Shown here: positions 1-64,000 of the stretch, one piece after another | Position numbering within the stretch: position 1 is the stretch's first letter | How the letters are laid out: each line of letters opens with the position of its first letter | IMG/VR virus record: IMGVR_UViG_3300032116_000013 | Span: 32,001 to 96,000 of that record | Source of the DNA: a virus | Length of the DNA stretch: 64,000 bases | Reading direction: 5' to 3' (one strand) | Position numbers and translations under genes: made by a program | The notes under the pieces: generated by a model | What the model was told of the DNA's origin: nothing | Database searches by the model: none | The model's input: only the letters and a program-made list of their open reading frames with translations

Positions 1-804
1 CTTGACTATCCATTCGAAGAAGATATGGAACAAATTGATGAGGTGTTCAACACAGTTTATCCACACACATATCACGGGACTTTACGCCCAGAAGACCCTA
101 AAAGCGAAAATGGACCTGAACACCTGTACACATTCCGAATCCCAGGAAAAGGAAATCTACAACATACTTATTCTGTCTCAATTAATCGCTTTCAAGGTAA
201 AAAGGGCAGTTTATCGTTCGGGTATCACGGAAAAAAACCTGCAGATTTTGTCCCAGTAGGTAAACATGGAGACAGAAAATATTTTGAAGCAGGGGAACAT
301 GAAATTACTGGCGAAGGTGGTGGAAAGGCTTCTTCAATCATCTCAACAGTTAAGTCTATTGCACAAAAACACGCGAAAAAACACGGTTTAAAAACAATGG
401 TATTTGCTGGCAGCAGCGATGAGCCATCGAGATCTAAACTCTACAATAGAATTGTAAATCGAATGGGCGGTAAAGAACACAGATCTGACGATGATGAGTT
501 TGATCCGTATAGAGAGTATTCGGTTCCTATGAAAGAAGAATCCGACCCAACAGATGGTAAAGGTATCGGCAAGCCATGGCGCGAAGGCGGCGGCGGTGCG
601 GTTTATGTCCGTACAGGCGATGGTGGCGTAAAGAAGGTTCGCTTCAGTCAATCTGGAATGGCTAAGAAATTTAATGATCCAGCCAGAGTTCGTTCTTTCG
701 TCGCTCGTCATCGCTGCTTGACCAACAAGGATAAGACCTCGGCTTCGTACTGGGCTTGCAGATGGCCAAGATTCTTTAGCAACTCTGGGAAGACTTGGTG
801 GTAA
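1..804 (+). CDS. 5'-truncated virion-associated protein, probable head polyprotein
   Basis: Frame is open from base 1 (LDYPFEEDMEQIDE), so the gene starts upstream. Contains EQIDE motif and ends in a W/C-rich module (SFVARHRC...SYWACRW). Confidence 0.75.
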   Translation, partial: LDYPFEEDMEQIDEVFNTVYPHTYHGTLRPEDPKSENGPEHLYTFRIPGKGNLQHTYSVSINRFQGKKGSLSFGYHGKKPADFVPVGKHGDRKYFEAGEHEITGEGGGKASSIISTVKSIAQKHAKKHGLKTMVFAGSSDEPSRSKLYNRIVNRMGGKEHRSDDDEFDPYREYSVPMKEESDPTDGKGIGKPWREGGGGAVYVRTGDGGVKKVRFSQSGMAKKFNDPARVRSFVARHRCLTNKDKTSASYWACRWPRFFSNSGKTWW

Positions 805-1073
805 TGGTGTCAGCATATACCGACGAAAAACTAAATAATAAAACGTTCTTCAGAACATTCTCGAAGGACGTTTTGAACGAAGAATTAGTATGGCATCGCG
901 ATAAAAATAATAGAATTGTGACTGTTTTGGAAGGAGAAGGCTGGGAAATTCAGTTCGAAGATGACCTTCCAGAGCCTTTGATAGTTGGGAAAGAGTATGT
1001 GATTCCGTCATATACCTTCCATAGAATAAAGCGCGGAACAACGGATTTAAAACTACAGATTAGCGAGTATTAA
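804..1073 (+). CDS. hypothetical protein, possible cupin-like
   Basis: ATG overlaps previous stop; WHRD...VLEG...HRIKRG pattern. Confidence 0.7.
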   Translation: MVSAYTDEKLNNKTFFRTFSKDVLNEELVWHRDKNNRIVTVLEGEGWEIQFEDDLPEPLIVGKEYVIPSYTFHRIKRGTTDLKLQISEY

Positions 1074-1074
1074 C

Positions 1075-3108
1075 ATGGCAGATCCAACAAAAGCATGGGA
1101 TAAAGCATTTACTTCTGGTTCAAAAGTAATGCAAGACAGACTAAAGAAAGTTCATGCTAAGAATCCAGCATTTCAATCATGGCTCAAGTCAAGCGGTCAT
1201 GGGGCTGGAGAAAGCGTCAAGCAAGCATCCAAAGAAGTCAAGCCAACTGTAAGAGCAAAGCAACTTGCAGCAGCAAGCGCAACTGCCTATGGTGCTACGA
1301 AGGGTCTTGCCGTTGGCGGAGAACATGGTGGTGCTGGAGTTTCTCAGAAAGCCGACAAGGGCAGAGTTTGGTCGCCAGATGAAGTTGCTGCATTGAACAA
1401 ACAACGCGGAACTGAGCCAGTTCAACTCACTCCTGCACAAATGAGAATGGCAGCAATCAAGGCTGCTGCTGAGAAGTCGGTTGCCAAAAAAGCAAAAAGT
1501 TTTGATGTTCCAACTCTACAGCGTCAACACGATGACTTGCGCGATGTCCATGACAGCCTACATTCCAAGGTGACCAGATCATCGATGGATGAAGAAGTCG
1601 AACTCGATGAAATGGATAAATCTCAACCATCTTCAAGTCGTGGTGCTGAAGGATTAGCATTAGGAAAAAAAGCGAATCCAGTTAAACGCGATAAAGTTAA
1701 ATCAGGTGCATTGAAAATATTGCAAAAACAATATAAAAAAGTAAAAGAAGAAGTCGAACAGATTGATGAATTAAAAAAGAAAACTCTGCAATCATACAAG
1801 TCAAAGGCTCAGAATGAAATTGAGTCTATGGCAAAAGATTTGAGAGGTAAAGAATATCAAACAGTAAACCCGCAAAAGATAAAAAACAGAGCATCGGGTA
1901 TAAAACTCGCGACAGCAAAACTTAAAAAAGAAGAAGTAGAACTCGAAGAAGGCAAAATTGCAAAGGCACTCGCAGTTGGTGCAATGTCATTGGCTTCAAT
2001 GGGAGCAAAAGCACACACTGATACAACAAAGTCAGTTGCTCAACTTGCCGCTGAACGTCCAGCATTGGCTCAGCGTCTACAGGACATTGGTGCAACGGGT
2101 CAAGTTCCAGCATCCGATGTTCGTGCTGCAGAGTTGCAAAGAAAACAAGATCAAGAAATGCCAGCATCAGAACGTCGTGCGAAAGAGTTGAAGAAAGAAG
2201 AAGTCGAGCAGATTGACGAAGCCAACATGCGCTTCGATTATGAAGCAGCCGCTCGCCCAAAATCATCTGATGTAAAAAACTTCTTAAATCGCAATAAAAA
2301 TCGTCGCGCGGCTGCTGCTACAAAAAAATATATTCGCCGCATGACAAAACTTGGCGGTCTTGGTCCAAATCAAACCAAGAAAGACACCGAAGCGCACATG
2401 AAGGCTTATTTTGAAGAAGTCGAGCAGATTGATGAAGTTACTAAACAGGAAGCCGAGGCAGCGCTCGGTGGTCCAGTCAAGGAGAAGCCAACTATGCCAC
2501 CAGGAAAACAACCAGCGGGTCATCGCTATGTCCGTAATCTTGCTAGAAGAGCAATGAAGGCTGGACTCAAAAAAGAAGAAGCCGAGCAGGTTGATGAACG
2601 TAATTTAGAAAATAAAAAGAAAAAAGACAATTGGGTTCGTGCTAAGGGCGTCGAAGCAGCAATCAAAGGCAAGGTGCCATTCGACAGAGGACATTCACCA
2701 TTGCGCTCTGGTCGCGAAGTTTTAGCCAGGGAAGATATAATGAACGAAGAACCAAAAGACGCTGCAGATGCAGGCGAGTATGACTACGAAGGTGATATGG
2801 CAAAGTCTCAACTTCGCAGCATTATGCATAACGCCAAGCGCATGCATGATATGCTAGAAGATAATACCAACCTTCCAGAATGGGTGCAGAGCAAGATTAC
2901 TCTAGCCGAAGATTACATCTCGACTACTGCAAATTATATGCAAGGCGAGATGAATGAAGAGTCTGAAATCTCAGAAGAAGGTAAAATTGCTGTGACACCT
3001 AGCGAAAAATCTCTCGCTAAATATCATGGCAACCCTAACAAAATTACTTATGGCGACGTGATTAAAGCCCGTATCAGATCTGCCGCTAAAAAAGCAATAG
3101 AAGGTTAA
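1075..3108 (+). CDS. large Lys/Glu-rich protein, probable internal head polyprotein
   Basis: 677 aa with recurring EEVELDE/EEVEQIDE/EEVELEE/EEAEQVDE motifs resembling T4 gp21 (I/L/V)xE cleavage sites. Confidence 0.75.
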   Translation: MADPTKAWDKAFTSGSKVMQDRLKKVHAKNPAFQSWLKSSGHGAGESVKQASKEVKPTVRAKQLAAASATAYGATKGLAVGGEHGGAGVSQKADKGRVWSPDEVAALNKQRGTEPVQLTPAQMRMAAIKAAAEKSVAKKAKSFDVPTLQRQHDDLRDVHDSLHSKVTRSSMDEEVELDEMDKSQPSSSRGAEGLALGKKANPVKRDKVKSGALKILQKQYKKVKEEVEQIDELKKKTLQSYKSKAQNEIESMAKDLRGKEYQTVNPQKIKNRASGIKLATAKLKKEEVELEEGKIAKALAVGAMSLASMGAKAHTDTTKSVAQLAAERPALAQRLQDIGATGQVPASDVRAAELQRKQDQEMPASERRAKELKKEEVEQIDEANMRFDYEAAARPKSSDVKNFLNRNKNRRAAAATKKYIRRMTKLGGLGPNQTKKDTEAHMKAYFEEVEQIDEVTKQEAEAALGGPVKEKPTMPPGKQPAGHRYVRNLARRAMKAGLKKEEAEQVDERNLENKKKKDNWVRAKGVEAAIKGKVPFDRGHSPLRSGREVLAREDIMNEEPKDAADAGEYDYEGDMAKSQLRSIMHNAKRMHDMLEDNTNLPEWVQSKITLAEDYISTTANYMQGEMNEESEISEEGKIAVTPSEKSLAKYHGNPNKITYGDVIKARIRSAAKKAIEG

Positions 3109-3112
3109 TAAA

Positions 3113-3940
3113 ATGAAGTATCAAGTACAAATCAAATATACAAACCCTGCTCATGAGCACGTTTCATTACGTCGTCGTGTTGATACAGTTACTCGTCTAG
3201 TAGAGGCTAAAAGCGAACAAGAAGCCTTGAATCGTGCTGCAAATCAGCAACGCGCTCTTGGCTTTATGATCAAAGAAGCCTCAGTTGTCAAGTCTAAGGT
3301 GATCAAAGAAGAAGCCGAGCAGATTGATGCAGCAAGTAACAAATACGAAGTCACAAAAACAAAGAGCCGCAAAATGCCAATGGAATTTGATTCAGAGGCA
3401 AAGATGCACCATTACGATGTGCATCATAATGATAAACGTGTTGGAACTTTAACGCATGACACCTATTTTGGTGGAACGAACGGAAAACTGCACGGAAAAG
3501 ATTTGCCTAATATTAGAAATTATGGTGATAATCCCCATAATCAACTGCATAATTTTTTGAAATCTAAAACTGGGCAAAAGTGGGCAGCCAATCTTCACAA
3601 ATATCAAAAAGAAGAAGTCGAGCAGGTAACTGAAGCCGAACGCGAAGCAGGATACAAGATGTCACCTGCAGTTCGTAAGGCTCAGGCTGAATCTGACAAA
3701 CTTTCAAAAGTCGAAAAGCCAGCACAGGCTGGAACTCTTGCTGCGCAACGCGCTATACAACGTGCAATGGAACGCGAAATGAAACGTATGGGCGAAGAAA
3801 CCGTTAATACTAAAATAACAAAAGCAGTCAATCGAGTGGTAGAAGCAGCAAAAAATGCTCGTGGCAATAAACAACTAAACCCTAACAAGCCTGCAACTAA
3901 AATTAACACCAAACCTGAAATGGATGCAAACATAAAATGA
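3113..3940 (+). CDS. probable internal head protein
   Basis: EEAEQID and EEVEQVTE motifs as in the upstream gene. Confidence 0.7.
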   Translation: MKYQVQIKYTNPAHEHVSLRRRVDTVTRLVEAKSEQEALNRAANQQRALGFMIKEASVVKSKVIKEEAEQIDAASNKYEVTKTKSRKMPMEFDSEAKMHHYDVHHNDKRVGTLTHDTYFGGTNGKLHGKDLPNIRNYGDNPHNQLHNFLKSKTGQKWAANLHKYQKEEVEQVTEAEREAGYKMSPAVRKAQAESDKLSKVEKPAQAGTLAAQRAIQRAMEREMKRMGEETVNTKITKAVNRVVEAAKNARGNKQLNPNKPATKINTKPEMDANIK

Positions 3941-4392
3941 AAACATTTTTAGATTTTTTAAAAGAAGAGTCTATTGACGTTCCATTCAAGTTGAGCGATC
4001 AGAACGTTGATACTCTGAATTCTGAATTAGAAGTATTAACTGATAAACCATATCAGAATGCACCAATATTCTTAGCGCAACTCAGAGGCACATTTGAGCG
4101 TTATGGGGTATTGCTTCCAGCAACGATGACGGATCAATTCCTAAATCTAGATGCTGAGATAACCTATGCTCTTCCTCAAAACCCTGGTTTCTACATCTAT
4201 ATCGTGTACAATACTAATGATAGTGGATATGTTGATGGTTATGCTCAGGTTGTCAGTCAGGATGAATTGGCTGATCTAAAGAACATGAGCACAGAGGATT
4301 TATTGGGTGATGAAGATGAAGCACCAATGAAGCCAAGATATCTACCAGCAAGAAGAGACGACGATAGCGGAAATAGTAACGAATACGTCTAA
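3937..4392 (+). CDS. hypothetical protein with capsid-targeting-like N-terminus
   Basis: Starts MKTFLDFLKEE, similar to T4 IPIII signal MKTYQEFIAE. Confidence 0.7.
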   Translation: MKTFLDFLKEESIDVPFKLSDQNVDTLNSELEVLTDKPYQNAPIFLAQLRGTFERYGVLLPATMTDQFLNLDAEITYALPQNPGFYIYIVYNTNDSGYVDGYAQVVSQDELADLKNMSTEDLLGDEDEAPMKPRYLPARRDDDSGNSNEYV

Positions 4393-4395
4393 TTT

Positions 4396-4782
4396 ATGTT
4401 TGAAAATTTGACTGAACAAAATATAGCAATGTATGCAGTGAAGTGTTATGATAAACCTAACTGCGTAGAAAGCGAATTCGATGAAGATTATAAAAGAATT
4501 CGATATATAAAAAGGCTACTCTATAGATATAGAGTGACTGGTGACATAAAAGAACGATTGTTATTAAACCATTTGGTTGTGACACAGAATGTATTTGGTA
4601 TTGAAGCAAGTACAAGAATGTTATTCTTTCGCATAGATCCTAAAGACTATAGCGCATTGAAAACCTTTCTAGTCTACACTTCTGCTATGCCAAATATTGT
4701 AAAGGGTATTAGAGGGCAGAACATTATCTCAAGTGATATTAGTTTAGATAATAAACTTGTAGATATATTGAGAAAACTTTAG
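4396..4782 (+). CDS. conserved T4-like phage hypothetical protein
   Basis: YIKRLLYRY...ERLLLNH...NVFG pattern recalled from T4-like genomes. Confidence 0.7.
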   Translation: MFENLTEQNIAMYAVKCYDKPNCVESEFDEDYKRIRYIKRLLYRYRVTGDIKERLLLNHLVVTQNVFGIEASTRMLFFRIDPKDYSALKTFLVYTSAMPNIVKGIRGQNIISSDISLDNKLVDILRKL

Positions 4783-4808
4783 AATCATTCATTATGCCAG
4801 ACATAGTT

Positions 4809-4837
4809 ATTGTATCATAAAGTCAATTAAAAGTCAA
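4809..4837 (-). promoter_or_regulatory. sigma70-type promoter, antisense to late genes
   Basis: Reverse complement reads TTGACT-17 nt-TACAAT. Confidence 0.5.
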
Positions 4838-4854
4838 ACTCTTGGAGTTTTTAA

Positions 4855-5910
4855 ATGTTTAAGTTTAAGCAATATATTGAAGAAGCCTACTCGAATATTC
4901 TTGTAGAAGCAGTATCCAATGACGACAAGGGTAAATTATTTGAACTCTTGCATGCCAGACATATGCACCCAGAGAAAACATTTCCAACTCATTATCGTGA
5001 TGAGATCTCTGGTAAGTCTCCAGAAGAAACTCATAACGCTATTAAAGCAAGAATTACACCAGCAGAATATAAAACAATTGATTCTCATGCTAAGTCTTCT
5101 GCTGAACATATGACTGCGCATTTAACCGAACAAGGTCACAATCCTAAGCATATTACTCATGTTGCTTGGACTAGCAATGGCGCTAAAGACGTTGCCAAAT
5201 TTACAGGTAAAGACGATCCAAATAACGATTCAGACGTTATGTATAGATTTAAGCATCCAAAAACTGGTGCTACAAAACATGTTGGCGTTGGATTAAAATA
5301 TGGTTCTCAAAAAGAGCCAAATATTCGCAATCCAGGTTTAGAAAGCCTCCAGTCCATGACTGGAGCCAAGACTTTATTAAGTAGATTTGCAAGCCATAAA
5401 AAGAAACTTTCTGCTTTAGGCTATACTGGTAGTGGAGAAAAGAATCACGAGCAATGGAAAAAAGAGAAAACATCAACTCGCGGTAAAGCAGCAAATGAAA
5501 GTAAACTTCAAACAACTCGAGCAATGGCTAAAGATATGCACAAAGCACTTTCTCAAAAATCTTCTGATGAATTGAAAGACTATGTTCGTGGAGTCGTAGC
5601 AGCAAAAACTAAAAGTCCAGTTTATAGAATGCATGCTCGCACTTCTCACAATGAGGCAGGATCAAGTGTGACGCATCATATCGATGAGCCATCAAAAGAT
5701 ATTGATACTCATTTGTCTCAATTTTCAGAATTAAAAATGGATAAACAAGGTAGCGGAATATCTGTTACTATTAAAGGCGTACACAAAGAAACTGGAAAAA
5801 CAGTAAATGTTTTGACGCATGCTGTTAAAGGTATAAGTGGACCAATGAAAGGTCTTGCTGCAACAACTAAACTCCCAGGATATCGTTCTGGAAATAAAAA
5901 GAAAAAGTAA
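4855..5910 (+). CDS. putative PD-(D/E)xK nuclease-like protein with capsid-targeting-like N-terminus
   Basis: MFKFKQYIEE start; KLFE...DSDV...VGLK motif. Confidence 0.55.
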   Translation: MFKFKQYIEEAYSNILVEAVSNDDKGKLFELLHARHMHPEKTFPTHYRDEISGKSPEETHNAIKARITPAEYKTIDSHAKSSAEHMTAHLTEQGHNPKHITHVAWTSNGAKDVAKFTGKDDPNNDSDVMYRFKHPKTGATKHVGVGLKYGSQKEPNIRNPGLESLQSMTGAKTLLSRFASHKKKLSALGYTGSGEKNHEQWKKEKTSTRGKAANESKLQTTRAMAKDMHKALSQKSSDELKDYVRGVVAAKTKSPVYRMHARTSHNEAGSSVTHHIDEPSKDIDTHLSQFSELKMDKQGSGISVTIKGVHKETGKTVNVLTHAVKGISGPMKGLAATTKLPGYRSGNKKKK

Positions 5911-6275
5911 TGAAAACATTCAAAGAATTTCTGAGCGAAGAAGCGCCAGCAAATTCAGTTGGCGCTGGAATGCAAGGATTGGGTTCTGCTCAAGGACAAC
6001 CGATTGCGGGATATGACACAATCCTCGCAAAGAAAATATTGCGTAGAAAGCCTCATGATGTTTTTGGTGGAAAGCCAGTATTCAAAGTGAATTCTGAAGC
6101 CTTTAACAAGGCATTGCACGGAAAGAAACACAGAAAGCATTACTCCAGTTATGTTGGTAGGGATGAAGTTGGACAGGAGATCAAAGAGTATGCTCGACAA
6201 AATCCAAATTCTCCAATAATTGTCCAAGATGAAATAACTGGAGCGATGTATTACTTAAAACACGGAAAGAGGTAA
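5910..6275 (+). CDS. hypothetical protein with capsid-targeting-like N-terminus
   Basis: Starts MKTFKEFLSEE. Confidence 0.7.
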   Translation: MKTFKEFLSEEAPANSVGAGMQGLGSAQGQPIAGYDTILAKKILRRKPHDVFGGKPVFKVNSEAFNKALHGKKHRKHYSSYVGRDEVGQEIKEYARQNPNSPIIVQDEITGAMYYLKHGKR

Positions 6276-6278
6276 ACA

Positions 6279-6530
6279 ATGAAAGCAGTATCACTAATTC
6301 TTGCTGCTTTGTTATTGGTAGGTTGTGAAGGTGGTTATAGATATCCTTGTCAGGATCCAGAAAATAAGGACAAAGAAGAATGCAATCGTCCTGCTTGCGA
6401 GGCTGATGGATATTGCTACGATACATTGAATGGATTGCCACCAGAGCAATCAGAAACACAGGTTGAACAAGTTGAAGAAACACCAGCAGCACCTGCTGCA
6501 GATTGTAATTGCGAACAGAAAGGAGAATGA
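6279..6530 (+). CDS. Cys-rich lipoprotein
   Basis: Lipobox LLVG-C; PCQDP...C..PAC...C. Confidence 0.75.
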   Translation: MKAVSLILAALLLVGCEGGYRYPCQDPENKDKEECNRPACEADGYCYDTLNGLPPEQSETQVEQVEETPAAPAADCNCEQKGE

Positions 6531-6532
6531 TT

Positions 6533-6865
6533 ATGTTTAAGGGTCCACGTTATACTGAAACTGAATTGATGGCTCGATTGAAGTTTACTGTCGGTCTATC
6601 ACTCGCATTCACGCTCACTGGAATTGTTTTTGTTGTTCTGTACTCACTTATCTTTGTGACACAGCCAATGACTCAGTCTCCAAATGATGCCAAGTTCTTT
6701 GAACTCATCACACCAATTGCTACGTTCCTAACTGGTATTCTATCAGGCATTATGCTTGGCAAGTCAGAAGATAAAAAGGAAGAGCCAAAGAAGGAAGAAC
6801 CAGAAGTTCTTGCTCCAGAGCCAATGAAAGACGTTGTTGATGAGGTCGATGATCATATCGCCTGA
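6533..6865 (+). CDS. two-TM membrane protein, possibly lysis-related
   Basis: Two hydrophobic segments, acidic tail, AGGAG RBS, directly upstream of the endolysin. Confidence 0.7.
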   Translation: MFKGPRYTETELMARLKFTVGLSLAFTLTGIVFVVLYSLIFVTQPMTQSPNDAKFFELITPIATFLTGILSGIMLGKSEDKKEEPKKEEPEVLAPEPMKDVVDEVDDHIA

Positions 6866-6874
6866 GGTTGAATC

Positions 6875-8026
6875 ATGAGTCTAGCAGCACTACAAAAGAA
6901 AATTGGAATTACAGCCGACGGTTCTTGGGGTCCAGGAACTTTCAAAGCAGCGATGGATTTTTACAAACTATCGCCTGTTCGCGCTGCACATTTCTTTGCT
7001 CAAACGGCTCATGAGACTGGCGGATTCAAAGCATTCGCTGAGAATCTGAATTATTCGGCAAAGGGTCTTCGTGGAATTTTTGGAAAATATTTTCCAACAG
7101 ATGCAATCGCAGCACAATATGAACGCAAACCAGAAAAAATTGCTAATCGAGTTTATGCATCGCGCATGGGCAACGGTCCTGAAGCGAGTGGCGATGGTTG
7201 GAGATATCGTGGTCGTGGTGCGCTTCAACTAACTGGCAAGGATAACTATAAAGCCTTCGCTGATTATTGCAAGCGTCCAGACGTCATGAGCAATCCAGAC
7301 ATCGTTGCAACTGAATTGGCTTTCGAGTCAGCAATGTTTTTCTTCGAGCGCAATAAACTTTGGGCAATCTGCGATCAAGGAGTAACCGATGCTGCGATTT
7401 TATCCCTTACTAAGAAAATTAATGGTGGCACACACGGCTTACAAGATCGCTCGGATAAGACGAAGAAATACATTGGCTGGGCAACATCAGCAACACCAGC
7501 GCCAGTAGCGAACGTCGTTGCAAGACCAGTCGCCGAGGCACTCACCGTAACGCCAGATATGCAGTTATCTACACATTTCAAATTGAATGAGTTTACGAAG
7601 TCCGAAACTGCAATTCGTAAGCGCATAGATAACACTCCTGGACCTGCCCATGCTGCAAATCTTAAAAAAGTCTGCGAAAAAATACTTGAACCTGTTCGCG
7701 CGCATTATAATAAGCCTGTCCGTATTAATAGTGGCTACCGTGGTGCTGCCCTTAATGCTGCTGTTGGTGGTTCTAGTAAGTCTCAACATTGTAATGGGGA
7801 GGCAGTGGACTTCGAAATCGACGGACTCCCAAATCCAGACCTTGCAAAGTGGGTCAGCGAAAATTGTGACTTTGATCAAATCATCCTAGAGTTCTATGAT
7901 CCGAAAGAAGGACCAAATAGCGGATGGGTGCATGCTTCCTATTCTGAAGGAAAGAATCGCAAACAAATTTTGACAGCAGTGACAGTCAACGGAAAAACAG
8001 TCTATAAACCTGGCTTCGTAGTGTGA
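6875..8026 (+). CDS. modular endolysin: GH19 glycosidase plus M15-family peptidase
   Basis: HFFAQTAHETGGF and YRGRGALQLTG (GH19); INSGYR, SQH, AVD, WVHASY (M15); short N-terminal ADG.WG..T PG-binding-like segment. Confidence 0.9.
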   Translation: MSLAALQKKIGITADGSWGPGTFKAAMDFYKLSPVRAAHFFAQTAHETGGFKAFAENLNYSAKGLRGIFGKYFPTDAIAAQYERKPEKIANRVYASRMGNGPEASGDGWRYRGRGALQLTGKDNYKAFADYCKRPDVMSNPDIVATELAFESAMFFFERNKLWAICDQGVTDAAILSLTKKINGGTHGLQDRSDKTKKYIGWATSATPAPVANVVARPVAEALTVTPDMQLSTHFKLNEFTKSETAIRKRIDNTPGPAHAANLKKVCEKILEPVRAHYNKPVRINSGYRGAALNAAVGGSSKSQHCNGEAVDFEIDGLPNPDLAKWVSENCDFDQIILEFYDPKEGPNSGWVHASYSEGKNRKQILTAVTVNGKTVYKPGFVV

Positions 8027-8030
8027 TATT

Positions 8031-8876
8031 ATGAAAACATTGGAGGAGAAAAAACTCCTAGTGAAAATGGCAAGAGCATTCGGTCAGCCAGTTGACCCTG
8101 CGCTCGTCGAGTCCATTCGTCGCGAAGAAGAACTCACAAAATTATTATTTAAAGAAGAAAAGAAGATAGTTGCCTACGAAGAAGGGACAACTTTTTTAAA
8201 TCGCAAACCTATTTTTGAAGAACCTCAAGTTTTAACAGAGATCGCTCCACTTGACGAACTTCCGCCGCAGCCAGCTAAACCAGCCGAAACTAATTTACAA
8301 CCTCCAAAAGAAGAATTGGTGCAGCAAGTCGTTAATGTTCTTGGTCCAAAAGCAAATACTGCCAATAACTTCTATAGAGACAAAGAGATCGAAGGCATTC
8401 GTAAAACTCTTGCTGAGATGATGCAGAAGATTTCCACTCTTTCTTGGGGTGGCGGTGGTACTGGTATTGTTCGCATTTATGATGCTGACGATTTTGCAAG
8501 ATCGACAATACAAGACCCAAAACAATTTGTAACGTGGCGTAATGGTTACTTTCAATTAGATTATATCAATCCAAATGAAATTGTAGCAAATACAGTTTAT
8601 CTAACTTCAAATACTTACCAGATAACAAACGATGATTATTATATTGGCGTCAACGTTGCATCAAACGTAGTTGTTACATTGCCACCATCTTCTGATATAT
8701 ACACTGGAAGAGAATTTTACGTCAAGGATGAATCTGGGACAGCGGGATATCCTTATCGCTATATCGACATTTATCCAACAGCGCCAGATAAAATAGATAA
8801 TAAGAGTTATGTTCGTTTAAATATTAACAACGGCGGATTGAAGTTTATTTACCGCGACGGCTGGAGAGTCATATAA
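8031..8876 (+). CDS. hypothetical, probable virion structural protein
   Basis: Long ORF with C-terminal beta-rich DYYIGV...TLP...VKDESG module. Confidence 0.65.
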   Translation: MKTLEEKKLLVKMARAFGQPVDPALVESIRREEELTKLLFKEEKKIVAYEEGTTFLNRKPIFEEPQVLTEIAPLDELPPQPAKPAETNLQPPKEELVQQVVNVLGPKANTANNFYRDKEIEGIRKTLAEMMQKISTLSWGGGGTGIVRIYDADDFARSTIQDPKQFVTWRNGYFQLDYINPNEIVANTVYLTSNTYQITNDDYYIGVNVASNVVVTLPPSSDIYTGREFYVKDESGTAGYPYRYIDIYPTAPDKIDNKSYVRLNINNGGLKFIYRDGWRVI

Positions 8877-10093
8877 TGTCACATTTATACAATAGAGAAG
8901 TTGATTTTATCTATCAGAGAAAGGACGCATTCGGGCGTTTGCGCGTTTCAAATCCAGTCACTCTATTTGACAGTTTCAATCGTTACATCGTGAATGACAA
9001 ATTTCACACAGCCAACAGCGCCACTGGTTCAAGCACAAGTTTCAATGCAAACACCAGCATGATTTCGATGAACGTCAATACTACTAGCGGAAATTACGTT
9101 TACAGAGAATCAAAAAGAGTTTTTGCTTATCAGCCTGGTAAATCACTTTTGATTCTAAACACATTTGTGATGAATTCTGCAAAAACTGGACTTCGTCAAA
9201 GAGTGGGTTATTTCGGATCACAAAACGGAATATTTTTTGAATTGGACGGGACAACTCTCAATATTGTGAAAAGAACAAATATTACGTCAACGCCAACTGA
9301 TAATCCAATTGCTCGCAATGACTGGAATTACGATAAACTTGACGGTAATGGTCCTTCTGGAAAAACACTTGATATTACAAAAGCGCAGATTTTCTTCATA
9401 GACATTGAATGGCTTGGAGTGGGTTCCGTTCGAACGGGATTTGTCATTGACGGCGAATACTGTTTGTGTCACACGTTTGAACACGCCAATATTCTTGCAA
9501 GCACGTACATGACAACTGCATGTCTACCAATCCGTTATGAGATTGAGAACACTGCAGGAACTTCTGGTAGTTCTACGTTGAATCAAATCTGCTCTACCGT
9601 GATTTCAGAGGGCGGTTATCAAATTACAGGCAGACCAAGATCAGTCGGTCAAGAAATAAACGCACCATATAGCATGGCTACTGCAGGAACTGCATACCCA
9701 ATCGTAGCAATGCGACTAAAAGCCGCTACGTCAGACTGTATTGTAACTCCAAGAACATTCTCATTCTTGGGACTTTCGAATGGAAACTATAAAATAAAAA
9801 TTATGAAAGATGTAACTGTCTCAGGCGGAACTTGGGTTGATTATGGCTCAGATTCGAACATAGAATATAACATAACAGGAACTTCGTTCACAGGTGGAAC
9901 AGAATTATCCTCTGCCTTCCTTTCGACCACTAACCAAGGCACAGGCGTTTTGAACCCTGTTGCTGACATTTTCACTTTCCAATTAGAGCGTAATTCATTT
10001 ACTTCTACGCCTTCAGTGTTCGTCCTCGCAGCAATCGGAAGCACCGCGACTATGTCTGCTTGCGCTGCTATTGATTGGCAAGAAATCACCTAA
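8876..10093 (+). CDS. probable virion structural protein
   Basis: 405 aa, Thr/Ser/Gly-rich; DAFGRLRVS...YQPGKS pattern. Confidence 0.65.
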   Translation: MSHLYNREVDFIYQRKDAFGRLRVSNPVTLFDSFNRYIVNDKFHTANSATGSSTSFNANTSMISMNVNTTSGNYVYRESKRVFAYQPGKSLLILNTFVMNSAKTGLRQRVGYFGSQNGIFFELDGTTLNIVKRTNITSTPTDNPIARNDWNYDKLDGNGPSGKTLDITKAQIFFIDIEWLGVGSVRTGFVIDGEYCLCHTFEHANILASTYMTTACLPIRYEIENTAGTSGSSTLNQICSTVISEGGYQITGRPRSVGQEINAPYSMATAGTAYPIVAMRLKAATSDCIVTPRTFSFLGLSNGNYKIKIMKDVTVSGGTWVDYGSDSNIEYNITGTSFTGGTELSSAFLSTTNQGTGVLNPVADIFTFQLERNSFTSTPSVFVLAAIGSTATMSACAAIDWQEIT

Positions 10094-10166
10094 TCGGTAC
10101 AGTTTTAGCATGTATATTGAGGGGCGACGTAAAACCGTCGCTTCTTTGACGTGCACCTTTCAATAC

Positions 10167-10173
10167 CTAAATA
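10167..10173 (+). promoter_or_regulatory. T4-type late promoter variant (CTAAATA)
   Basis: Upstream of the secreted-protein cluster. The same motif occurs at 831, 13457, 26186, 29076 and 45400. Confidence 0.5.
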
Positions 10174-10205
10174 TGAGAACTGTAATTATTTTTTAGGGTG
10201 TTACA

Positions 10206-10790
10206 ATGAAATTAGGGAAATTGATTTGCTTGATGGTGATTTTAGTTTCTTCGCTATCAATAGCACAGGCTCAGACGACCACTACGAATACGACTGATCC
10301 AGTGCCTATTGTGACGGAATCTACGACGACGAGTACGGTAACAACGAACTCTACGTCGGAAACGACGCTAAAATCACCGCCACCATCTGCAATTTCCCCT
10401 ACCATCAACACCTCTAACAGCGACTTATGTACATTTGGCGTTGCGGGTGCTGTCCAAACTCAAATTTTGGGTCTCTCAACAGGGACTCAAGTTCGGGATA
10501 TGAATTGCGAAATGTTGAAGAATGCCAAGACGCTATATGATATGGGAATGAAAGTCGCAGCAGTCTCCGTTATGTGTCAAGATAGAAGAGTGTTCGATGC
10601 AATGATGAATGCGGGCACTCCATGTCCATATGATGGAATGATTGGTAAAGATGCGAAGGCTGCATGGAATGATAATCCTCAAATGCAGCCTGGTGTAAAT
10701 CAGAAGAAGCGTGGAGGCATGTCGGATGAAACTAAAACATTATTGGGCACTGGCGGCGTCGCTAGTTTGCTCCTCTTACTCTTACTCTGA
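10206..10790 (+). CDS. secreted Thr-rich, Cys-containing protein with C-terminal hydrophobic tail
   Basis: Signal peptide (AQA), four Cys, terminal LLLLLL. Confidence 0.75.
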   Translation: MKLGKLICLMVILVSSLSIAQAQTTTTNTTDPVPIVTESTTTSTVTTNSTSETTLKSPPPSAISPTINTSNSDLCTFGVAGAVQTQILGLSTGTQVRDMNCEMLKNAKTLYDMGMKVAAVSVMCQDRRVFDAMMNAGTPCPYDGMIGKDAKAAWNDNPQMQPGVNQKKRGGMSDETKTLLGTGGVASLLLLLLL

Positions 10791-11604
10791 AGATCTAGTA
10801 TTCGGTCAGACGCAGAACGCAGCGTCTGCTGGATATAATTGGGTAATGAAGAATATTCTGCCTCAAGTGGCAGGATTGCAAATCAATGGCGTGGTGTATC
10901 GTTACACGGCTGAGAAGAAGCCTGAAGACGATATGCTCGTTCACATTTCAAATTTAAACGCGAAAGGCGATGGCTATATCTTTCGCAATACTGACAACTG
11001 GTCTAAATTGCCAGGAAACACGATTCAGAAGTCCGTTCCAGTTCCTATTGTTTTTGCCGATAACTGGGGCGATGGATCTATCGACGTTGAAGGAAACGGT
11101 AGAGTTCTAGACGCTTCTGTCATTTACACTTTTCAATATGATCCTTGCTTTGATCCGCAAAGCAGCCCAGCATGTCCTGGATACAAGAATCCAGAATATA
11201 ATGTTGAGACCACTGAAATTGACGATCCACTGAACGATGAATACATTCGTAAAGAGTTTGAGCGTAAAGCCTCTTTAGATGAAGAAGATGAAAAGGAAAA
11301 GCAACGCGCAAGAGCAGCGGCGAATGCCGAGCGAAGACAGAATCGTATGGAAGCAGCATTGAGTGCTGTGAATACTGCTTTACTTACCGCTGACGCCGCA
11401 GTCGCTGCACAAAACTTTTTTACTCTTGCTGAAATTCCAAGTAGTTATGAAATTACAATTCCAGGTGGAGAATATAAAGACGCAATTCGTCTAGTTGATG
11501 CAAAGTTGCCTGATAACACCAGAGCACTTCGTAACAACTTGGCGCAACAGTTACTTCATGAGCAAATGGTTGACCTTCAGTATGCTAATCTAGAAACCGA
11601 ATAG
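10726..11604 (+). CDS. secreted protein with beta-rich N-terminal and helical C-terminal parts
   Basis: Signal-peptide-like start; CFDPQSSPACPGY motif. Confidence 0.7.
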   Translation: MKLKHYWALAASLVCSSYSYSEDLVFGQTQNAASAGYNWVMKNILPQVAGLQINGVVYRYTAEKKPEDDMLVHISNLNAKGDGYIFRNTDNWSKLPGNTIQKSVPVPIVFADNWGDGSIDVEGNGRVLDASVIYTFQYDPCFDPQSSPACPGYKNPEYNVETTEIDDPLNDEYIRKEFERKASLDEEDEKEKQRARAAANAERRQNRMEAALSAVNTALLTADAAVAAQNFFTLAEIPSSYEITIPGGEYKDAIRLVDAKLPDNTRALRNNLAQQLLHEQMVDLQYANLETE

Positions 11605-11614
11605 GAGTAATTTA

Positions 11615-12121
11615 ATGTTCAAGAAATCACTAGCAATAGGATTTGTAATTGCTTTGTCTATGGTTACAAGGGCTTCTGCTGTAGAAGTTCCTATTGTTGG
11701 TAATGTTGCTGCGAAGTGCGTGATCGTTTCAGACACCTCAGGTGTTTATGGAAACCCAACCCCAGATAAACTCAGCACAGCAGCGGCAGATGGTGGCGTG
11801 CAACCAGTTGTACGTTTTGATGTATTACAGGCTAATTTTTTCAAGGCTGTAATCTCAACACCAAGAACATTCTCATCCAGCCCAGCGTTATCAGACGTTG
11901 TAAACTGGACAGGAAGCGTTTCTACTGCTCGTGTTTCTGATCCATTGATGTCAGCCTATGATACAAACAAGGTTGTATTCGATAACGTGACTGAGTTTGA
12001 TCTAACCGTTGCAGGAACCACCTGGTTCAAGGCAAGTTCAACTGCTGAATACGGTTATGATAAGGCACTTCCATCTGGAACATATCGCGCTGTGATCAAC
12101 GCAGAGTGCATCGCTAAGTAA
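11615..12121 (+). CDS. secreted pilin/fimbrial-subunit-like protein
   Basis: Signal peptide (ASA), 168 aa, beta-rich, early G-V-A-C, C-terminal G.Y.A.I.A.C. Confidence 0.5.
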   Translation: MFKKSLAIGFVIALSMVTRASAVEVPIVGNVAAKCVIVSDTSGVYGNPTPDKLSTAAADGGVQPVVRFDVLQANFFKAVISTPRTFSSSPALSDVVNWTGSVSTARVSDPLMSAYDTNKVVFDNVTEFDLTVAGTTWFKASSTAEYGYDKALPSGTYRAVINAECIAK

Positions 12122-12125
12122 TTAT

Positions 12126-12500
12126 ATGAAATATTTGTTATTTTTATTGTTCGGGTTTATGGGTATGCAGGCAGAGGGACACCAGTTCACCCCTGCATAC
12201 CCTAAACTCGAAGTATCCTATATAGATGATATACTCGTTGCTAAAATGGAGTTGTTCAACAGTAGAAACGACGTGACGTTCTACGAATTATCCGTGTTTG
12301 ATGGAAATTGGAATCCGATGCCATTCGCAACTACAGACAAAATAATTGAAGTTGGATATTTACAACGCAAGAACATTGAAATTTACGTTCGTGCTAAAGA
12401 CAAAGATAAAATTGTTTATATTTGCTCCAAATCTAAACTCAGTCCCGTTGGGGATCAGATTACGGTAATATCTTCGAGAATATGTTCGAAGGTAAAATGA
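12126..12500 (+). CDS. secreted Ig-fold or pilus-chaperone-like protein
   Basis: Signal peptide, alternating beta pattern, two C-terminal Cys. Confidence 0.45.
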   Translation: MKYLLFLLFGFMGMQAEGHQFTPAYPKLEVSYIDDILVAKMELFNSRNDVTFYELSVFDGNWNPMPFATTDKIIEVGYLQRKNIEIYVRAKDKDKIVYICSKSKLSPVGDQITVISSRICSKVK

Positions 12501-12509
12501 GGATGTTTG

Positions 12510-12941
12510 ATGAAAAATGTGATTTTATTTCTCATCATGTTCGTTATTTGCAGCGTTGGATTTGCGCAAACAAGTTCATTAAATTTGGCAATCCCTAACG
12601 CTCCGCAAAACTTTCAGTCCGATCGAATTCGTGCTGGTGAACTTGAATGTGATGCTGCAATTGGTTCGGCGACCAACGTTGAATTCGGCGTTGTTGGAAT
12701 TATCAATAATGGAAGTCCATATGATAATCTATCAAACAATGTGATCGTGAATCCGAATATGTCGAGCCAGTTAGTAAAAGACGTCGGTGTGTACGCAAGA
12801 ATTACCATTCCCATCGGCGCACCAAAGCAGCGATTAAATTGTAATATTCTTTATGAGTTGGAATTAGAAAAGAAACGATTGGAAGTTTTCAAATTGAGAC
12901 AAGAAGTTGAAAGGCTAAAAAATCTAAAGTTTGAGAACTAA
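12510..12941 (+). CDS. secreted protein with C-terminal coiled coil
   Basis: Signal peptide (GFA); two Cys; LELEKKRLEV coiled coil. Confidence 0.7.
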   Translation: MKNVILFLIMFVICSVGFAQTSSLNLAIPNAPQNFQSDRIRAGELECDAAIGSATNVEFGVVGIINNGSPYDNLSNNVIVNPNMSSQLVKDVGVYARITIPIGAPKQRLNCNILYELELEKKRLEVFKLRQEVERLKNLKFEN

Positions 12942-12942
12942 A

Positions 12943-13452
12943 ATGGCAAAAAACCTAGACGAAAAAGTAGATGAGTTAGAAGCCGCTGTTGATCCGAACA
13001 CGGTCATTAGTATTGGCGGTTACAGTTTCACTCCAGCCAAACTCACGATCGCCGCTGGTATCGTTTCATCTGTCTTGGGTGGTCTTTACGGCATTTTTGA
13101 GTTTTACAAAGACTACATGGACATGAAACAGCAGATTCAAGAATACGTCGCCCCAGACCTATCTGGCATTCAAGAACGCCTGACCGAACTCGAAACAAGA
13201 ATCGAGAATACCGAAACGCTAGTCGCCGAGACCAACGATTACGTCGGTGAAATCCGCACCGATCTAAAGAACGATATCCGAGATATTCAAGCGACCGTAG
13301 ACCTAGCAGACCGTCGAAACAGAGAACTCGAAAGAGAGGTTCTGACGTCAATTCGCTCCATCGACAAGGAAAACGACGCCAATCTGAAGGCGTTGGAAAA
13401 GAAGGTCGATGAGAAGATTCAGAAGGCTCTGGACAATCCTTTAGCCAATTGA
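12943..13452 (+). CDS. single-TM coiled-coil protein
   Basis: One TM followed by long heptad repeats. Confidence 0.7.
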   Translation: MAKNLDEKVDELEAAVDPNTVISIGGYSFTPAKLTIAAGIVSSVLGGLYGIFEFYKDYMDMKQQIQEYVAPDLSGIQERLTELETRIENTETLVAETNDYVGEIRTDLKNDIRDIQATVDLADRRNRELEREVLTSIRSIDKENDANLKALEKKVDEKIQKALDNPLAN

Positions 13453-13522
13453 AAACCTAAATAAAAGAAGATAATGTCTCTGTAATGGATAGTTGATTTA
13501 TTGGCTTTCCCAGGAGACAACT

Positions 13523-13747
13523 ATGAGTTTATTAGCAGGTCTACGATCAATGGTCGCTGACGGGTGTGACGGTTCCGTTTCATCCAAGCGTGTTATTACT
13601 GCATTGGCAACCTTTCTAGTTGCCCTAGCGTTTTTGTTAAATATGTTTTTTGGATTGACTGTAGATAAGAATATGTACGATTCTATGATGATGATTGTTA
13701 TTGCTGGTTTGGGTACTACTGTTGCAGAGAAATTTGCTAAAAAATAA
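13523..13747 (+). CDS. small two-TM protein, holin candidate
   Basis: Two TMs, basic C-terminus, AGGAG RBS. Confidence 0.5.
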   Translation: MSLLAGLRSMVADGCDGSVSSKRVITALATFLVALAFLLNMFFGLTVDKNMYDSMMMIVIAGLGTTVAEKFAKK

Positions 13748-13764
13748 TATATTAGGAGTTTAAA

Positions 13765-14019
13765 ATGGGTACATTACTTGTTGTAGTATTGGTTGCTGTT
13801 GCTGCTTGGGTTGTCTGGAAACTATGGAAGAAGCCTGATCTCAATAACGATGGCGCATTCGATTCCAAGGACGTGGTTGCTGCTGTCAAGGAAGTCGCCG
13901 CTGAAGCCAAGGAAGAAGCCGTTGCCGTTGTCGCAAAGACAGAAGAAGCGGTAACTGAAGTGGTTGAAAAGGCTAAGAAGGCTCGTAAGCCACGCGCACC
14001 AAAGAAGAAAGCAGAGTAA
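13765..14019 (+). CDS. membrane-anchored protein with basic tail
   Basis: N-terminal TM, DLNNDG loop, KKARKPRAPKKK. Confidence 0.7.
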   Translation: MGTLLVVVLVAVAAWVVWKLWKKPDLNNDGAFDSKDVVAAVKEVAAEAKEEAVAVVAKTEEAVTEVVEKAKKARKPRAPKKKAE

Positions 14020-14438
14020 TGCGTTACTTTATTGCATCCACACTTCTAGCGTTCTCAAGTGTAGCAAACGCCAATCCTTACGATTGGAAAATCATCAAAG
14101 TAGCCGATGGCGATACAGTGGTGTTCGAAGCACCATTTATGCCAGCACCACTCAAACCGCAACTCAGTTTGCGCGTTCTTGGTGTTGACACTCCAGAAAA
14201 AGGTGCACGTGCTGGATGCCCATCGGAAGCCGCTGCCGCTGAAAAGGCAAGCGCATTTACCAAAAATCTTGTCGCTAATGCTAAAAAGATTCAAATTGAA
14301 TTGAAAGAGCATGACAAGTTTGGCGGTCGTGTGTTGGGTGACGTGATTATTGATGGTCAGAAACTTTCTGAACTATTGATTAAAAATGGTCACGCTCGTG
14401 CATACTTTGGCGAAAAGAAAGCCAGTTGGTGCGAATAA
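14019..14438 (+). CDS. thermonuclease (SNase-like), secreted
   Basis: VADGDT, LRVLGVDTPE, DKFGGRVLG, GHARAY; signal peptide. Confidence 0.9.
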   Translation: MRYFIASTLLAFSSVANANPYDWKIIKVADGDTVVFEAPFMPAPLKPQLSLRVLGVDTPEKGARAGCPSEAAAAEKASAFTKNLVANAKKIQIELKEHDKFGGRVLGDVIIDGQKLSELLIKNGHARAYFGEKKASWCE

Positions 14439-14608
14439 TGTACATCTTCGCGCAAGTTGCGGTTCCGTTCATTTGGATTCTTCGTTTACTTGCGGAATTG
14501 TTCCGAGGGTTATCAAATGGCTTTTTCTGGCTGTATGATAAATTCCTCGGAGCAAGCATTTGGCTGAATGATATCACTGAGGCTGAAGTCTGGCCAAAGG
14601 ATTAATCT

Positions 14609-15160
14609 ATGTTGATTCCATTACCTTATAAGATCCTCGCAGTCGTTCTTATCGTTGGCGGCGCATTTGCCGCTGGATACAAAAAAGGCATTGCTCAAGG
14701 TGAAGTGGAAATTCAAAGAGCGGCAAACGAAGCAGAAGAACTTTCTATCGCTCTAAAGAAAGAGCAAGCAATGATTCGTGAAGTTGTCAAGGTCGAATAC
14801 GTCGACCGCATCACGAAGATAAAAGAAAAAGAAACGAAGATCATCGAAGCAGCAACCGACACCGTTCCTGGACAGTATGACTTGTCGAACGGTTGGGTTC
14901 ACACGCATAACGCAGCAGCATCACCATCGCTTGAACTTGATCTAAATCTTGCCGCTGATGCAAGCAGTTCATTTGTAAGAGACAACTCAGCACTTATAAC
15001 TGTAACGCAAAACTATGCAATTTGCTTACAAAACGCGCAGCAATTAACTTCACTTCAGAAGTATATCATCGAAGTAAATAATAAGATTGACGAAGAGAAC
15101 GAAAAGCGCGGAATAAATATTAAACTTCCTGATTTACCATGGAAGAAGAAGGAGGGATGA
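14609..15160 (+). CDS. i-spanin (Rz-like) candidate
   Basis: N-terminal TM plus coiled coil, followed by an overlapping lipoprotein gene. Confidence 0.65.
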   Translation: MLIPLPYKILAVVLIVGGAFAAGYKKGIAQGEVEIQRAANEAEELSIALKKEQAMIREVVKVEYVDRITKIKEKETKIIEAATDTVPGQYDLSNGWVHTHNAAASPSLELDLNLAADASSSFVRDNSALITVTQNYAICLQNAQQLTSLQKYIIEVNNKIDEENEKRGINIKLPDLPWKKKEG

Positions 15161-15336
15161 TGAAATACCTTCTAGTGATTTTACTTTCATTCAGCCTCGC
15201 TGGTTGTGCAAAACAACTCACGAGATTGATGCCAAAACTTGAAAAATTGGAACCGCCAGCAGAATTGATGGTTCCACCGAAAGATTTGAAAATTATAGAA
15301 AAACCTACGGAGAAACCAAATGGCGACAACTTATAA
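15157..15336 (+). CDS. o-spanin (Rz1-like) lipoprotein candidate
   Basis: Lipobox LAG-C, Pro-rich PPAELMVPP. Confidence 0.65.
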   Translation: MMKYLLVILLSFSLAGCAKQLTRLMPKLEKLEPPAELMVPPKDLKIIEKPTEKPNGDNL

Positions 15337-15649
15337 ATGGGATTTTTATGCATTTGATGTTGCACCTTCAGAAAATGGATATACTGATTTGATTAAATCT
15401 ATAAGTTGGAAGATGATAGCCAATAACGGAACTCATCAGTGCGAAATGCATTCTAAGTTGCCACTAGAATACCCTAATCCTGAAAATTTTATTGCATTTG
15501 AAAATTTAACTGAAGAACAAGTTATTTCTTGGGCAGAAAGTAAAGTTAATGTTGCAGATTTTAAATCTTCTTTGGATTATAGTTTAGAATTGCTCACTAA
15601 TCCTCCGATAGTAACAAAACAAGCACCATGGAATTCTACTTCACCATAA
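15320..15649 (+). CDS. conserved phage hypothetical protein
   Basis: TTYKW...FIAFENLTEEQVISW pattern. Confidence 0.65.
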   Translation: MATTYKWDFYAFDVAPSENGYTDLIKSISWKMIANNGTHQCEMHSKLPLEYPNPENFIAFENLTEEQVISWAESKVNVADFKSSLDYSLELLTNPPIVTKQAPWNSTSP

Positions 15650-15655
15650 TCTAAA

Positions 15656-15856
15656 ATGTCGCATCTGAGTAATAGCGGCTGTAATTATTTCACGCACCTA
15701 TTCCGTGCGTGGAAGTGGGCATTCATTTTGATTGTTCATGGCTTGTTTCCTTTTATTTGGGAAACAAAGGCGAGTGATGAGATTTGCAAAGATAAAAATA
15801 AAAGAGCGAGAGCATATCTCCTAAAAAATCACTACGGGATAGAAGAAAATGATTGA
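15656..15856 (+). CDS. small hypothetical protein
   Basis: YFTH...ILIVHGLFPF; in-operon spacing. Confidence 0.6.
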   Translation: MSHLSNSGCNYFTHLFRAWKWAFILIVHGLFPFIWETKASDEICKDKNKRARAYLLKNHYGIEEND

Positions 15857-16193
15857 TTTCGAGGCAAGACTATTGAAAATAGAATCAGATATGGCTGCAA
15901 TGAAAGAGAAGGTTTCTTTCTTCACAGTCATTTATGATAAGTTTGACAAAACTTTAGACAAGTTAGATCAAAGAACTATTGAAGATAAAAAAGAACTTCA
16001 TGATATGATGGACGAATTGCGTTCAGATATTATGACTGAAATAAAAGCAATGCGCGCTGAAGTTGCTGATCAACATCTAGCGCAAGCGAAGAAGATAGAA
16101 GATTTAAACAAGTGGCGTTGGGTTGTAATGGGCGGTGCAGTTGTAGTTGGTTGGGTCCTATCAAAATTAGGGTTGCCTTTTCCTATCAAATAG
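15849..16193 (+). CDS. coiled-coil protein with C-terminal TM
   Basis: Heptads followed by KWRWVVMGGAVVVG. Confidence 0.7.
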   Translation: MIDFEARLLKIESDMAAMKEKVSFFTVIYDKFDKTLDKLDQRTIEDKKELHDMMDELRSDIMTEIKAMRAEVADQHLAQAKKIEDLNKWRWVVMGGAVVVGWVLSKLGLPFPIK

Positions 16194-16235
16194 TGTATAA
16201 TATAAATCCGTTGGTGTCATTATGATTTTATCTAT

Positions 16236-17297
16236 ATGTCTGTTTATATTGATCGCAAGTATTTGTCTTTTGTATCCACGCGATTAGAGCAGTTCAAGCA
16301 AAAGCAAACTGACCTGTATAATTTCCGTTGCCCATATTGCGGTGATTCCAAGAAGAACAAACTGAAGGCGCGTGGCTATGTTTATCGCAAGTCCAACGAC
16401 TATTTCTTCGTCTGTCACAATTGCAGCAAGTCAACAACTTTTGGAAAATTCCTCGAAAGTATTGATGGCGCAACCTACAAGCAATATGCCCTCGAAAGAT
16501 ACAGCAACGGGGAAACAAAACAGCACAACTACAAGAAGCCCGATTTTGCCGAACTCAAAGGCAATGCGTTCAGCCACTTCCAGTCCACAAGAAGTGGAGA
16601 GGCAACTGAGAAATTGGCGAAAAAATGGAACGAAACTTCACTTGATAGTGTAGAAAAACTACCCTCCGACCACTACGCCAGAGCCTATATAGAAAAGAGG
16701 CGAATTCCTAGCAAGTTTTGGAACGAGATATTTTTCGTTTCAAAATTCAAGGATTTTCTCGACTCTGAATTCCCAAATCACGGCAAAGACGAGGTCCCAA
16801 ACGACGATCGTATTGTACTCTTTTACACTAACGAAAAGGGTGAGATTACAAACGTCGCTGGCAGAGCCTTGTCTGACACCAAGATTCGGTATGTTACGAT
16901 AAAGGTTTCAGATGAGAAGAAGGTGTTTGGATTGCATCGCTTGCGCAAGCAAGAACGTATCTACGTCTTGGAAGGACAGTTTGATTCTTATTTTGTTGAG
17001 AATAGCGTTGCCAGCGGCGATAGTAATTTGGGCGGCGTGGCAGCAGTTCTTCCAGAGTTAGATGTTGTTCTTGTTTATGATAATGAGCCACGAAATCGTG
17101 ACATCGTAAAACAAATTGAAAAATCTGTTGATCTTGGTCACGCGGTTTGTCTTTTTCCTGAGAGTGTAAAAGGAAAAGACGTCAATGAAATGATACAGAA
17201 TGGCTTTACTTCAGACGAAATAAAAAGTATAATAGATACAAATACGGTCAAAGGTTTAGTAGCCAAATTGAGGCTATCGAGTTGGAGAAGGTGCTGA
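16236..17297 (+). CDS. gp61: T4-like DNA primase
   Basis: CPYCGDS...CHNC zinc finger, VLEGQFDS and DNEPRN TOPRIM motifs. Upstream TTGCCT-17-TATAAT promoter. Confidence 0.92.
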   Translation: MSVYIDRKYLSFVSTRLEQFKQKQTDLYNFRCPYCGDSKKNKLKARGYVYRKSNDYFFVCHNCSKSTTFGKFLESIDGATYKQYALERYSNGETKQHNYKKPDFAELKGNAFSHFQSTRSGEATEKLAKKWNETSLDSVEKLPSDHYARAYIEKRRIPSKFWNEIFFVSKFKDFLDSEFPNHGKDEVPNDDRIVLFYTNEKGEITNVAGRALSDTKIRYVTIKVSDEKKVFGLHRLRKQERIYVLEGQFDSYFVENSVASGDSNLGGVAAVLPELDVVLVYDNEPRNRDIVKQIEKSVDLGHAVCLFPESVKGKDVNEMIQNGFTSDEIKSIIDTNTVKGLVAKLRLSSWRRC

Positions 17298-17298
17298 A

Positions 17299-17553
17299 AT
17301 GAGTAACAATCTATCAGATTTGGGAATGGAGATCGTCAATCATCCTATTCTAAAAGTAAGATTACAATTTCACGCAGGTAAGTGGTACGTTGAGTATCAG
17401 CGCAAGCCAAAATATTTTTTTGACAAGTGGTGGTGGTTCGATGACAGCACGTTCACCGAATACAATGATGCATTTGTCAGAGCACAAACATTAGCAGCAC
17501 AAGGTGCAGTAAAAGAATTACAGCATAAGAAGCCAACAATATTTTTGACGTAA
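17299..17553 (+). CDS. hypothetical protein
   Basis: ORF tightly packed between primase and thyX. Confidence 0.6.
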   Translation: MSNNLSDLGMEIVNHPILKVRLQFHAGKWYVEYQRKPKYFFDKWWWFDDSTFTEYNDAFVRAQTLAAQGAVKELQHKKPTIFLT

Positions 17554-17562
17554 GGATTTATT

Positions 17563-18225
17563 ATGAAAGTAAAATTGATTTCGTATTCTAAACCAGTTTT
17601 AGAGGGATTGGAGACACCAACGGACCTTGTTGCTTTTTGCGCAAGAGTTTCCAATCCCTCTAATCAATTTAATAATGAGACCGCAGAAAAACTCATCAAG
17701 TATTTGATCAAGCATCAGCATTGGTCACCACTTGAACTCTGCAACGTTGTTCTTGAAATTGAAACGACACGCGACATTGCTCGCCAAATTTTGCGTCATC
17801 GCAGTTTTTCGTTTCAAGAATTTTCTCAGCGTTATGCTGATCCGACAAACGATCTAAAATTTGTAACACGTCAAGCACGTTTACAAGATCCGAAGAATCG
17901 ACAGAACTCTATTGCTGATGGTGTTGATATCATGTTGCAATATGAATGGGATGCACGTCAACGTGATCTGATTGCACTCGCAGAAACCACTTACCGTTGG
18001 GCTGTAAGAAACGGTATTGCAAAAGAACAAGCACGCGCTGTTCTTCCAGAAGGATTAATTATGTCTCGGATGTACATGAACGGAACATTAAGATCCTGGA
18101 TTCACTATATACAACTCCGTAGTGCTAACGGCACTCAACTGGAACACATGGAAATTGCTAAAGAATGCGCGAAAGTGATTGCTGAGGTATTTCCGCTATC
18201 GAACGAATTTATCGCACAAGAATAA
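17563..18225 (+). CDS. thyX: flavin-dependent thymidylate synthase
   Basis: HWSPLE and RHRSFSFQEFSQRY motifs. Confidence 0.95.
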   Translation: MKVKLISYSKPVLEGLETPTDLVAFCARVSNPSNQFNNETAEKLIKYLIKHQHWSPLELCNVVLEIETTRDIARQILRHRSFSFQEFSQRYADPTNDLKFVTRQARLQDPKNRQNSIADGVDIMLQYEWDARQRDLIALAETTYRWAVRNGIAKEQARAVLPEGLIMSRMYMNGTLRSWIHYIQLRSANGTQLEHMEIAKECAKVIAEVFPLSNEFIAQE

Positions 18226-18235
18226 GGAGAAAGAG

Positions 18236-20125
18236 ATGACGACCAGACTTCCCAGCATTTATCAAGATTTTATTCACATTTCACGTTACGCAAGATTCAA
18301 CGATGAATTTGGTCGTCGCGAAACGTGGGATGAGACCGTTGATCGTTACATTAGTTATTTTAAAAATAAGACAAACAATAATAAGAACGTTCCATGGGAT
18401 GAGTTGCGTTCAGCAATTCTAAATCTTGAAGTCATGCCATCAATGCGTTGCTTGATGACTGCTGGTCCTGCTCTAGAAAAAGATCAAGTTGCTGGTTATA
18501 ATTGCTCTTACGTTGCCATTGATACGCCAAAGGCATTTGATGAAGTCATGTACATTCTTATGTGCGGCACTGGCGTTGGATTCTCTGTTGAATCAAAATA
18601 CACGAACAAACTTCCTGAAGTGCCAGAAGAACTTCATGATACTGCCACGACTGTTGTCGTTGCTGACTCCAAGATTGGTTGGGCTTCAGCATATCGCGAA
18701 TTTATTTCGCTTTTGTATTCTGGAAAAGTTGCCAAGTGGGATGTGAGCAAAGTGCGTCCTGCTGGTGAGCGTCTCAAGACTTTCGGTGGTCGTGCAAGTG
18801 GTCCAGAGCCACTCGTCGATCTTCTCAAATTTACCCTTAACATCTTTCAAAAGGCACGTGGTAGGAAACTATCCACGTTGGAGTGTCATGACATCGTCTG
18901 TAAAATTGCTGATATTGTCGTTTGCGGTGGCGTTCGCCGTTCTGCTCTCATTTCTCTTACCGACCTCAACGATGACCACTTGCGTCACGCAAAGTCAGGT
19001 GAATGGTGGACAGCGAACGGTCAAAGAGCGTTGGCAAATATATCAGCGGTGTATGATAAAAAGGTAGACATGGATACATTCATGAACGAATGGCATGCTC
19101 TATACATGTCACGTTCAGGTGAGCGTGGTATTTTCTCACGCGCTGCTTCACAGGCTGTTGCTGCCAAGTACGGTCGTCGCGATCCAAAGCATGACTTTGG
19201 AACCAATCCATGTTCCGAAATTATTTTGCGTCCATTTGAATTCTGTAATCTTTCAGAAATTGTTGTGCGCGCAGAAGATGATGTCGATTCATTGAAGCGT
19301 AAGGCACGTCTTGCCACAATCATTGGCACACTTCAGTCAATGCTTACTGACTTCCGTTACATCAACAAGCGTTGGAAGAATAACTGTGACGAAGAGCGTT
19401 TGCTTGGTGTTTCACTCACAGGCATTTGCGATAACAAGTTGCTCAACAAGCCATCACAGAAACTTGCTGACGCGCTCGATTCAATTCGTGAACATTGCGT
19501 TGCTGTAAACAAGGAGTTTGCTGATGAACTTGGTATTCCACAATCTGCTTCAATCACTTGCGTCAAGCCTTCTGGTACTGTTTCACAGTTGGTTGATTCA
19601 GCCTCAGGCATTCACCCTCGTTATTCTCAATACTATATTCGTCGCGTCCGCGCTGACATGAAGGATCCGCTTGCTCAGTTTATGATTAACAAAGGATACG
19701 TTGCTGAAGAAGATTTCTACAGCAAGAGCAACTGGGTGTTCTCATTCCCAATGAAGGCGCCAAAGAACTGCGTCACTCGTCACGATATGACTGCGATTGA
19801 ACAGTTGGAACTTTGGAAGGTCTATCAGGATCACTGGTGCGAACACAAGCCTTCGATCACCGTATACGTCGGTGATGATGAGTGGATGGATGTTGGTGCA
19901 TGGGTGTTTAAGAACATCGCATCGTTGTCTGGCGTTTCATTCTTGCCACGTGACAATGGTTCTTATCGCCAAGCACCATACGAAGAAATTGATGAAGCGA
20001 AGTATAAGGAACTTCTTGCAACTCAGAATGTTGACATCAACTGGATTGAGTTCATGGAAGAAACCGATACGACGACTTCAGCAAAGGAACTTGCTTGCAC
20101 GGCTGCAGGCGGGTGTGAAATTTAA
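18236..20125 (+). CDS. nrdJ: class II (B12-dependent) ribonucleotide reductase
   Basis: TNPCSEI...FCNLSE, TCVKPSGTVSQL, C-terminal ACT...GCEI. Start set at MTTRLP after the AAGGAG RBS. Confidence 0.92.
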   Translation: MTTRLPSIYQDFIHISRYARFNDEFGRRETWDETVDRYISYFKNKTNNNKNVPWDELRSAILNLEVMPSMRCLMTAGPALEKDQVAGYNCSYVAIDTPKAFDEVMYILMCGTGVGFSVESKYTNKLPEVPEELHDTATTVVVADSKIGWASAYREFISLLYSGKVAKWDVSKVRPAGERLKTFGGRASGPEPLVDLLKFTLNIFQKARGRKLSTLECHDIVCKIADIVVCGGVRRSALISLTDLNDDHLRHAKSGEWWTANGQRALANISAVYDKKVDMDTFMNEWHALYMSRSGERGIFSRAASQAVAAKYGRRDPKHDFGTNPCSEIILRPFEFCNLSEIVVRAEDDVDSLKRKARLATIIGTLQSMLTDFRYINKRWKNNCDEERLLGVSLTGICDNKLLNKPSQKLADALDSIREHCVAVNKEFADELGIPQSASITCVKPSGTVSQLVDSASGIHPRYSQYYIRRVRADMKDPLAQFMINKGYVAEEDFYSKSNWVFSFPMKAPKNCVTRHDMTAIEQLELWKVYQDHWCEHKPSITVYVGDDEWMDVGAWVFKNIASLSGVSFLPRDNGSYRQAPYEEIDEAKYKELLATQNVDINWIEFMEETDTTTSAKELACTAAGGCEI

Positions 20126-20142
20126 TTTTTGGGTGTATCTTT

Positions 20143-20976
20143 ATGGACTATAGCGAAAAGTTAAAGAATTTTCCATCAATAAATTTTCCGAGCCTAAAAA
20201 CATCTGAGGCTCGTAGAGACAATATGGTTAATCAGTTTATGAAATATGGGCTTACTAAAAGTAATTGTCTAATAACTGAACCATATGAGAAAATTAAACA
20301 AAACTATAAAATTCATTGCTGGTTTACAGATAGCGGATTTTCTGATTATTGTTCGCATGGAATTAATATAGCATTTTTAACTTTAATCAAACATTGGTAT
20401 GATATGGCTGAAGAAGAATATGCTATTTTCGTTGATGATGATACTGATATTTCTACTATTGATTATTGGTCTTTTACCTGGGATGAATTTGTTGCTAATT
20501 TACCTAAAGATTGGGAATGTGTTCAACTTCTAAGAGAAAATCATTGGGATGGAGATACATACATCAAATATGGGATAGAGGAAATTCCATCATTGTCTTT
20601 AAAACTAAAAAGATGGGACGACTTTGGATCATTTTTTATGATGAAAAGAAGTCACGCTAAAAAAATTCTTGACAGACACTATATTTCTAGAACCGAATTA
20701 GTTATGGATATTGTGCCACCAGATAGACCTGACGTGAGACTTTTTCCAATTGTTGAAAATATGCTATTTACTAATCACGGTACAATTTATAATTTTCCTT
20801 TATTTTTAGAGGCAGTTCAATTTTTAGATTCTTCTTTAAATATGAATAATGCTCCAAAAAATAGCGATGTTTACCAAAAATATTATAACTATCACATAAA
20901 ATCATATCAGTATTTTAAAAAATTGTGGGTTGAAACAGGATTAAACACTCCAATACAAAATATGATGAAACTCTAA
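20143..20976 (+). CDS. glycosyltransferase family 25-like protein
   Basis: FPSIN...RRDNM, AIFVDDD; paralogue of the next gene. Confidence 0.6.
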   Translation: MDYSEKLKNFPSINFPSLKTSEARRDNMVNQFMKYGLTKSNCLITEPYEKIKQNYKIHCWFTDSGFSDYCSHGINIAFLTLIKHWYDMAEEEYAIFVDDDTDISTIDYWSFTWDEFVANLPKDWECVQLLRENHWDGDTYIKYGIEEIPSLSLKLKRWDDFGSFFMMKRSHAKKILDRHYISRTELVMDIVPPDRPDVRLFPIVENMLFTNHGTIYNFPLFLEAVQFLDSSLNMNNAPKNSDVYQKYYNYHIKSYQYFKKLWVETGLNTPIQNMMKL

Positions 20977-20981
20977 CAAAC

Positions 20982-21758
20982 ATGAATTTTTTAGATAAAT
21001 TGAAAAATTTTCCATCGGTCTATGCAATTAATTTACAAGAAAGCATAGATCGAAGGAAATACATGCTAGATCAATTTATAAAATACAATATAAAATATCA
21101 TATCTATGTAACTCCTAGGTTTTCTAGTTTTAAAGATAAAATTGATGTTGTAATTAATTCTCCAAGATTAGAAATCCCAAATCTACACATAGGGGCTACT
21201 ATCTCATTCATAAATGCAATAAAAGCGTGGTACGATAGTTCAGACGAAGAATATGCAATTTTTTGCGAAGATGATATCTCTTTCGAGAGTATAGAATATT
21301 GGAATTTTACTTGGGAAGAATTTTATAGTAAACTACCTTCTGATTGGGAGTGCCTTCAGTTAGTAAGAATGCATTCTGAAATTAACACCAAAACTTTAAG
21401 CGATTTACAGTTAGACTTTAGATGGGGAAGATGGTGGGGTTCTTCTCTCATGATTAAAAGGTCGCACGCTAAAAAATTGTTAGACATTATGTATGTTGGT
21501 CCTGGTAAATATAAAATATCCTCTCAAGATGGGCTATATGATCCTTGTGTTGAAAATTGTTTGATGTTTAATTATAATACTGTATGCAACTTTCCATTGC
21601 TTTTCGAAAATAACTTTGATCACGATCCAGTAGATGGAATAAACGATTCTAATTGGGTTGTTGCTGAAAGTAGAATGATTAGTAACTATATAATACGTCA
21701 TCAATGGAAAACTAAAGGAAAAAGTTTAAATCTTGATGAAATGATGATACTAAAATGA
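20982..21758 (+). CDS. glycosyltransferase family 25-like protein
   Basis: YAINL..SIDRR, AIFCEDDI. Confidence 0.65.
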   Translation: MNFLDKLKNFPSVYAINLQESIDRRKYMLDQFIKYNIKYHIYVTPRFSSFKDKIDVVINSPRLEIPNLHIGATISFINAIKAWYDSSDEEYAIFCEDDISFESIEYWNFTWEEFYSKLPSDWECLQLVRMHSEINTKTLSDLQLDFRWGRWWGSSLMIKRSHAKKLLDIMYVGPGKYKISSQDGLYDPCVENCLMFNYNTVCNFPLLFENNFDHDPVDGINDSNWVVAESRMISNYIIRHQWKTKGKSLNLDEMMILK

Positions 21759-21782
21759 TGGTTATAATATAGGAGATACGAA

Positions 21783-21968
21783 ATGAAGAAGTTTATTCTA
21801 GTTAGTTTAATTGCTCTTGGTCTTGTTGCTTGTGGTGGAGAGGCTCCGGCACCTGCTGAAGCACCTGCTGCTGATGCTCCAGTGGTAGAGGCTCCTGCCG
21901 AAGAAGTTCCTGCTGAAGGCATTTCTGCTACAGCAACTCCAGCAGAACCAGCCGTTGCTGCTGAGTAA
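21783..21968 (+). CDS. small Ala/Pro/Glu-rich lipoprotein
   Basis: Lipobox LVA-C, low-complexity body. Confidence 0.7.
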   Translation: MKKFILVSLIALGLVACGGEAPAPAEAPAADAPVVEAPAEEVPAEGISATATPAEPAVAAE

Positions 21969-21978
21969 TAGGTGATTT

Positions 21979-22389
21979 ATGCGTAAATGGCTCTGGAGAA
22001 GTCTTGGACTGTTATTTGTAGGTTGTGCTTATATTGGCGCAATCGTTCCTGGCATTCCAATGACAACTTTTGCGGTATTAGCACTTTGGTGTTTCGCTAA
22101 AAGTTCTCCAGAACTCCATGACTGGCTGTACAATCATCCAAAATTTGGACCTTACCTGCAAGATTGGAAGTCTAAAAAGATTTATCCAACTCGCGTGAAG
22201 TTTATTATGTTGGGTTGTTGTGCAGCCAGTTACGCATGGCTGATATATATTAGTATGAAGCCAATTGCGTTAGTTTCTATTGGCTTGTTTATGTTATTCT
22301 GGTTAGTTTGGGCGTGGCGTTATCCAGGCAGTCACGAAGAATATGATCGTAGAGTAGCAGCAGGAAAGCGAATTGGTTGGTTAAAATAA
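21979..22389 (+). CDS. YbaN/DUF454-like membrane protein
   Basis: IG...PG.P.T.F..LA..CF.KSS...H.WL..HP.FG signature. Confidence 0.8.
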   Translation: MRKWLWRSLGLLFVGCAYIGAIVPGIPMTTFAVLALWCFAKSSPELHDWLYNHPKFGPYLQDWKSKKIYPTRVKFIMLGCCAASYAWLIYISMKPIALVSIGLFMLFWLVWAWRYPGSHEEYDRRVAAGKRIGWLK

Positions 22390-22407
22390 TATTATTCGGT
22401 GGTAATT

Positions 22408-23397
22408 ATGCAAAATTTTGTAAAATATGTATTAGATAATGGTGGTAAAATATCCCCTCTGGTCATTCCAGCCACATTTACAAATGGGACTGGGCTGTTT
22501 AACCCATCAATATACAAAGATGATACGACAAATTCATTGCTCTTAAATCTAAGACACTGTCAATATACGTTGTATCACTCTGAAAAAAATATCTATGAGC
22601 ATGAGTATGGTCCTCTAGTATACTTAAATCCAGAAAATGATATCACTCTAACTACAACGAATTACTTTTGTACTGTAAATAAAGATACACTTTTAATTGA
22701 ATCATTTTCCCCAATTAATACTAAAGCACTAGACGTAAAACCAATATGGGAATTTGTTGGTTTAGAGGATTGCCGTGTAGTAAGATGGGATAATAAACTT
22801 TACGTCAGCGGTGTTAGAAGAGATACGACGACTAATGGTCAGGGTCGTATGGAATTGTCTGAACTTGCCATACTTGACGGTGAAGTTAAGGAAGTTTCTA
22901 GATTTCGAATTCCTGCCCCAAAGAAAGATGATAGTTATTGCGAAAAGAACTGGATGCCAGTCACAGATATGCCATATCATTATGTGAAGTGGTCTAATCC
23001 AACTGAAGTTGTCAAGGTTGATCCAGTCACTAAAACTTGCACAACAGTTTATTTGGACGAGAGCAAGTTTGTAAAACTTCCTTACGATTACAGAGGAGGA
23101 AGTCAAGTTATTCCTTATGGCGAACACAGAATTGCTCTTGCTCATACAGTAAACTTGTTTAAAAGTGCAGCAGGAAGAAAGAACGCCACATACAGACATG
23201 CATTTATTGTTTGGGATAAAGATTGGAATGTGGTGAAGTATGGGAATCAGTTTGACTTTATGAGAGGAGAAGTCGAATTTTGTGCAGGTATGACAGAATT
23301 CGAAGATAATATTTTGATTTCTTTCGGGTTCCAAGATAACGCTGCATATCTTCTACAAGTTCCAAAGAAAATTTTTGAGGATTTTATCTATGAATAA
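22408..23397 (+). CDS. beta-propeller glycosidase/phosphorylase-like protein
   Basis: FNPSI, GLEDCR, EKNWMP, VEFCAG motifs. Confidence 0.65.
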   Translation: MQNFVKYVLDNGGKISPLVIPATFTNGTGLFNPSIYKDDTTNSLLLNLRHCQYTLYHSEKNIYEHEYGPLVYLNPENDITLTTTNYFCTVNKDTLLIESFSPINTKALDVKPIWEFVGLEDCRVVRWDNKLYVSGVRRDTTTNGQGRMELSELAILDGEVKEVSRFRIPAPKKDDSYCEKNWMPVTDMPYHYVKWSNPTEVVKVDPVTKTCTTVYLDESKFVKLPYDYRGGSQVIPYGEHRIALAHTVNLFKSAAGRKNATYRHAFIVWDKDWNVVKYGNQFDFMRGEVEFCAGMTEFEDNILISFGFQDNAAYLLQVPKKIFEDFIYE

Positions 23398-23992
23398 TTT
23401 GACCAAAAAAGTTGTACAATTTGCTAACGATACAGAAAACGATGAAAGTAATTATGCGTTAGCAAATGAATATTACAATATAGGGCACACTGCTTCCGCT
23501 CTTTCTTATTATTTGAGATGTGCAGAGAGAACAACAAATAAACTTTTGGCGTATGAATGTATGCTAAGAGTGGGGTTGTGTTTTGAAGTTCAAGGTAATA
23601 GAGTTAACAGTGTGCGTGGAGCATACAAACACGCTATCAATATTCTACCTAAAAGACCAGAAGCATATTATCTTTTGAGTAGAATTAATGAGAGAACTAA
23701 TTGGTACATTGAATCTTATATGTATGCTGAAATAGGATTAAACACTATTGATTTTAGTGATGATGCTCAACTAAGAACTGATGTTGGCTATCCAGGAAAA
23801 TATGGATTAATTTTCGAGAAAGCAGTTTCTGCTTGGTGGTGGGGTAAAATTGAAGAGTGCAAGCAACTGTTTACAGATTTGAAATATAATTATGTTTTGG
23901 ATAAGATCCATCTAGATGCAGTAAACAATAATGTGGCAAGACTTGGAATCGACGAATCAATGTATTTGAAGCCTAAATTTGCTTTGACTTGA
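23390..23992 (+). CDS. TPR-like protein
   Basis: Helical repeats such as YALA..YY..G...A; P.RPEAYY.LS. Confidence 0.7.
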   Translation: MNNLTKKVVQFANDTENDESNYALANEYYNIGHTASALSYYLRCAERTTNKLLAYECMLRVGLCFEVQGNRVNSVRGAYKHAINILPKRPEAYYLLSRINERTNWYIESYMYAEIGLNTIDFSDDAQLRTDVGYPGKYGLIFEKAVSAWWWGKIEECKQLFTDLKYNYVLDKIHLDAVNNNVARLGIDESMYLKPKFALT

Positions 23993-24001
23993 GGTTAATT
24001 T

Positions 24002-24802
24002 ATGGGTGACATGGCAACAGTAGTTATTCAAGGACCGTTTAAAGAATACTCGAACAAAGTAGTTAAATCGTTTTTGAATGCACCATTTATTCAAGAAGTG
24101 ATTGTTTCTTGTTGGGATGAGGATAATACTGACTCTTTATCTTCTATTGAAGATTCACGCATAAAATTAGTCAAAACTCAAAAACCAAGCAATCCAGGAA
24201 CTGATAATAGAAATCTACAGATAGTTTCTTCTATAGAAGGAATAAAGAGATCAACTAGTAAAGTAACAATTAAAACTAGAAGCGATCAAGTGTACACAGA
24301 TGAAAGTCTTGTACTGATGGATCAATACTACAAACAAACTAAAGTTGCTGGTGATAAGAGAATATTTGTTTCTGGAATTTATGCTAATCTTTTATATCAT
24401 CCATGTGATCATATCTTCTGGGGTGAAACTGCAGATTTGATTCACCTATTTGATATACCACTAGAAACAAATGGATTGATCGACAAGATAAGAGTAGATA
24501 AGTCAATTCTTCATGAGTATTATCCATTTTTTGTTAGAACTGAAACTTATATCTGCGCAAGATATTGTGCTCAATTTGAGCAGATAATTAACAAATATGT
24601 TTTGCAGCCAGAATTATATCTTTATGATAATTCTCCTAGATGGAACGAGGCACATCATTTTAGCAAAAATGTGATGCCTAAATGTTTTAAATCATTTCCA
24701 AGAACTGGTTTAAGTATGTATTGGGAAGGAAAAAATACAGAATACAAATATAGTTATCAAAGAAAACATAACAATCAATATTGGGCTGAAGAAGGCTATT
24801 AA
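24002..24802 (+). CDS. WavE-like glycosyltransferase-fold protein
   Basis: VVIQGP, EVIVSCW, N.N.QI.S...G, KTRSD, HPCDHIFWG. Confidence 0.7.
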   Translation: MGDMATVVIQGPFKEYSNKVVKSFLNAPFIQEVIVSCWDEDNTDSLSSIEDSRIKLVKTQKPSNPGTDNRNLQIVSSIEGIKRSTSKVTIKTRSDQVYTDESLVLMDQYYKQTKVAGDKRIFVSGIYANLLYHPCDHIFWGETADLIHLFDIPLETNGLIDKIRVDKSILHEYYPFFVRTETYICARYCAQFEQIINKYVLQPELYLYDNSPRWNEAHHFSKNVMPKCFKSFPRTGLSMYWEGKNTEYKYSYQRKHNNQYWAEEGY

Positions 24803-24805
24803 AAT

Positions 24806-26182
24806 ATGAATGAAGCAATTACACAATTAAACACAGACTCTATCCCCCAAACAATTAATCCGAACTTACTAGATGAAATGAATTGGGGTCCTAATGAACC
24901 AAATTTTGTAAATCTACTGAAGTCTGAGATTTTAATTGAAAAAATATATGAGAAATATTTTGAGGTTAGAGAAGGTGATACAGTAGTAGATGTTGGCGCC
25001 AATGTTGGCGCATTTGCAGCCTCTATTCTACACAAAAAACCTAAACATGTTTATTGCGTAGAGCCATCTAATGTCTTGGTAAAGTGCATACAAGAAAATG
25101 TTCTGAAATACTCAGAAAAGAATCCAGTTCCAGTTACAATTGTAAACGCTGCTATTTCTAATGAGAATAAACTCGCAACTGAAATCCCAGATAATGACGG
25201 AGTTTTTGTATATTATAATGAAGGTAATTTATACAATAAAATAACTTTCAAAGAACTATTATCTGTAACAAATATCAAAAAGATAGATTTCTTAAAATTC
25301 GACTGTGAGGGCGGCGAATACGACATCTTTACTAAAGAAAATTATGATTTTATTTCTAACAACGTAAAGCATATGGTCGGTGAGTGGCATATCAATGACC
25401 ATAAAAACGCTGTGGAAAGGTTTATAGAATTTAGAGATTTGTATTTAAAAAATCATAAGAATTTTAAAGTCTTGGAAAGAGACGGTAAGGATGTAACTTT
25501 TGAGATTTTTGATAACAATTTTTTATACAGATTCCAGGAATGGTATCGAGAAACTCAACACGGACAATTTTTTATCTATATGAACAACGACAAACCAGAA
25601 GAAGCATTTCTAATTAATAAAAACTCTAACTCTAAAATTTGGGTTGTAGAAGATTTTTATGTGAATCCATTCATGGTAAGAGACTTTGCTTTAAAGCAGC
25701 AGTACATGGAAGGTGGATTCGGTAGAGGATTCATAGGTAAGAGAACATATCTACAGTTTCTATTCCCAGGTCTGAAAGAGCGTTTCGAAGAAATTATGGG
25801 AGTTAAGATTACTAGATGGGAAGATCATGGAATGAATGGCAGATTCCAGTTGTCTTATGCTGGAGAGCCATTAGTATATCACTGCGACGAACAGAGATGG
25901 GCTGCTATGCTGTTTTTGACTCCAGATGCTCCATTTGAAGCAGGAACAACAATGCACGCGCACAAGAAAACTAGAATGCGCCACAAAGATCACCCTGAAG
26001 TTTATTCTGTATTCACAGGGCATACAACTCTAGATAAAACACCATACGAAGAAGTTGATGTTATCGGGAATGTCTTTAATAGATTAGTTATATTTGACGC
26101 TGGAAACATACACTCTGCTTCTCAGTATTTCGGATACAATAATGATAACTGCAGATTGTGGCAAATGTTTTTCTTCGACTAA
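24806..26182 (+). CDS. FkbM-family methyltransferase fused to a 2OG-Fe(II) oxygenase-like domain
   Basis: VVDVGANVG and KFDCEGGE; C-terminal HCD, YLT-like FLTP..GT, NRLVIFD..H, R..Q.FF. Confidence 0.75.
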   Translation: MNEAITQLNTDSIPQTINPNLLDEMNWGPNEPNFVNLLKSEILIEKIYEKYFEVREGDTVVDVGANVGAFAASILHKKPKHVYCVEPSNVLVKCIQENVLKYSEKNPVPVTIVNAAISNENKLATEIPDNDGVFVYYNEGNLYNKITFKELLSVTNIKKIDFLKFDCEGGEYDIFTKENYDFISNNVKHMVGEWHINDHKNAVERFIEFRDLYLKNHKNFKVLERDGKDVTFEIFDNNFLYRFQEWYRETQHGQFFIYMNNDKPEEAFLINKNSNSKIWVVEDFYVNPFMVRDFALKQQYMEGGFGRGFIGKRTYLQFLFPGLKERFEEIMGVKITRWEDHGMNGRFQLSYAGEPLVYHCDEQRWAAMLFLTPDAPFEAGTTMHAHKKTRMRHKDHPEVYSVFTGHTTLDKTPYEEVDVIGNVFNRLVIFDAGNIHSASQYFGYNNDNCRLWQMFFFD

Positions 26183-26221
26183 AAACTAAATAGGGTTTTC
26201 GTATCATGGAAATTTATTCCC

Positions 26222-26383
26222 ATGAAAAATCCATTTCGTGTTATCAAATCAAAAATTTTAAAACTGAAAACTCTGTTCACATACTTCTCAATAGTAAAAG
26301 AACAGAAAGGGTTCACTGCAGCCGTAAAATTTATTCCTAAAGCATACAGAAGAATAAACAGAAAAAATACCTATATAAAATAG
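26222..26383 (+). CDS. small basic ORF (53 aa)
   Basis: Open frame after CTAAATA, below the ORF-track cutoff. Confidence 0.35.
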   Translation: MKNPFRVIKSKILKLKTLFTYFSIVKEQKGFTAAVKFIPKAYRRINRKNTYIK

Positions 26384-26532
26384 ATGTCTGCCGTGGTGCG
26401 CACGGAGTGGCTGAGAGGAAGCTGGAGGGGCACAATAATAACCCTGCATATCTAAGGCAATTTCCGCCTCAGTGGTAAGGAGTCTGATACTGGCTCACTG
26501 CGGCACCCCGAGAGGACGAGCCTCTACATCTA
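26381..26532 (+). ncRNA. putative structured ncRNA, family unknown
   Basis: GC-rich intergenic island closed by TAGATGT/ACATCTA, with several internal helices. Confidence 0.5.
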
Positions 26533-26550
26533 TTGTATGGAGATATTTTT

Positions 26551-26892
26551 ATGTCAACTCTACCGAATGATGACTATGATTTCGGATTCAGTTTTGCTGA
26601 TGAAGAAACACTGCCATCTGCACCAGTTAAGAATAACAGCAATGATGAAATTGCTGTGCTCCAGGCTAAAATTGACTCTCTATTAGACTCGCAAGAAAAA
26701 GTTATTCAGTCAGCCATGAGTGCTGCTATAGAAGAAAAATATAAGTCTAAACTGCGAGAAGTAGAAGGTTTAATTATGCCGCTACTTTTAAATCTAAAAA
26801 AGAATCCAGACAAAGCGTATATAAATTGGCCAAATAGAGTGCCAGTAATTGATAAGCAAATAGAAAAAATTACTGCAGTAACAAGGAGTTGA
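26551..26892 (+). CDS. conserved hypothetical protein
   Basis: DFGFSF start; PLLLNLKKNP.K.YI.WPNR pattern. Confidence 0.7.
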   Translation: MSTLPNDDYDFGFSFADEETLPSAPVKNNSNDEIAVLQAKIDSLLDSQEKVIQSAMSAAIEEKYKSKLREVEGLIMPLLLNLKKNPDKAYINWPNRVPVIDKQIEKITAVTRS

Positions 26893-26894
26893 GT

Positions 26895-27110
26895 ATGCCA
26901 GATCTAAAACTAACATGTGATAATTGCGGTTCTATGTTCGTGTTGTCTTATGACAACGACGAAGTTAGTTATTCGCCTAGCCATTGCCCATTCTGCGGCG
27001 ATTTCTATGATAATGAGAATGAAGAATTGGATTTTAATGATGATGGTGAATATGATGACGACATTCTTGAAGATCCTTTAGATGATGAAGACGATTTACG
27101 TCGTCATTAA
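26895..27110 (+). CDS. zinc-ribbon protein with acidic tail
   Basis: CDNC...CPFCG. Confidence 0.7.
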   Translation: MPDLKLTCDNCGSMFVLSYDNDEVSYSPSHCPFCGDFYDNENEELDFNDDGEYDDDILEDPLDDEDDLRRH

Positions 27111-27134
27111 CATTAAAAATACAGGAGTTATACT

Positions 27135-27845
27135 ATGAGTGGTTCAGCATTTTTTGATTGGGGGTGGATGCATATCAATGATGTGACTCTAATCACAAAA
27201 GAAATTTTTGTGGATAGGATTTATGAGAGATATAGAGAAGTTAAAGAAAATGATATTGTTATGGATATTGGTGCAAACGTCGGTGCATTTACGGCTTCTA
27301 TCTTAAAAAAGAAACCTAAAAGAATTTTTGCAATTGAACCTTCTAATACTCTAATTAATTCTCTTTGGACTAACACCCGATCAGAATATGTAACCTACAT
27401 AAATGCTGCTATAGAAGATGAAAAAAGAGAAAATGTTGATTCAACTGGAAGAGATACATTTGTTTATAATAACAATGGAAATTATTATAATGCAACAACT
27501 TTTAAGTCTATAATTGATGCGCATGATATCAAAACCATAGACTTTATGAAGGTTGACTGCGAAGGTGGAGAATATTCAGTCTTTAATGAAGAAAACAGAG
27601 AATTTATTTTAAACAATGTTAAATACATTGCTGGAGAATGGCATTTTGCTCCGAGCATACCTCAATTTGCACAAAAATTTAGATTGTTCAGAGACTTGTA
27701 TCTTGCAAATCACAAAAATTTCCACATATTCAATAATTCTAATATAGAAGTAACCGAGCATATTTTTAATGAATATTTTATGGATCTTTACGATTCGCAA
27801 CTTAAAGAAGACGCGCAACTAATGGTATACATTATTAACGAATAA
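27135..27845 (+). CDS. FkbM-family methyltransferase
   Basis: MDIGANVG, KVDCEGGE, GEWH. Confidence 0.85.
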   Translation: MSGSAFFDWGWMHINDVTLITKEIFVDRIYERYREVKENDIVMDIGANVGAFTASILKKKPKRIFAIEPSNTLINSLWTNTRSEYVTYINAAIEDEKRENVDSTGRDTFVYNNNGNYYNATTFKSIIDAHDIKTIDFMKVDCEGGEYSVFNEENREFILNNVKYIAGEWHFAPSIPQFAQKFRLFRDLYLANHKNFHIFNNSNIEVTEHIFNEYFMDLYDSQLKEDAQLMVYIINE

Positions 27846-28402
27846 TGATTTACGTTGGCATAGACTACAGTTTAACTTCGCCTTGCGTTTGTATCTCCAG
27901 AGACAAAACATTCTCAAATAGTTTCTTCTACTTTCTGAATGATCGTAAAACAGTTCTAGGAAAATTTCACAATATTCTTGGCGAACAACACGAAGAATAC
28001 CTAACGGACCAGGAGCGATATGAAAATATTGCTTCCTGGGTTCTAGGAATTCTTGCCGATTTTAAGAAAGAAGAAGTGATGGTCTTGATTGAAGATTATT
28101 CTTTTGGTTCCAAAGGCAGAGTTTTCAACCTTGCCGAAAATTGTGGAATTCTAAAGTACATGCTTTACAAGCAAGGATATAAATTCTTTACAGTTGCACC
28201 AACAGTTATCAAGAAGTATGCAACTGGCAAGGGTAATGCTACGAAAGAAAAAATGTATGATGCGTTTTTAAACGATACTTTTGTAGATTTACATAGTATA
28301 ATAAGTCCTACGACAAAACTGGGCTCACCGACAACTGACATCGTTGACGCTTGGTACATTGCAAGATATATGATAGACAAGACGGAAAAAGAAAAAGTAT
28401 AA
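27845..28402 (+). CDS. RuvC-like Holliday junction resolvase
   Basis: GIDYS, IEDYSF, GKGNA.K, DIVDA acidic residues. Confidence 0.75.
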   Translation: MIYVGIDYSLTSPCVCISRDKTFSNSFFYFLNDRKTVLGKFHNILGEQHEEYLTDQERYENIASWVLGILADFKKEEVMVLIEDYSFGSKGRVFNLAENCGILKYMLYKQGYKFFTVAPTVIKKYATGKGNATKEKMYDAFLNDTFVDLHSIISPTTKLGSPTTDIVDAWYIARYMIDKTEKEKV

Positions 28403-28424
28403 CACATAAAAGAGGAGCGTTACT

Positions 28425-28805
28425 ATGACCGAAAAGGAAATAAACGAAATAGATGGCGCTTTATGGGGACTTACACTTTCCCCTGATGGACAAGAAATTG
28501 AGTGTGACACTACAGTATACAAGTTTAACGACAAAGAAACTCCAATGAATGAGGATATTGGTTCACACAAATATAATATTTTCACGTTCAAGCCTAATGA
28601 GCCAGCAAACACTGCAGAGTTTATGAAGGCTCATATTGGCGATGTGCGTAGATTTATTGACAATTATGCGAAAGCAGGGTATAATGGTCTTATGGTAAAG
28701 GAAGGTTGTATACCAAAAAAGACAATCAAAGACATGATTAAAGTTACTTGTAAGAATTTTGATATTCCACAAAAAACATTGAAACCAATTTTAGCGCAGG
28801 TGTGA
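28425..28805 (+). CDS. hypothetical protein
   Basis: ORF with GAGGAG RBS. Confidence 0.65.
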   Translation: MTEKEINEIDGALWGLTLSPDGQEIECDTTVYKFNDKETPMNEDIGSHKYNIFTFKPNEPANTAEFMKAHIGDVRRFIDNYAKAGYNGLMVKEGCIPKKTIKDMIKVTCKNFDIPQKTLKPILAQV

Positions 28806-28810
28806 TACTT

Positions 28811-29071
28811 ATGACTATGTTTACTCGTGATGGTTTAGTTGATATGCTCAAGAACAACGTCGTGGTTGTTACGTTCACCAAGGTCAATGGTGAAGAGCGA
28901 GTGATGACTTGCACACTTCAAGCAAGTCACATTCCAAATGCTCCGACGCAAAAGGGTGAACTTGTGGTTGAAAAGAAAAGCAATAGCAATACTGTTTCAG
29001 CATGGGATGTAAATGCGAATGGCTGGCGTTCTTTCCGAGTGGAAAACGTCAAGTCAATTTCAATGGGATGA
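28811..29071 (+). CDS. WYL_2/SH3-like small phage protein
   Basis: FTKVNGEERVMTCTL...WD....WRSFR. Confidence 0.75.
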   Translation: MTMFTRDGLVDMLKNNVVVVTFTKVNGEERVMTCTLQASHIPNAPTQKGELVVEKKSNSNTVSAWDVNANGWRSFRVENVKSISMG

Positions 29072-29200
29072 AATACTAAATAACGAACCAGCCGCACAAC
29101 CTTTCGGTGTAGTGTTTGTCGCACAGCGATGGCTGCTTTTGTAAAAGAGGAATCTAGGACGCATTGCGCAGTGCGTGACGATAGATGAACCGAAACCTTT

Positions 29201-29398
29201 ATGATTCTACAACCAAAAACAAAATACGGACTGCAGTTCTTGCAGATGTACGGAAGCGAATGGTTTCTCATTCGCAAAATGGACTCTCACTATTCTTCAA
29301 AACGTCCAGGACCATGGGGTTATGTTCAGCAAGTTGATGGGCTGAAAACTTTTTTCGTACATTTACAAGATGACCCCCATTTCGTAATACAACGGTAA
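29201..29398 (+). CDS. hypothetical protein
   Basis: Short ORF in gene-sized gap. Confidence 0.5.
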   Translation: MILQPKTKYGLQFLQMYGSEWFLIRKMDSHYSSKRPGPWGYVQQVDGLKTFFVHLQDDPHFVIQR

Positions 29399-29437
29399 TA
29401 TCTTTTCTCTATATAATGACTCCATCAGGAGTCTCTA

Positions 29438-30211
29438 ATGCAATACAAATCAATCTTTATCTCCGATGTCCATCTCGGCTCCAAGGGATGCAAGGCTGAA
29501 TTACTTTCTGATTTTCTAAAAGAAAATACTTGCGAAAATCTATTCCTAGTCGGTGACATTATTGATGGCTGGCGACTCAAGAGAAAATTCTTTTGGTTGC
29601 AATCACACACTGATGTGATTCGTAAAATTCTCAAAGCAGCAAAAAATGGAACGAAGGTTATCTATGTTGTAGGCAATCACGATGATTCTTTCCGCGATCT
29701 TCTGCCGTACGATATTCATTTTGGTAATATCGAACTAGTCAATCAATGCCGCTATAATGCAATCAATGGCAAGAGATATATGGTAATTCATGGCGATTTA
29801 TTTGATGCTGCTCTTGCAACAAAACTTTCTTGGTTGTATCATGTTGGCGATTGGTTTTATGATATACTTTTGAGCATCAATCATGGATTGAATAAACTCC
29901 GCACTAAACTCAATATGCCATATTGGAGTTTGAGTGCATATCTAAAAAATAAAACAAAAGAAGCAGTTGCATTTATGTCTGATTTTGAAGTTCTCATCAC
30001 AGACTACTGCAGGAAATATAATACACAGGGTGTTATTTGCGGACACGTTCACAAAGCAGCAATCAAGGAAATCAATGGTATTGAATACATGAACGATGGT
30101 GACTGGGTTGAATCATGCACAGCATTGGTCGAGAATCATGATGGATCTTGGGAGATTGTGAATTATCTTCACAATATCGATAAGCGTAAAAAAATTGAAA
30201 AATTTTTGTAA
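29438..30211 (+). CDS. metallophosphoesterase, PlcP/LpxH-like
   Basis: ISDVHLG, VGDIIDGW, GNHD, HGD.FD, GHVH, NDGDWVESCTALVE. Confidence 0.85.
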   Translation: MQYKSIFISDVHLGSKGCKAELLSDFLKENTCENLFLVGDIIDGWRLKRKFFWLQSHTDVIRKILKAAKNGTKVIYVVGNHDDSFRDLLPYDIHFGNIELVNQCRYNAINGKRYMVIHGDLFDAALATKLSWLYHVGDWFYDILLSINHGLNKLRTKLNMPYWSLSAYLKNKTKEAVAFMSDFEVLITDYCRKYNTQGVICGHVHKAAIKEINGIEYMNDGDWVESCTALVENHDGSWEIVNYLHNIDKRKKIEKFL

Positions 30212-30236
30212 TATAATCTAAACGAAGGAGTCAGAA

Positions 30237-31271
30237 ATGAAAAAATTATTAGCAGTTATTGCATTGTCAACATTATCTGTTGCATCATATGCGCAAGGCA
30301 GAGATCAAATCGCAGTAGTCGGATCATCAACAGTTTATCCATTTACAACAACAGTCGCTGAGCAGTTCGGTCGTGCTGGAAAGTTCAAGTCACCTAAAGT
30401 TGAATCAACAGGCACAGGTGGTGGCATCAAGTTGTTCTGTAACGGTGTTGGTCCACAGTTTCCAGATGCTGTCAATGCATCACGCCGCATGAAGGCTGGT
30501 GAATTTGTTACATGCTCACAGAATGGTGTGAAAGATATTATTGAGATCAAGATTGGTTTCGATGGTCTTACGATTTCAGAATCAAAGAAAGGCAAACTCA
30601 GTGCGCTTACTCGCAAGGATGTTTACCTTGCTCTCGCAAAGCAGATTCCAAATCCATCAAATCCAACTGAATTGATTGCCAATCCAAACAAAACATGGAA
30701 GGATGTAAATCCTGCACTTCCAGCAATGAAGATTGAAGTTCTTGGACCACCGCCAACTTCTGGCACACGCGATTCATTTGCTGAATTGTTTATGGAAGCA
30801 GGATGCCAGCAATTCTCTTGGATCAAGTCACTCAAAGATATTGATGAAAAAAGATACAAGAGAGTTTGCCACACTATCCGCGAAGATGGTGCTTATATTG
30901 AAGCAGGTGAAAATGATAATTTGATTGCGCAAAAACTTGCAACCAATTCAAACGCTGTTGGTATTTTCGGTTTCTCATTCTTGGAAGAGAACGCAGATAA
31001 ACTAAAGGGTTTGAAGATTGATGGGATTGAGCCTACTTTCGAAACAATCGCCTCCGCTAAATATCCTACATCTCGACCATTGTTCGTTTATGTCAAGAAA
31101 GCACACATCGGTGTGATTCCTGGTTTGAAAGAATTCATGGCTGAGTATGTGAGTGATAAGGCAATCGGTGAGGAAGGTTATCTAACTGACCGTGGTCTTG
31201 TTGCTCTTGAAAAGTCAGCACTTACGAAAGTGCGTGCTGATGTCAATAATATGAAAAACTTTAAGCCATAA
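30237..31271 (+). CDS. pstS: phosphate ABC transporter substrate-binding protein
   Basis: VGSSTVYP, STGTGGG, ASRRMK, PP.SGTR, SRPLFVY; signal peptide. Confidence 0.9.
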   Translation: MKKLLAVIALSTLSVASYAQGRDQIAVVGSSTVYPFTTTVAEQFGRAGKFKSPKVESTGTGGGIKLFCNGVGPQFPDAVNASRRMKAGEFVTCSQNGVKDIIEIKIGFDGLTISESKKGKLSALTRKDVYLALAKQIPNPSNPTELIANPNKTWKDVNPALPAMKIEVLGPPPTSGTRDSFAELFMEAGCQQFSWIKSLKDIDEKRYKRVCHTIREDGAYIEAGENDNLIAQKLATNSNAVGIFGFSFLEENADKLKGLKIDGIEPTFETIASAKYPTSRPLFVYVKKAHIGVIPGLKEFMAEYVSDKAIGEEGYLTDRGLVALEKSALTKVRADVNNMKNFKP

Positions 31272-31297
31272 TTTCGTGGCGCAACAAGGAGAAAGAT

Positions 31298-32479
31298 ATG
31301 CGTAAAGCAATTCAATCATTAGTTATTTTGGGATCATTACTCGTCGGAAGCGTGACACATGCTGCAGACTCTGCTGAAATTCAACAAGCAGTAGATGGTT
31401 TGTCAGATGCGTTCGCTAAAGACATTGCACTTCGCTGGAAGTGGAAAGGTGATTTTCGTGTAAGAAACGAGAACATCGATCAAGCACTTGCAGTTGAGCG
31501 CAATCGTAGTCGTGTTCGTGTTCGTCTTGGTTTTGATGCTGAAGTAAATCCAACTGTAAGAGCAGGTTTTCAATTTGCTACAACAGAAAATGGAGATGCT
31601 CGTTCAAGCAATCAAACACTTGGTGATGTCAATTCACGAAAGGCACTTGATCTCGATCTAGCATATGTTGAGTGGGCACCAAACGCAGTATCCAAGGTTA
31701 CACTTGGTAAGATGAAGCAACCTCTTGTTACAACGACATCTTATTTCGTTGACAAGGATATTAATCCAGAGGGTGCTGCTCTTGCGTTTAATCACGCACC
31801 AACAGGCGCATTTGTAAATGCTGCAATGTTTGATCTCGTTGAGCGTGGCTCAGCAGTTGATTCAACAGCAGTTGCAATGCAAGTTGGTCTACGTGGAAAA
31901 CTCAATGACGAAACTGCTTATGTTGTTGCCGTTGGTCAAACAAACCATCGCGCAGTGAAGAATCAAGCAGTTGTGCAGTCAGGTGCTGCAGGTGGTTTCT
32001 TTGGCAACACGACCAAAACAACTGGATGTGCTGCTGGAGTTGCTACATGCCTTGCTAATGAATTTGAAGTCCGCAATGCACTTGCTGAACTTTCAACAGT
32101 TGTTGCTGATTATCCAGTAACAGTATTTGTTGATTGGGCAGAAAATGCAAAAGCAGCCAAACTCAACAAGGCACTTGCATACGGAGTCACCCTCGGAAAA
32201 GCATCACTTCCAAATTCATGGGAAGTTGGTGTAGTTTCTCAGAAGGTAGAAAAGGATGCATTGTTTGGTCAATGGATTGACTCAGACTTCGCTGCTGGTA
32301 ACACAGATGGCGACGGATACGCACTTCGCGGCGTTTATCAGGTTGCTAAGAATTGGAAGTTGAACGCCACTTACATGGTGAATAAGACTAACAATGATGT
32401 GCCAGTTGTGATCAATGGAAAGAATGTTCTAGATCGCGATTATAAGCGACTACAACTTGATCTGAACTTTGCGTTCTAA
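31298..32479 (+). CDS. outer-membrane beta-barrel porin, probably phosphate-related
   Basis: Signal peptide, GDFRVR, amphipathic strands, C-terminal LDLNFAF. Confidence 0.8.
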   Translation: MRKAIQSLVILGSLLVGSVTHAADSAEIQQAVDGLSDAFAKDIALRWKWKGDFRVRNENIDQALAVERNRSRVRVRLGFDAEVNPTVRAGFQFATTENGDARSSNQTLGDVNSRKALDLDLAYVEWAPNAVSKVTLGKMKQPLVTTTSYFVDKDINPEGAALAFNHAPTGAFVNAAMFDLVERGSAVDSTAVAMQVGLRGKLNDETAYVVAVGQTNHRAVKNQAVVQSGAAGGFFGNTTKTTGCAAGVATCLANEFEVRNALAELSTVVADYPVTVFVDWAENAKAAKLNKALAYGVTLGKASLPNSWEVGVVSQKVEKDALFGQWIDSDFAAGNTDGDGYALRGVYQVAKNWKLNATYMVNKTNNDVPVVINGKNVLDRDYKRLQLDLNFAF

Positions 32480-32500
32480 TCTAGTCTGCTACTAGAGATT

Positions 32501-32530
32501 GAAAAGAGGGACTTCGGTCCCTCTTTTCAT
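32501..32530 (+). terminator. intrinsic terminator
   Basis: GAAAAGAGGGAC-TTCG-GTCCCTCTTTTC. Confidence 0.85.
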
Positions 32531-32536
32531 TTCTGA

Positions 32537-32626
32537 CGTAAGTTATTGATTTTATTAGGGTTTTCGTAAGTTATTGATTTCATTAGAGTTTTTACTATTG
32601 CCTTTTTAGGCGAAAAGGCGCATAAT
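32537..32626 (+). promoter_or_regulatory. repeated early promoter cassette A (two motif copies)
   Basis: CGTAAGTTATTGATT motif at 32537 and 32565; TTGCCT-17-CATAAT. Confidence 0.8.
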
Positions 32627-32636
32627 ATCTGATACT

Positions 32637-32840
32637 ATGAAAATATATTACGAAGTTTACGAAAACGCGCGAGTCAACCACCCGATTACGGGGGAACGGG
32701 TCAACGGGAATAAAAAAATCCTGACGACCAAGAACCGTAAGAAGGCGCTCGACCTATACCGCGAGAAGGAAAAGACTCGGTGGGTCGAGGAAATTACAGA
32801 CTATGGGAGCGGCGGGAGCACCGATATCATAACTGAGTAA
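32637..32840 (+). CDS. early hypothetical protein
   Basis: First ORF after cassette A. Confidence 0.6.
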   Translation: MKIYYEVYENARVNHPITGERVNGNKKILTTKNRKKALDLYREKEKTRWVEEITDYGSGGSTDIITE

Positions 32841-32891
32841 GGGTAAACCCTGCGCCTCCCCTCGGGCTTTTAATGCGGTTCTAGGGGATGG

Positions 32892-32953
32892 CGTAAGTTA
32901 TTGATTTCATTAGGGTTTTCACCCTTTACTTTTTCGGTAAAATCACGCATAAT
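32892..32953 (+). promoter_or_regulatory. repeated early promoter cassette B
   Basis: Motif plus TTTACT-17-CATAAT. Confidence 0.8.
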
Positions 32954-32959
32954 ACTTCT

Positions 32960-33166
32960 ATGATAAACGAAAACACCGACGCGCAGGTTAAAGCGCAAAT
33001 TATCCAACGCATTAACGCACTCAAGCCCGACGCGATAGCGCACGGATTCGACTACCCGACGCAGGCACCCGAGACCGCAACGGTCGCCGAACTTTTAGAT
33101 TTTCTGGTAGAGATTTCAGCGTATATCGGCGCAGCCGCCAGCCAGCCGCCGACTGTAAGTCATTAA
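32960..33166 (+). CDS. early hypothetical protein
   Basis: First ORF after cassette B. Confidence 0.6.
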   Translation: MINENTDAQVKAQIIQRINALKPDAIAHGFDYPTQAPETATVAELLDFLVEISAYIGAAASQPPTVSH

Positions 33167-33215
33167 TTTCATTAGGGTTTTTACTATTGCCTTTTTACAA
33201 GAAAAAGCGCATAAT
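33155..33215 (+). promoter_or_regulatory. repeated early promoter cassette C
   Basis: Motif plus TTGCCT-17-CATAAT. Confidence 0.8.
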
Positions 33216-33247
33216 AGTTGTATGATAAATGATAAGGTGAAAGTCTA

Positions 33248-34126
33248 ATGCCTCGTGGTGTACCTAAGAACGGTTTCCGTAACACTCGCAAGCGTCGTCT
33301 TGCTGGAATCAAGGTTTCTTCTTCTCCTGCCTTCGTTCAGCCTGTTCGGGTTGAGTCGGTGGTCGAGATCGAAGCCAAGTTGAAGGATCGATTCGAGGCT
33401 CTCGAAATTATGTCCGAAGCAACGGGCAAGGGCATCAACCGATCGCTGATCGTTTCTGGTCCCGCTGGTCTTGGTAAGTCCTTCACGGTCGAAGCCAAGA
33501 TGGCGGAACTCGAGTCCAAGGGTCATAACGTAGTATACATCAAGGGTTACGTTCGTCCTCTTGCGCTCTACAAGTTGCTGTACGAAACTCGGTTCTCGAA
33601 CAGCGTTCTTGTGTTCGATGACTCTGACTCCATCTTTCATGATGACGTCAGCATGAATCTTCTGAAGGGTGCTTGCGATTCTACGGATCGTCGCGTTCTT
33701 CACTGGTTGTCGCGTTCACTCGAGCGTGAGTCGGATGAAGATGGCGAAAATATTCCTGAGAAGTTTGAATTCGAGGGTTCGATCATCTTCATCACCAACT
33801 ACGACTTCGACTCGCTCATCGCTTCGGGTAACAAGTTGGCTCCGCACTTTGAGGCTCTTGTGTCTCGTTCGCACTATCTGGATCTTGCGATGAAGACCAA
33901 GATGGATTATCTTGTTCGCATCAAGCAAGTTGTGCGTGGCGGTATGCTGAAGTCGCGTGGTCTGAACACCATCGACGAAACGCTGATCATGCAGTTTATC
34001 GAAAACAACGTTGACCGTTTGCGTGAGTTGTCGCTGCGAATGGTTGTCAAGATCTCTGGTCTGTATAAGATGGACAAGAGCAACTGGCAAAAGTTGGCGA
34101 AGCAGACTTGCTTCCGCGCTGCTTAA
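33248..34126 (+). CDS. P-loop (AAA-like) ATPase
   Basis: Walker A GPAGLGKS, Walker B VLVFDD. Confidence 0.85.
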   Translation: MPRGVPKNGFRNTRKRRLAGIKVSSSPAFVQPVRVESVVEIEAKLKDRFEALEIMSEATGKGINRSLIVSGPAGLGKSFTVEAKMAELESKGHNVVYIKGYVRPLALYKLLYETRFSNSVLVFDDSDSIFHDDVSMNLLKGACDSTDRRVLHWLSRSLERESDEDGENIPEKFEFEGSIIFITNYDFDSLIASGNKLAPHFEALVSRSHYLDLAMKTKMDYLVRIKQVVRGGMLKSRGLNTIDETLIMQFIENNVDRLRELSLRMVVKISGLYKMDKSNWQKLAKQTCFRAA

Positions 34127-34138
34127 TTGGAAAACAAA

Positions 34139-34327
34139 ATGTTTAAATTGCGAAATTACAACGAATTCAAAAATCATATACGGTGGCACGACTACTTTGC
34201 CATCATGATCAATGAATTTGCTGTCGTTCAAGTCCGCCGTTACGAATGGTTTGACAAGGAACAGTATACCTTTGTCATTCAAGTATTTGGATTTACCGTG
34301 TTTCAGCGCACAGGAAATATGCGATGA
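34139..34327 (+). CDS. hypothetical protein
   Basis: Short in-operon ORF. Confidence 0.5.
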   Translation: MFKLRNYNEFKNHIRWHDYFAIMINEFAVVQVRRYEWFDKEQYTFVIQVFGFTVFQRTGNMR

Positions 34328-34671
34328 CTGACATAAATCTTGAAGGATTATCAGACAAGCAACTACGACTATTCGCCGTCCGTTGTGCAAGGCGAGTACA
34401 GCATCTGATGACTGATCCACGGTCTATTGCTGCATTGGATGTTGCCGAGCGTTACGCCCATGGCGAAGCGACGGACGAGGAGTTGCGCGCAGCACAGGTT
34501 GCGGCAGGGGCTGCGGCGGATGCGGCGTGGACTGCGGCGGATGCGGCGTGGGTTGCGGCACGGAATGTGGCGTGGGCTGCGAAGGATGCGGCGTGGGTTG
34601 CGAAGGATGCGGCGCTGGCTGCCGAACTCGCCGAGCAACAAAAGATTTTGGATGAGATTCGACAGCAATAA
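34324..34671 (+). CDS. Ala/Trp-repeat protein with Imm5-like N-terminus, copy 1
   Basis: [10 protein letters not shown]...[19 protein letters not shown] followed by AAW repeats. Confidence 0.7.
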   Translation: MTDINLEGLSDKQLRLFAVRCARRVQHLMTDPRSIAALDVAERYAHGEATDEELRAAQVAAGAAADAAWTAADAAWVAARNVAWAAKDAAWVAKDAALAAELAEQQKILDEIRQQ

Positions 34672-34717
34672 TTGTTGAGTTGACTTTTTAAAATTGTTAA
34701 GGTACAATATATAAGTT

Positions 34718-35827
34718 ATGGCAAAATTTATTCCAAAGGTTGTTCCCGAGCCTACTTGGGATTCCAACGCAAAAAGTCCTTGCACACAGTTTGAATTGGT
34801 GCGAGCGTTTCAATGGTACAATCACAACAAGACTAACAAAGATGCAAGAAAGTATTTGTTAGAATATCTTGCAAAAGAACAGATGATCACTCCGCTGCAA
34901 ATACAAGCAGCGCAGTATCTCAACGACTCTTGGAATATTGTTGACGGTTGGCTTGCGCGATGTTTGGATCGCGGAGCACTTGTTCCTGATAATACTCTTA
35001 TCAATTTCGGCGATCGCATGAAAGAGTTTCTTGCGCGTCTTGATAAGATCGTACAAGAACGTGGTCTTGCAACTGTTGTTGTGGATACAAGCAACGTTGT
35101 TTCAATTCAAGAGCGTGTGACTGCCAAGACCGATTATTTCATCATGGAACTGGAAGCCAAGTTTGATGAGTTTTGGCATAAGAATTCTCCCGAGGACTTT
35201 GATCCATATACATGGATGATCGAGAACGAAGTCAAGCCAATGCATGCAGCGAAGATTGCTGAGTATTGTCGGCAGCGAGCCAAGGAATGGGTGAGTATTA
35301 TTGAAGGTCGCAAGACTGACGAATACATCAAGGAATCATATCCGCGTTCTCACAAGGAATATCTCCACGCTGCGAATCTCTTTTTGTTGTTTGCCACAGA
35401 TGCTGAGAAACTGGCATCTAACAAGAATGCTGCTCGTAAGCCGCGCAAGAAGAAGCCCATCTCCTTTGAGAAGAAGGTCAAGAATCTTAAATTTAAGAAG
35501 GAAGATACAGAGAACAAGTTGGTCTCAATCGACCCTGTTCGCATCATGGGTGCTGAAAAGTTATGGGTATATAACGTCAAGACTCGTAAACTTGGCGTCT
35601 ATGTAGCGGCTGATCAGGCTGGTCTTGGTGTCAAGGGTTCGGCGATCGAGAACTATAAATATGGTGAGTCCATCGGCAAAACTCTACGGAAGCCAAAAGA
35701 CGTTCTTCCGCGAGTTTTGGACGGAGGCAAGATTGTATTGCGTAAGGTCATGGGCGAGATTAATTCTAAGTCCAGCGAGTTGAATGGTCGAATCAACAAG
35801 GACACAATACTTCTAAGAGTGGAGTAG
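34718..35827 (+). CDS. conserved T4-like phage hypothetical protein
   Basis: 369 aa, preceded by TTGACT-17-TACAAT promoter at about 34680. Confidence 0.75.
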   Translation: MAKFIPKVVPEPTWDSNAKSPCTQFELVRAFQWYNHNKTNKDARKYLLEYLAKEQMITPLQIQAAQYLNDSWNIVDGWLARCLDRGALVPDNTLINFGDRMKEFLARLDKIVQERGLATVVVDTSNVVSIQERVTAKTDYFIMELEAKFDEFWHKNSPEDFDPYTWMIENEVKPMHAAKIAEYCRQRAKEWVSIIEGRKTDEYIKESYPRSHKEYLHAANLFLLFATDAEKLASNKNAARKPRKKKPISFEKKVKNLKFKKEDTENKLVSIDPVRIMGAEKLWVYNVKTRKLGVYVAADQAGLGVKGSAIENYKYGESIGKTLRKPKDVLPRVLDGGKIVLRKVMGEINSKSSELNGRINKDTILLRVE

Positions 35828-35836
35828 AGTAATCAA

Positions 35837-36370
35837 ATGATCACAGTCACTAGCAATTATTTGAACGCTAAAGATCTTGCTATGGTGCGCAAATATTCTA
35901 GGTTTGTAATGGATCGCTTGGTGCGTCGTGGAGTGCAAAACAAGTCTCGTGTTTCGATCAAGATTCTTGGCGAGCAAGAAATCAAAGATGCTGCTGATCT
36001 TCTTGATCTGAAGAAATACAAAGCCTGGTGCACTTATGATGGAACTGATGCCGAAGGCAGAAAACTCTTCACTGTTGTTCTAGATCACAAACGTCTGAAT
36101 AAGAATGGTAAGAAGCCGATCACAAGACTCAAGAATGTGATGATTGATCTTGGTCACGAATTGGTTCACGTCAAGCAATATTTGTGCAATGAGATTTTTG
36201 ATTATAAGAATGGTGATGTAAGATATAAGGGTTTGATCTTTGATGCTTCGCATTACATGGATGAAGAAAAGTATTTCGACAGTCCTTGGGAAGTTGAAGC
36301 ATATGGCAGAGAGTACGGAATGTACAAGATCTTTTGTAATAAACTTAAAGAGGAGCGTTTGAGTAAATAA
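35837..36370 (+). CDS. zincin-like metallopeptidase
   Basis: HELVHVKQ and PWEVEAY. Confidence 0.75.
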   Translation: MITVTSNYLNAKDLAMVRKYSRFVMDRLVRRGVQNKSRVSIKILGEQEIKDAADLLDLKKYKAWCTYDGTDAEGRKLFTVVLDHKRLNKNGKKPITRLKNVMIDLGHELVHVKQYLCNEIFDYKNGDVRYKGLIFDASHYMDEEKYFDSPWEVEAYGREYGMYKIFCNKLKEERLSK

Positions 36371-36372
36371 TT

Positions 36373-36558
36373 ATGTCTAGCAAGAAGAAGAATGAGTTCC
36401 GCGAAAAAGATTACAGTCGGAACAGCGAAGGATTGAAGCAGCGTCGTTTGAAGAATGAGTCGCGCTGGAAGTTTAATCCAAACTCAGATTACGTTGAAGA
36501 TGATTCGTTAACAGACGAAGAAGATTGGTTCCAAGACCCAGAGTACGATCAACGGTAA
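36373..36558 (+). CDS. small charged hypothetical protein
   Basis: In-operon ORF. Confidence 0.55.
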   Translation: MSSKKKNEFREKDYSRNSEGLKQRRLKNESRWKFNPNSDYVEDDSLTDEEDWFQDPEYDQR

Positions 36559-36561
36559 TAT

Positions 36562-37215
36562 ATGAATTGTTTTGACATAGTAGAAAATTATGCAAAACAG
36601 TTTTCTGAAATTTTAGCGAAAGATTCAGAGCCTGTACAGTTTCCAGAATTCCCTTGGAAAAATCAGATCTGGCGATCAAATAAATTTCGAAGAGCACACG
36701 TTGAAGAATTTGTAAGTCCAGCGATATCCGTTCTTCACGTTACAGTATTCCCACACTTAGATGATCCATCGCCGATCTATGGATTTGATGTTGTAACGGG
36801 TGCCAAGAAACCAGCAGGTGGATATATTGATATGTCACCTTCAGTTGAAACTTGGAATAGGTGGAGAAGTTGGATTCCTTTTGATGTTCCACCGAATAAA
36901 GCAATTCCAGAATGGGGAACTTGTTTCTCTGATGAATTCGTAGCAATTCCATTACGTGACTCAGCGCATCTAGAAGAATTGCTGAAGTATGGAGTTTCCA
37001 TGCTGTCTGAATATTTAAATCGAATACAACAAAATAAAGTAGCGCAAGAACAAGTTGTAGAACGCCAACTCTACTATTGCCAACAACAGCGTAACAACCA
37101 GAAGACCATGCAGATATTAGAACGCATGATCGGCTTGGAGCGGGCAAATCTATTCATGAATGAAGTCCTTTTCCCAGACCCCATTGCAGCCCCATCCACC
37201 CTCAGGGTAGGGTAA
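36562..37215 (+). CDS. ferredoxin-dependent bilin reductase (PcyA/PcyX-like)
   Basis: RRAHVE, LHVTVFP, IYGFDV, D.SP, PEWG..FS, Q..YC.QQ..N.KT. Confidence 0.8.
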   Translation: MNCFDIVENYAKQFSEILAKDSEPVQFPEFPWKNQIWRSNKFRRAHVEEFVSPAISVLHVTVFPHLDDPSPIYGFDVVTGAKKPAGGYIDMSPSVETWNRWRSWIPFDVPPNKAIPEWGTCFSDEFVAIPLRDSAHLEELLKYGVSMLSEYLNRIQQNKVAQEQVVERQLYYCQQQRNNQKTMQILERMIGLERANLFMNEVLFPDPIAAPSTLRVG

Positions 37216-37271
37216 GGTATACCCCAAAACCGACCCGCTGCAATGGGTTTATAGGACGTTCTGGGGGCACT

Positions 37272-37333
37272 CGTAAGTCATTGATTCTATTAAGGTTTTT
37301 ATCGTTTACTTTTTCGACGAAAAAGCGCATAAT
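37272..37333 (+). promoter_or_regulatory. repeated early promoter cassette D
   Basis: Motif plus TTTACT-17-CATAAT. Confidence 0.8.
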
Positions 37334-37339
37334 ATATCT

Positions 37340-37711
37340 ATGAAATACGAAACTTACACCTTCGACGAAAACATCCTTTCCGACCTTCACAAGGACGCCT
37401 ACGGGTTCCGTCCCAGCGGAGATTTCTTCCGCGAGTGGGATTTGCTTGACAACGATGGCAAGCAAGATCTCTGGGAACAACTTATTGATGCCGTTCGCGA
37501 TTCGATTCTCGAGGAAGCACGTTACCACAATATGGCGATTGCTGAGTTTGAGGGTTGGGTGAAACAGACGATGAAGATCGTCGTTGATTCAACTCGCGAA
37601 GATTGCATTCGCATGATGCATGACGCGCACGAAACTCGTGGTGATGTCGAGTATCTCGAGCATTGCCTCGGTGTCCCGTATGGTTATCTCAGTGGCAAAA
37701 ATTGGGGTTGA
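37340..37711 (+). CDS. early hypothetical protein
   Basis: SDLHKDAYGFRP pattern; first ORF after cassette D. Confidence 0.7.
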   Translation: MKYETYTFDENILSDLHKDAYGFRPSGDFFREWDLLDNDGKQDLWEQLIDAVRDSILEEARYHNMAIAEFEGWVKQTMKIVVDSTREDCIRMMHDAHETRGDVEYLEHCLGVPYGYLSGKNWG

Positions 37712-37712
37712 T

Positions 37713-38027
37713 ATGTTATTTGAAAATTATGATTTTGACATGGCTCTTTACAAGTACGCGGATCATCTCGCAGCGAATTACAATTCCACTGGCTCTACTG
37801 GCGGATACTCTATCAGTTATGTGAAGGGTCGCAAGTTTCTAAAGGTTGTCAAAACTTCTTGGAATTCTCCTTCGGTGCATTCTTTTATCTGCATCAAGGA
37901 ACATGACCAGTGGAAGTATGGTGACATTCTGAAGGCTGCTTCTTGGGCGCAGCCCGCGAAGAATTTTGCTCGCGGGAATGTTCTGGATACTAATTCTTAC
38001 AAAAATATATCATGGACGGGTGCTTAA
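37713..38027 (+). CDS. conserved phage hypothetical protein
   Basis: GDILKAASWAQPAKNFARGNV pattern. Confidence 0.7.
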   Translation: MLFENYDFDMALYKYADHLAANYNSTGSTGGYSISYVKGRKFLKVVKTSWNSPSVHSFICIKEHDQWKYGDILKAASWAQPAKNFARGNVLDTNSYKNISWTGA

Positions 38028-38239
38028 TGAATAATTGGAATCTCGAAGGTTTGCATGTGACTGGCATGTACATGGGTGAATTCCCTGTTTCTGGTCGCGT
38101 TGAATCGAGTCGTGTAAAGTATGGTGGTGGCGTTCAGCATACTGTCGTTCTTGATCAGTCAATTGAAATTTATAGTCAAGTGCGTGATCGTTTGCTTTTG
38201 AATCATGAAAATGTTACTCGTGTTCGGAGTGCTGCATAA
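38027..38239 (+). CDS. hypothetical protein
   Basis: Overlapping stop/start chain. Confidence 0.65.
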   Translation: MNNWNLEGLHVTGMYMGEFPVSGRVESSRVKYGGGVQHTVVLDQSIEIYSQVRDRLLLNHENVTRVRSAA

Positions 38240-38418
38240 TGGTAAATCTTCACGTGGAACTCATCAAGACGTTGGACGTTCGTGTCAAGAATCTTGAAGA
38301 TGTATTGATGCGCCTTGTTGTTGCTGTTGAGCAAGGCAAGCACATCGACTATAGCGAAGACTTGCAAGAATTGGTTGATGAAGCAAAGTCTGTAATCGAA
38401 GGGGAGTTTGAGGAATAA
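38239..38418 (+). CDS. small hypothetical protein (59 aa)
   Basis: Read by eye; TAATG overlap on both sides. Confidence 0.6.
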   Translation: MVNLHVELIKTLDVRVKNLEDVLMRLVVAVEQGKHIDYSEDLQELVDEAKSVIEGEFEE

Positions 38419-38564
38419 TGAGTAAGCAAGATGTTGCTGGTTTCGCTGCTTTGACGTTTATCGTTCTGGTTGTTGTAGGAACGATTTGGTTGAACGTTGA
38501 AGTTTGGGGTGAATGCCGTCAAACGAATTCTTTTTGGTATTGCGTAAAATTGGTGAGCAAATAA
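38418..38564 (+). CDS. small membrane protein (48 aa)
   Basis: Read by eye; one TM and two Cys. Confidence 0.55.
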   Translation: MSKQDVAGFAALTFIVLVVVGTIWLNVEVWGECRQTNSFWYCVKLVSK

Positions 38565-38565
38565 T

Positions 38566-38970
38566 ATGGCAGTTGCAGTTCCCAAAGTTGGTTCGCGTGT
38601 TCGAGTGACTACGATGTACCCGAACACGTATGCGTATCGCAATGAGTATGACAATTATGTCACATACACTCGCGAGGGTGTTGTCGTTGAGTCAATCTTC
38701 CGCGATCCGTTCATGTTCGCTGTCAAGACTGGTGATCCTGATCATCCTGTCAGCGAGTACAACGCAAAATCTTTGCACGTTGTAAAGATCGAGTATGTTA
38801 CTGGATCAGCAACGCAAGTTGCGACTGACAAGAAAGCCTGGAAGGTCAAGAGCGGCAAGGGTGATGGGTTCTACATTGTTGAACGTGTCAATGGAAAGTT
38901 CTCTTGCACGTGTAAGGGTTTTGAGTTCCGCAAAGACTGTAAGCATGTGGGTGCTGTGAGTAAAAAGTAA
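38566..38970 (+). CDS. SWIM zinc-finger protein
   Basis: CTCKGFEFRKDCKH. Confidence 0.8.
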   Translation: MAVAVPKVGSRVRVTTMYPNTYAYRNEYDNYVTYTREGVVVESIFRDPFMFAVKTGDPDHPVSEYNAKSLHVVKIEYVTGSATQVATDKKAWKVKSGKGDGFYIVERVNGKFSCTCKGFEFRKDCKHVGAVSKK

Positions 38971-39341
38971 TGAGTGTGAATGATTATCAACAATCATTAG
39001 TTGCTGCTGGTGCGCGAGTGATCGCGTTCCAGGAGTTTGGTGATTGGCAAGGATCATGGGTTGCTTTGGTCGAGTACCAAGGGCAACGTGGCTGGGTGCA
39101 GGGATCATATGGTTCTTGCGACCACTGCGATGCGTTTCAATCAGAGTTTTCTTGGGATTCTGATTTTGCATGTGAAGATGTACAAGATCGTTTTGCTCAG
39201 TTCGGTCGCACATACTTGGATGATATTTTAACAACTGAGCAAGTGTTGAGTCGGTATAATGCTGATGCAGAATGGGATTCAGAGTCGGCAGACGCTGCTG
39301 CGTGGGTTTACCATGCTCAGCGGCAATATGGAGTTGAGTGA
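38970..39341 (+). CDS. hypothetical protein
   Basis: YGSCDHCDAF motif. Confidence 0.65.
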   Translation: MSVNDYQQSLVAAGARVIAFQEFGDWQGSWVALVEYQGQRGWVQGSYGSCDHCDAFQSEFSWDSDFACEDVQDRFAQFGRTYLDDILTTEQVLSRYNADAEWDSESADAAAWVYHAQRQYGVE

Positions 39342-39365
39342 TGAACGAACAAACTAAACGCTGGA

Positions 39366-39689
39366 TTGATGAGGAATATTGAAATGTCTGAAATGACTAA
39401 AATCGTATACAGTGCTTGCTATGGTGGTTTCGGTTTGTCTGAGAAGGCAATCAGCCGATACTGGGAACTCAAGGGCGAACCTTGCCCCAAAAATTGGTAC
39501 GATAGAGGAATTGACCGTACTGACCCGATTCTTGTTCAGGTCGTCGAGGAACTTGGCGAAGATGCAAATGGTCCCTATGCGAAGTTAAGAATCAAAGAAC
39601 TACCAAAGGGTACAATCTATCGCATCGATGAGTATGATGGTTTTGAGAGTGTGAAAACTCAAGATGATTATGATTGGAGTGTTGCTTGA
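39366..39689 (+). CDS. conserved phage hypothetical protein
   Basis: CYGGFGLS...R.DP.LVQVVEELG...IDEYDG.E. Confidence 0.7.
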   Translation: MMRNIEMSEMTKIVYSACYGGFGLSEKAISRYWELKGEPCPKNWYDRGIDRTDPILVQVVEELGEDANGPYAKLRIKELPKGTIYRIDEYDGFESVKTQDDYDWSVA

Positions 39690-39865
39690 TGAACGAACGA
39701 ATTAAAGAACTTGCTGAACAATGCGTTGGCGACAGACCATACAACAATTCATTTGATTATGAAAAGTTCGCCGAGTTGATTGTGGAAGATATTATGCAGG
39801 AATTGTTTATCAATGGATATGAAGATGCCTTTGATCACCTGAACAAGTATTTCGGAGTTGAGTGA
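39689..39865 (+). CDS. small hypothetical protein
   Basis: MNERIKELA...KFAELIV. Confidence 0.6.
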   Translation: MNERIKELAEQCVGDRPYNNSFDYEKFAELIVEDIMQELFINGYEDAFDHLNKYFGVE

Positions 39866-40254
39866 TGGGCACTAATTATTATGTTGTTGAGAATGTTTGC
39901 GAATGCTGTAAGCGATACGATGAAAAGTATCACATTGGCAAGAAGTCCTATGGTTGGGCATTCTCATTCCAAGGTTACAAGTATGATGGTCTGACCACTT
40001 GGCAAAAGTGGAAAGAGTATCTTGTTGACAAAATTATCTACGATGAATATGGCGAACAGATTTCATTTGATAAGTTTGTTGAATTGATAGAAATTTATGG
40101 CAGACCAGGTTATGTGTTTGTGAATGAGTATCATCCACAAGGTCGCAAGGTGAAGGTTCACAACGAAGAAGGTCGTAAGGAAGGCTGGTTCAATCCAGAG
40201 TGGGATTGGGATGACCCAGAAGGTTATTCGTTCTGCTCAAGAGAGTTTAGTTAG
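39865..40254 (+). CDS. hypothetical protein
   Basis: MGTNYY...HIGKKSYGWAF. Confidence 0.7.
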   Translation: MGTNYYVVENVCECCKRYDEKYHIGKKSYGWAFSFQGYKYDGLTTWQKWKEYLVDKIIYDEYGEQISFDKFVELIEIYGRPGYVFVNEYHPQGRKVKVHNEEGRKEGWFNPEWDWDDPEGYSFCSREFS

Positions 40255-40267
40255 CAGGAGTTGAGTG

Positions 40268-40687
40268 ATGAATGACCTAAATCTTGAAGGATTATCAGAC
40301 AAGCAACTGAGAATTTTTGCTGTGCGGTGTGCAAGACGAGTACAGCATCTGATGACTGACCCGAGGAGCGTTGCGGCACTTGATGTTGCCGAGCGTCACG
40401 CGAACGGACAGGCGACGGATGAGGAATTGAAAGTGGCATGGGATGCGGCGAATGCGGCGTGGGCTGCGGCGAATGCGGCGTGGGATGCGGCGCGGACTGC
40501 GGTGAGGGCTGCGGCGTTGGATGCGGCTGGGGCGGCGGCATCTTCAGCGCGGGATGCGGCGTGGTATGCGGCGTGGGCTACGGCTCGCCCAGCGGATGCG
40601 GCGCGGGCTGCGGGGGCTGCGGCGAGGGATGTTGAACGTGTTGAACAACAAAAGATTTTGGACGAGATTCGACAAGAGCAAATGTGA
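40268..40687 (+). CDS. Ala/Trp-repeat protein with Imm5-like N-terminus, copy 2
   Basis: Near-identical N- and C-termini to 34324-34671. Confidence 0.7.
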
Positions 40688-40941
40688 TGATCCGCGACGA
40701 CATTATCCGCATGGCGAGGGAGGCGGGCATCTGCACGGGAAACAGCATCCTGCTGCCTGCCCCTGACGGGCAAATCGAAGCACTTGAACGCTTCGCCGCC
40801 CTCGCTACGGCTGAGAAAAACAAAGAGATTGAGCGGCTACGGGAAGTGCTAAACAAACTTGAATACTTCTGCGATGGCACCATTAGGCGATATCCAGATG
40901 AACATGAAGTGGAAGTTGCACTGCGGAGAGAGGAGCAATGA
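40687..40941 (+). CDS. hypothetical protein
   Basis: RDDIIRMAREAG...ERFAALA. Confidence 0.65.
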   Translation: MIRDDIIRMAREAGICTGNSILLPAPDGQIEALERFAALATAEKNKEIERLREVLNKLEYFCDGTIRRYPDEHEVEVALRREEQ

Positions 40942-41249
40942 CCCGCGACGACATTATCGGATGGATGCAAGAAGTTGGAGCGAAGAAAAGCGATCTGACC
41001 CCGCAAACCTATGATGGGTTTGTTGATATTTTTCAACGATTCGCTGCCCTTGCTGCCGAGCGAGAAAGAGAGGCTTGCGCTCAGTTGCTAGAGTCTCTAA
41101 CACTGGCATACCCTGATAGTGGTAAATTCACAATTGAACAATGTGTAAGAGCAATCAGATTGCGCAGCGTAAATCCAGAAAGTTTTGTGATGCTAAATGC
41201 ACCAACGCCCTATAAGAAAGGGTTTTGGGATCAACCAGAAATAAAGTAA
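40938..41249 (+). CDS. hypothetical protein, paralogue of the previous gene
   Basis: RDDII...QRFAALAAERERE. Confidence 0.65.
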   Translation: MTRDDIIGWMQEVGAKKSDLTPQTYDGFVDIFQRFAALAAEREREACAQLLESLTLAYPDSGKFTIEQCVRAIRLRSVNPESFVMLNAPTPYKKGFWDQPEIK

Positions 41250-41261
41250 GAGGATCGAATT

Positions 41262-41462
41262 ATGTTATCAGATGATGAATTGGAGGCATACGAACATGAT
41301 CTTGTTATTCTTCTTAATGCTTTGCAGCGAATCAAGCATAACAATTTCGCTGAGCAATTTACAAACGATCTTTACGCAAATGATCGTGCGCTCTTCGAAG
41401 AGTTGAAAGTGTTGTTTAATAAGAGAGATTCATATATGAGGAAGAGCAATGCACCATTCTAA
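41262..41462 (+). CDS. hypothetical protein
   Basis: In-operon ORF with GAGG RBS. Confidence 0.55.
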   Translation: MLSDDELEAYEHDLVILLNALQRIKHNNFAEQFTNDLYANDRALFEELKVLFNKRDSYMRKSNAPF

Positions 41463-41643
41463 GCCACAATGCTTCACTGACTTTCAGTGGAAGATCTATC
41501 AGCAAGAATTGCAAGAAGTCAAGAACAGCAAGACACTTGACATTTGCTTCGATTGTACGGTAGAATATCAGAGTAAGATGCGCAAGGAAGGCAAGTGTGC
41601 TTTCCCGATGAAGCGTCTTGATAGAATTGCGGAGTATGCATGA
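41449..41643 (+). CDS. small Cys-containing protein
   Basis: C..CFDC...C. Confidence 0.55.
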   Translation: MHHSKPQCFTDFQWKIYQQELQEVKNSKTLDICFDCTVEYQSKMRKEGKCAFPMKRLDRIAEYA

Positions 41644-41792
41644 TCATTCTTCCATTGCTTGATCTTTTGTTTCTTGGCATTTCTATTTTTGGTGCCGTGT
41701 ACAATCGCGGAACAATTGTTGGTTGGATGTGCACGTTCTTGGTGTTCTGGCAAATTTGGATGTTGATAAAATTCTTCAGAGAACATCCTTGA
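41640..41792 (+). CDS. small two-TM protein (50 aa)
   Basis: Read by eye; ATGA overlap. Confidence 0.5.
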   Translation: MIILPLLDLLFLGISIFGAVYNRGTIVGWMCTFLVFWQIWMLIKFFREHP

Positions 41793-41945
41793 TTTTTTTG
41801 GAATTGTACTATATAATATTTACTGTAACAAATTTCCAAGCGTGATTCGCGACGCCCAAACATTCTTTTGGTAGGATGAAGCATCCCAAGGTGCCCTTAG
41901 TATTTTCCCTCCGCACCGAAAACAGCGACCTTTTTAGTGTAAGAA

Positions 41946-42007
41946 CGTAAGTTATTGATTCTATTAGGTTTTTTAGTCTTTACTTTTCGACGCTTGTAGG
42001 GCATAAT
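41946..42007 (+). promoter_or_regulatory. repeated early promoter cassette E, upstream of the tRNA array
   Basis: Motif plus TTTACT-17-CATAAT. Confidence 0.8.
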
Positions 42008-42186
42008 AGTTCTATAGAGTTGAGTAAGGAAAGAAATATTGAGTAGTCGATAAAAGCGACTCACAGTGCTGATGCGGAACGAGACTGCGCGAGAGCACTA
42101 TAATATCTCGCAAATGGGCGGACAGGAAACATGAACGGGATGGCGAAAACTCCCATAGTAAGACTCCTGATGATATATGTAATTTT

Positions 42187-42261
42187 GCCTTCATAGCACA
42201 ACGGTAGTGCAACTGATTTGTAATCAGTAGGTTGGGAGTTCAAATCTCTCTGAAGGCACCA
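42187..42261 (+). tRNA. tRNA-Thr(TGT)
   Basis: Cloverleaf, loop TTTGTAA, CCA. Confidence 0.9.
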
Positions 42262-42444
42262 TATTGAAGCGCATTAGTATCTGGCTTGGAGAATGCCTAG
42301 AATTAAAAGAGAGTGGCTCCTTATTAAGACTCTGGCTAGTGTGTTTCAATATGGTTATCCTGACTGCTACCAGAGGTTCGTAGTAGCGGAGACTGTCACC
42401 CCGAAGCATAGTGTGACGCTGGATTAGTAACCAGCATTTTTTGC

Positions 42445-42519
42445 GGACCCATCGTCTAACGGTTAGGACACATCCCTTTCACGGATGGAATAGGGATTCG
42501 AATTCCCTTGGGTTCACCA
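42445..42519 (+). tRNA. tRNA-Glu(TTC)
   Basis: Loop CTTTCAC, CCA. Confidence 0.9.
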
Positions 42520-42525
42520 GATTTT

Positions 42526-42611
42526 GCGTAGTTGTGTGAGTGGTTAAAACAGACAGACTGTAAATCTGTTGCCTTCGGGCTACGGTGGTTCGAATCCATC
42601 ACTACGCACCA
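42526..42611 (+). tRNA. tRNA-Tyr(GTA)
   Basis: Loop CTGTAAA, long variable arm, CCA. Confidence 0.9.
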
Positions 42612-42628
42612 ATTTTTGTTATGATTTT

Positions 42629-42702
42629 GGGACTGAAACATTAAAGTGATGTAACGGACTTTTAATCCGTAAAAGAGGGAGCGTTACCCTCCAGTCCTAC
42701 CA
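42629..42702 (+). tRNA. tRNA-Lys(TTT), atypical T-loop
   Basis: Loop CTTTTAA; T-loop AGCGTTA. Confidence 0.85.
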
Positions 42703-42709
42703 TACGTTC

Positions 42710-42785
42710 GGGTCTATCGTATAACGGTGATTATATCTGGCTCTTAACCAGTTTGATGCAGGTTCGAATCCTGCTAGACCCACCA
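42710..42785 (+). tRNA. tRNA-Lys(CTT)
   Basis: Loop CTCTTAA, CCA. Confidence 0.9.
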
Positions 42786-42789
42786 ATTT

Positions 42790-42863
42790 ATCTCGATGGT
42801 GTAATGGTAGCATACGAGTCTCCAAAACTCTTGGTTGCGGTTCGAGTCCGTATCGGGATACCA
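42790..42863 (+). tRNA. tRNA-Trp(CCA)
   Basis: Loop CTCCAAA, CCA. Confidence 0.9.
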
Positions 42864-42865
42864 TT

Positions 42866-42914
42866 CTGTCTCTGATGAGTCCGTAGGGACGAAACGCTGT
42901 GAAGCGTCAGACAG
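42866..42914 (+). ncRNA. type I hammerhead ribozyme
   Basis: Stem I CTGTCT/AGACAG; core CTGATGA; stem II GTCC/GGAC; GAA; stem III ACGC/GCGT; GTC triplet ending at 42908. Confidence 0.9.
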
Positions 42915-43286
42915 CAGCGCGACCTTGTGGTGTAGCGTGATGCAAAAAACACGTGGGGTAAAAAGTCCATCATTAAGTTGGGAAAATCCACCTCTGTTTA
43001 GGTGCTGAGATGTATCCGATAGAGCCTGTGCATGGGCTTGTGTAGGCATCCAAAGCAAAACCACACTTTTGAATTCAGATGCATAGGTTCCTCGCGACCT
43101 TAAAAGCGAGCGCGTAGCATGATAACGAACTCTCATGCAGGAGCGGTGGTTACTTACACCGCACGTATTTTAAAAAATTCGCGCACCCGAGAAAAAGTAA
43201 CCAATCTTCACTCGAGCCGATCGCAGGAATACTTGACCCATCCTTCACGCCAACCAATACTGCGTGTAAACAACGGTCTCTTTTTT

Positions 43287-43361
43287 TGGCGTGTAGATCA
43301 GCGGTAGATCAAGTGACTGTTAATCACTCTGTCGTAGGTTCGATCCCTACCACGCCAGCCA
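43287..43361 (+). tRNA. tRNA-Asn(GTT)
   Basis: Loop CTGTTAA, CCA. Confidence 0.9.
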
Positions 43362-43547
43362 ACTTGGTGACATGCAAGAGCAGAATAATCTGCCTAGTAC
43401 CGTGTTCATCCGAATGTGTGATGGCTTGTCTGTTTGGGTAACACATTCGATATGAGGTGGAACAGAATAGATCATGCTGTGTGGGGGTATGATTGAGAAT
43501 AATTTAGTAGTGGGGATTCCCGCGAACGATAGCCCACACCATATTTT

Positions 43548-43621
43548 TGAGGGATAGATTAATGGCAGATCATCTGGCTTTGAACCAGAGAGTCGTGGTT
43601 CGAGTCCACGTCCCTCAGCCA
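43548..43621 (+). tRNA. tRNA-Gln(TTG)
   Basis: Loop CTTTGAA, CCA. Confidence 0.9.
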
Positions 43622-43633
43622 AAAACTAAAAAT

Positions 43634-43717
43634 GCGAGAGTGGCGGAACGGTATACGCGCTAGTCTTAGGAACTAGTACCGAAAGGTTTAAGAGTTCGAG
43701 TCTCTTCTCTCGCACCA
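43634..43717 (+). tRNA. tRNA-Leu(TAG)
   Basis: Loop CTTAGGA, long variable arm. Confidence 0.9.
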
Positions 43718-43734
43718 TTTTTGGAAATTATTTC

Positions 43735-43808
43735 GGGGATGTAGTTAAATGGGATAACTTCTGGTTTGCATCCAGAAATTGAGAGTTCGATTCTCTCCGT
43801 CTCCACCA
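43735..43808 (+). tRNA. tRNA-Ala(TGC)
   Basis: Loop TTTGCAT; G3:U70 pair. Confidence 0.9.
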
Positions 43809-44066
43809 TTTTTGTTATTCGTAAGCCATGGGTGATCGCAAAGCCCGAGTAACTGCGCCAAAAGAAAACTTCAGTTCTAGACACCTGAAGGTGAGACGCA
43901 GCAGATAGTGCGAATGACAATCTTTTTTGTTCACGTGTGTATGGTAACCCATATGTGATTAGCAGAAAAACCAAGCATATGCTAATGTACCTGATGTCCA
44001 TAGCAGACTTATGTCGAATAAGTCCAGCGCACAACTTGGAAATTGTGTGACGGTGAACAGCCTAAT

Positions 44067-44161
44067 TTGCGTCTAGTGTAATGGTAGCACAGGAAGTCCG
44101 AGACATCGCAAGATGGAGTAGGCATCAAAATGCCCAGACGTGGTTCGATTCCACGACGCAA
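44067..44161 (+). ncRNA. tRNA-like element lacking an anticodon arm and CCA
   Basis: TTGCGTC/GACGCAA stem, D-arm TAGTGTAATGGTAGCAC, T-loop GTTCGATT. Confidence 0.55.
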
Positions 44162-44418
44162 TCTAATATGCCCGAAGCCTCTGCAGCAATGTCGATCCAC
44201 TCTGTGTGGATCGCTGTACGCTTCGGCTATCTGACGTTCCGACTCATAATCGGATAGTGTGCGTCCGCACGATGAGAAGCGAGATCATGACTCGCAGGAC
44301 CTTACTCTTGGGTAGAGAAGAGCGTTGGCAATACGAAAATCTCCCTGTGGTGTGAAGCGGGTGGAAGGTGTAGAATTACACTACAATTACCGCCAGCAGG
44401 GGGAAGCAACTAATTTTT

Positions 44419-44507
44419 GGAAGTGTGGGTGAGTGGTTGTAAACCAACAGTCTTGAAAACTGTCTGTCCGCAAGGGCACGTAGGTTCGAATCCTACCACT
44501 TCCGCCA
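44419..44507 (+). tRNA. tRNA-Ser(TGA)
   Basis: Loop CTTGAAA, long variable arm. Confidence 0.9.
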
Positions 44508-44512
44508 AATTT

Positions 44513-44587
44513 GCGCGATTAACTCAGCGGTAGAGTAGCGCCTTTACACGGCGAATGTCGGGAGTTCAATCCTCTCATCGCGCACCA
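44513..44587 (+). tRNA. tRNA-Val(TAC)
   Basis: Loop TTTACAC. Confidence 0.9.
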
Positions 44588-44591
44588 TCTT

Positions 44592-44665
44592 GCCCCTTTA
44601 GTTCAATAGTAGAACACTAAACTGATAATTTAGAAACGGTGGAGCGTAACCACCAAGGGGCACCA
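44592..44665 (+). tRNA. tRNA-Ile(GAT), atypical T-loop
   Basis: Loop CTGATAA; T-loop AGCGTAA. Confidence 0.85.
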
Positions 44666-44670
44666 ATTAC

Positions 44671-44746
44671 GGTGGCTGTCGTCAAGTGGTTAAGACCATG
44701 GGTTGTGATCCCATTATCGTGGGTTCGATCCCCACCAGTCACCCCA
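44671..44746 (+). tRNA. tRNA-His(GTG)
   Basis: Loop TTGTGAT; G-1:C73. Confidence 0.9.
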
Positions 44747-44750
44747 TCTT

Positions 44751-44826
44751 GCGCTCGTAGTCTAGAGGATGAGGCATCTGCCTTCTAAGCAGATTAACGC
44801 AGGTTCGAGTCCTGCCGAGCGCGCCA
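44751..44826 (+). tRNA. tRNA-Arg(TCT)
   Basis: Loop CTTCTAA. Confidence 0.9.
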
Positions 44827-44827
44827 A

Positions 44828-44901
44828 GCCTCTTTAGTTCAATAGCAGAACACATTCTTGGTAAGGATGAAACGATGGAGCGTAACCATCATGAGGCACC
44901 A
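44828..44901 (+). tRNA. tRNA-Thr(GGT), atypical T-loop
   Basis: Loop TTGGTAA; T-loop AGCGTAA; one acceptor mismatch. Confidence 0.8.
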
Positions 44902-44906
44902 ATTTC

Positions 44907-44986
44907 GGCTCTTGGGACTGCATGGTGTGGTCGCTCGCCTGTCACGCGAGATATTCAGATGGGATCGTTACCCATAAGAGTCGCCA
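44907..44986 (+). tRNA. tRNA-Asp(GTC), atypical T-loop
   Basis: Loop CTGTCAC; T-loop ATCGTTA. Confidence 0.85.
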
Positions 44987-44991
44987 TATTT

Positions 44992-45079
44992 GGAAGGTTG
45001 GCAGAGCGGTGATTGCAAGAGTTTGCTAAACTCTCGTCCAGCAATGGGCGCATAGGTTCGAATCCTATACCTTCCGCCA
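44992..45079 (+). tRNA. tRNA-Ser(GCT)
   Basis: Loop TTGCTAA, long variable arm. Confidence 0.9.
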
Positions 45080-45084
45080 TTTTT

Positions 45085-45160
45085 GGCAGTGTAGCATAGC
45101 GGCTAATGCGGCACCTTCATACGGTGAAGATCGTGTGTTCGAATCACACCACTGCTACCA
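45085..45160 (+). tRNA. tRNA with CAT anticodon (Met or Ile2)
   Basis: Loop TTCATAC; G1:U72. Confidence 0.85.
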
Positions 45161-45164
45161 ATTT

Positions 45165-45239
45165 GCTGCTTTAACTGAGATAGATTAGTGCGAGTCTGAA
45201 GAACTCGATAGGTTGGTGCGATACCAACAGGCAGCACCA
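45165..45239 (+). tRNA. tRNA-Phe(GAA), atypical T-loop
   Basis: Loop CTGAAGA; T-loop TGCGATA. Confidence 0.85.
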
Positions 45240-45323
45240 ATCGCGACGACCCACTATCGTTAACAGTGGCGCTGCACCCAGAAGCGAGAGAAGAACCATG
45301 GTGGATCGACTGGGATTTGTTTT

Positions 45324-45398
45324 GCCCCTATAGTGAAATGGAGATCACGCGATGCTACGAACGTCGTATTCCAGGTTCGAGTCCTGGTAGGGGTGCCA
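45324..45398 (+). tRNA. tRNA-Arg(ACG)
   Basis: Loop CTACGAA. Confidence 0.9.
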
Positions 45399-45411
45399 AC
45401 TAAATATATGC

Positions 45412-45723
45412 ATGAACATGAATTTACAAAAAACACTACAAACATTTGCTGCGATTGCTGGAGCAATTTCCATCATCATCGTCGCATATGAATGGGTTGC
45501 CAGTAAACAATATGTTCAGCAAGCGACTGATCCAATTTCAAAAGATGTCAAACAAATTCTAGCGATTGGCATTGCGGATCAGATCAGCACACTTCACCGT
45601 TATAATTGCAACAATCCAGATGATGATCAGTTTGTGAGTCTAATGCGTGAAAAGAAATTGAAATTTGCAGAACTTACAGGGCGCGAATATATGGAAGTGC
45701 CTTGTGATAAGTTATCGAATTAA
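45412..45723 (+). CDS. single-TM hypothetical protein inside the tRNA array
   Basis: N-terminal TM, two Cys; CTAAATA upstream. Confidence 0.65.
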   Translation: MNMNLQKTLQTFAAIAGAISIIIVAYEWVASKQYVQQATDPISKDVKQILAIGIADQISTLHRYNCNNPDDDQFVSLMREKKLKFAELTGREYMEVPCDKLSN

Positions 45724-45725
45724 TT

Positions 45726-45800
45726 GTTGCGGTGGCTGAGAAGTGAGGCGACAGTCTGCAAAACTGTTCTATGCAGGTGCGAGTCCTGTCCGCAACTCCA
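45726..45800 (+). tRNA. tRNA-Cys(GCA), atypical T-loop
   Basis: Loop CTGCAAA; U73; T-loop TGCGAGT. Confidence 0.85.
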
Positions 45801-45813
45801 TTTAGAGATCGTT

Positions 45814-46041
45814 ATGAAAAAATACATTCATGTGAATCAACATGTGATTCGATCAAACAAAAAGAACAACGAAAACAATCCTGTCTTGACTATCAAGGAA
45901 GGCAGGAAGAATACCTATTGTCATCGAGTCAAGATTCATGGACCCAGTGAGGTAGTTTATTCTGGCAATGAAAAATTATTGCTGCCTTGTGGCGCGAGAG
46001 TTGCCGTAGTCACTGAAAGTGAGATAGAAATTATAGAATGA
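45814..46041 (+). CDS. conserved phage hypothetical protein
   Basis: IHVNQH.IR.N...CGAR motif. Confidence 0.7.
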   Translation: MKKYIHVNQHVIRSNKKNNENNPVLTIKEGRKNTYCHRVKIHGPSEVVYSGNEKLLLPCGARVAVVTESEIEIIE

Positions 46042-46042
46042 C

Positions 46043-46133
46043 GCTCCTGTAGTGTAATGTAGCACGACGGGACTTATAATCCCGAACTCCAGATTAGAGG
46101 TTAGTCTTGGTTCAAGTCCAAGCAGGAGCACCA
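46043..46133 (+). tRNA. tRNA-Ile(TAT) with long variable region
   Basis: CGGGA-CTTATAA-TCCCG arm, about 21-nt variable region, CCA. Confidence 0.8.
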
Positions 46134-46139
46134 AGTTTT

Positions 46140-46216
46140 GCGCCTATAGCATAATTGGTTAATGCAGCAAACTCATAATTTGTTGATTCTAGGTTCAAGT
46201 CCTAGTGGGCGCACCA
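46140..46216 (+). tRNA. tRNA with CAT anticodon (Met or Ile2)
   Basis: Loop CTCATAA. Confidence 0.88.
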
Positions 46217-46254
46217 GTTGACTTTTGAGACTAGATATAGTAAGATATAACAAT

Positions 46255-46331
46255 CGGACAGTAGCACAGCCTGGTAGTGCATCTGCTTTGGGAGCAGAGG
46301 GTCGGAGGTTCGAATCCTCTCTGTCCGACCA
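46255..46331 (+). tRNA. tRNA-Pro(TGG)
   Basis: Loop TTTGGGA. Confidence 0.9.
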
Positions 46332-46336
46332 TTTTT

Positions 46337-46420
46337 GCGATTGTGGTGGAATCGGTATACACAACAGACTTAAAATCTGTCGGCAATGCCATGTCGGTTC
46401 GAGTCCGACCAGTCGCACCA
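46337..46420 (+). tRNA. tRNA-Leu(TAA)
   Basis: Loop CTTAAAA, long variable arm. Confidence 0.9.
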
Positions 46421-46424
46421 GAAT

Positions 46425-46498
46425 GCGGGATTAGTTTAATGGTAAAACTAAAGTTTTCCAAACTTTCGTCATCAGTTCGATTCTGATATCCCGCTCCA
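46425..46498 (+). tRNA. tRNA-Gly(TCC)
   Basis: Loop TTTCCAA; U73. Confidence 0.88.
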
Positions 46499-46513
46499 CT
46501 TTAGAGTAAAGTT

Positions 46514-46999
46514 ATGTATGTATTTGACGGAGTCCTAGATCCAGATTTATTGCAAAAATTCAAAATAAAAATTGAAGACCATTTTATGCAAATGGTTTCT
46601 AAAAATTACAATAAATCAGATTTTTATCCTACAAGAAACATAATGATGAATTCTGATGATTTGGTTGTAAAATTAACTAAAGATTTTTTAGAATCAAAAT
46701 TAAAAATTAAATTAAACTGTTATCAATTTGAACTTCAGACTTGGCCAGTAGAAATTTTTTCATCACTGCATAAACATGATACTGGAATAAGATCGCGTGG
46801 AGATTATAATAGCATACTCTATCTAAATGATAATTTTGATGGTGGCGAATTTTATACTGAAAATGGAATTACTATAAAACCGAAAACTAATAGATTAATT
46901 TTATTTGATGGTAAAAATATAAACCATGGCGTTAAAACAGTAAGAAAAAATCACAGATACACAATGATTTTTTGGTGGGAAAACACACAATTCTATTAA
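46514..46999 (+). CDS. 2OG-Fe(II) oxygenase (prolyl-4-hydroxylase-like)
   Basis: HKHD, ILYLND.F.GGE, HGV, R YT. Confidence 0.85.
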   Translation: MYVFDGVLDPDLLQKFKIKIEDHFMQMVSKNYNKSDFYPTRNIMMNSDDLVVKLTKDFLESKLKIKLNCYQFELQTWPVEIFSSLHKHDTGIRSRGDYNSILYLNDNFDGGEFYTENGITIKPKTNRLILFDGKNINHGVKTVRKNHRYTMIFWWENTQFY

Positions 47000-47011
47000 A
47001 GGAATATCCAT

Positions 47012-47719
47012 ATGCATCCAAGTGCACTTTTAACAGGTGAAGATTTCTTTCTGACATATGCTGCAGAACTAAATGAACCAACTGTAGTTGAAATTGGTTC
47101 TCAAAATATCAACGGTTCACTTAGAGATGTTGCTACAAATAATGTCAAGAAGTATGTTGGTCTTGATTTTGCTGAAGGCGTCGGAGTCGATATAGTCTTG
47201 ACTGATGCATACAAATATCCTCTAGAAGATAATTCATTTGATATTCTTGTAACTTCCTCTTGCCTAGAACATTCTGAAATGTTTTGGCTGTCTTTTCTAG
47301 AAGGAATGAGAATTTTAAAGGACGACGGCATCATGTACATCAATGCTCCATCAGCATGGATGATGTATCATAGGTTTCCAGTTGACTGTTGGCGATTTTG
47401 GCCAGATGCTGGAAAGGCACTAGAAACTTGGGCTAGATATAATAAAATGAATTCAATGGTTCTAGAGTCTTATGTTTGCCCCCCAGGACCTGGAGAATAT
47501 GTAGCAGATTTTGTTTGTGTTATGCTGAAAAACGCAGATTATGTGAACAAATATCCAAATAGAATGATAGACTCTTTGGTTGAATCTCATCAATTTTTTA
47601 ATGGATTCAGATTCCCTAAGAATGAAAAATTCCCGCATGGATGGGATAAACCTACTGCAGAGCGTAAGCAGGATATTCTTTTGACTAATAATAATGGAAT
47701 AGGATTCAATATCAGATAA
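47012..47719 (+). CDS. class I SAM-dependent methyltransferase
   Basis: VVEIGS..NG, YVGLD...GVD, LEH, P.DCWRF. Confidence 0.85.
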   Translation: MHPSALLTGEDFFLTYAAELNEPTVVEIGSQNINGSLRDVATNNVKKYVGLDFAEGVGVDIVLTDAYKYPLEDNSFDILVTSSCLEHSEMFWLSFLEGMRILKDDGIMYINAPSAWMMYHRFPVDCWRFWPDAGKALETWARYNKMNSMVLESYVCPPGPGEYVADFVCVMLKNADYVNKYPNRMIDSLVESHQFFNGFRFPKNEKFPHGWDKPTAERKQDILLTNNNGIGFNIR

Positions 47720-47726
47720 AATTTTC

Positions 47727-47801
47727 GCGGAAGTAGCACAGGGGTAGTGCTTTTGCTTGCCAAGCAAAAGGTCGTGGGTTCAAATCCCATCTTCCGCTCC
47801 A
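47727..47801 (+). tRNA. tRNA-Gly(GCC)
   Basis: Loop TTGCCAA; U73. Confidence 0.9.
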
Positions 47802-47808
47802 ACCCATG

Positions 47809-47835
47809 AAACCAGCCTTCGGGCTGGTTTTTTTT
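47809..47835 (+). terminator. intrinsic terminator ending the tRNA region
   Basis: AAACCAGCC-TTCG-GGCTGGTTT plus T run. Confidence 0.9.
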
Positions 47836-47861
47836 CACCTGCAATCCCAGCCATTAATTCT

Positions 47862-47869
47862 TATAAATA
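47862..47869 (+). promoter_or_regulatory. T4-type late promoter
   Basis: TATAAATA; also at 50547 and 63930. Confidence 0.7.
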
Positions 47870-47902
47870 CCTTGATACAGGACCTACTCAGGGATATCCT
47901 AA

Positions 47903-48286
47903 ATGCTTCAAAACAAATATAATATTTCAATCTGGCAAGGTTCCACGTTTAATTTGTCCATTACTGTGCAAGATAATGATGGCTCAAATTTAGACTTGAA
48001 CACCTTTTCTGCTAGAATGCAAATTCGACCAAGTTACGATTCAGGTTCAATAGCAGAATCGCTAACAAGCGCAAATGGTGAAATAACAATAACTGGTAAT
48101 CTAGGTAAACTTGATCTAGAACTTCCTGCAGAAAGAACTTCAAATATCTATGTTGATCTTTCATCTACAACAAAACCACCTAAAAATACATACGTCTATG
48201 ATCTAGAGTTAGTAGACAATTCAACAAATACAGTCACTAAACTTATGTTTGGCGATGCAGTCGTTTATGGTGAAGTCACGCGATGA
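47903..48286 (+). CDS. tail/baseplate-associated Ig-like protein
   Basis: I.QG.TF...A.MQIR...YVYDLEL pattern. Confidence 0.65.
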   Translation: MLQNKYNISIWQGSTFNLSITVQDNDGSNLDLNTFSARMQIRPSYDSGSIAESLTSANGEITITGNLGKLDLELPAERTSNIYVDLSSTTKPPKNTYVYDLELVDNSTNTVTKLMFGDAVVYGEVTR

Positions 48287-50529
48287 CAATTCAAGTATCT
48301 TCTATAGTTGAAACTGGCAATACCATAACAGTTGTTGCTTCAACAACTGGTACCACAGTTACTGTCCAAGATTCAGGATATCGTGGACCTAAAGGCGCAC
48401 AAGGTACACAGGGTGTTCAAGGTACACAGGGTGAAACTGGTTCGCAAGGTACAGGTGGATCAGGTTTTACATGGAGAGGTCCATGGAACTCTTCAACAGT
48501 ATATTTAATTAATGATGCTGTAGAATATCAAAATTCGTCATATGTTGCTATTACAAATCACAGTAACGACGCGCCTCCTGGAACTAATTGGAATCTGATT
48601 GCCAAGGTTGGATCGCAAGGCACTCAGGGCGTATTTGGTGCACAAGGAACTCAAGGTCTAGATGGTCTCTTTGCTGGTCAAGGTGCTACTGGTACTCAAG
48701 GTGTACAAGGTAGAACTGGGGCGCAAGGTACTATTGGCGCCCAAGGAACAACTGGAACTCAAGGCTCAGTTGGAACTCAAGGCACATTCGGAACACAAGG
48801 AACAACTGGTTCGCAAGGCATTCAAGGAGTCCAAGGCACTACTGGAACACAAGGAACATTTGGTGTTCAAGGAACGCAAGGAACGCAAGGAACGCAAGGG
48901 TTTGATGGCATTCAAGGCGCACAAGGGTTTCAAGGAGAGCGTGGTGACTTCGGCGGCGCATCTTTCTATTATAAATTTTTAACCAAAACTGATTCCAATG
49001 ATCCTGGTCCAGGAAAGTTAAATCTAAATGCTATAAATTTTTCATCTGCCACAAATCTATCAATTGATGATATAGATAGAAACAGCACTGATATTTCTAA
49101 CTTCCTACAAACTGTTGACGATTCAACGAGTTCGATAAAAGGAACAATCAAACTTACAGAAGAAGCGAATACATTAAATTTCGTAATACTTCACATCGTT
49201 GGAACTCACACAGAGGATCAACATCACTTTGACATTCCCGTTGCATATGTCAATGGTACAACAACACCATATGCAAACAACTCTGATATTATTATATCTT
49301 TCGCCGTTACAGGCAACAAAGGTGATACTGGCGTTCAAGGAACTATAGGATCTCAAGGTCTTTCAGGAACGCAAGGATTTTTTGGAACTCAAGGATCTGT
49401 TGGCTCGCAGGGAACGCAAGGAGTCCAAGGAGAAATAGGTTCTCAAGGATTTACTGGTACTCAGGGCACTCAAGGATTGTTAGGTATTCAAGGAGTCCAA
49501 GGAGAAATAGGCTCTCAGGGTTTCACAGGAAGCCAAGGGTTTACTGGGTCTCAAGGTTTACTTGGCTCGCAGGGAACTCAGGGAACAACTGGATCTCAAG
49601 GAACAACAGGCTCTCAGGGTTTCACAGGAAGCCAAGGGTTTACTGGATCTCAAGGTCAGACTGGTTCGCAAGGAACTCAGGGTCTACTTGGTTCGCAGGG
49701 TTTAACTGGCTCACAGGGTTTAACTGGTTCAGGTTCTCAAGGTATTCAAGGTCCTTCTGGTACTGGTGGCGGATCAGCCATCACAGTGAAAGACGAAGGA
49801 ACAACGATCACGACTTCTTTGGCAAGTTTAGATTTTGTTGGGGTTGGAGTTCAAGCGACAAATGTTGGAAATGATGTTACTGTAACGATAACTGGTGGAT
49901 CAGGCTCTCAAGGCACAACAGGATCTCAAGGTGTTCAAGGTACAACAGGATCTCAAGGCTTTACTGGAAGCCAAGGGTTTACTGGGTCTCAAGGATTCAC
50001 TGGATCGCAAGGTCTAAATGGTTCTCAAGGTTTAACTGGATCACAAGGTTTAACTGGATCAGGCTCTCAAGGATTACAGGGTATTCAGGGACCATCTGGT
50101 GGTGGAGGTGGTGGAGGCGGTCTATCCACTTTCCCAGTGAGTGCAAACTCAGGATCAACTATAACTGCGAATGGTCTAAACTTCATAAATACTTCATCTA
50201 TTCTAGTTTCAGTAGGATCAGGTGAAACTGGAAATGCTAATGTATCATTTGTAGTATACAATAGCAACGTCAGTAGTAATGTTGAAAACTCATTTGAAAC
50301 AGTTAGTAAGAATCTAAGAGCATATGATGCAACACTAACTTATACTTCTGGATCATTAACCAGCATCGCATATACAGTTCCAGCCGTTGGAACAATAACA
50401 AAAACATTAAATTATACTAATGGTGTTCTGACGTCGATAGTTCTATCTGGAAGCACACCAGGTGGAATTGAATTGACTAAGACTTTGACTTATACTAATG
50501 GAATATTAACAGGGTTCAGTTACTCATAA
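48283..50529 (+). CDS. collagen-like tail fibre protein
   Basis: Several G-x-Q triplet tracts; C-terminal TLTYT.G.LT repeats. Confidence 0.8.
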   Translation: MTIQVSSIVETGNTITVVASTTGTTVTVQDSGYRGPKGAQGTQGVQGTQGETGSQGTGGSGFTWRGPWNSSTVYLINDAVEYQNSSYVAITNHSNDAPPGTNWNLIAKVGSQGTQGVFGAQGTQGLDGLFAGQGATGTQGVQGRTGAQGTIGAQGTTGTQGSVGTQGTFGTQGTTGSQGIQGVQGTTGTQGTFGVQGTQGTQGTQGFDGIQGAQGFQGERGDFGGASFYYKFLTKTDSNDPGPGKLNLNAINFSSATNLSIDDIDRNSTDISNFLQTVDDSTSSIKGTIKLTEEANTLNFVILHIVGTHTEDQHHFDIPVAYVNGTTTPYANNSDIIISFAVTGNKGDTGVQGTIGSQGLSGTQGFFGTQGSVGSQGTQGVQGEIGSQGFTGTQGTQGLLGIQGVQGEIGSQGFTGSQGFTGSQGLLGSQGTQGTTGSQGTTGSQGFTGSQGFTGSQGQTGSQGTQGLLGSQGLTGSQGLTGSGSQGIQGPSGTGGGSAITVKDEGTTITTSLASLDFVGVGVQATNVGNDVTVTITGGSGSQGTTGSQGVQGTTGSQGFTGSQGFTGSQGFTGSQGLNGSQGLTGSQGLTGSGSQGLQGIQGPSGGGGGGGGLSTFPVSANSGSTITANGLNFINTSSILVSVGSGETGNANVSFVVYNSNVSSNVENSFETVSKNLRAYDATLTYTSGSLTSIAYTVPAVGTITKTLNYTNGVLTSIVLSGSTPGGIELTKTLTYTNGILTGFSYS

Positions 50530-50586
50530 TTAAAACTGTGATAACATATAAATAATCTAAAGAATTATTGATAGGAGTCTTCTAAC

Positions 50587-51027
50587 ATGTCAATGACAAA
50601 TGCTGCAGAACAGGCTTTCCTTGATCTGCTATTCTTAAACATCGATTGGGCAAACATTGGTGATGCCAGCGGGTTGCAAAACTCAGCCGCTGCTGGTTCA
50701 TTCTATATTTCTCTACACACTGCTGATCCTGGCGAGTCTGGCGATCAAACAACCAATGAAACAGCATATACATCATATGCTCGTGTGGCAGTAGCAAGAA
50801 CCGCTGGTGGTTGGACAAGAACAGCATCAACAATCAGCAATGCTGCCAAAATTACTTTCCCACAGTGCACTGGTGGTACATCTACCATTACTCACTTCGG
50901 AATTGGTACTGATTCGACATCAACAGGAAATCTTTTGATGAAAGGTACATTGACTGCAAGTTTGGCAGTATCGAATGGTATTCAGCCAGAGTTCGTTATC
51001 GGTGCTCTAACAGCGGCTGTTGACTAA
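50587..51027 (+). CDS. minor tail/structural protein
   Basis: YISLHTADPG...NE..Y..YARVAV...ITFP...ITHFGI pattern. Confidence 0.7.
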   Translation: MSMTNAAEQAFLDLLFLNIDWANIGDASGLQNSAAAGSFYISLHTADPGESGDQTTNETAYTSYARVAVARTAGGWTRTASTISNAAKITFPQCTGGTSTITHFGIGTDSTSTGNLLMKGTLTASLAVSNGIQPEFVIGALTAAVD

Positions 51028-51028
51028 T

Positions 51029-51169
51029 ATGATTGTTTATATTTGCATGCACTGCCGCAAAGAACTTTACAAAGAAGGTGAAGAAGAAGTTCTTTGCGAA
51101 GATCACCCTTGGGCTCCAGCAGCCTATGTAAATGTTGAAAATGATTCGTCAGAAGAGGCTCCACAATAA
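51029..51169 (+). CDS. small Cys/His protein (46 aa)
   Basis: Read by eye: CMHC...C.DHP. Confidence 0.5.
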   Translation: MIVYICMHCRKELYKEGEEEVLCEDHPWAPAAYVNVENDSSEEAPQ

Positions 51170-52056
51170 TGCCATTTAATAATGTTGCAGACTATGCTGA
51201 CTATAGAAGCGAAGGCGCATGGCAGCAGTCGCACTATTTCAAAACTGGTAATCCAGCAACAGGTGTTGTTGGTCGCTGGCTAGACTTGAGTATGGGCGCA
51301 GGTCACCCTGTTATTAATTTCTATGCTGCTGCGCCTCTATCTGCAACACCACTAACTAATGTCAATGGCAACAAAGGTGTTTATACAGGACCGAATCCAG
51401 GCACTGGTAAAACAAAACACTTGCACACATTGACAATTGACACAACTGCTGTCTCTGTACCATCATCGTATATTCTTGCAGATTATCTGATGTACTATCC
51501 ATTCATTGACACGGACTCTTCAGATCTCCAAATAATGGATAACACGGCAACTCTTCCAAGATACACAACAGGAGAGGGTGTTCAGTGTTTTGTTGTTAGC
51601 CAAGGTGGTATGTTGGGAGCAAACTTCAACAGTGTGTGTACAATGGAATATACAAACTCTGATGGAGTTACGGGAAGAACAACGACATTTGCACTAATAG
51701 GCACGCCAGTGACAGGAGTGTTGGTTTGCGCAGGTAGCAATGCAACTGCAGCGACAACAACTCAATGCAGCCCATTTGTTCCATTAGCGACTGGTGATAA
51801 AGGAATCAGATCAATTCAAAACGTAACTGTCACAACTCCAATTGGTGGCGTTTGTGCATTTGTGTTGTGCTACTCTTTGGCATCTATTCCGCAATTCACT
51901 AACGTCACTCAAGTAGAAAAAACATTCTTTAGCAGAACTGGCAGAGCACCAATGATATACGATGGAGCATTCCTTCACTTCTTGATGACTAATAGTGGAA
52001 CGGGCGGGGCTGCTCCTGGCGTGCTTAGATCATCACTGACATTTGTTTGGGGTTAA
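51169..52056 (+). CDS. putative structural protein, paralogue 1 (divergent)
   Basis: GRWLDLS, LPRYT.GEG, PFVPLA.GD.G, terminal VWG. Confidence 0.7.
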   Translation: MPFNNVADYADYRSEGAWQQSHYFKTGNPATGVVGRWLDLSMGAGHPVINFYAAAPLSATPLTNVNGNKGVYTGPNPGTGKTKHLHTLTIDTTAVSVPSSYILADYLMYYPFIDTDSSDLQIMDNTATLPRYTTGEGVQCFVVSQGGMLGANFNSVCTMEYTNSDGVTGRTTTFALIGTPVTGVLVCAGSNATAATTTQCSPFVPLATGDKGIRSIQNVTVTTPIGGVCAFVLCYSLASIPQFTNVTQVEKTFFSRTGRAPMIYDGAFLHFLMTNSGTGGAAPGVLRSSLTFVWG

Positions 52057-52057
52057 T

Positions 52058-52960
52058 ATGGCATTCACAGGCGTAGATGATTTAGTTTCTGAAATTTCTA
52101 ATGAAAAAATCTTTAGAGCGGATTGGCAGTACCACAATCAATTTGCACCCACTACAGTTAGTATCTCTGTCGGTTTAGATCTGGGATCGTCTCCTGGTCA
52201 GTACGGCGCACCAAATGCATTCCCAGGAACTGCGCTAAACTGGGTTACGTGTAATGAGTCTGCTGGCAATGGTACGCAAATATTTGGCATTCCACATGGC
52301 GGCAACGTTTCCCCCGATAAAAAACATTTAATTAGTGCAATTACTGTCCACCCTGCAGGACCTCCAGTCGTTGGTGGTAATCTCGTTCTAGTGGATTTAC
52401 AGGGTTATTGGCCAGGCATTTCTCACACAACTACAACAACACAAACACTTGTTGGCACACCATCATTGCGTTATGCAAATGGTGATGGATGTAGATTGTA
52501 CATGGTTACGACAACTGGACTTGGTGCAACTGCGCATAATATTCGTATAAATTATTACGATCAAGGCAATAACCTAGCAAATACAGGTCTTGTTGCTGCA
52601 AGAGTTTCTTCTGTTGTTGGTCAAATTAATAGTTGTTTACCAGGCGCTGCTCCATCTCTATATTTTCCACTAGTAGATGGTGATACTGGAGTTCAAAATG
52701 CTGCCAACGTGACTATGTCTGCAGCATCTACTGCTGGAGTTTCAGCCTTGTGTTTAGCAAGACCACTTATTCACATTCCATTAGTTACAGCGGCGCATGT
52801 TGCGAACGAAAAAGAATTCGTATACCAAACACCAAGCATGCCAGAAATTAAAGATGGAGCATGTTTGACATGGCTTTACTTTAGTGGTACTGGTGGTACT
52901 AGTTCGACGGTCGCGGCAGGTACAAACTTTTATGGTGAAATACAGGTTGCCTGGGGCTAG
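52058..52960 (+). CDS. putative structural protein, paralogue 2
   Basis: DLQGYWPGI, GTPSLRY.NG, GDTGVQN, terminal AWG. Confidence 0.75.
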   Translation: MAFTGVDDLVSEISNEKIFRADWQYHNQFAPTTVSISVGLDLGSSPGQYGAPNAFPGTALNWVTCNESAGNGTQIFGIPHGGNVSPDKKHLISAITVHPAGPPVVGGNLVLVDLQGYWPGISHTTTTTQTLVGTPSLRYANGDGCRLYMVTTTGLGATAHNIRINYYDQGNNLANTGLVAARVSSVVGQINSCLPGAAPSLYFPLVDGDTGVQNAANVTMSAASTAGVSALCLARPLIHIPLVTAAHVANEKEFVYQTPSMPEIKDGACLTWLYFSGTGGTSSTVAAGTNFYGEIQVAWG

Positions 52961-53000
52961 TGATAAATAATTCAAATAAACAGTTTTTGGAGAACATAAC

Positions 53001-53882
53001 ATGAGTTTTTCCTCAATGGATGATCTAATTTCCGAGATGGCTAACGGAAAGACAAACAGATACGAATGGAACAAAGTTACTGGTGCTGCTGCATATACTG
53101 CAGGTCGTTGGTATGACTTTAGTTCTGTTGGTGGTTCACCAATCGCTAACGCATGGGCTGGCACAGCATTGAACTGGAAAACGTGCGATGAAAGCACTGG
53201 TAACGGTACTCAGATTTTTGGCATCCCGCATTTTGGCAACGTAAGCACAGATACAAAACACATTATCAACGTTATGGCAACCACTGCAGTTGCAACTGGT
53301 GTTCCTGGACAGTTGATGCTTGTCGATCTTCAAGGGTACTGGCCAGGTATTTCAACGAACTCTGCTTCGGCTCAAACTCTAGTGGGAACTCCATCATTAC
53401 GTTATGCTAACGGTGCTGGTTGTAGATTGTTTTTTGTAGCGACGGTTGCTTCTGGCGCCACTGCTCATAATATGTCGATATCATATACCAATCAAGCAGG
53501 AACAGGTTCAAGAGCATTTCCCTCAACAGTTGGTATGACCGCTTCAGCGATCGCTGGACACATTTCTCATTCAGGAACTGCAGCATTGAATTATGGTCCT
53601 TTCTTGCCTCTTGCTAATGGTGACACTGGCGTTCAAAACGTAGCGACCGTTACATTCTCAGCAGCATCGGGTGCTGGTACTGGCGCATTATGTTTGGCTC
53701 GTCCTCTGTTGACCATTCCATTGGTCACTGCTGCTGTTGCAAACGAAAGAGACCTACTGAATCAGTTGCCATCACTACCAAGAGTTCTCGATGGCGCATG
53801 TTTAGTTTGGTTGTACTATGCTGGTGCAGCAACTGCTGCAGCCACAAACTTCTATGGTTCTCTTGAATACGTGTGGGGCTAA
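53001..53882 (+). CDS. putative structural protein, paralogue 3
   Basis: Same motifs, terminal VWG. Confidence 0.75.
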   Translation: MSFSSMDDLISEMANGKTNRYEWNKVTGAAAYTAGRWYDFSSVGGSPIANAWAGTALNWKTCDESTGNGTQIFGIPHFGNVSTDTKHIINVMATTAVATGVPGQLMLVDLQGYWPGISTNSASAQTLVGTPSLRYANGAGCRLFFVATVASGATAHNMSISYTNQAGTGSRAFPSTVGMTASAIAGHISHSGTAALNYGPFLPLANGDTGVQNVATVTFSAASGAGTGALCLARPLLTIPLVTAAVANERDLLNQLPSLPRVLDGACLVWLYYAGAATAAATNFYGSLEYVWG

Positions 53883-53885
53883 TCA

Positions 53886-54740
53886 ATGCCAATTAATTCA
53901 CTAGACCATTTGATGAGAAAAACCACTGACGGCTCTTTGTTCAGTGCTGACTGGATGTTAACAACTAACATTGCTTTTGCTGCTGGTCGTTGGCAAGATA
54001 TGTCTAGAAATGGGATTTACCCATCACCAAATCTTTATCCTGGAACATCACTGACATGGGTAGATTGTAATTCTTCCACTGCATTCGCAATTCCAACAGG
54101 TCCTGATACCATCGCTGGATCTGGGATGACTAAACACTGCATTTTTGCAAGTGCTTTAACTGCTGCCCCAGCAGGTGTTCCAGGTATGTTTGTATTGGTT
54201 GATCTACAAGGTTATTGGCCAGGTATCAATACTGCCACTACGTTGCTACAAACATTATCTGGCACACCATCATTACGTTATACTAATGGCGAAGGGTTGA
54301 AATTATACCCCGTTGTGACAGCCACAACAAGCACTGGTACACCAAACATATCACTATCTTATACAAACCAAGCGGGAACTTCGGGGCGCGCATTGGGTCA
54401 AACTGTCACTTGCGTTGCATCTTCTCCAATCGGATCACTTTATGCTAATTTGTGGGCTCCATTTTTACCACTTGCTGGCGGTGATACTGGAGTTCAAAAC
54501 GTAGCAACGGTCCAGATGTCTGCAGCAACTACAGGAGCGATTGCTTTGTGTTTGGCGAAACCAATTTTAACTGTACCAGTTGCAACTGTCAGTAATATGG
54601 TTGAAAGAGATTTCGTAAATCAATTTACCAGTTTACCTAGAATTATGAACAACGCATGTTTAACTTGGTTGTTTTATCCTGGTGCTGCTACTGTTATTAA
54701 TAGTAATTTCTATGGCTCACTCGAATTTGTTTGGGGATAA
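53886..54740 (+). CDS. putative structural protein, paralogue 4
   Basis: Same motifs, terminal VWG. Confidence 0.75.
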   Translation: MPINSLDHLMRKTTDGSLFSADWMLTTNIAFAAGRWQDMSRNGIYPSPNLYPGTSLTWVDCNSSTAFAIPTGPDTIAGSGMTKHCIFASALTAAPAGVPGMFVLVDLQGYWPGINTATTLLQTLSGTPSLRYTNGEGLKLYPVVTATTSTGTPNISLSYTNQAGTSGRALGQTVTCVASSPIGSLYANLWAPFLPLAGGDTGVQNVATVQMSAATTGAIALCLAKPILTVPVATVSNMVERDFVNQFTSLPRIMNNACLTWLFYPGAATVINSNFYGSLEFVWG

Positions 54741-54743
54741 GTA

Positions 54744-55619
54744 ATGGCATTTCAAGCACTTGATCATATGATTCAAAAAGTTTCTGGCGGTAACTTTTAT
54801 CGCTGGGATTGGTCTGCTGTTATCCCTGCTACACTTACCGCATCTAGATGGTACGATCTAAGTTCTACAATGCGTAGCCAACCAGCCAATGCTTGGGCGG
54901 GTACTTCCTTGGCATGGCGCACGTGCGATGAGTCTACTGGAAATGGAACTCAGATTTTTGGAATGCCTCATGGTGGCAACGTAAGCACTGCAACAAAGCA
55001 TGTGATAACTGCTACAGGGGGGAGTGGCACCTCGACGGCATTGGGTGTGCTGCAACTAATAGACATGCAAGGTTATTGGCCAGGCATTTCAACTGCTTCT
55101 GCATCAGCACAAACATTAACAGGCACACCATCATTACGTTACACAAATGGCGCTGGTTGCAGATTGTATTGGGTGCAAACTGTTGCTGCTGGTGCCACTC
55201 CACACAACATTGCTTTGTCGTATACAAATACTGCAGGAACTCCAGGACAAGCACTCGGTAGAACAGTGTCGATGACTGCATCTGCAATCGTCAATCACAT
55301 CTCACATTCAGGAACTGCAGCAGGTAATATTGGTCCATTTCTTCCGCTGGCTGCTGGCGACACTGGTGTTCAAAATGTTGCATCAGTTACATTCTCAGCC
55401 TCTTCTGGTGCTGGTTCTGGTGCGCTAGTGTTAGCAAAACCGTTATTGACAATACCTCTCACAACAGGATTTTTGTTGACTGAGAGAGACTGTATCAGCA
55501 TGCTACCAAGTTTACCAGAAATCAAAGATGGTGCATGTTTGACGTGGATGTTTTATACACATGCAGCAACTGCTGCTAGTTCTAATATGCACGGCAATTT
55601 AGATCTCGGATGGGCATAA
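54744..55619 (+). CDS. putative structural protein, paralogue 5
   Basis: Same motifs, terminal GWA. Confidence 0.75.
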   Translation: MAFQALDHMIQKVSGGNFYRWDWSAVIPATLTASRWYDLSSTMRSQPANAWAGTSLAWRTCDESTGNGTQIFGMPHGGNVSTATKHVITATGGSGTSTALGVLQLIDMQGYWPGISTASASAQTLTGTPSLRYTNGAGCRLYWVQTVAAGATPHNIALSYTNTAGTPGQALGRTVSMTASAIVNHISHSGTAAGNIGPFLPLAAGDTGVQNVASVTFSASSGAGSGALVLAKPLLTIPLTTGFLLTERDCISMLPSLPEIKDGACLTWMFYTHAATAASSNMHGNLDLGWA

Positions 55620-55620
55620 A

Positions 55621-56106
55621 ATGTTAAGATATAATTTCAACAATGCCACTGGTCTTTGTGCAAGACAGTTTGGAACTACTTACGGACTGCAAAGATATTT
55701 TTACAGCAGAACCGAACTCCGTAACATGTATGCGGGAGACGGATTAGAAAACAATAAGGCAGGTATCCCAAACGGTCATACTGAACCCAGTTCTTGGGTT
55801 ATCCCTCAATCGACTGGTTCTATTTCTGCTTACGAAGAAACCAGAACAGTAATGAGTTTGTCATTGGCTGTTGGCTCTCCTCTAGCAGGAAATGGAAATA
55901 CCACATTTGCAGTTACAACTTCTGGTACACTCGCAGGTATTGGTAATATAATTGGCGCCGTTACACCGTTCACTGAATTGAGTCCAAAGAATCTTGCTGA
56001 TGCTGTTTGGACTGCTGAGTCAAACCAATACACAACAGCAGGAACGATGGGCAAGAACGCAAATGATGTCAAGACTAATAGCGGTTTGATTCCTGCACTA
56101 GTTTAA
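55621..56106 (+). CDS. putative structural protein
   Basis: GIPNGH...SWVIP; LADAVW. Confidence 0.65.
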   Translation: MLRYNFNNATGLCARQFGTTYGLQRYFYSRTELRNMYAGDGLENNKAGIPNGHTEPSSWVIPQSTGSISAYEETRTVMSLSLAVGSPLAGNGNTTFAVTTSGTLAGIGNIIGAVTPFTELSPKNLADAVWTAESNQYTTAGTMGKNANDVKTNSGLIPALV

Positions 56107-56121
56107 GGTATAATTTTCGTT

Positions 56122-56448
56122 ATGAAGAAATTTACATTTGATGATCTACAGCCACACGTGGATATGCTCTGCGATGCATTAGAAAATCGCGGAGCATCTT
56201 CCTCTGGCATTCCCAACGAAGCAGTCTATCCGCAAGCGAAAGCGTATCGCAATCTTTTGTCTAAGGTAAGATCAAAGTCCATTACAGGATATGATCTTGA
56301 GATGATGCTTCATACTCTTGCGAACGAAACCCTTGATCTTGCTAAAAACAATCAATCGCATAGAATTGGTAAGATTGTATCAGCCCTTGACTTTTATGTC
56401 CGAAAAGAGTACAATAGTATCTGTTCGACAAATTATAGCAATAGGTGA
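56122..56448 (+). CDS. hypothetical protein
   Basis: ORF; its 3' end overlaps TTGACT-17-TACAAT (56387-56415). Confidence 0.6.
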   Translation: MKKFTFDDLQPHVDMLCDALENRGASSSGIPNEAVYPQAKAYRNLLSKVRSKSITGYDLEMMLHTLANETLDLAKNNQSHRIGKIVSALDFYVRKEYNSICSTNYSNR

Positions 56449-56481
56449 ATAAAATGGAATTTATCGCAGCAAATTTAATCG

Positions 56482-56790
56482 GTGCATTCGCAATTACAAT
56501 TGCGGTTCTTAGTTGCATCGTTCCGCAACTTTGGGATCGTATTCGGGGAAATGATTCTAATGATTGATATGCATTTTACAAATGTTCTGAATCTTGTTGA
56601 TTCGATTGATAATGTTCATCTTTCTGATGCATATGTGTCTATCGAAAAAGAAAGAGTAGACGAGTTAGTTCAATTTCTTAAAGAGCATGATATTCAATCA
56701 GCAGTTGTGAATTGGAATCATCCAGAAAGTTTGTATGTTGGTGAGGATAAAACTAAAAAAGATCTAGTGGTTCTTGCAATACATTGGTGA
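56482..56790 (+). CDS. hypothetical protein (start uncertain)
   Basis: ORF filling a gene-sized gap. Confidence 0.45.
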   Translation: MHSQLQLRFLVASFRNFGIVFGEMILMIDMHFTNVLNLVDSIDNVHLSDAYVSIEKERVDELVQFLKEHDIQSAVVNWNHPESLYVGEDKTKKDLVVLAIHW

Positions 56791-56834
56791 TTCTCTAATA
56801 AATATTTTATTATGCGTAGAGTGATGAGGAAGAT

Positions 56835-57407
56835 ATGTCTCTCGTACTGATTGTTGATAAGGGTGGTACACCTAAAGATTGGGCAAATCATGAAATCGCA
56901 GCATGTTACTATGCTCGCGAGAAAGTGCTATGGGAACTTGGAACAAAGATCAAGACCATGCTCGGCGGACACAATCAATACGGCGAGCAATCAAGAATTG
57001 AAATTTCATCAATCATCGGCGTATCAGGTCCGATCCTTGGTGACAAATTCTACAACACTCAAACAGTATTTGCGGATCGCATGACGCTGTACGCTCGCGA
57101 TCAACATATTTGCGCTTACTGTGGCGATGAGTTTTCAACCAGTTCTTTGACGATCGATCACGTGCACCCAAAGTCGCGTGGTGGCACAAACCACTGGACA
57201 AATTGCGTAACTGCGTGTCGTCCTTGCAATCATCGTAAGGGTTGGAAAACTCCAGAAGAAGCAAAGATGCATTTGCTATACGTTCCTTATGCGCCAACAG
57301 TGCACGAAAGAATTCTATTGAAGAATCGTAAGGTATTAGCGGATCAAATGGAGTTCTTGAAGGCAAGCATTCCAAAACATTCTAGAGTGTGGAGAAAATT
57401 ATCATGA
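56835..57407 (+). CDS. HNH endonuclease
   Basis: CAYCG...TIDHVHPKSRGG...NCVTACRPCN..KG. Confidence 0.92.
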   Translation: MSLVLIVDKGGTPKDWANHEIAACYYAREKVLWELGTKIKTMLGGHNQYGEQSRIEISSIIGVSGPILGDKFYNTQTVFADRMTLYARDQHICAYCGDEFSTSSLTIDHVHPKSRGGTNHWTNCVTACRPCNHRKGWKTPEEAKMHLLYVPYAPTVHERILLKNRKVLADQMEFLKASIPKHSRVWRKLS

Positions 57408-57592
57408 GCGAATATCTAGTTGATAAGGTTCGCAATATCGGATTTGATATGCGAGACAATTATATGGATGGTTACACTCAGTTTCACGCAAAGAAAAAGT
57501 TGTACAAACTTTTGTGGGAAATTGAAAAGCAACTCAAGGATGCGCCAACTTTCGTCGGCGAAGAAGAGTGGCTAAAGGAATATGGTAAGTAA
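57404..57592 (+). CDS. hypothetical protein
   Basis: In-operon ORF. Confidence 0.6.
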   Translation: MSEYLVDKVRNIGFDMRDNYMDGYTQFHAKKKLYKLLWEIEKQLKDAPTFVGEEEWLKEYGK

Positions 57593-57594
57593 TA

Positions 57595-57699
57595 ATGGCA
57601 GGGAAAGGAAGCAAGCCTAGACCACTGAGTGTTCCGCGAAAACAGTTTGATGATAACTGGGAACGCATTTTTGGAAAAAAGAAACAACCTAAAAAGTGA
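57595..57699 (+). CDS. small basic protein (34 aa)
   Basis: MAGKGSKPRP...NWERIFGKK, read by eye. Confidence 0.55.
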   Translation: MAGKGSKPRPLSVPRKQFDDNWERIFGKKKQPKK

Positions 57700-57705
57700 G
57701 AGTAT

Positions 57706-58020
57706 ATGAAATATTTTGAGTTTAGTGGAAAGGTACAGCGATCAGAGTTCTGGGCTACTAGCATTATTCTTTTCGTTCTGTTTTTTATCTGCATTGTGTC
57801 AGCAACAGCCATAACAGCATTTAATATGTTTATTGGAATCATTGCTGTCCTTGCTACGATCGTTGCTTCTGCTTGGGCGCAGATGGCAGTGATTGCGAAG
57901 CGTTGCCGTGATGCAGGAATCAATCCTTGGTGGACTGCAGCGTGTTACATTCCCTATCTTGGATTTATCATTTGGATCGTTATCGGATGTCTTTCAACAG
58001 ACAAGGAAGTGCAAGCATGA
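57706..58020 (+). CDS. DUF805-like membrane protein
   Basis: F.G...RSEFW, KRCRDAG...W, three TMs. Confidence 0.85.
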   Translation: MKYFEFSGKVQRSEFWATSIILFVLFFICIVSATAITAFNMFIGIIAVLATIVASAWAQMAVIAKRCRDAGINPWWTAACYIPYLGFIIWIVIGCLSTDKEVQA

Positions 58021-58256
58021 AGAAGTTAGCAGTATTGTTTATTGGTTTGTTCTCAGTTTCAGTCAACGCACAGGATCGCGTTGCCAAGTTTGATACTGAT
58101 GGCGACGCAAAGGTTTCTTTCGAAGAACTCATCGCTCAGTGTCCAAACACAATGAAGGCATTGTTCAGTTTGGCTGATAAGGACAACGATGGCTTTTTGA
58201 CGAATGTCGAAATGCGAACAGCGAAAGAGTATTTGTTCAAGAAGTGTAAGAATTAA
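58017..58256 (+). CDS. secreted EF-hand protein
   Basis: Signal peptide; DTDGDAKVSFEE and DKDNDGFLTNVE. Confidence 0.8.
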   Translation: MKKLAVLFIGLFSVSVNAQDRVAKFDTDGDAKVSFEELIAQCPNTMKALFSLADKDNDGFLTNVEMRTAKEYLFKKCKN

Positions 58257-58268
58257 TATATAAGATAT

Positions 58269-58343
58269 TGCGGGTTAGTTCAGTAGCAGAACGGTGGACT
58301 CATAATCCACAGGTCGGGCGTGCAATTCGCCCACCCGCTACCA
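58269..58343 (+). tRNA. isolated tRNA-Met(CAT), 1:72 mismatch, atypical T-loop
   Basis: Loop CTCATAA; T-loop TGCAATT; CCA. Confidence 0.8.
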
Positions 58344-58359
58344 TCTTGAAGGAAACATT

Positions 58360-58593
58360 ATGAAAGCAATTGTTTGGTCTAAAGTCAACTGTCCTTATTG
58401 CGTGAGTGCTGGTGTACTTCTGCGCGGAAAGGGTTACGAAGTTGAAGAGCGCAAAATCGGCAACGGTTGGACGAAAGAGCAACTTCTTGAGTCAGTGCCA
58501 ATGGCAAGAACTGTTCCACAGATTTTTGTCGATGGTGAGTACATTGGCAACTATGATGATCTTGTTCGACATTTCAATTCTAACAACGATTGA
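58360..58593 (+). CDS. glutaredoxin
   Basis: CPYC, TVPQIF..G..IG. Confidence 0.92.
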   Translation: MKAIVWSKVNCPYCVSAGVLLRGKGYEVEERKIGNGWTKEQLLESVPMARTVPQIFVDGEYIGNYDDLVRHFNSNND

Positions 58594-58600
58594 GAAATTT

Positions 58601-58813
58601 ATGAAGCAACTAGATTTATTCGCTGAGGCTGGAATCTGTCGCGCTGCTCCTGATGGTGTACACATCGTTGTTGATTCTCCGAAAATCTACGAAAGTCCAG
58701 ATAAAGGCAAAACGGTCTACCAGCGCGAGTTTGGTGAGTCAGAAAGAACGCTGGTTAAGACCGCCGTTCAGCAGCAATGGAACATCACCTTCGGATCTCC
58801 GAACGGAGCGTGA
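58601..58813 (+). CDS. hypothetical protein
   Basis: IYESPDKGKTVYQREFG motif. Confidence 0.65.
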   Translation: MKQLDLFAEAGICRAAPDGVHIVVDSPKIYESPDKGKTVYQREFGESERTLVKTAVQQQWNITFGSPNGA

Positions 58814-58904
58814 GTTTCAGCCGTTTTTGGCTCTATCCCTACCCTATCCCTACCCCAAAACCGACCCGCTGCAATGGGCTTGCAGGAGGTTTTGCAGACC
58901 TTGT

Positions 58905-59039
58905 GCAAGTCATTGATTCTATTAGGGATTCCCCATCTGGGTAAATTCTTGTAAGTTATTGATTTTACAAGGGTTTTCGTAAGTTATTGATTCTATTAGG
59001 TTTTTTACTATTGCCATTTTGACCCATTTTAGGCATAAT
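58905..59039 (+). promoter_or_regulatory. repeated early promoter cassette F (three motif copies)
   Basis: Motif at about 58905, 58951 and 58978; TTGCCA-17-CATAAT. Confidence 0.8.
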
Positions 59040-59094
59040 ATGTCTATAGGGTTGGGAAACGGGTTCCCCCCAGATAGTAGGAAGGAATAGAATT

Positions 59095-59370
59095 ATGGGT
59101 TTCACTTTAAAGCAGCGTCGCGAAATGATTCAGGTCGAGCGTGACGTTATCAAGGGTCTCCGCGAGGATCTTTTTCGGATTCGTCGTGCGCTGAACCAGT
59201 CGCGTCTGAATATCAAAATGCACCAGGAAGTCCTCGCGGAAGAGCGCAAGTTGAAGCGCATCGTGATGGAAGATAATCGCGCCCTGCGCGCTCAGAAGCG
59301 AGCCGAAAAGCGAGCCGCTCAGATCGCGAAGATGGAAGCGAAGATCGCCGCTCTGAAGGCGGCTGCGTAA
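59095..59370 (+). CDS. basic coiled-coil early protein
   Basis: First ORF after cassette F. Confidence 0.7.
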   Translation: MGFTLKQRREMIQVERDVIKGLREDLFRIRRALNQSRLNIKMHQEVLAEERKLKRIVMEDNRALRAQKRAEKRAAQIAKMEAKIAALKAAA

Positions 59371-59377
59371 GGGACTG

Positions 59378-59439
59378 CGTAAGTTATTGATTCTTAACGG
59401 TTTTTTACTATTGCCTTTTTTCTCCTAATATAGGATAAT
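59378..59439 (+). promoter_or_regulatory. repeated early promoter cassette G
   Basis: Motif plus TTGCCT-17-GATAAT. Confidence 0.75.
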
Positions 59440-59446
59440 AGATAAT

Positions 59447-59779
59447 ATGAAGTCGATGACACAAACCCAAGTCGCGCTGGTTAATGCGCGTCAGGAACTC
59501 AAGAATACTCTTGAGCGTGCGAAGGAACTCCGCGCCATGGTCAAGGTGCTGAGTGTTGACGCTGCGGCTGAGCGTGCGTATCAGAAGTCTACGCGCCAGA
59601 TGCTACGGGCGCAGAAGCGTCTTGAGCGTATCGCGAAGATCGAGGCTCGGCTTGAGGCGATGCGTCTGAAGGCTTCGGCTCCGAAGCAGATTCGTAAGAA
59701 TTATCGGAAGCCGAGCGATGTGACGGTTTACTCGCCTGAGCAGATTGCTGCTCTTAACGCTGCGAACGGTGTTGCCTAA
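59447..59779 (+). CDS. basic coiled-coil early protein
   Basis: First ORF after cassette G; resembles the previous gene. Confidence 0.7.
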   Translation: MKSMTQTQVALVNARQELKNTLERAKELRAMVKVLSVDAAAERAYQKSTRQMLRAQKRLERIAKIEARLEAMRLKASAPKQIRKNYRKPSDVTVYSPEQIAALNAANGVA

Positions 59780-59970
59780 TGAAGATCGGTGCGATGATTA
59801 AGATTCTCGAGAAGATTCGCGAGAAACATGGAAATATCGATTTGCTGGTTTGCGACGACGACGGTCGAATCACTTCTCCGAGGTCGACGCAAGTTGTTGT
59901 TTCAGAGGGCGAGTACCCTGATCACTGGGATATGCCCGAAGGTTTCAAGTTTGTACAGGTAAACGCATAA
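59779..59970 (+). CDS. hypothetical protein
   Basis: TAATG overlap chain. Confidence 0.6.
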   Translation: MKIGAMIKILEKIREKHGNIDLLVCDDDGRITSPRSTQVVVSEGEYPDHWDMPEGFKFVQVNA

Positions 59971-60173
59971 TGACTACTGCTAATCCCCTTGCGCTGGCGA
60001 GCGTCAGCGATATCAAGACTCTGGTTTCTACTGGCGTGGCGACTCATGCTGATGCGCTCGTCCGTGTGGATGCGGTTCTGGCTCGCAAGAGTCTGACCGA
60101 TGGCAAGAAGGCTCGATGGACTCGGCTGCGTGAGTGGCTGGTTCGAGAGCAGGCTCAGGCTCAGGTTGTCTAA
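59970..60173 (+). CDS. hypothetical protein
   Basis: TAATG overlap chain. Confidence 0.6.
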   Translation: MTTANPLALASVSDIKTLVSTGVATHADALVRVDAVLARKSLTDGKKARWTRLREWLVREQAQAQVV

Positions 60174-60242
60174 TTCTTGCTGGTTGACTTTTGCTTTTGG
60201 TTATAGTAGAATTTTTATTGTTAATTTTCTGGAAGTAATCAT

Positions 60243-61004
60243 ATGTTGAAGTTGCACCATTTCAGTACATTCGGAAATCTACAATCACACAATCAAGAAA
60301 TGATTGAAGAAATTGTATATGAAGGAGTGTATGAGAAGTTCTTCAATGTACAAGAAGGCGACGTAGTTGTTGACATCGGTGCTAATGTCGGTTTCTTTCC
60401 TTTCACTCTACAAGGTAGAGGGATCAAAAAAATTTATTGTATAGAACCTTCGTTGGCTATTTGTCATGCATTAGATTATAATCTACAAAGGATGGATTTC
60501 GATTATTCGCTTTTAGCATGTGGTGTTGCTGACAAGAATGGAATGATCCCAACTAATAACAGCGAAAGCGAACATCGAGTTTATGGTTATGGTCTAGACT
60601 GCATTTTTGGAATGACTTGGCAAACTATTCTGAGAGGTTGGCAAATTCCTTACATAAATTTTATGAAAATTGACTGTGAAGGTGGGGAATATGATGTTTT
60701 CACTGATGACAATTATGAGTTCTTGACTAAGAAAGTAAAATACATTGTTGGTGAATGGCATATTCATAAAGCCGATGATCCCCTAGCCAAGTGGAGGAAA
60801 TTCTATAGGAAATATTTGTTAAATCATCCTAACCATAGAGTATTTGAACCTATGGGCGGCTATGCAAATTGGAAAGATGTCACTCTAGAATTGCTAGAGA
60901 ATAATGACTCTGATAAAAGGTACACTGATTGGTATTATTCGCATAACAACTTCTATCCAAATTATTATGTGTATATGAATAATGAGCATACTTTTGAACC
61001 CTAA
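60243..61004 (+). CDS. FkbM-family methyltransferase
   Basis: VVDIGANVG, KIDCEGGE, GEWH. Confidence 0.85.
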   Translation: MLKLHHFSTFGNLQSHNQEMIEEIVYEGVYEKFFNVQEGDVVVDIGANVGFFPFTLQGRGIKKIYCIEPSLAICHALDYNLQRMDFDYSLLACGVADKNGMIPTNNSESEHRVYGYGLDCIFGMTWQTILRGWQIPYINFMKIDCEGGEYDVFTDDNYEFLTKKVKYIVGEWHIHKADDPLAKWRKFYRKYLLNHPNHRVFEPMGGYANWKDVTLELLENNDSDKRYTDWYYSHNNFYPNYYVYMNNEHTFEP

Positions 61005-61082
61005 TTCTTGGTAGTTGACTTTTGCTTTTGGTTGTAGTACAATTGTTTTTGTCCGTTGTTAATTTAATTGAGGTAATTTGTT

Positions 61083-61490
61083 ATGAAGAAAGTTGAAGTG
61101 TTGTTTACGTTGATGCAGAATGGTAAGCCTGTGCAGGTCGAGAGTATGCTAAAGACTCTCCAGGTCAAGCAGGGTTCTATCATGTGTTTGATCTCGGCTC
61201 TCCGAAATGATTTCGGTGCAGAGATTGAGACTGTGCGCGATGGTCGTAAGGTTCTTTCCTATCAGTTGATGAACGCTGATAAGGTTAAGATTCCGACCAA
61301 GGCTGCGAAGGTCGCAAAGCCGAAGGCAGCGAAGGTGAGTGTTTCTAAGACCAAGACCACTATTGCTCGCAAGAGCAAGCCTGTCGTTGCTGACGAAACT
61401 CCCACTCTTGTGGTTGAGGAGATTGACAGCGATGCAGAACTTGCTTCGTTGAAGGCTGAGTTGGGTCTTTCGGGTTCTTATTCGGAGTAA
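61083..61490 (+). CDS. winged-helix-like DNA-binding protein with Lys/Ala linker and acidic tail
   Basis: Helical N-terminus, IS.LR...G.EI....G...Y.L, KAAK tract. Confidence 0.6.
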   Translation: MKKVEVLFTLMQNGKPVQVESMLKTLQVKQGSIMCLISALRNDFGAEIETVRDGRKVLSYQLMNADKVKIPTKAAKVAKPKAAKVSVSKTKTTIARKSKPVVADETPTLVVEEIDSDAELASLKAELGLSGSYSE

Positions 61491-61502
61491 GATCCCTGCT
61501 GT

Positions 61503-61529
61503 AGAGGGGAGGTAACACTCCCCTCTTTT
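61503..61529 (+). terminator. intrinsic terminator
   Basis: AGAGGGGAG-GTAACA-CTCCCCTCT plus T run. Confidence 0.8.
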
Positions 61530-61587
61530 ACTTGTCTCCATTGTGAGACGCAAATATGTGTCACCATTGTGTGACCGAGGAGAAAAT

Positions 61588-62928
61588 ATGAAAGTTGTAT
61601 ATACGCAGAAGTCTGCTTTTGAGATTATTCAGTTGGCTATCACAGGAAAGTTAAATCCTGATCCGATCGGTCAACGTCCGCCAACTTCGCAGGGTCATGC
61701 GAAGTACGAAGAAATCGTCAAGTCTTTGCTCTCTGGTGTTGGTATCGGCATGATCACATTGCGCGATATCTCTCAAGATGAAGAAATGCAAAAGATTTAT
61801 CCTGGCGTGCACTATCTTGTCATTGACGGTGGTCACCGTATTCGTGCGCTAGTGAAGTTCTATCAGAACAAGTTTGCTGTAAACAAGAAGAAGTTGAAGG
61901 ATCTAGATATTGATCTGAATGACTTTCAGATTGCTCTAGACATTACAACTTGCACTTCACAAGAAGCAATTGAGAAGTTTCGTAATCTGAATCAAACCAC
62001 GCCAGTAAATCCGATGGAGATGCTGATGTGCGATGACCAGTCAGAGATCTGTCGTGCTGTTCGTTCGCTCACTCGCTACTATGCTGAGTACAAGAACGAT
62101 TCGCATGAGTTGTTCGAGACTGCGTTTGATAAACATGGTGTTGAGAAGTCCAAGTTCTTTGACATGGCACCGAACCATCGTCGTAAGTGGGACGAATATG
62201 TTTTCCTTGCGTTGATCAAGTCTCATGGCAACGGCAACGTCGATGCTGGTATTCCAATTTTCTACGATGCTGTTGATCAAGAGTACAAGGGAAACAACAT
62301 TGCCACGAAAACAGTTCTAAAGAACGTTGAGCGTTTCCTCGACGACGTTCTTGGCTTTGCTTATGAGCGTAAGCCATACAAGTTGAACACCGATGTGTTC
62401 GCTGCTCTTCAGTTAGTTTGGTTTGCTCTGTATGAGAAGAACAAGAACTTCAAGATCGATGACTATCAGAAGTTCTATGAGTCATTCTTGGCTGGTTATT
62501 CTATCTTGACAGGAACTGCCGATACGAGTTATAATAACAAAACAATCAAGTATGATGGAGAAGTTTATTTGATCAAGGAATTCGTTCGCAAAAATATTAC
62601 TAACTTCTCGAACGGACCAGTACAAAAGAAGTGCGCAGAACTAATTCTTGAAGAAATGGGAGATGACATTGGTGTGATCTTCCGTGATGCCAAGAGAAGC
62701 CTGACGACTTCTGAGCGCGATCAGAAACTTGCGCTTCAGGGCTTCAAGTGTGCTATCGACGGTGAGCCGCTGCGTCTTGAGGACTCTGTATGGGGTCACG
62801 ATACTGCTTGGGCTCACGGTGGTGAGTTGATGGATGGTGCTGTGATACGCAAGACTCACAACCGCGATATGGGTACGACAACTCTTGACGAGTATCGTAT
62901 GATTCTGAATCTGAGGAAGAACAAATGA
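61588..62928 (+). CDS. DUF262/ParB-like protein with C-terminal HNH-like domain
   Basis: P..QR, VIDGGHR, F..LN..TP; C-terminal CAI...GH...W..GG...HN. Confidence 0.7.
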   Translation: MKVVYTQKSAFEIIQLAITGKLNPDPIGQRPPTSQGHAKYEEIVKSLLSGVGIGMITLRDISQDEEMQKIYPGVHYLVIDGGHRIRALVKFYQNKFAVNKKKLKDLDIDLNDFQIALDITTCTSQEAIEKFRNLNQTTPVNPMEMLMCDDQSEICRAVRSLTRYYAEYKNDSHELFETAFDKHGVEKSKFFDMAPNHRRKWDEYVFLALIKSHGNGNVDAGIPIFYDAVDQEYKGNNIATKTVLKNVERFLDDVLGFAYERKPYKLNTDVFAALQLVWFALYEKNKNFKIDDYQKFYESFLAGYSILTGTADTSYNNKTIKYDGEVYLIKEFVRKNITNFSNGPVQKKCAELILEEMGDDIGVIFRDAKRSLTTSERDQKLALQGFKCAIDGEPLRLEDSVWGHDTAWAHGGELMDGAVIRKTHNRDMGTTTLDEYRMILNLRKNK

Positions 62929-63158
62929 ATGACGATGTAAAGGAATTGCCGATTTCTGATATCTACAAGTTCTCAACAGAGATGGTAGAAAAAGGATATT
63001 CGCCGTATGCTATTGCCGCTATGTTCACTCTGGTGGCTTTGCAAATCTATAAGACTTCAATGTCAACAGAAGAATACAATCTCATGGTTGATATGATTTC
63101 TAACAATCGAGATCGTGTTCAGACTCTTCCTGCTGACGCTGTTGGGTCATTGCACTGA
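62925..63158 (+). CDS. hypothetical protein
   Basis: In-operon ORF. Confidence 0.6.
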   Translation: MNDDVKELPISDIYKFSTEMVEKGYSPYAIAAMFTLVALQIYKTSMSTEEYNLMVDMISNNRDRVQTLPADAVGSLH

Positions 63159-63421
63159 TGACACGTGAATGGCGAGATATTGATAAAGGCACACAATACT
63201 ACTATCAAGTACACAATGGTTTGATCATAGGGCAAGTGTATAGCATGGCTTACACTTCTATCTGGGGCGCAAAGATTCCAGTGTCATCTACCGAAGAACT
63301 AATCCTTGGTCAGTATATCTCGCTGGAGTTTGCTAAAGCAGCAGTTGTTGAATACTGGGACGAAAAGGATAGAACATTCGACGTACACCATGAACATCTT
63401 TTATCTGCACCAAGATCCTAA
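63158..63421 (+). CDS. hypothetical protein
   Basis: In-operon ORF. Confidence 0.55.
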   Translation: MTREWRDIDKGTQYYYQVHNGLIIGQVYSMAYTSIWGAKIPVSSTEELILGQYISLEFAKAAVVEYWDEKDRTFDVHHEHLLSAPRS

Positions 63422-63938
63422 AATTGCCGCTGAGTATCATGTCGACAAACACGTCGTCAAGATGATCATCGAGTATGCTCAGTTGATGTCAACTGCGCAT
63501 CGGTTGTTAGATGGGAATATGTATTTCGATTTGACTGCGAATGGTCATAAAATTAAGCGATGGAAGTTAGATGACTATCGCGAACCCATTCTATACAAAG
63601 CCAGTCATATCAATCACCCATCGGCGATCTGGGTTCGGCAAGATCTTTCTCACTATCAGTGGCTTTGGAATCTTGCCTCTGAACTTTGTCAAGAGTATCG
63701 GCATCGGTACGGTGGTGCAACAGATAAGCAACACAAGACTTCTATTGTGATTCAGAATCTCAGTTTCGCTCCGAACAATATCCCGCGAAATGGAATATTC
63801 CAGGAGCCACCCCAAGCCATGCCCGATACCGTAAAGGTTCCTGGGGATAGTATTCAAGCCTATCGCAACTACTATAAAGTCCATAAGGCAGCGTTTGCTA
63901 ACTGGAAGAATCGGAGTGCACCTGACTGGTATAAATAA
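63390..63938 (+). CDS. pyrimidine-dimer DNA glycosylase-like (DenV-related) protein
   Basis: MNIFYL...DKHVVKM..E.AQL.STAH, H.NHPS..W, PQAMP, YR.YY. Confidence 0.7.
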   Translation: MNIFYLHQDPKIAAEYHVDKHVVKMIIEYAQLMSTAHRLLDGNMYFDLTANGHKIKRWKLDDYREPILYKASHINHPSAIWVRQDLSHYQWLWNLASELCQEYRHRYGGATDKQHKTSIVIQNLSFAPNNIPRNGIFQEPPQAMPDTVKVPGDSIQAYRNYYKVHKAAFANWKNRSAPDWYK

Positions 63939-63942
63939 AGGA

Positions 63943-64000
63943 ATGAAGAAGTTCCTAGACTTTATAACAGAATCAGCCTCTCAGCATCTGCACTTTTTCG
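63943..64000 (+). CDS. 3'-truncated late gene with capsid-targeting-like N-terminus
   Basis: MKKFLDFITE directly after TATAAATA at 63930. Confidence 0.6.
   Translation, partial: MKKFLDFITESASQHLHFF

Follow-up and report, generated by a model that had tools for sequence, protein, structure and literature searches.

The window analysed here is a 64,000-nucleotide stretch (positions 32,001 to 96,000) of the IMG/VR virus record IMGVR_UViG_3300032116_000013. This record, the complete genome (197 kb; CheckV 100%) of a T4-like phage from water, encodes a gp23-type capsid, an endolysin, a tail fibre, a virion protein, a primase and RNR. Positions 29438-32479 of the window hold three co-directional genes on the plus strand, which encode a PlcP-type metallophosphoesterase of 257 aa without a signal peptide (P0001, 29438..30211), a PstS-family periplasmic phosphate-binding protein of 344 aa (P0002, 30237..31271), and an outer-membrane porin of 393 aa (P0003, 31298..32479). 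The genes are separated by gaps of 25 and 26 nt, neither of which contains a predicted terminator, and each gene has its own GGAG-type Shine-Dalgarno site. The three-gene unit is closed by an intrinsic terminator on the same strand (32500..32535), in which a hairpin at 32500-32529 with a stem of 13 bp capped by a UUCG loop (-27 kcal/mol, z = -5.8 versus shuffles) is followed by a U-rich tail. A simple terminator scan did not include this hairpin in its list. Repeated early-promoter cassettes start at 32538, just after the terminator.

The plus-strand CTATATAA box (29409..29416), located 22 nt upstream of the plcP-like start codon, is a candidate phage promoter element. The box occurs at the equivalent position before the orthologous gene in four related viral loci (L043, L044, L050 and L059) despite diverged flanking DNA, and L071 has CTATATAC where the other loci have CTATATAA. 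Its role as a promoter element is inferred from this positional conservation alone; CTATATAA was dropped as an enriched promoter word since its enrichment in the window is not significant (only four copies, all on the plus strand). Between the box and the first gene, a short hairpin with the arms GACTCC and GGAGTC (29418..29433, plus strand) can be read from the sequence, and its 3' arm carries the Shine-Dalgarno site of gene 1. The hairpin is kept at the orthologous positions of L043, L044 and L050 with different arm sequences, that is, with compensatory changes, and may act in mRNA 5' end stability or in translational control. An enterobacterial-type Pho box was not recognised in 26955-34273 (neither CTGTCAT-type repeats nor TGTCAT half-sites). 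Thus, control by host phosphate status, as occurs in cyanophages, is not indicated, although the host is unknown and its Pho box may differ.

P0001 matches the Metallophos domain (E 2.4e-11) and retains all five metal-binding and catalytic motifs (DxH, GDxxD, GNHD, HGD and GHxH) intact. It also retains all 43 family-invariant residues, defined as those invariant or with one exception among 49 family members, and the block EYMNDGDWVESCTALVE is the same as in agt-linked proteins. Both NCBIfam LpxH equivalog models score it below their cut-offs (NF003743, 44.2 bits against 134; TIGR01854, 40.2 bits against 190.35). P0001 is 45-56% identical to the heads of plcP-agt operons versus 20-28% to LpxH-type proteins, with 20% identity to E. 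coli LpxH; the relatives at 45-56% that are followed by a GT4 glycosyltransferase gene belong to Parvibaculales, Kordiimonas, Croceicoccus and Roseomonas. In the phylogenetic tree, P0001 falls in an all-viral clade nested within the group that contains the agt-linked proteins. The tree splits off the LpxH-type sequences with an SH-aLRT support of 96, but the branches are very long and caution is needed. The AF2 model (pLDDT 80.8) has an LpxH-like core and a helical lid, the lid region being modelled at low confidence (pLDDT 48-63). The best 25 Foldseek matches are all LpxH (TM 0.51-0.63), which does not decide the membership of P0001 because the fold is common to the superfamily. The assignment of P0001 as a PlcP orthologue is thus supported by synteny, by the level of identity and by the conserved residues, and not by a direct comparison with a characterised PlcP (SMc00171, MED193_17359, PB7211_983, PA3219 or BCAL2364). 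P0001 is predicted to be a phospholipase C acting on inner-membrane glycerophospholipids; this function is inferred, as neither its activity nor its substrates have been assayed. The use of GNRD versus GNHD to discriminate between LpxH and PlcP was tried and rejected: E. coli LpxH has GNRD, but GNHD is also found in two other LpxH-like outgroups.

P0002 matches PBP_like_2 (PF12849) over profile positions 3-267 of 267 (E 1.2e-50). It has an N-terminal hydrophobic signal peptide, read by eye, that ends in an AYA-like SYA, and it has no lipobox cysteine. Its score against TIGR02136 (151.5 bits) is under the cut-off of 206.6. P0002 is a divergent member of the PstS family, as expected for phage copies, and its role in phosphate import is inferred.

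P0003 consists of a signal peptide, a periplasmic N-terminal helix and a beta-barrel that ends in a C-terminal Phe (...LNFAF), and an aromatic terminal residue is present in all viral homologues. The protein scores 82.8 bits against Porin_5 (PF16930; cut-off 22) and 17.4 bits, under the cut-off of 20.9, against Porin_O_P, the family of the OprO/OprP phosphate-selective porins. The best solved-structure matches to its AF2 model (pLDDT 77.8) are OmpM1, OmpF/OmpC and PhoE-type trimeric porins, with Foldseek E values of 1e-15 to 1e-11 for the barrel against OmpM1/OmpF-type porins; OprP and OprO are absent from the 50 best fold matches. A search of the ESM Atlas returned Porin_5 only, with mixed phyla. 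No homologue of P0003 was found in the PDB by sequence or among the phage records of the INPHARED copy. P0003 is a genuine Porin_5 beta-barrel outer-membrane porin, its fold being a model prediction, and selectivity for phosphate is not supported. Some close P0003 homologues carry a precomputed match to PF07396. A sample of 401 Pseudomonadota contained no close cellular relative: the matches span 25-42% identity, and the best one is at 31%. Since these matches are so distant and came without taxon labels, inference of the host by way of the porin was dropped.

The original prediction had described three adjacent genes closed by one strong terminator, and this held, with exact ORF coordinates and the hairpin described above. 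Its assignment of the second gene as PstS is clear by domain match, and that of the third as a porin also held, without the support for phosphate selectivity. The proposal that the first gene is PlcP-like is supported: grouping with LpxH, which had been named as refuting it, was tested for and did not occur, and the protein instead sides with the PlcP-type enzymes, though its activity remains inferred.

Five or more further viral contigs, each independent, carry the trio in the same order (L043/46, L044/56, L051, L052 and L053), with amino-acid identities of 35 to 96%. A further contig, L036, carries the same order, but it includes only the 3' end of plcP. Purifying selection acts on all three genes: dN/dS is 0.04 for the plcP-like gene, 0.08-0.16 for pstS and 0.12-0.25 for the porin, the fastest of the three, at dS of 0.5-2.7, and no stop codons were found in the copies. 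The recurrence of the trio, together with dN/dS of 0.04-0.25 and the lack of stop codons, is far beyond chance adjacency. No DNA-level relatives were found among deposited phages. Homologues at 73% identity are carried on long metagenome contigs.

Most viral plcP-like genes are directly followed neither by pstS nor by the porin gene but by a glycosyltransferase gene. Among 68 viral plcP-like loci, a GT4 (Agt-like) gene lies directly downstream in 44 and a GT2 gene in 7 (51/68 together), and the glycosyltransferase gene often overlaps the plcP-like stop codon. This coupling of the enzyme to a glycolipid glycosyltransferase in most related phages is a stronger fact than those of the original prediction, which had overlooked it. 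Compared along the full length, the viral GT4 shares 40-41% identity with the GT4 that occupies the agt position in Parvibaculales and Kordiimonas. PlcP-GT4 is likewise found in 26 of 38 cellular loci (by BLAST), and in Alphaproteobacteria, all five of the downstream genes scanned with Pfam are GT4. The plcP-agt operon has been described in bacteria, including Erythrobacteraceae (PMC4796936, PMC9239053, PMC13691135), while plcP types 4 and 6 are reported to lack a gene neighbour for a non-phosphorus lipid (PMC4796936). The 197-kb genome of the window phage has no Agt homologue, and only a distant gene with a GT1 domain lies 134 kb away. Therefore, diacylglycerol would need to be handled by the host.

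Other arrangements are also found. In L042 the order is pstS-porin-plcP-agt, so that pstS travels with the porin gene as a two-gene unit that precedes plcP in L042 and follows it in the window. The order is plcP-GT2-porin in L082/85/86 and pstS-plcP-GT in L109/113/122. Four loci (L044, L050, L059 and L071) share flanking genes with the window phage, and within these same flanks the cassette is swapped: sister phages have agt, a TonB-dependent receptor gene, or pstS-porin at this site. As sister phages with the same flanks carry different modules, the site is a swappable envelope/nutrient cassette. The outer-membrane proteins that it holds are varied (two porin size classes and the TonB-dependent receptor), and the receptor in some sister phages is no less consistent with a role of the site in envelope and nutrient uptake in general than with one in phosphate in particular.

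Among the closest known counterparts of the locus is the bacterial PlcP-Agt pathway, whose members include Sinorhizobium meliloti SMc00171, Phaeobacter MED193_17359, Pelagibacter HTCC7211 PB7211_983/960, Burkholderia cenocepacia BCAL2364-66, and the systems of P. aeruginosa and Methylosinus OB3b (PMC4796936, PMC9239053, PMC13691135). By identity level, conserved residues and the LpxH-like fold, the phage and bacterial enzymes belong to the same protein family, and most of the related phages keep the operon form, with plcP followed by an Agt-like GT4 or a GT2 gene. However, the phage genes are encoded by lytic T4-like phages, the window phage has pstS and a porin gene in place of agt, and a putative phage-type promoter box is found instead of a recognised Pho box. 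LpxH (PDB 5K8K, 5B49 and 6PIB) shares the metallophosphoesterase core and a helical lipid-binding lid between motifs IV and V (TM about 0.55), but it differs from P0001 in sequence (16-20% identity, with equivalog scores below cut-off) and in genomic context.

The pstS genes of cyanomyophages and pelagimyophages (PMC12379486; bioRxiv 10.1101/2021.07.20.453049) likewise encode a secreted PstS in T4-like aquatic phages that presumably supplies PstCAB (the function of PstS in phages and pelagimyophage pstS are treated in PMC12379486 and papers cited there). In contrast to these, pstS of the window is joined in one unit with genes for a lipid phosphoesterase and an outer-membrane porin. The cultured T4-like Pelagibacter phage Mosig EXVC030M (MT647606) has adjacent genes for PstS (47% identity to P0002) and a PlcP-like enzyme (52%), Mosig_00119/00120, but the two genes are divergent and there is neither a porin gene nor agt. 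In Mosig, the PlcP-like enzyme bears the annotation putative UDP-2,3-diacylglucosamine hydrolase, and the genome announcement makes no comment on it. The trio had been thought undescribed in phages, and this holds only in part given the PlcP-like and PstS genes of the published Mosig genome. The literature searched, which also covered viral lpxH, phage porins, Mosig and the pelagimyophage papers, contained no description of a phage-borne plcP, of this module, or of plcP beside a glycolipid synthase gene in phages; most subscription journals were outside the search, and absence from it is not proof. P0003 resembles PhoE of E. coli and OprP/OprO of Pseudomonas in its trimeric-porin-type barrel and in adjoining a phosphate-uptake gene, with PhoE (1PHO) among its fold matches and a weak Porin_O_P signal. 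Unlike them, it comes from the uncharacterised family Porin_5 and from a lytic phage, and its N terminus carries an additional helix resembling the OmpM1 stalk. Phage-borne porins are known, an example being Lc of phage PA-2.

The locus is best read as an auxiliary cassette by which a lytic T4-like phage mobilises phosphorus, a reading to which we assign a probability of roughly 0.62. The identities of the genes, the layout of the operon, the placement in families, synteny, conservation and purifying selection are shown, while the enzyme activity, substrates, pore selectivity, timing and benefit to the phage are inferred. According to this model, the trio would be transcribed as one unit from the phage promoter just upstream to the terminator hairpin. 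P0001 would remain in the cytoplasm, dock on the inner membrane via its helical lid, and act as a PlcP-type phospholipase C that converts host glycerophospholipids to diacylglycerol and a phospho-head group; host phosphatases would then free the head-group phosphorus for nucleotide and phage DNA synthesis. P0002 would be exported to the periplasm and supplement the host PstCAB importer, as has been shown for cyanophage PstS, while P0003 would form a diffusion pore in the outer membrane through which phosphate or small phosphorus compounds enter the periplasm at a higher rate. In most of the related phages, the Agt-like glycosyltransferase would make a phosphorus-free glycolipid from diacylglycerol, completing a full lipid-renovation pathway, and the pstS-porin pair would have replaced the Agt-like partner in the lineage of the window phage. 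The dual role first proposed for the phage genes, phosphate import and the mining of host phospholipids, thus remains an inference.

An unlikely but not trivial alternative is that the cassette remodels the envelope for protection of the phage and not for nutrition, with PstS as the sole true nutrient gene. Altered or masked receptors would block superinfection or the adsorption of progeny to infected cells and debris. In bacteria, lipid remodelling is known to alter how phages adsorb and prey on the cells (PMC9938194, PMC9804370, PMC9457565), different kinds of outer-membrane proteins occupy the variable site, and the porin gene evolves fastest of the three (dN/dS up to 0.25). However, PlcP targets phospholipids of the cytoplasmic face and is very strongly conserved (dN/dS 0.04), plcP is repeatedly linked to pstS, a gene without a known exclusion role, and the PlcP-Agt pairing mirrors a pathway known to be triggered by phosphorus starvation. 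Defence models are also unmatched, as PADLOC gave no defence or anti-defence match to any of the three proteins.

Two other explanations carry much less weight than the protection model. P0001 could be a true LpxH (UDP-2,3-diacylglucosamine pyrophosphatase), in line with automatic annotation, and would then raise or modify the synthesis of lipid A in the host. Its close homologues are named LpxH by their sources, LpxH is its best solved-structure match, and viral 'lpxH' is counted under LPS synthesis in virome surveys (PMC10653327). This explanation is very unlikely and already largely refuted by the scores of 40-44 bits, well under the curated cut-offs (134 and 190), the 20% identity to E. 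coli LpxH, the very long branches between P0001 and the LpxH-type sequences, and the location of cellular homologues, including those of Alphaproteobacteria, in plcP-agt operons. Moreover, two genomes (Sulfurovaceae and Crocinitomicaceae) contain a separate, more LpxH-like paralogue; in Kordiimonas, the sole alphaproteobacterial genome searched, no second match to the LpxH models was found. It is also very unlikely that the trio was captured from a host not long ago, or is a product of chimeric assembly, and has no role for the phage. The trio has cellular family relatives, and L036, a near-identical contig of 3 kb, has been assigned to a bacterial MAG by binning. Yet conserved phage genes flank the trio in several independent assemblies, the copies are all intact under the selection reported above, and the nearest relatives of all three proteins are viral or on short metagenome contigs and not in cell genomes. 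The MAG of L036 is labelled Actinomycetota, a group in which an outer-membrane porin of this kind would not be expected, so the binning of L036 is probably wrong.

If the phosphorus-mobilising reading is correct, host membrane phospholipids would be a further phosphorus source for this phage group, obtained via the bacterial starvation PlcP(-Agt) pathway, and viral 'lpxH' genes now counted under LPS synthesis would be re-assigned. Some of the plcP abundance in metagenomes, which has served as a marker of bacterial phosphorus stress, would likewise be viral. The locus would also offer a testable case of one phage that equips the inner-membrane lipid, the periplasm and the outer membrane for nutrient capture. 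A bolder reading is that T4-like phages of aquatic Gram-negative bacteria widely carry a complete PlcP-Agt operon that converts host phospholipid to phosphorus-free glycolipid, with the freed phosphorus going to phage DNA, and that the downstream site swaps agt, pstS-porin and the TonB-dependent receptor gene as local nutrient stress dictates. The 'lipid remodelling' signal and the plcP counts of low-phosphate waters would then be viral in part. This reading is slightly less likely than not to be right. The porins and TonB-dependent receptors encoded by lytic phages have been little studied. Phage particles are very rich in phosphorus, so that in lakes and oceans this element is often what limits their production; the known viral answers to this limitation are pstS, phoA and phoH. 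PhoH is encoded elsewhere in the genome of the window phage.

The three genes of the cassette appear to form a phosphorus auxiliary gene set that draws on a known bacterial pathway, although its function is inferred. The IMG/VR source record (197,424 bp, rated complete by CheckV), whose bases 32001-96000 make up the window, is that of a T4-like phage by its gene content, with a gp23-type major capsid gene (PF07068, E 1.8e-131) and genes for an endolysin, a virion structural protein, a tail fibre, a primase, a ribonucleotide reductase, and a RuvC-like resolvase. Nearly all of its long ORFs lie on a single strand. The plcP-like gene (29438-30211), the pstS-like gene (30237-31271), and the porin gene (31298-32479) are ORFs on the plus strand separated by spacers of 25 and 26 nt, each with a GGAG ribosome site. 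A plus-strand hairpin terminator (32500-32535; 13-bp stem, UUCG loop, U-rich tail; -27 kcal/mol, z = -5.8) follows the porin gene. The original prediction of three adjacent genes closed by one terminator held in full, with ORFs, spacers, and hairpin all confirmed. The same genome carries phoH (PF02562, E 4e-49) at 96978-97589 of the whole phage genome, about 1 kb past the window end; phoH is a common phage marker of "phosphate starvation".

The first gene product (P0001) matches the profile of calcineurin-type metallophosphoesterases. In a scan of species-representative genomes, its relatives (39-56% identity) were found in Kordiimonas, Croceicoccus, Parvibaculales, Roseomonas, Henriciella, Sulfurovaceae, Crocinitomicaceae, and a verrucomicrobial MAG. 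By Pfam, the gene directly downstream of the relative encodes a co-directional GT4 enzyme of 334-374 aa in 5/5 alphaproteobacterial loci tested, a patatin phospholipase in Sulfurovaceae, and a GT2 enzyme in Crocinitomicaceae. By BLAST, the PlcP-GT4 arrangement is present in 26 of 38 cell loci. A plcP-agt operon, in which agt encodes the glycosyltransferase making a phosphorus-free glycolipid, is known from marine and soil bacteria including Erythrobacter (PMC4796936; PMC9239053; PMC13691135). The cellular pairs are this operon, and Erythrobacter and Croceicoccus belong to one family. In the tree, P0001 falls in an all-viral clade of 23 sequences nested in the group that holds the agt-linked proteins; LpxH-type sequences attach via very long branches, so their exact position is unsure. 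All 43 family-invariant residues, including five metal motifs, are kept in P0001 (43/43), and it shares one C-terminal block unchanged with the agt-linked proteins.

An LpxH identity for P0001 was rejected because its scores against two curated LpxH models (44 and 40 bits) are well under the cut-offs (134 and 190) and it is 20% identical to E. coli LpxH. Solved LpxH proteins match it by sequence at E ~1e-3 only. Besides the plcP-like gene, the Sulfurovaceae and Crocinitomicaceae genomes contain another that resembles LpxH more closely (24-28% identical to P0001), and a search of the Kordiimonas genome with the LpxH model gave no second match. The AlphaFold model of P0001 (pLDDT 80.8) shows a metallophosphoesterase core and a low-confidence helical lid, the LpxH architecture, and its best solved structural match is LpxH (TM ~0.55, 16-20% identity). 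The predicted fold fits a lipid-directed phosphoesterase and alone cannot tell PlcP from LpxH. P0001 is likely a PlcP-type enzyme and not LpxH, an assignment made from synteny, degree of identity, and residue conservation because no experimentally characterised PlcP sequence was in the comparison. The PlcP identification of the original prediction held on these grounds, with enzyme activity still inferred.

The identifications of the second and third genes as PstS and porin also held. The second product (P0002) matches the PBP_like_2 profile over its whole length (E 1.2e-50) and the PstS subfamily model under its cut-off; it has a signal peptide and lacks a lipobox cysteine. Phosphate binding is inferred. 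The third product (P0003) is a Porin_5 protein (82.8 bits) with a sub-threshold Porin_O_P signal and no solved relative by sequence. Its model (pLDDT 77.8) has a signal peptide, an N-terminal helix, and a barrel best matching OmpM1 and the OmpF/OmpC/PhoE class, and the last residue is aromatic in all viral homologues. The 120 database relatives closest to P0003 share 79% identity or more with it and come from contigs that are short or belong to phages, while a sample of 401 Pseudomonadota gave matches at 25-42% identity only. P0003 is a genuine porin; there is no evidence of a phosphate preference.

Homologues of P0001 occupy 123 confirmed places in IMG/VR, 80 of which were retrieved for context, and downstream genes were counted in the 68 loci whose sequence ran on for 1.1 kb or more past the gene. 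A GT4 gene directly follows the plcP-like gene in 44/68, usually overlapping its stop codon, and a GT2 gene in 7/68. Full-length comparison puts the viral GT4 at 40-41% identity to the GT4 that occupies the agt position in Parvibaculales and Kordiimonas. Because GT4 adjoins plcP and resembles the bacterial enzyme in the agt position, related phages carry what looks like a whole lipid-renovation operon, its activity being inferred. This pairing is the strongest support for the idea that the phage mines host phospholipids, and goes beyond what had been predicted.

The window's plcP-pstS-porin order recurs in L043/46, L044/56, L051, L052, and L053, and in L036 with the plcP 3' end only. Other orders are pstS-porin-plcP-agt in L042 (from a 188-kb phage), plcP-GT4-porin in L098, and pstS-plcP-GT in L109, L113, and L122. 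In the cultured T4-like Pelagibacter phage Mosig, pstS and plcP are divergent, whereas the window genes are co-directional. Contig L036 (RGSB01000085.1, 3150 bp), deposited in an Actinomycetota MAG, has a plcP end, pstS, and porin 94, 91, and 82% identical to those of the window; it almost certainly comes from a phage and was binned wrongly. L038 (NZIN01000059.1, "Rickettsiales bacterium MED606") encodes a PlcP-like protein near-identical to that of Mosig (tree branch lengths 0.02 and 0.09), with no pstS in the 8 kb upstream; either the contig is from a pelagimyophage and was assigned to a cell bin, or the gene was transferred very recently. A plcP-GT2-porin module with a shorter porin class (~319 aa, 34% identical to P0003, without the N-terminal helix) is found at L082:6895-8708, L085:2786-4573, and L086:6283-8081, and a Crocinitomicaceae MAG contig (L005) that clusters with viral sequences has the same plcP-GT2 pair. 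In the distant relatives L103 (L103:4937-10803), L104, and L105, plcP is not at the site it has in the window but is flanked by the primase gene on one side and the ribonucleotide reductase gene on the other; the gene has therefore been retained while its place in the phage genome changed. GT4 follows plcP in L103, and no glycosyltransferase was detected in L104 or L105.

The window's flanking genes (RuvC-like, WYL_2, and genes at 32637, 33248, 34718, and 35837) are shared with four phage contigs at 43-91% amino acid identity, and these differ from one another only behind plcP. L044 has pstS-porin there, L071 has agt, L059 has agt and an 838-aa gene (7809-10325), and L050 has only an 834-aa gene (6797-9301). 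The L050 gene encodes a TonB-dependent receptor with Plug and barrel domains, which the L059 gene matches by BLAST. A similar large gene follows plcP-agt at L042:9486-12032 (834-848 aa across the three), inferred to be a TonB-dependent receptor from size and position only. Neither an Agt homologue nor a TonB-dependent receptor was found in a search of the window genome. Between L042 and the window, pstS (84%) and porin (81%) are closer than plcP (76%), which in L042 belongs to another subclade; thus the pstS-porin pair moves as a unit. The site behind plcP is likely a swappable cassette site among sister phages.

Against four relatives (dS 0.5-2.7), dN/dS was 0.04 for plcP, 0.08-0.16 for pstS, and 0.12-0.25 for the porin. 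All compared copies are intact and the ratios low, so the three genes are maintained by the phage.

Phosphorus mobilisation is the best reading of the cassette (probability about 0.62), with activity, substrates, and benefit inferred. The cytoplasmic PlcP-type enzyme would free phospho-head groups of host phospholipids, phage PstS would raise the binding capacity of the host Pst importer, and the porin would raise outer membrane permeability. In phages with agt, diacylglycerol would pass into glycolipid and the membrane would be kept intact; in those without it, diacylglycerol would be left to host enzymes, a situation that a lytic phage may be able to withstand. As the chief alternative, the cassette could remodel the envelope so as to exclude superinfecting phages or mask receptors. 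The outer-membrane genes found here evolve fast and lipid remodelling has published links to phage adsorption, but the tight, repeated pstS linkage and the extreme conservation of plcP favour nutrition, making the rival unlikely.

The pstS gene is familiar from phages, and a 2025 paper described it in pelagimyophages (PMC12379486). The literature searched, which excluded most subscription journals, contained no phage-encoded PlcP, phage plcP-agt operon, or plcP-pstS-porin trio. The genes are mentioned neither in the Mosig genome announcement nor in the pelagimyophage survey; one virome study counts viral "lpxH" under LPS synthesis. The claim that the trio is undescribed in phages held within this search, with plcP-like and pstS genes already adjoining in Mosig, where there is no porin.

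A CTATATAA box lies 22 nt before the plcP start codon, and a small hairpin holds the Shine-Dalgarno site (29409-29433, plus strand). In five related phages both keep their position before plcP, and changes in the two hairpin arms compensate each other. Copies of CTATATAA are not significantly enriched over the window, and the region is possibly a phage promoter with a 5' mRNA hairpin. Another copy precedes a structured RNA at 26381. No enterobacterial-type Pho box was found around the cassette (host unknown). Repeated early-promoter cassettes start immediately behind the terminator. The 21-nt word GTAAGTTATTGATTTYATTAG has 9 plus-strand copies against 0 expected (32538-33215, also 37273, 41947, and 58905-58999), and those past the terminator sit just upstream of TTGCCT-17-CATAAT-type promoters (32598, 32925, and 33187); a run of early transcription units therefore begins at the cassette's end. 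A promoter that matches the sigma-70 consensus at 12/12 positions (TTGACA, 17 nt, TATAAT) lies at 28657-28685, within a 126-aa ORF (28425-28805) and ahead of the WYL_2-domain gene (28802-29071).

Follow-up and report, generated by a model that had tools for sequence, protein, structure and literature searches.

The genome of an uncultured T4-like phage from water, like those of its lineage, carries a repeated 28-nt motif that, by our reading of the sequence, is probably a complete site of the type bound by IHF, a host DNA-bending protein, built into early promoter cassettes of the sigma70 type. The host's own IHF is the most likely binding protein, assuming that the host has one. We analysed a window of 64,000 nt (positions 32,001 to 96,000 of IMG/VR virus record IMGVR_UViG_3300032116_000013) together with the rest of the 197-kb genome, related phages and bacterial chromosomes.

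All ten copies of the box listed in the initial annotation exist, two of them displaced by one base (starts given as 33155 and 58951 are corrected to 33154 and 58950). Searching the window with the 28-nt consensus from that annotation and allowing up to three mismatches recovered eight copies, starting at 32537, 32565, 32892, 33154, 37272, 41946, 58950 and 58978, compared with 0.00 expected from 100 shuffles. The two other boxes, at 58904/58905 and 59378, have kept a 14-nt core (GTAAGTYATTRATT) and diverged in their 3′ halves. This core matched 10 times in the window (2.85 expected), a number reached in none of 100 shuffles. Extending the scan to the whole genome, as had been suggested, gave 14 box copies at 11 loci, on the + strand in every case; positions 6503, 6836, 188704 and 191103 of the genome hold the four loci not covered by the window. 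Of the tandem period of 27–28 nt claimed earlier, 28 nt was found for two pairs (32537/32565 and 58950/58978) but 27 nt was not, and the boxes at 58904 and 58950 are 46 nt apart. Conservation of the motif extends over 29 nt, and its core is non-palindromic and invariant at its G positions.

As described previously for the window, the proximal copy always precedes TTGCCT, TTGCCA or TTTACT, followed after 17 nt by CATAAT or GATAAT (Table 1). Genome-wide, the distance from the start of the proximal copy to the −35 hexamer was 32 nt at each of the 11 loci, all of which have a −35 hexamer, a 17-nt spacer and a −10 hexamer of the form (C/T/G)ATAAT, predicting a sigma70-type promoter. If the −10 hexamer is taken to occupy −12 to −7, the 17-nt spacer puts the site at about −67 to −40, with the conserved core at −67 to −54 and a T-tract at about −44 to −40; the centre of the core falls at about −60.5 and that of the whole site near −54. 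Among ∼100 distinct copies from relatives (roughly 50 viral contigs), the core start was mostly 32–33 nt from the −35 hexamer, the other distances being 35, 42, 43, 45 and 52 nt, with second copies at 60–71 nt. The core was present in 39 of 55 promoter-anchored sites. Six of the window's cassettes precede small ORFs without a Pfam match and one precedes a tRNA array, in agreement with the initial annotation.

Table 1. Promoter cassettes in the window (window positions; ATG distances are counted from the −10 hexamer).
Feature	Position	Strand	Box	−35	−10	Context and downstream feature
Distal box, first of tandem pair	32537–32564	+	32537–32564			Directly 3′ of a strong terminator hairpin (32500–32529; −27 kcal/mol, z −5.7 against shuffles)
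Cassette 1	32565–32640	+	32565–32592 (proximal)	TTGCCT 32598–32603	CATAAT 32621–32626	ATG 32637, 10 nt past −10; 67 codons, end 32840
Cassette 2	32892–32962	+	32892–32919	TTTACT 32925–32930	CATAAT 32948–32953	ATG 32960, 6 nt past −10; 68 codons, end 33166; candidate leaderless message
Cassette 3	33154–33250	+	33154–33181 (variant GTAAGTCATTAATT; its TAA is the stop of the preceding ORF)	TTGCCT 33187–33192	CATAAT 33210–33215	ATG 33248 after a leader with AAGGTGA; 292 aa; weak AAA-type ATPase matches
Cassette 4	37272–37342	+	37272–37299	TTTACT 37305–37310	CATAAT 37328–37333	ATG 37340, 6 nt past −10; 123 codons; candidate leaderless message
Cassette 5	41946–42014	+	41946–41973	TTTACT 41979–41984	CATAAT 42002–42007	ATA at the predicted start; precedes the tRNA array (from 42187)
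Cassette 6	58904–59097	+	58904–58931 (degenerate), 58950–58977, 58978–59005	TTGCCA 59011–59016	CATAAT 59034–59039	Leader with 5′ hairpin from 59046 and AGGAAGG ribosome site; ATG 59095, 91 codons; three-box layout also present in relative L055
Cassette 7	59378–59449	+	59378–59405 (core intact, 3′ half diverged)	TTGCCT 59411–59416	GATAAT 59434–59439	ATG 59447, 7 nt past −10; 110 codons; candidate leaderless message

The motif is made up of a 3′ domain, (C)GTAAGTYATTGATT (on the other strand, AATCAATRACTTAC), a YTATTAG linker and the T-tract. The IHF consensus is WATCAANNNNTTR, accompanied by an AT-rich 5′ domain (PMC7581858), and the core GTAAGTYATTGATT, which on the other strand reads AATCAATRACTTA, matches YAANNNNTTGATW, the reverse strand of this consensus. 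The match is exact in nine of the ten window copies, and the copy listed at 33155 has one mismatch. In eight of the ten copies the T-tract follows 9 nt past TTGATT, so that the AT-rich second domain of an IHF site is present as well; with both domains, such a site measures about 30–35 bp. The same two-domain layout and size are found in the IHF sites of lambda attP: H1 (CTAAGTAGTTGATTC) is identical to the motif core at 12 of 15 positions and fits TAAGTNNTTGATT exactly, H2 (TAATATATTGATA) is followed by 9 nt and TTTT, and H′, read on the other strand (CAACAAATTGATA), by 8 nt and TTTTTT. A template derived from H2 (YAA-N4-TTGATW-N9-TTTT) had eight matches in the window, all of them in motif copies (8/8), against 0.03 expected. 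The lambda sites differ in that they serve site-specific recombination and no promoter, and the phage boxes are much more uniform than IHF sites usually are. No HU or IHF gene was found in this phage's own genome.

Within each phage clade, there is hardly any variation at the positions left unread by IHF (the NN of TAAGTNNTTGATT and the linker), which weighs against IHF. This near-invariance can be explained by copying among cassettes, and it also fits a more specific protein.

An exact 21-mer match was found in 51 other IMG/VR stretches. In the cultured Stenotrophomonas phage DLP6 (host Stenotrophomonas maltophilia), we detected (G/C)TAAGTCGTTGATT 32 times. Among these copies are 14 tandem pairs, and after each of them come a hairpin and then GGC-TTTACT-N16-TATAAT. 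The distances from the core end to the −35 hexamer in DLP6 are 10, 11, 20 (three times), 21 (five times) and 31 nt (twice). The DLP6 site lies in the opposite orientation and, if the bend centre is estimated in a simple way, falls on another helical face than in the clade of this phage. The host of DLP6 is a gammaproteobacterium, a group that has IHF. The DLP6 genome paper listed 25 repeated ‘phage promoters’ identified by PHIRE, 22 of them in pairs before gene clusters (PMC5349666), and from the counts and the pairing we infer that these elements are the tandem pairs found here. Its authors regarded the repeat itself as the promoter, without −35 and −10 hexamers (PMC5349666), whereas we find a sigma70-type promoter 10–31 nt downstream and read the repeat as an IHF-type site, which corrects the published interpretation. 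Since both DLP6 and its host can be cultivated, the involvement of IHF is directly testable.

The word is also frequent in bacterial chromosomes. In 41 unselected genomes of the Comamonadaceae family, TAAGTNNTTGATT occurred 312 times, compared with 5 times for the backwards control (∼60-fold), many of the matches being close to the end of a contig. Behind TTGATT, 30 chromosomal examples have YYATTR and then an A/T tract out to about +28, and the AT fraction of this second half is 0.6–0.87, compared with 0.37 overall. A perfect DnaA box was found within 200 nt of 8 of these 30 sites, and the NN positions of TAAGTNNTTGATT vary in bacterial chromosomes. Elsewhere among bacteria, iteron-like repeats flank the 21-mer near Prim-Pol/AAA_25 primase-helicase genes, and it also occurs next to the ends of tRNA genes; some of its matches fall within genes (mnmE in Methylophilales), which means that the 21-mer is not a site everywhere it occurs. 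Origins and the ends of transposons or islands are classical locations of IHF sites, and the word is used at locations of this kind. Its abundance in bacterial chromosomes, together with the AT-rich second half, and its match to the IHF consensus and lambda H1 make a host factor more likely than one encoded by the phage. A more far-reaching proposal, which we make tentatively and consider doubtful, is that TAAGTNNTTGATT with its AT-rich partner forms a high-affinity architectural site across bacterial phyla, reused nearly letter for letter by chromosomal origins, plasmids, mobile elements and phages, and that the whole early programme of this T4-like lineage would depend on it. The level of IHF in the host, and with it the growth state, would in that case set early transcription, which would be leaderless in large part, and gene shuffling would be driven by the same boxes.

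If the box is an IHF site, host IHF would bind it soon after DNA entry and bend the DNA sharply, in a helical phase fixed with respect to RNA polymerase. The bend would fold back onto the polymerase either the DNA upstream or another copy with IHF bound, and this folding may stimulate promoters that combine T4-type −35 hexamers with a non-consensus CATAAT −10 hexamer. Transcription would begin at the A of an ATG 6–7 nt past the −10 hexamer in about half of the cassettes. The cassettes, ∼75 bp long and mutually alike, could double as sites of crossover through which modules of one gene change place, are acquired or disappear. IHF-stimulated phage promoters such as lambda pL and Mu Pe, and other sigma70 promoters assisted by IHF, are single cases with sites centred around −80 to −90; the distance from the polymerase is greater than for a site at −54 in lambda pL and Mu Pe and also in ilvPG. 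The arrangement proposed here would share with lambda pL and Mu Pe a host bending protein upstream of a phage early promoter, but its site abuts the −35 hexamer and recurs as a module at the majority of early promoters in a T4-like phage that is lytic. An IHF site near −54 could hinder as well as help, and activation is therefore a guess. The position also resembles that of class I activator sites of the CRP type (near −61.5 or whole turns upstream), given the core centre at ∼−60.5 and the alternatives 10 and 20 nt further away. Such sites are two-fold symmetric and bind dimers, whereas the core is not palindromic.

The usual view of early promoters in T4-type phages is that polymerase works on them unassisted except by injected Alt, and those of T4 have UP-like A-tracts that are read by the polymerase alpha subunit. 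Here, as in T4, sequence upstream of the −35 hexamer would contribute to early promoter function; in T4, however, it consists of A-tracts for the alpha subunit, with no repeated IHF-type word. No excess or repeat of this word was found in T4, RB49, S-PM2 or Melnitz. The role of Alt at T4 early promoters is summarised in PMC5349666.

The cassettes had been described as often lying close to the ATG with no clear ribosome-binding site, and this proved to be systematic, with the ATG coinciding with the predicted transcription start. Of 55 distinct cassettes, relatives included, 30 place an ATG 6–7 nt past the −10 hexamer, and 23 of these 30 ATGs begin an ORF of 50 codons or more, compared with 3 of 60 for control frames; together, these counts point to leaderless messages. 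In this genome, such an ATG without a Shine–Dalgarno sequence is found at 5 of the 11 loci, and four loci have a Shine–Dalgarno sequence and start codon at the 3′ end of the cassette (33248 and 59095 in the window; 188791 and 191181 in the genome). The annotated start of the DLP6 CDS AAY80_251 is an ATG at exactly this distance. About half of the cassettes thus appear to begin their message at the ATG, judging from the predicted transcription start. The cI message transcribed from PRM of lambda is leaderless in the same way, with the ATG at the transcription start and no ribosome-binding leader, but here the arrangement, predicted from promoter geometry only, is serial across many early genes of a lytic phage clade.

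Comparison with relatives supported the earlier suggestion that the motif also marks a recombination unit. The gene at 32960–33166 occupies another genome position in relative L027, with cassettes on both sides, and genes have been exchanged, lost or moved at cassettes between this genome and L027, L040, L025 and L055. Homology end points fell within 60 nt of cassettes in 14 cases, compared with 4 expected, an enrichment that may only mirror weaker conservation of intergenic DNA. Similar PeSL (promoter-early stem-loop) cassettes are known from the T4-type phage pairs RB49/phi1, PST/T4 and nt-1/KVP40 (PMC2839356, PMC4122927). They, too, are repeated composite early-promoter cassettes of the sigma70 type next to small orphan genes in variable regions, where related phages exchange, lose and move genes, and the −35 hexamer TTTACT found here agrees with the PST/T4 PeSL consensus TTTACW. 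In contrast to PeSLs, a stem-loop is not obligatory: only one of seven intergenic regions upstream of the promoters folds strongly (32477–32536, z −5.7), another folds modestly (z −2.2) and the remaining five no better than shuffled sequence, while four further boxes abut coding sequence; in DLP6, the hairpin lies between box and −35 hexamer. Moreover, a 28-nt IHF-type box takes the place of the generally AT-rich upstream stretch of PeSLs, and about half of the cassettes lack a Shine–Dalgarno sequence and have the ATG at the predicted start. Neither IHF nor leaderless starts are mentioned in PMC2839356 or PMC4122927.

Other proteins, or none, could be responsible for the conservation of the box. 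Its reader might be a phage protein, either entering the cell along with the DNA or synthesised very early, that switches early promoters on, or later off. The non-consensus positions are nearly invariant within a clade and differ between clades (GTYA here, GTCG in DLP6), a pattern resembling co-evolution of a site with its reader. Yet this clade difference tracks genome G+C (55.8% in DLP6, PMC5349666; about 42% in this phage), and bacterial chromosomes with no relation to the phage hold many copies of the word with its AT-rich second half, beside DnaA boxes and iterons and with varying NN positions. No candidate DNA-binding gene is linked to the motif; the winged-helix protein at 61083–61490, put forward earlier as a possible reader, has neither a Pfam match nor a link to it. 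We regard a phage reader as unlikely.

We give still less credit to the view that the box is a mere UP element for the polymerase alpha subunit, or AT-rich sequence retained through common descent, and has no protein of its own. The motif does lie upstream of the −35 hexamer, with its T-tract in the zone of the proximal UP subsite, but the most conserved part, with its invariant G positions, falls mostly outside the UP zone. The core also withstands shifts of 10 and 20 bp and reversal of orientation, recurs away from promoters in origin-like regions of bacteria and is absent from T4, RB49, S-PM2 and Melnitz. Compared by eye with the UP consensus, −59 to −38 agreed at about 6 of 14 specified positions, short of a match. 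Just as improbable is a box devoted only to recombination or genome plasticity, by crossover or homing, whose link to promoters would be a by-product of cassette duplication. The relocated genes flanked by cassettes and the enriched homology end points would suit it, but duplication by itself does not explain why, in two distant clades, the spacing changes only in steps of ∼10 bp, or why a box identical at 21 of 21 positions stands beside diverged flanks in relatives with only 64–75% nucleotide identity. The original proposal of an operator or UP-like activator site doubling as a recombination unit thus stands in outline but was unspecific: of the two kinds of factor that it named, the host's is the more likely, and a plain UP element is not borne out.

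In Burkholderiales chromosomes, the extended word of the IHF type is strongly enriched and may aid in finding origins and the ends of mobile elements. Serial leaderless early genes would be unusual for a lytic phage of Gram-negative hosts. If the IHF reading is true, a widespread lineage would have a host bending protein built into almost all of its early promoters, which would make these phages dependent on their hosts at a further, new level.

The virus record spans 197,424 bp, with the window as its bases 32001–96000, and is rated complete. The relatives L023, L060, L030 and L053 align across the record ends (1 and 197424), and we therefore regard the genome as circularly permuted or complete, as expected of a T4-like phage. 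It encodes a T4-type portal, sheath, large terminase, UvsW and a family B polymerase, with almost all genes on one strand and 26 tRNA genes. Three more tRNA-like stretches were scored at 44–50 bits by the Rfam tRNA model and were not called by ARAGORN. The nearest cultured portals, those of Methylophilales phage Melnitz, Stenotrophomonas phage DLP6 and cyanomyoviruses, are just 50–54% identical. A cyanophage host was rejected: psbA is absent, and the nearest portals come from Methylophilales and Stenotrophomonas phages. BLAST found no cultured phage sharing this DNA or the same cassette.

The motif is real and selected. The 28-nt consensus repeat of the initial annotation was recovered at eight places in the window with at most three mismatches, and at none in shuffled sequences. 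Its conserved 14-nt core, GTAAGTYATTRATT, matched all ten reported copies, two of which had been placed one base off (correct starts, 33154 and 58950). Genome-wide, we counted 14 copies at 11 loci, on the + strand only; the box word in this genome is CGTAAGTTATTGATT. The proposed linkage to promoters was borne out at all 11 loci, where the proximal copy begins 32 nt ahead of a −35 hexamer (TTGCCT, TTGCCA, TTTACT, TTGTGT, TTGAGT or TTGATA), followed by 17 nt and then CATAAT, TATAAT or GATAAT. A second promoter class has no box and is nearer to the consensus (TTGACTTTTGC..., 17 nt, TA(C/G/T)AAT). Directly upstream of three cassettes lies a recurring ~37-nt element, AAAACCGACCCGCTGCAA-N5-TTGCAGGAGGTTTT, which folds into a hairpin with an altered loop and recurs in the relatives L019, L047 and L055; its role may be that of a weak terminator or of a further protein site.

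The exact 21-mer GTAAGTTATTGATTCTATTAG is present in 51 other IMG/VR stretches, and five larger related records hold 2–7 core copies each. Over ∼100 distinct copies in the relatives, the core is near-invariant and the YTATTAG linker and T-tract are kept at ∼80%, with unconserved flanks. In most of these copies the core begins 32 or 33 nt before the −35, with exceptions of 35, 42, 43, 45 and 52 nt, and second copies lie 60–71 nt from the −35. Searching instead from the promoters, we found a core within 60 nt in 39 of 55 strong promoter-like sites. At one orthologous locus (L013, L058 and L059) an inverted box adjoins a leftward promoter, and some relatives carry back-to-back boxes between divergent promoters.

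On the opposite strand, the core reads AATCAATRACTTAC, a perfect match to WATCAANNNNTTR, the 13-bp consensus of the 3′ domain recognized by the host DNA-bending protein IHF. PMC7581858, citing Goodman 1999, describes an additional degenerate AT-rich 5′ domain in IHF sites. Lambda attP was fetched as a source of real IHF sites for comparison. Its H1 site (CTAAGTAGTTGATTC) is identical to the phage core (GTAAGTTATTGATTC) at 12 of 15 positions; H2 consists of TAATATATTGATA, 9 nt and TTTT, H′ (opposite strand) of CAACAAATTGATA, 8 nt and TTTTTT, and the phage box of TAAGTYATTGATT, 9 nt and TTTTT. A template built from H2 alone (YAA-N4-TTGATW-N9-TTTT) gave eight matches in the window against 0.03 expected, all of them motif copies. 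We read the element as an IHF-type site for a protein, coupled to the promoters and in helical phase with them. Our confidence that a protein recognizes it is very high; that this protein is IHF is probable, with some reserve. A search of the phage genome for an HU/IHF gene found none.

Other readings were considered and rejected. For an RNA element, no Rfam family was found at the motif, which moreover lies upstream of the predicted start. A CRISPR-like solitary repeat is at odds with the motif, which lacks a hairpin and is not part of the cassette's transcript. Judged by eye, the consensus sequences of Fis, CRP/FNR, ArcA, CpxR, RcsB, Lrp, DnaA and the MotA box each agree with the motif at a few positions at most.

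The word also occurs in bacterial chromosomes. The 21-mer, written with four Y positions, was found in 88 bacterial-genome stretches from many phyla (∼4 expected at even base composition), with unrelated flanks and a single phage-like stretch (L156) among them. In L107 and L130 it lies between iteron-like repeats and adjoins Prim-Pol/AAA_25 genes, and some copies are 2–30 nt from tRNA gene ends. Five matches in Methylophilales, inside the mnmE coding sequence, are probably meaningless and were set aside. The shorter word TAAGTNNTTGATT, which the phage box shares with DLP6 and lambda H1, was counted in 41 genomes of the family of Paracidovorax, which, except for the seed genome, were unselected for the motif. 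It gave 312 matches and was present in 40 of the 41, compared with 5 matches for the backwards word, and its NN positions varied across these genomes. In 30 chromosomal examples, TAAGT is preceded by C or G, TTGATT is followed by YYATTR, and an A/T tract runs to ∼+28, the overall A+T content of these genomes being 37%. A perfect DnaA box lies within 200 nt of 8 of these 30 sites (∼0.2 expected), and several of them look like replication origins. Such places are classical locations of IHF sites, which argues that the box is read by a conserved host protein rather than a phage protein. No sigma54 promoters were found downstream of the chromosomal sites.

Many TAAGTNNTTGATT matches are 28–210 nt from contig ends (in G011, G043 and others of the 41 genomes), which suggests that repeated mobile elements carry the site close to their ends. 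Three Comamonadaceae (L257, L241 and L234) share a conserved chromosomal locus in which the site is followed ∼55 nt on by ttttcctgctacagtg-aaaaaagtgcaattaagtggtgaaaagtg. An Acinetobacter baumannii plasmid (L210; NZ_CP133707.1, 56722–57645) carries about twelve tandem 83-bp repeats, each with CGTAAGTTATTGATTT. The array has matches in 68 Acinetobacter plasmid records and may serve in partition or as a set of iterons, relying on the same site.

The cultured phage DLP6 (KU682439.2) was detected solely through pattern search: (G/C)TAAGTCGTTGATT has 32 copies there, compared with 1 for a control word, including 14 tandem pairs with a period of 25 nt. The WATCAA strand is oriented towards the genes, and each pair is followed by a GC-rich hairpin and then GGC-TTTACT-N16-TATAAT. 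Between core end and −35 lie 10, 11, 20 (three times), 21 (five times) or 31 nt (twice), so that here, too, spacing varies solely by whole helical turns. The DLP6 paper (PMC5349666) reports 25 'phage promoters' detected with PHIRE, of which 22 are paired, and states that phage promoters have no −35 and −10 boxes; the 25 elements are most likely the box repeats found here. The genomes of T4, RB49, S-PM2 and Melnitz contain no repeated word of this kind.

The genes behind the cassettes had been noted often to have no clear ribosome-binding site, and indeed 5 of the 11 cassettes in this genome leave no room for one: the ATG lies exactly 6–7 nt past the −10 and opens ORFs of 89, 71, 68, 123 and 110 codons. 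In one further cassette the ATG is 10 nt past the −10. Among 55 distinct cassettes from the phage and its relatives, 30 have an ATG 6–7 nt past the −10, and 23 of these 30 open an ORF of at least 50 codons, compared with 3 of 60 in the other two frames. The close ATG is suggestive of leaderless messages. In 17 other cassettes ATA takes the place of the ATG, and a leader containing a ribosome site comes next. In orthologues the protein is conserved from its first codon onwards (MKYENAVKIGD, MKYENSVKIG, MKCENTVKIG), and the layout recurs at three DLP6 promoters, one such ATG being the annotated start of AAY80_251. The usual distance from −10 to transcription start is ∼7 nt, from which we infer the start site at the cassettes. 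A conserved 5′ leader beginning at the predicted +1 (ATAGGGTTGGGAAACGGGTTCCCC; DLP6 version, GTAGGGTGAGGGAACGGTCCCC) forms a small hairpin and is common to these two distant phages. At the other end, the TAA within GTAAGT of the box terminates the preceding gene at two loci of this genome and in L027, and genes therefore run from the +1 ATG to the next box; in the variant box at window position 33154 the TAA is supplied further in.

Positions of features in this genome, its relatives and DLP6
Feature	Sequence	Coordinates
Stop codons (TAA) within the box	this genome	6837–6839, 191104–191106
Stop codon (TAA) within the box	relative L027	4972–4974
Box-less promoters, TTGACTTTTGC...	window	34680, 56387, 60184, 61015
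Box-less promoters, TTGACTTTTGC...	this genome	11908, 97631
∼37-nt element	window	58857–58893, 37226–37260
∼37-nt element	this genome (L061)	6455–6491
5′ leader from predicted +1, ATAGGGTTGGGAAACGGGTTCCCC	window	59046–59072
Counterpart leaders, GTAGGGTGAGGGAACGGTCCCC	DLP6	after 84046, 87625, 95546, 101435, 121641
tRNA-like stretches, Rfam model only	window	42629–42699, 44828–44898, 45165–45236

Comparison with relatives showed cassette-bounded genes at different places, as would be expected if the cassettes act as crossover points. A 68-codon gene (window 32960–33166) is flanked by two cassettes in this genome, and L027 has an 86% identical copy, again cassette-flanked, between homologues of genome 5766 and 6505. 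The corresponding position here is taken by another, low-GC gene (genome 5805–6405; L061), between a conserved gene ending at ∼5790 and the cassette at 6503; L027 lacks this low-GC gene there and has the 68-codon gene in its stead. L040 carries an extra cassette-plus-gene unit between homologues of genome 7118 and 7121, the 292-aa gene of cassette 3 is situated among tRNA genes in L025, and in L055 2.7 kb bounded by two box-less promoters are replaced. Of the internal homology end points, 14 fell no more than 60 nt from a cassette, where 4 would be expected; the evidence is weak, since intergenic DNA gives poor alignments in any case.

The nearest known kind are the promoter-early stem-loop cassettes (PeSLs) of T4-type phages (PMC2839356, PMC4122927), whose role and setting are those of the cassettes described here and which share the −35 consensus TTTACW. 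The cassettes described here differ from PeSLs in three respects: they do not regularly include the stem-loop, they have a defined IHF-type site upstream in place of a generally AT-rich stretch, and about half of them have no Shine–Dalgarno sequence. Literature searches found no report of IHF at T4-like early promoters or of leaderless early genes in such phages, nor any paper containing the sequence words of the motif. The IHF-type reading is testable in the DLP6 system. This phage carries a variation on the known PeSL kind, in which shuffling cassettes combine an IHF-type element with early promoters whose messages are often predicted to be leaderless.

Follow-up and report, generated by a model that had tools for sequence, protein, structure and literature searches.

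What lies between the tRNA genes of a phage tRNA array: coding sequence, spacer or further RNA genes? We addressed this question in an uncultured, T4-like phage of 197 kb from freshwater (a lake), using a window of 64,000 nt, by which we mean the whole stretch of DNA that was analysed. ARAGORN finds 24 tRNAs at 42187-46498, all on the + strand, and the Rfam tRNA model adds three more (42629-42699, 44828-44898 and 45165-45236). The array thus holds 27 tRNAs, every one with an encoded CCA (27/27), and two small protein genes. As gaps we took all stretches of more than 80 nt within 42008-45323 that were left after adding the three Rfam tRNAs:

Six gaps: 42008-42186, 42262-42444, 42864-43286, 43362-43547, 43809-44418 and 45240-45323, in sum 1,665 nt.

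This sum agrees with the initial annotation, which had estimated roughly 1.7 kb without a credible open reading frame. A PHROG search of eight gap ORFs on either strand gave no family match, and homologues of the gaps carry indels of 1, 2, 13 and 16 nt. Since such indels are not multiples of three, the gaps are non-coding. Their borders resemble those of the tRNAs, as had also been claimed: 5-7 of the 8 nt upstream of each post-gap tRNA are T, compared to a regional T fraction of 0.28, which argues that the T-rich boundaries are real, and module ends are marked by U-rich linkers as tRNA ends are.

What, then, do the gaps contain? As far as sequence comparison can tell, they contain a series of separately conserved, folded RNAs. 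We count about a dozen discrete structured modules, in line with the proposal of the initial annotation; they are non-coding, measure 50-190 nt in this array, share the strand of the tRNAs and follow a single promoter-like element. Most of them recur in tRNA arrays of other phages in the same slot: S2b after tRNA-Thr and before tRNA-Glu, family A after tRNA-Asn, S5a after tRNA-Ala and S1b before the first tRNA. Module combinations differ between phage contigs, hence the modules are separable units. The features are, with L numbers standing for loci used in comparison:

41946-42007, + strand: promoter-like element (TTTACT, 17 nt, CATAAT) with a conserved block upstream
42063-42175, + strand: leader module S1b, between promoter and first tRNA
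42259-42354, + strand: clamp-stem cassette S2a, recognised by inverted repeat, fold z and recurrence
42355-42444, + strand: module S2b, three hairpins and then a U-run, in the tRNA-Thr/tRNA-Glu slot
42866-42914, + strand: type I hammerhead motif (Rfam Hammerhead_1, intact core), 2 nt past tRNA-Trp
42913-42944, + strand: tail hairpin, conserved alongside the hammerhead in L160 and L183
43040-43172, + strand: module S3b, ending in the invariant hairpin GCGGUGG-UUACUUA-CACCGC and a U-run
43173-43286, + strand: S3c, the tail of gap 3
43359-43545, + strand: family A RNA (model R2, covariation), starting on the tRNA-Asn CCA
43811-43923, + strand: module S5a, directly 3' of tRNA-Ala, closed by a 12-bp stem
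43924-44158, + strand: window-specific insertion of 235 nt
44067-44161, + strand: tRNA-like element with a cloverleaf-like predicted fold (acceptor, D and T arms)
44165-44233, + strand: long hairpin S5h, directly before family B
44232-44411, + strand: family B RNA (model R1, covariation)
45240-45323, + strand: gap 6 (S6)

Folding energies of single sequences contribute little to this picture. Whole gaps reach fold z values of only -0.2 to -2.3 against shuffles. Among single modules, S5h stands at -5.7 (0/200 shuffles were as stable), the clamp stem at -3.0 and the insertion at -2.25 (43926-44065); the others are near -1 to -2, including S1b (-1.2) and S6 (-1.0). For most modules single-sequence folding is no better than shuffles. 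The closed multi-hairpin units of the initial annotation are seen by eye and in predicted folds, but only some pieces exceed shuffles. Among the grounds for doubt that the annotation had itself named were missing covariation and folding no better than shuffles: covariation was found, foremost in families A and B, whereas folding exceeds shuffles in only some modules. The structural support, read from alignments, is conservation and covariation in other phage contigs, and for S1b, S2b, S3b and S5a it comes from only 3-5 sequences each.

Family B is predicted to be an RNA of about 180-260 nt; besides eight helices it has at least one pseudoknot and a GA-rich internal loop that resembles a kink-turn. 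Model R1 finds a single copy in the window (112.8 bits, E 2e-39) and 66 matches in IMG/VR contigs, of which 54 are distinct. In the alignment of these 54, 98.1% of cells are paired and compensatory changes occur in 34 of 42 pairs; none of 500 shuffles reached the observed pairing, and slid controls gave 34-49%. The pseudoknot covaries too, with the four variants ACCC:GGGU, GGUCC:GGACC, ACGC:GCGU and CAC:GUG. Family A, predicted at about 165-185 nt with a 3' H-type pseudoknot, has one copy in the window (model R2, 128.5 bits, E 1e-26). Its 18 distinct homologues show 96% of cells paired and 15 of 29 pairs compensated, again with 0/500 shuffles reaching the observed value (slid controls 27-54% paired), and the pseudoknot helix is 100% paired with three compensated pairs. 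No Rfam match to family B was obtained in the window, nor, with E up to 10, over its copies in 11 further loci. Neither of these two pseudoknotted families is in Rfam. Family B was not found in the bacterial genome sample examined; all its copies come from viral contigs. At 40 of 49 family B loci tRNAs lie within 3 kb, and all 506 of these tRNAs share the strand of the RNA; 22 members have a tRNA at most 30 nt downstream. Outside tRNA arrays, the genes downstream of family B share no common family.

It might be argued that all modules, families A and B included, are cis-only spacers which aid tRNA folding and cutting and are then degraded, with no function of their own. Each module does keep a fixed slot beside a particular tRNA, the CCA end of tRNA-Thr forms part of the clamp stem, and a hammerhead together with U-rich linkers suggests processing. 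However, in the 18 sequences of family A and the 54 of family B long unpaired stretches and loops stay invariant (GAUGAGAAG, the loop UGGCAAU, the tail GAAGCA), and both families maintain their pseudoknots, which exceeds what insulation requires. Moreover, nine of the 49 family B members have no tRNA within 3 kb. We therefore regard spacers alone as a rather unlikely explanation.

Among the smaller modules, S1b has 70-76% identity in L131, L129 and L180; the copies of L131 and L129 precede the first tRNA detected there. Inspection by eye, in only four sequences, shows compensatory variation in its closing stem (AGUGY/RCACU) and in the hairpin whose loop reads AACGAGR. S2a consists of a stalk of about 17-20 bp, beginning on the tRNA-Thr CCA, around a variable insert (inverted repeat 42258-42277/42336-42355, 85% complementary). 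The stalk CCAUAUUGAAGC...GCUUCAAUAUGG recurs in L037, L115, L126, L127, L149, L163, L174, L175 and L177, with inserts that vary in length and with several copies in some loci. S2b is found at 83-91% identity in L164, L152/L169, L108 and L119, in the tRNA-Thr/tRNA-Glu gap of L164 and L152 and directly 5' of tRNA-Glu in L108; 3 of its 21 predicted pairs are compensated. S3b is kept in L160 (76%) and L117, with a tRNA directly 3' in both loci, and its inner hairpin covaries (CUCGC/GCGAG, CCAGU/ACUGG, UCCC/GGGA). S5a follows tRNA-Ala in L037 (90% identity) and L160 (80%), with 3 of 31 predicted pairs compensated in three sequences. L037, L153, L177 and L164 have a shorter version of the hairpin S5h with conserved outer arms. 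For S3c and S6 no homologues were found among about 180 loci. The same holds for the insertion 43924-44158, which is missing from the otherwise collinear gap of L037.

Are the modules decoys, cut in place of the tRNAs when host defences such as anticodon nucleases attack tRNAs? Two features might point that way. Helix H1 of family B in the window has a 5-bp stem and the loop CUCAUAA, which matches a tRNA-Met anticodon loop perfectly, and in the tRNA-like element at 44067-44161 three small hairpins replace the anticodon arm. But the Met-like loop is confined to a few close relatives (L035, L131, L171 and L175), while most family B members have CUAAUCA and one subclass carries a different hairpin at this place; the tRNA-like element belongs to the window-specific insertion that has no homologue, and no defence or counter-defence gene is linked. 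It is thus highly improbable that the modules serve as decoys. The tRNA-like element was also considered as a true tRNA and rejected: it has no encoded CCA, no anticodon arm of 5 bp and 7 nt and no Rfam tRNA match, and ARAGORN calls it only at a 90% threshold, in a form whose anticodon stem is mismatched and which includes an 'intron' of 27 nt.

Behind tRNA-Trp, the hammerhead that the initial annotation had assumed turned out to be complete: it is a type I motif, and two of its stems show compensatory changes. Rfam Hammerhead_1 (RF00163) matches at full length with 30.5 bits (E 1e-5 in a 431-nt search), slightly below its gathering score of 34, and the larger Rfam search (41800-46600) kept only a partial Hammerhead_3 match of 25 bits there. 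The core CUGAUGA...GAAA...GUC is intact (CUGAUGA 42872-42878, GAA 42891-42893, A42894 paired with U42907, and C42908). It is identical in L160, and in L183 N7 is G; N7 is a core position where variation is allowed. The predicted fold has stems I, II and III. Comparing the window, L160 and L183, three sequences only, GUCC/GGAC of stem II becomes GUUC/GAAC, ACGC/GCGU of stem III becomes ACGU/ACGU, and stem I is invariant. By core and helices we class 42866-42914 as a type I hammerhead, although it scores below the gathering threshold; the cut is predicted between C42908 and A42909. With type I hammerheads (RF00163) it shares the full core, three stems, the GUC triplet and an open stem I. It differs in a stem I of only 6 bp, in showing no evident loop-loop tertiary contact and in the conserved hairpin that follows, which resembles the core of the COG2908 RNA motif (weak Rfam match of 18.8 bits, the gathering score being 58.7).

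Small self-cleaving ribozymes behind phage tRNAs have a precedent in the HDV-like theta ribozymes, which lie directly behind the tRNA and have been proposed to process its 3' trailer (Kienbeck et al. 2024, PMC10879173); the main text of that study does not mention hammerheads. The ribozyme here, recognised from its sequence motif, is placed similarly but is of the hammerhead class, is predicted to cut 45 nt behind the CCA and not at it, and comes from a freshwater phage, whereas theta ribozymes come from phages of the mammalian gut. Family B might itself take the role proposed for theta ribozymes. Sixteen of 49 members begin at most 10 nt from a tRNA 3' end, the model begins 2 nt after a CCA, the complex fold includes a pseudoknot and junction nucleotides that do not vary, and the hammerhead suggests that ribozymes are used in this operon. 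Against this, about two thirds of the members do not abut a tRNA, the window copy follows a hairpin, the topology is in our reading unlike the nested double pseudoknot of HDV-like ribozymes, and we see neither an Rfam ribozyme match nor an evident conserved cleavage-site context. A theta-like role of family B is therefore very unlikely.

The initial annotation also considered one large scaffold RNA carrying the tRNAs. GOLLD and ROOL are ornate, pseudoknotted RNAs of phages and prophages without known function, often found beside tRNA islands; many GOLLD members exceed 800 nt, and the GOLLD linker can hold tRNAs (PMC12286853). The modules described here are far smaller and independent of each other. 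ROOL measures about 500-600 nt, and GOLLD and ROOL each form one single unit. We scanned the whole window with Rfam at gathering score and 41800-46600 at E up to 5. The models for GOLLD, ROOL, tmRNA and RNase P RNA, which the initial annotation had listed for such a scan, gave no match at any threshold used, nor did those for HDV-like/theta, twister, pistol and hatchet ribozymes in 41800-46600 at E up to 5. Complementarity between gaps is limited to 12-20-mers at chance level and tRNA-derived repeats, and relatives gain and lose modules independently, in differing combinations. A single giant scaffold of the GOLLD/ROOL type is for these reasons next to inconceivable.

How might the array be expressed? 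The initial annotation placed one early promoter ahead of it, and as a sequence feature this holds. A consensus promoter scan places the match at 41979-42007, and the 70-nt promoter element (41946-42015, ending in the CATAAT -10 box) has at least seven copies on the + strand of the window, with no further copy within the array in the window scan; related phages have several copies per locus. The element at 41946-42007 is likely to be the start of the tRNA operon transcript. Parts of the gaps occur in contigs of four freshwater RNA libraries at a depth of only 2-13; these parts include 43827-44232, without difference, and 44295-44408. As the contigs also reach DNA upstream of the promoter, carry-over DNA is possible. 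Two modules end in a hairpin and U-run that scored as terminator-like, one being S2b with its final hairpin and T-run, and the single-transcript picture could break there.

We infer co-transcription, the processing enzymes and the stability and function of the products from these sequence features. Probably one early transcript is cut into tRNAs and autonomous small RNAs, whatever the function of the latter. Transcription would begin just past the CATAAT box, near 42014. Host enzymes might free the tRNAs, RNase E at the U-rich linkers and RNase P at tRNA 5' ends, with 3' exonucleases trimming to the encoded CCA; RNase III may cleave the clamp stem, and the hammerhead would contribute a single self-cut, 45 nt 3' of tRNA-Trp. 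The remaining products would be compact small RNAs shielded by closing stems and pseudoknots. We read families A and B as stable RNAs that act in trans, with a defined tertiary fold and some partner, which would make them counterparts of the stable RNAs of T4 and T5. The clamp stem, S2b, S3b, S5a and S5h are more likely punctuation that would insulate tRNA folding and guide processing.

By position the array resembles the T4 and T5 clusters, in which non-coding RNA genes stand in line with tRNAs. The T4 record annotates species 1 (rnaC, 139 nt) and species 2 (rnaD, 119 nt) as stable RNAs without assigned function, in agreement with the initial annotation. These are likewise small non-coding RNAs arranged head-to-tail with tRNAs on one strand of a T4-type cluster, and the 3' part of rnaC is tRNA-like (T arm), somewhat like the element at 44067-44161. 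However, T4 has two such RNAs compared to about twelve modules here, and families A and B are larger and pseudoknotted. T5 has eight annotated stable RNAs with unassigned function (RNAI, RNAIII, RNAIV, RNA1, RNA2, RNA2H, RNA3 and RNAX), some of them tRNA-like; as here, they are interleaved with tRNAs, in a cluster that also holds small ORFs and homing endonuclease genes. T5 differs in having many internal promoters, while the present array has only a single copy of the repeated element ahead of it. At the annotated stable RNAs of T4 and T5 (L185, L293) neither R1, with filters off, nor R2 gave a match; the only R1 match in the T4 stretch is weak and partial (19.4 bits) and lies within the segB gene.

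Finally, family B, at about 190 nt, could be a new functional RNA class that takes part in phage tRNA metabolism as a catalyst or within an RNP, a speculative suggestion to which we give little weight. If it were true, family B might be a ribozyme that frees or remodels the adjoining tRNA, or might serve a phage enzyme as its RNA subunit. Lake T4-like phages would then have an RNA-based tRNA-processing toolkit of their own, made up of families A and B, the hammerhead and the clamp-stem cassettes.

The gaps of the tRNA array at 42008-45323 are best read as a patchwork in which RNA genes alternate with elements for processing, and as neither junk nor one giant RNA. The source record, a 197,424-bp IMG/VR virus of which the window takes up bases 32001-96000, is rated complete by CheckV, and among cultured phages a neighbouring protein is closest, at ~30% identity, to those of T4-like phages of Caulobacter, Sinorhizobium and Stenotrophomonas. 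ARAGORN placed 24 tRNAs on the + strand from 42187 to 46498, the Rfam tRNA model added three more (42629-42699, 44828-44898 and 45165-45236), and CCA is encoded by all 27 tRNAs of the array. Once the tRNAs from both sources are taken out, six gaps of more than 80 nt are left inside the array region, with a sum of 1,665 nt. Each long gap is closed by a T-rich tract (of its final 8 nt, 5-7 are T), as are the short inter-tRNA linkers, in agreement with the T-rich spacers described in the initial annotation. The single early promoter proposed there ahead of the array also holds as a sequence feature: a 70-nt promoter-like element ending in a CATAAT -10 box, of which the window has at least seven copies, lies at 41946-42015, and no other copy falls within the array. 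Related phages have several copies of this element per locus. Two later gaps, outside the array region considered here, contain small ORFs (listed bounds 45412-45723 and 45724-46041), the second of which matches phrog_8676 across its last ~75 residues.

Some further features of the tRNAs and their surroundings were noted. In a subgroup of the tRNAs (Lys-UUU, Ile-GAU, Thr-GGU, Phe-GAA and partly Asp) the T loop is non-canonical and reads AGCGUAA, AGCGUUA or UGCGAUA where UUCGAAU is usual; these lie at 42629-42702, 44592-44665, 44828-44901 and 45165-45239 (also 44907-44986). Three of these odd tRNAs escape ARAGORN at its default threshold, and such T loops are also present in relatives (L115, a locus from another contig). 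Ile-GAU and Thr-GGU are paralogues, 79% identical, and by eye both have a D loop without the GG pair as well. Upstream, at 40200-41000, G+C rises to 0.59-0.65 for ~700 nt, with the rest of the region near 0.40-0.45; this stretch overlaps an ORF at 40265-40687 (phrog_18326, function not annotated). Directly after the array come an endonuclease-like gene (phrog_2297, phrog_274; 46514-46999), whose G+C falls to 0.26-0.31 as expected for a mobile homing-type insert, a SAM-dependent methyltransferase-like gene (47012-47719) and a further tRNA-Gly at 47727. In a related viral contig ARAGORN found a tmRNA gene (L039:15380-15735, tag peptide ending in ALAA) a few kb from the tRNA array.

The gaps are non-coding. 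Eight candidate gap ORFs on both strands gave no PHROG match, and homologous gaps of other phages show indels of 1, 2, 13 and 16 nt. In folding against shuffled controls three single modules stand out, with z -5.7 for a hairpin at 44165-44233, -3.0 for the clamp stem and -2.25 for the insertion, but no others, and whole gaps reached z values of only -0.2 to -2.3. Judged by shuffling and nothing else, the finding would seem weak; it is the comparative evidence that decides. At gathering scores Rfam 15 had no match in the gaps, and at E up to 5 it gave only a weak hammerhead and a weak COG2908-like match. GOLLD, ROOL, tmRNA and RNase P, which had been suggested as candidates, gave no Rfam 15 match in the gaps, nor did HDV-like ribozymes. 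When the whole stretch, gap 3 (42864-43286), gap 5 (43809-44418) and one typical member of the RNA family B described below were compared by blastn, in near and distant mode, with 50,697 GenBank phage records, the tRNAs alone matched.

Relatives were found with the small ORF 45724-46041, which as a query led to 80 IMG/VR loci, ~10 of them with a collinear tRNA array, and by pattern scans, in which the gap behind tRNA-Asn yielded 13 loci and the 3' portion of the one behind tRNA-Ala yielded 74. The tail-fibre gene at 48283-50529 was rejected for this purpose; it brought unrelated collagen-repeat loci only. The elements recognized in the gaps are as follows.

42063-42175, leader (S1b), ahead of the first tRNA in both judgeable loci
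42259-42354, clamp stem (S2a), a stalk of ~17-20 bp beginning on the CCA of tRNA-Thr
42355-42444, smaller conserved module (S2b), recurring in the slot between tRNA-Thr and tRNA-Glu
42866-42914, hammerhead motif
43040-43172, smaller conserved module (S3b), recurring in two loci; its inner hairpin covaries and its terminal hairpin is invariant
43359-43545, family A RNA
43811-43923, smaller conserved module (S5a), after tRNA-Ala in three phages
43924-44158, insertion private to this phage, with a tRNA-like element inside
44232-44411, family B RNA

The observation of structured modules in the gaps is real. The first structure of family B, a hand annotation on 14 sequences, has 96.6% of cells paired and 24 compensated pairs, and an independent MAFFT/RNAalifold run, earlier than the model-fitted alignment, gave 18 compensated pairs. 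The covariance model R1, derived from the hand annotation, found one copy in the window (112.8 bits, E 2e-39) and 66 copies in viral loci, 54 of them distinct. In the R1-fitted alignment both-side changes occur in 34 of 42 pairs and 98.1% of cells are paired, figures that are flattered by the fitting of the alignment to the model; none of 500 shuffles reached the observed pairing and slid controls gave 34-49%. The helix 2 loop forms a pseudoknot with the strand that follows helix 3, and this pairing covaries in four versions (ACCC:GGGU, GGUCC:GGACC, ACGC:GCGU and CAC:GUG). A second one, between GGUU and the AACC of the helix 4 loop, is possible but tentative, since none of its pairs varies and the GGACC subclass does not evidently have it. 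The UGAUG/UGAUG strands of helix 8 look like a candidate kink-turn.

Family B mostly occurs near tRNAs. In 40 of 49 loci tRNAs lie within 3 kb, and all 506 of these tRNAs share the strand of the RNA; 16 members start at most 10 nt from a tRNA end and 22 have a tRNA at most 30 nt downstream. Nine members are found among small co-directional genes without a common family. A role as cis-regulator was considered and rejected, as the genes that follow eight members located away from tRNA arrays have no family in common (two of these genes are MazG-like). The family B motif occurs in 107 stretches of 185,579 bacterial and archaeal species genomes, about the chance number, and R1 recognized no member in the 80 of these to which it was applied. 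In the relatives L028:9745-9830, L030, L033 and L035, family B is followed by a further conserved module of ~85 nt (CGCUGGAUGUGGCGAGCAGUAAUGUGUCGCC...CAUCCAGCAC), which occurs also in L153 and is absent from the window.

Family A overlaps the CCA of tRNA-Asn at its start; in most relatives the next gene is tRNA-Ala. Its model R2 has 18 distinct members, with one copy in the window. Its pseudoknot joins a hairpin loop, GCGUGGG, to the CCCACGC at the 3' end; this helix, which was put in place of a weak predicted helix before scoring, is 100% paired. With it, 96% of cells are paired and 15 of 29 pairs are compensated, matched by 0 of 500 shuffles, and in two members the terminal helix is exchanged wholesale (GUAAC/GUUAC). 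Both families show the covariation among homologues for which the initial annotation had asked. No Rfam family overlaps the RNA in 11 other family B loci, and a literature search on family B by topic words and literal sequence strings found no paper. Both families appear to be undescribed in Rfam 15 and in the searchable literature. IMG/VR has also been mined in bulk for structured RNAs, with 8,495 candidates catalogued (PMC10690425), and these may include families A and B.

Among the smaller modules, the stalk sequence of the clamp stem recurs around different inserts in at least nine further loci, some of which have several copies. The tRNA-like element of the insertion is without anticodon arm and without CCA, and 43173-43286 and 45240-45323 have no homologue among the fetched loci. 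At the start of the leader in gap 1 (42033-42046) we noted by eye an 11-mer, AUAUUGAGUAG, in common with T4 rnaC (species 1 RNA; L185:2937-2975, minus strand, L185 being the T4 stretch); a hairpin follows AUAUUGAGUAG in both, possibly by chance.

The hammerhead begins 2 nt downstream of tRNA-Trp. In a short search the Rfam type I model gave a full-length match of 30.5 bits, below the gathering score of 34 (E 1e-5). Its core is complete, with a predicted cut between C42908 and A42909, and two relatives (L160 and L183) keep the core and show compensatory changes in stems II and III. A conserved COG2908-like hairpin follows the hammerhead in three of three loci (window, L160, L183). The segment after the hammerhead, 42913-42944, resembles a truncated COG2908 RNA, and a strong Rfam COG2908 match lies far from the array at 29090-29134 (+; 72.7 bits vs a gathering score of 58.7). 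Theta ribozymes, which are HDV-like and come from gut phages, adjoin phage tRNAs as well (PMC10879173) and set a precedent; here a predicted hammerhead stands behind the tRNA, which would be another ribozyme class in a niche lately described for theta ribozymes.

Of the words sampled from the stretch, half or more are present in each of 14 DNA runs. Most of these runs come from fresh water, some from aquaculture, wastewater or estuary, and two are labelled 'fungus metagenome'; six RNA runs have a smaller share. Contigs from four freshwater metatranscriptomes include pieces of gaps 1-5, in some cases without differences, at a low depth of 2-13. They may stem from carry-over DNA, as they also span 41586-41750 and 41961-42111, ahead of the presumed start.

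As to how these RNAs are organized, one large scaffold RNA had been offered as an alternative to a set of small RNAs. There are no long-range inverted repeats between the gaps, and module combinations vary among phages. Both observations, drawn from sequence comparison, favour separate units over one scaffold. GOLLD and ROOL share the niche of the gap RNAs but differ in sequence, size and unity.

The tRNA clusters of T4 and T5 have held stable RNAs without explained function for about fifty years. Two are annotated within the tRNA region of T4 and eight in that of T5, none with an assigned function. The layout here is of the same kind, and this kind of thing is known already from these phages; however, T4 rnaC and rnaD and the eight T5 stable RNAs are matched by neither R1 nor R2. 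In conclusion, the array presents the T4/T5 phenomenon on a larger scale and in testable form, with two new well-supported pseudoknotted families and a recurrent clamp stem that pairs with the CCA end of a tRNA. With more than 50 distinct members, family B offers enough material for structure work and suits probing, cryo-EM and a partner search. For annotation, the 'empty' gaps of phage tRNA arrays should count as RNA genes. Should the gap RNAs prove to act in trans or to serve in processing, they would bear on phage tRNA maturation and protection.
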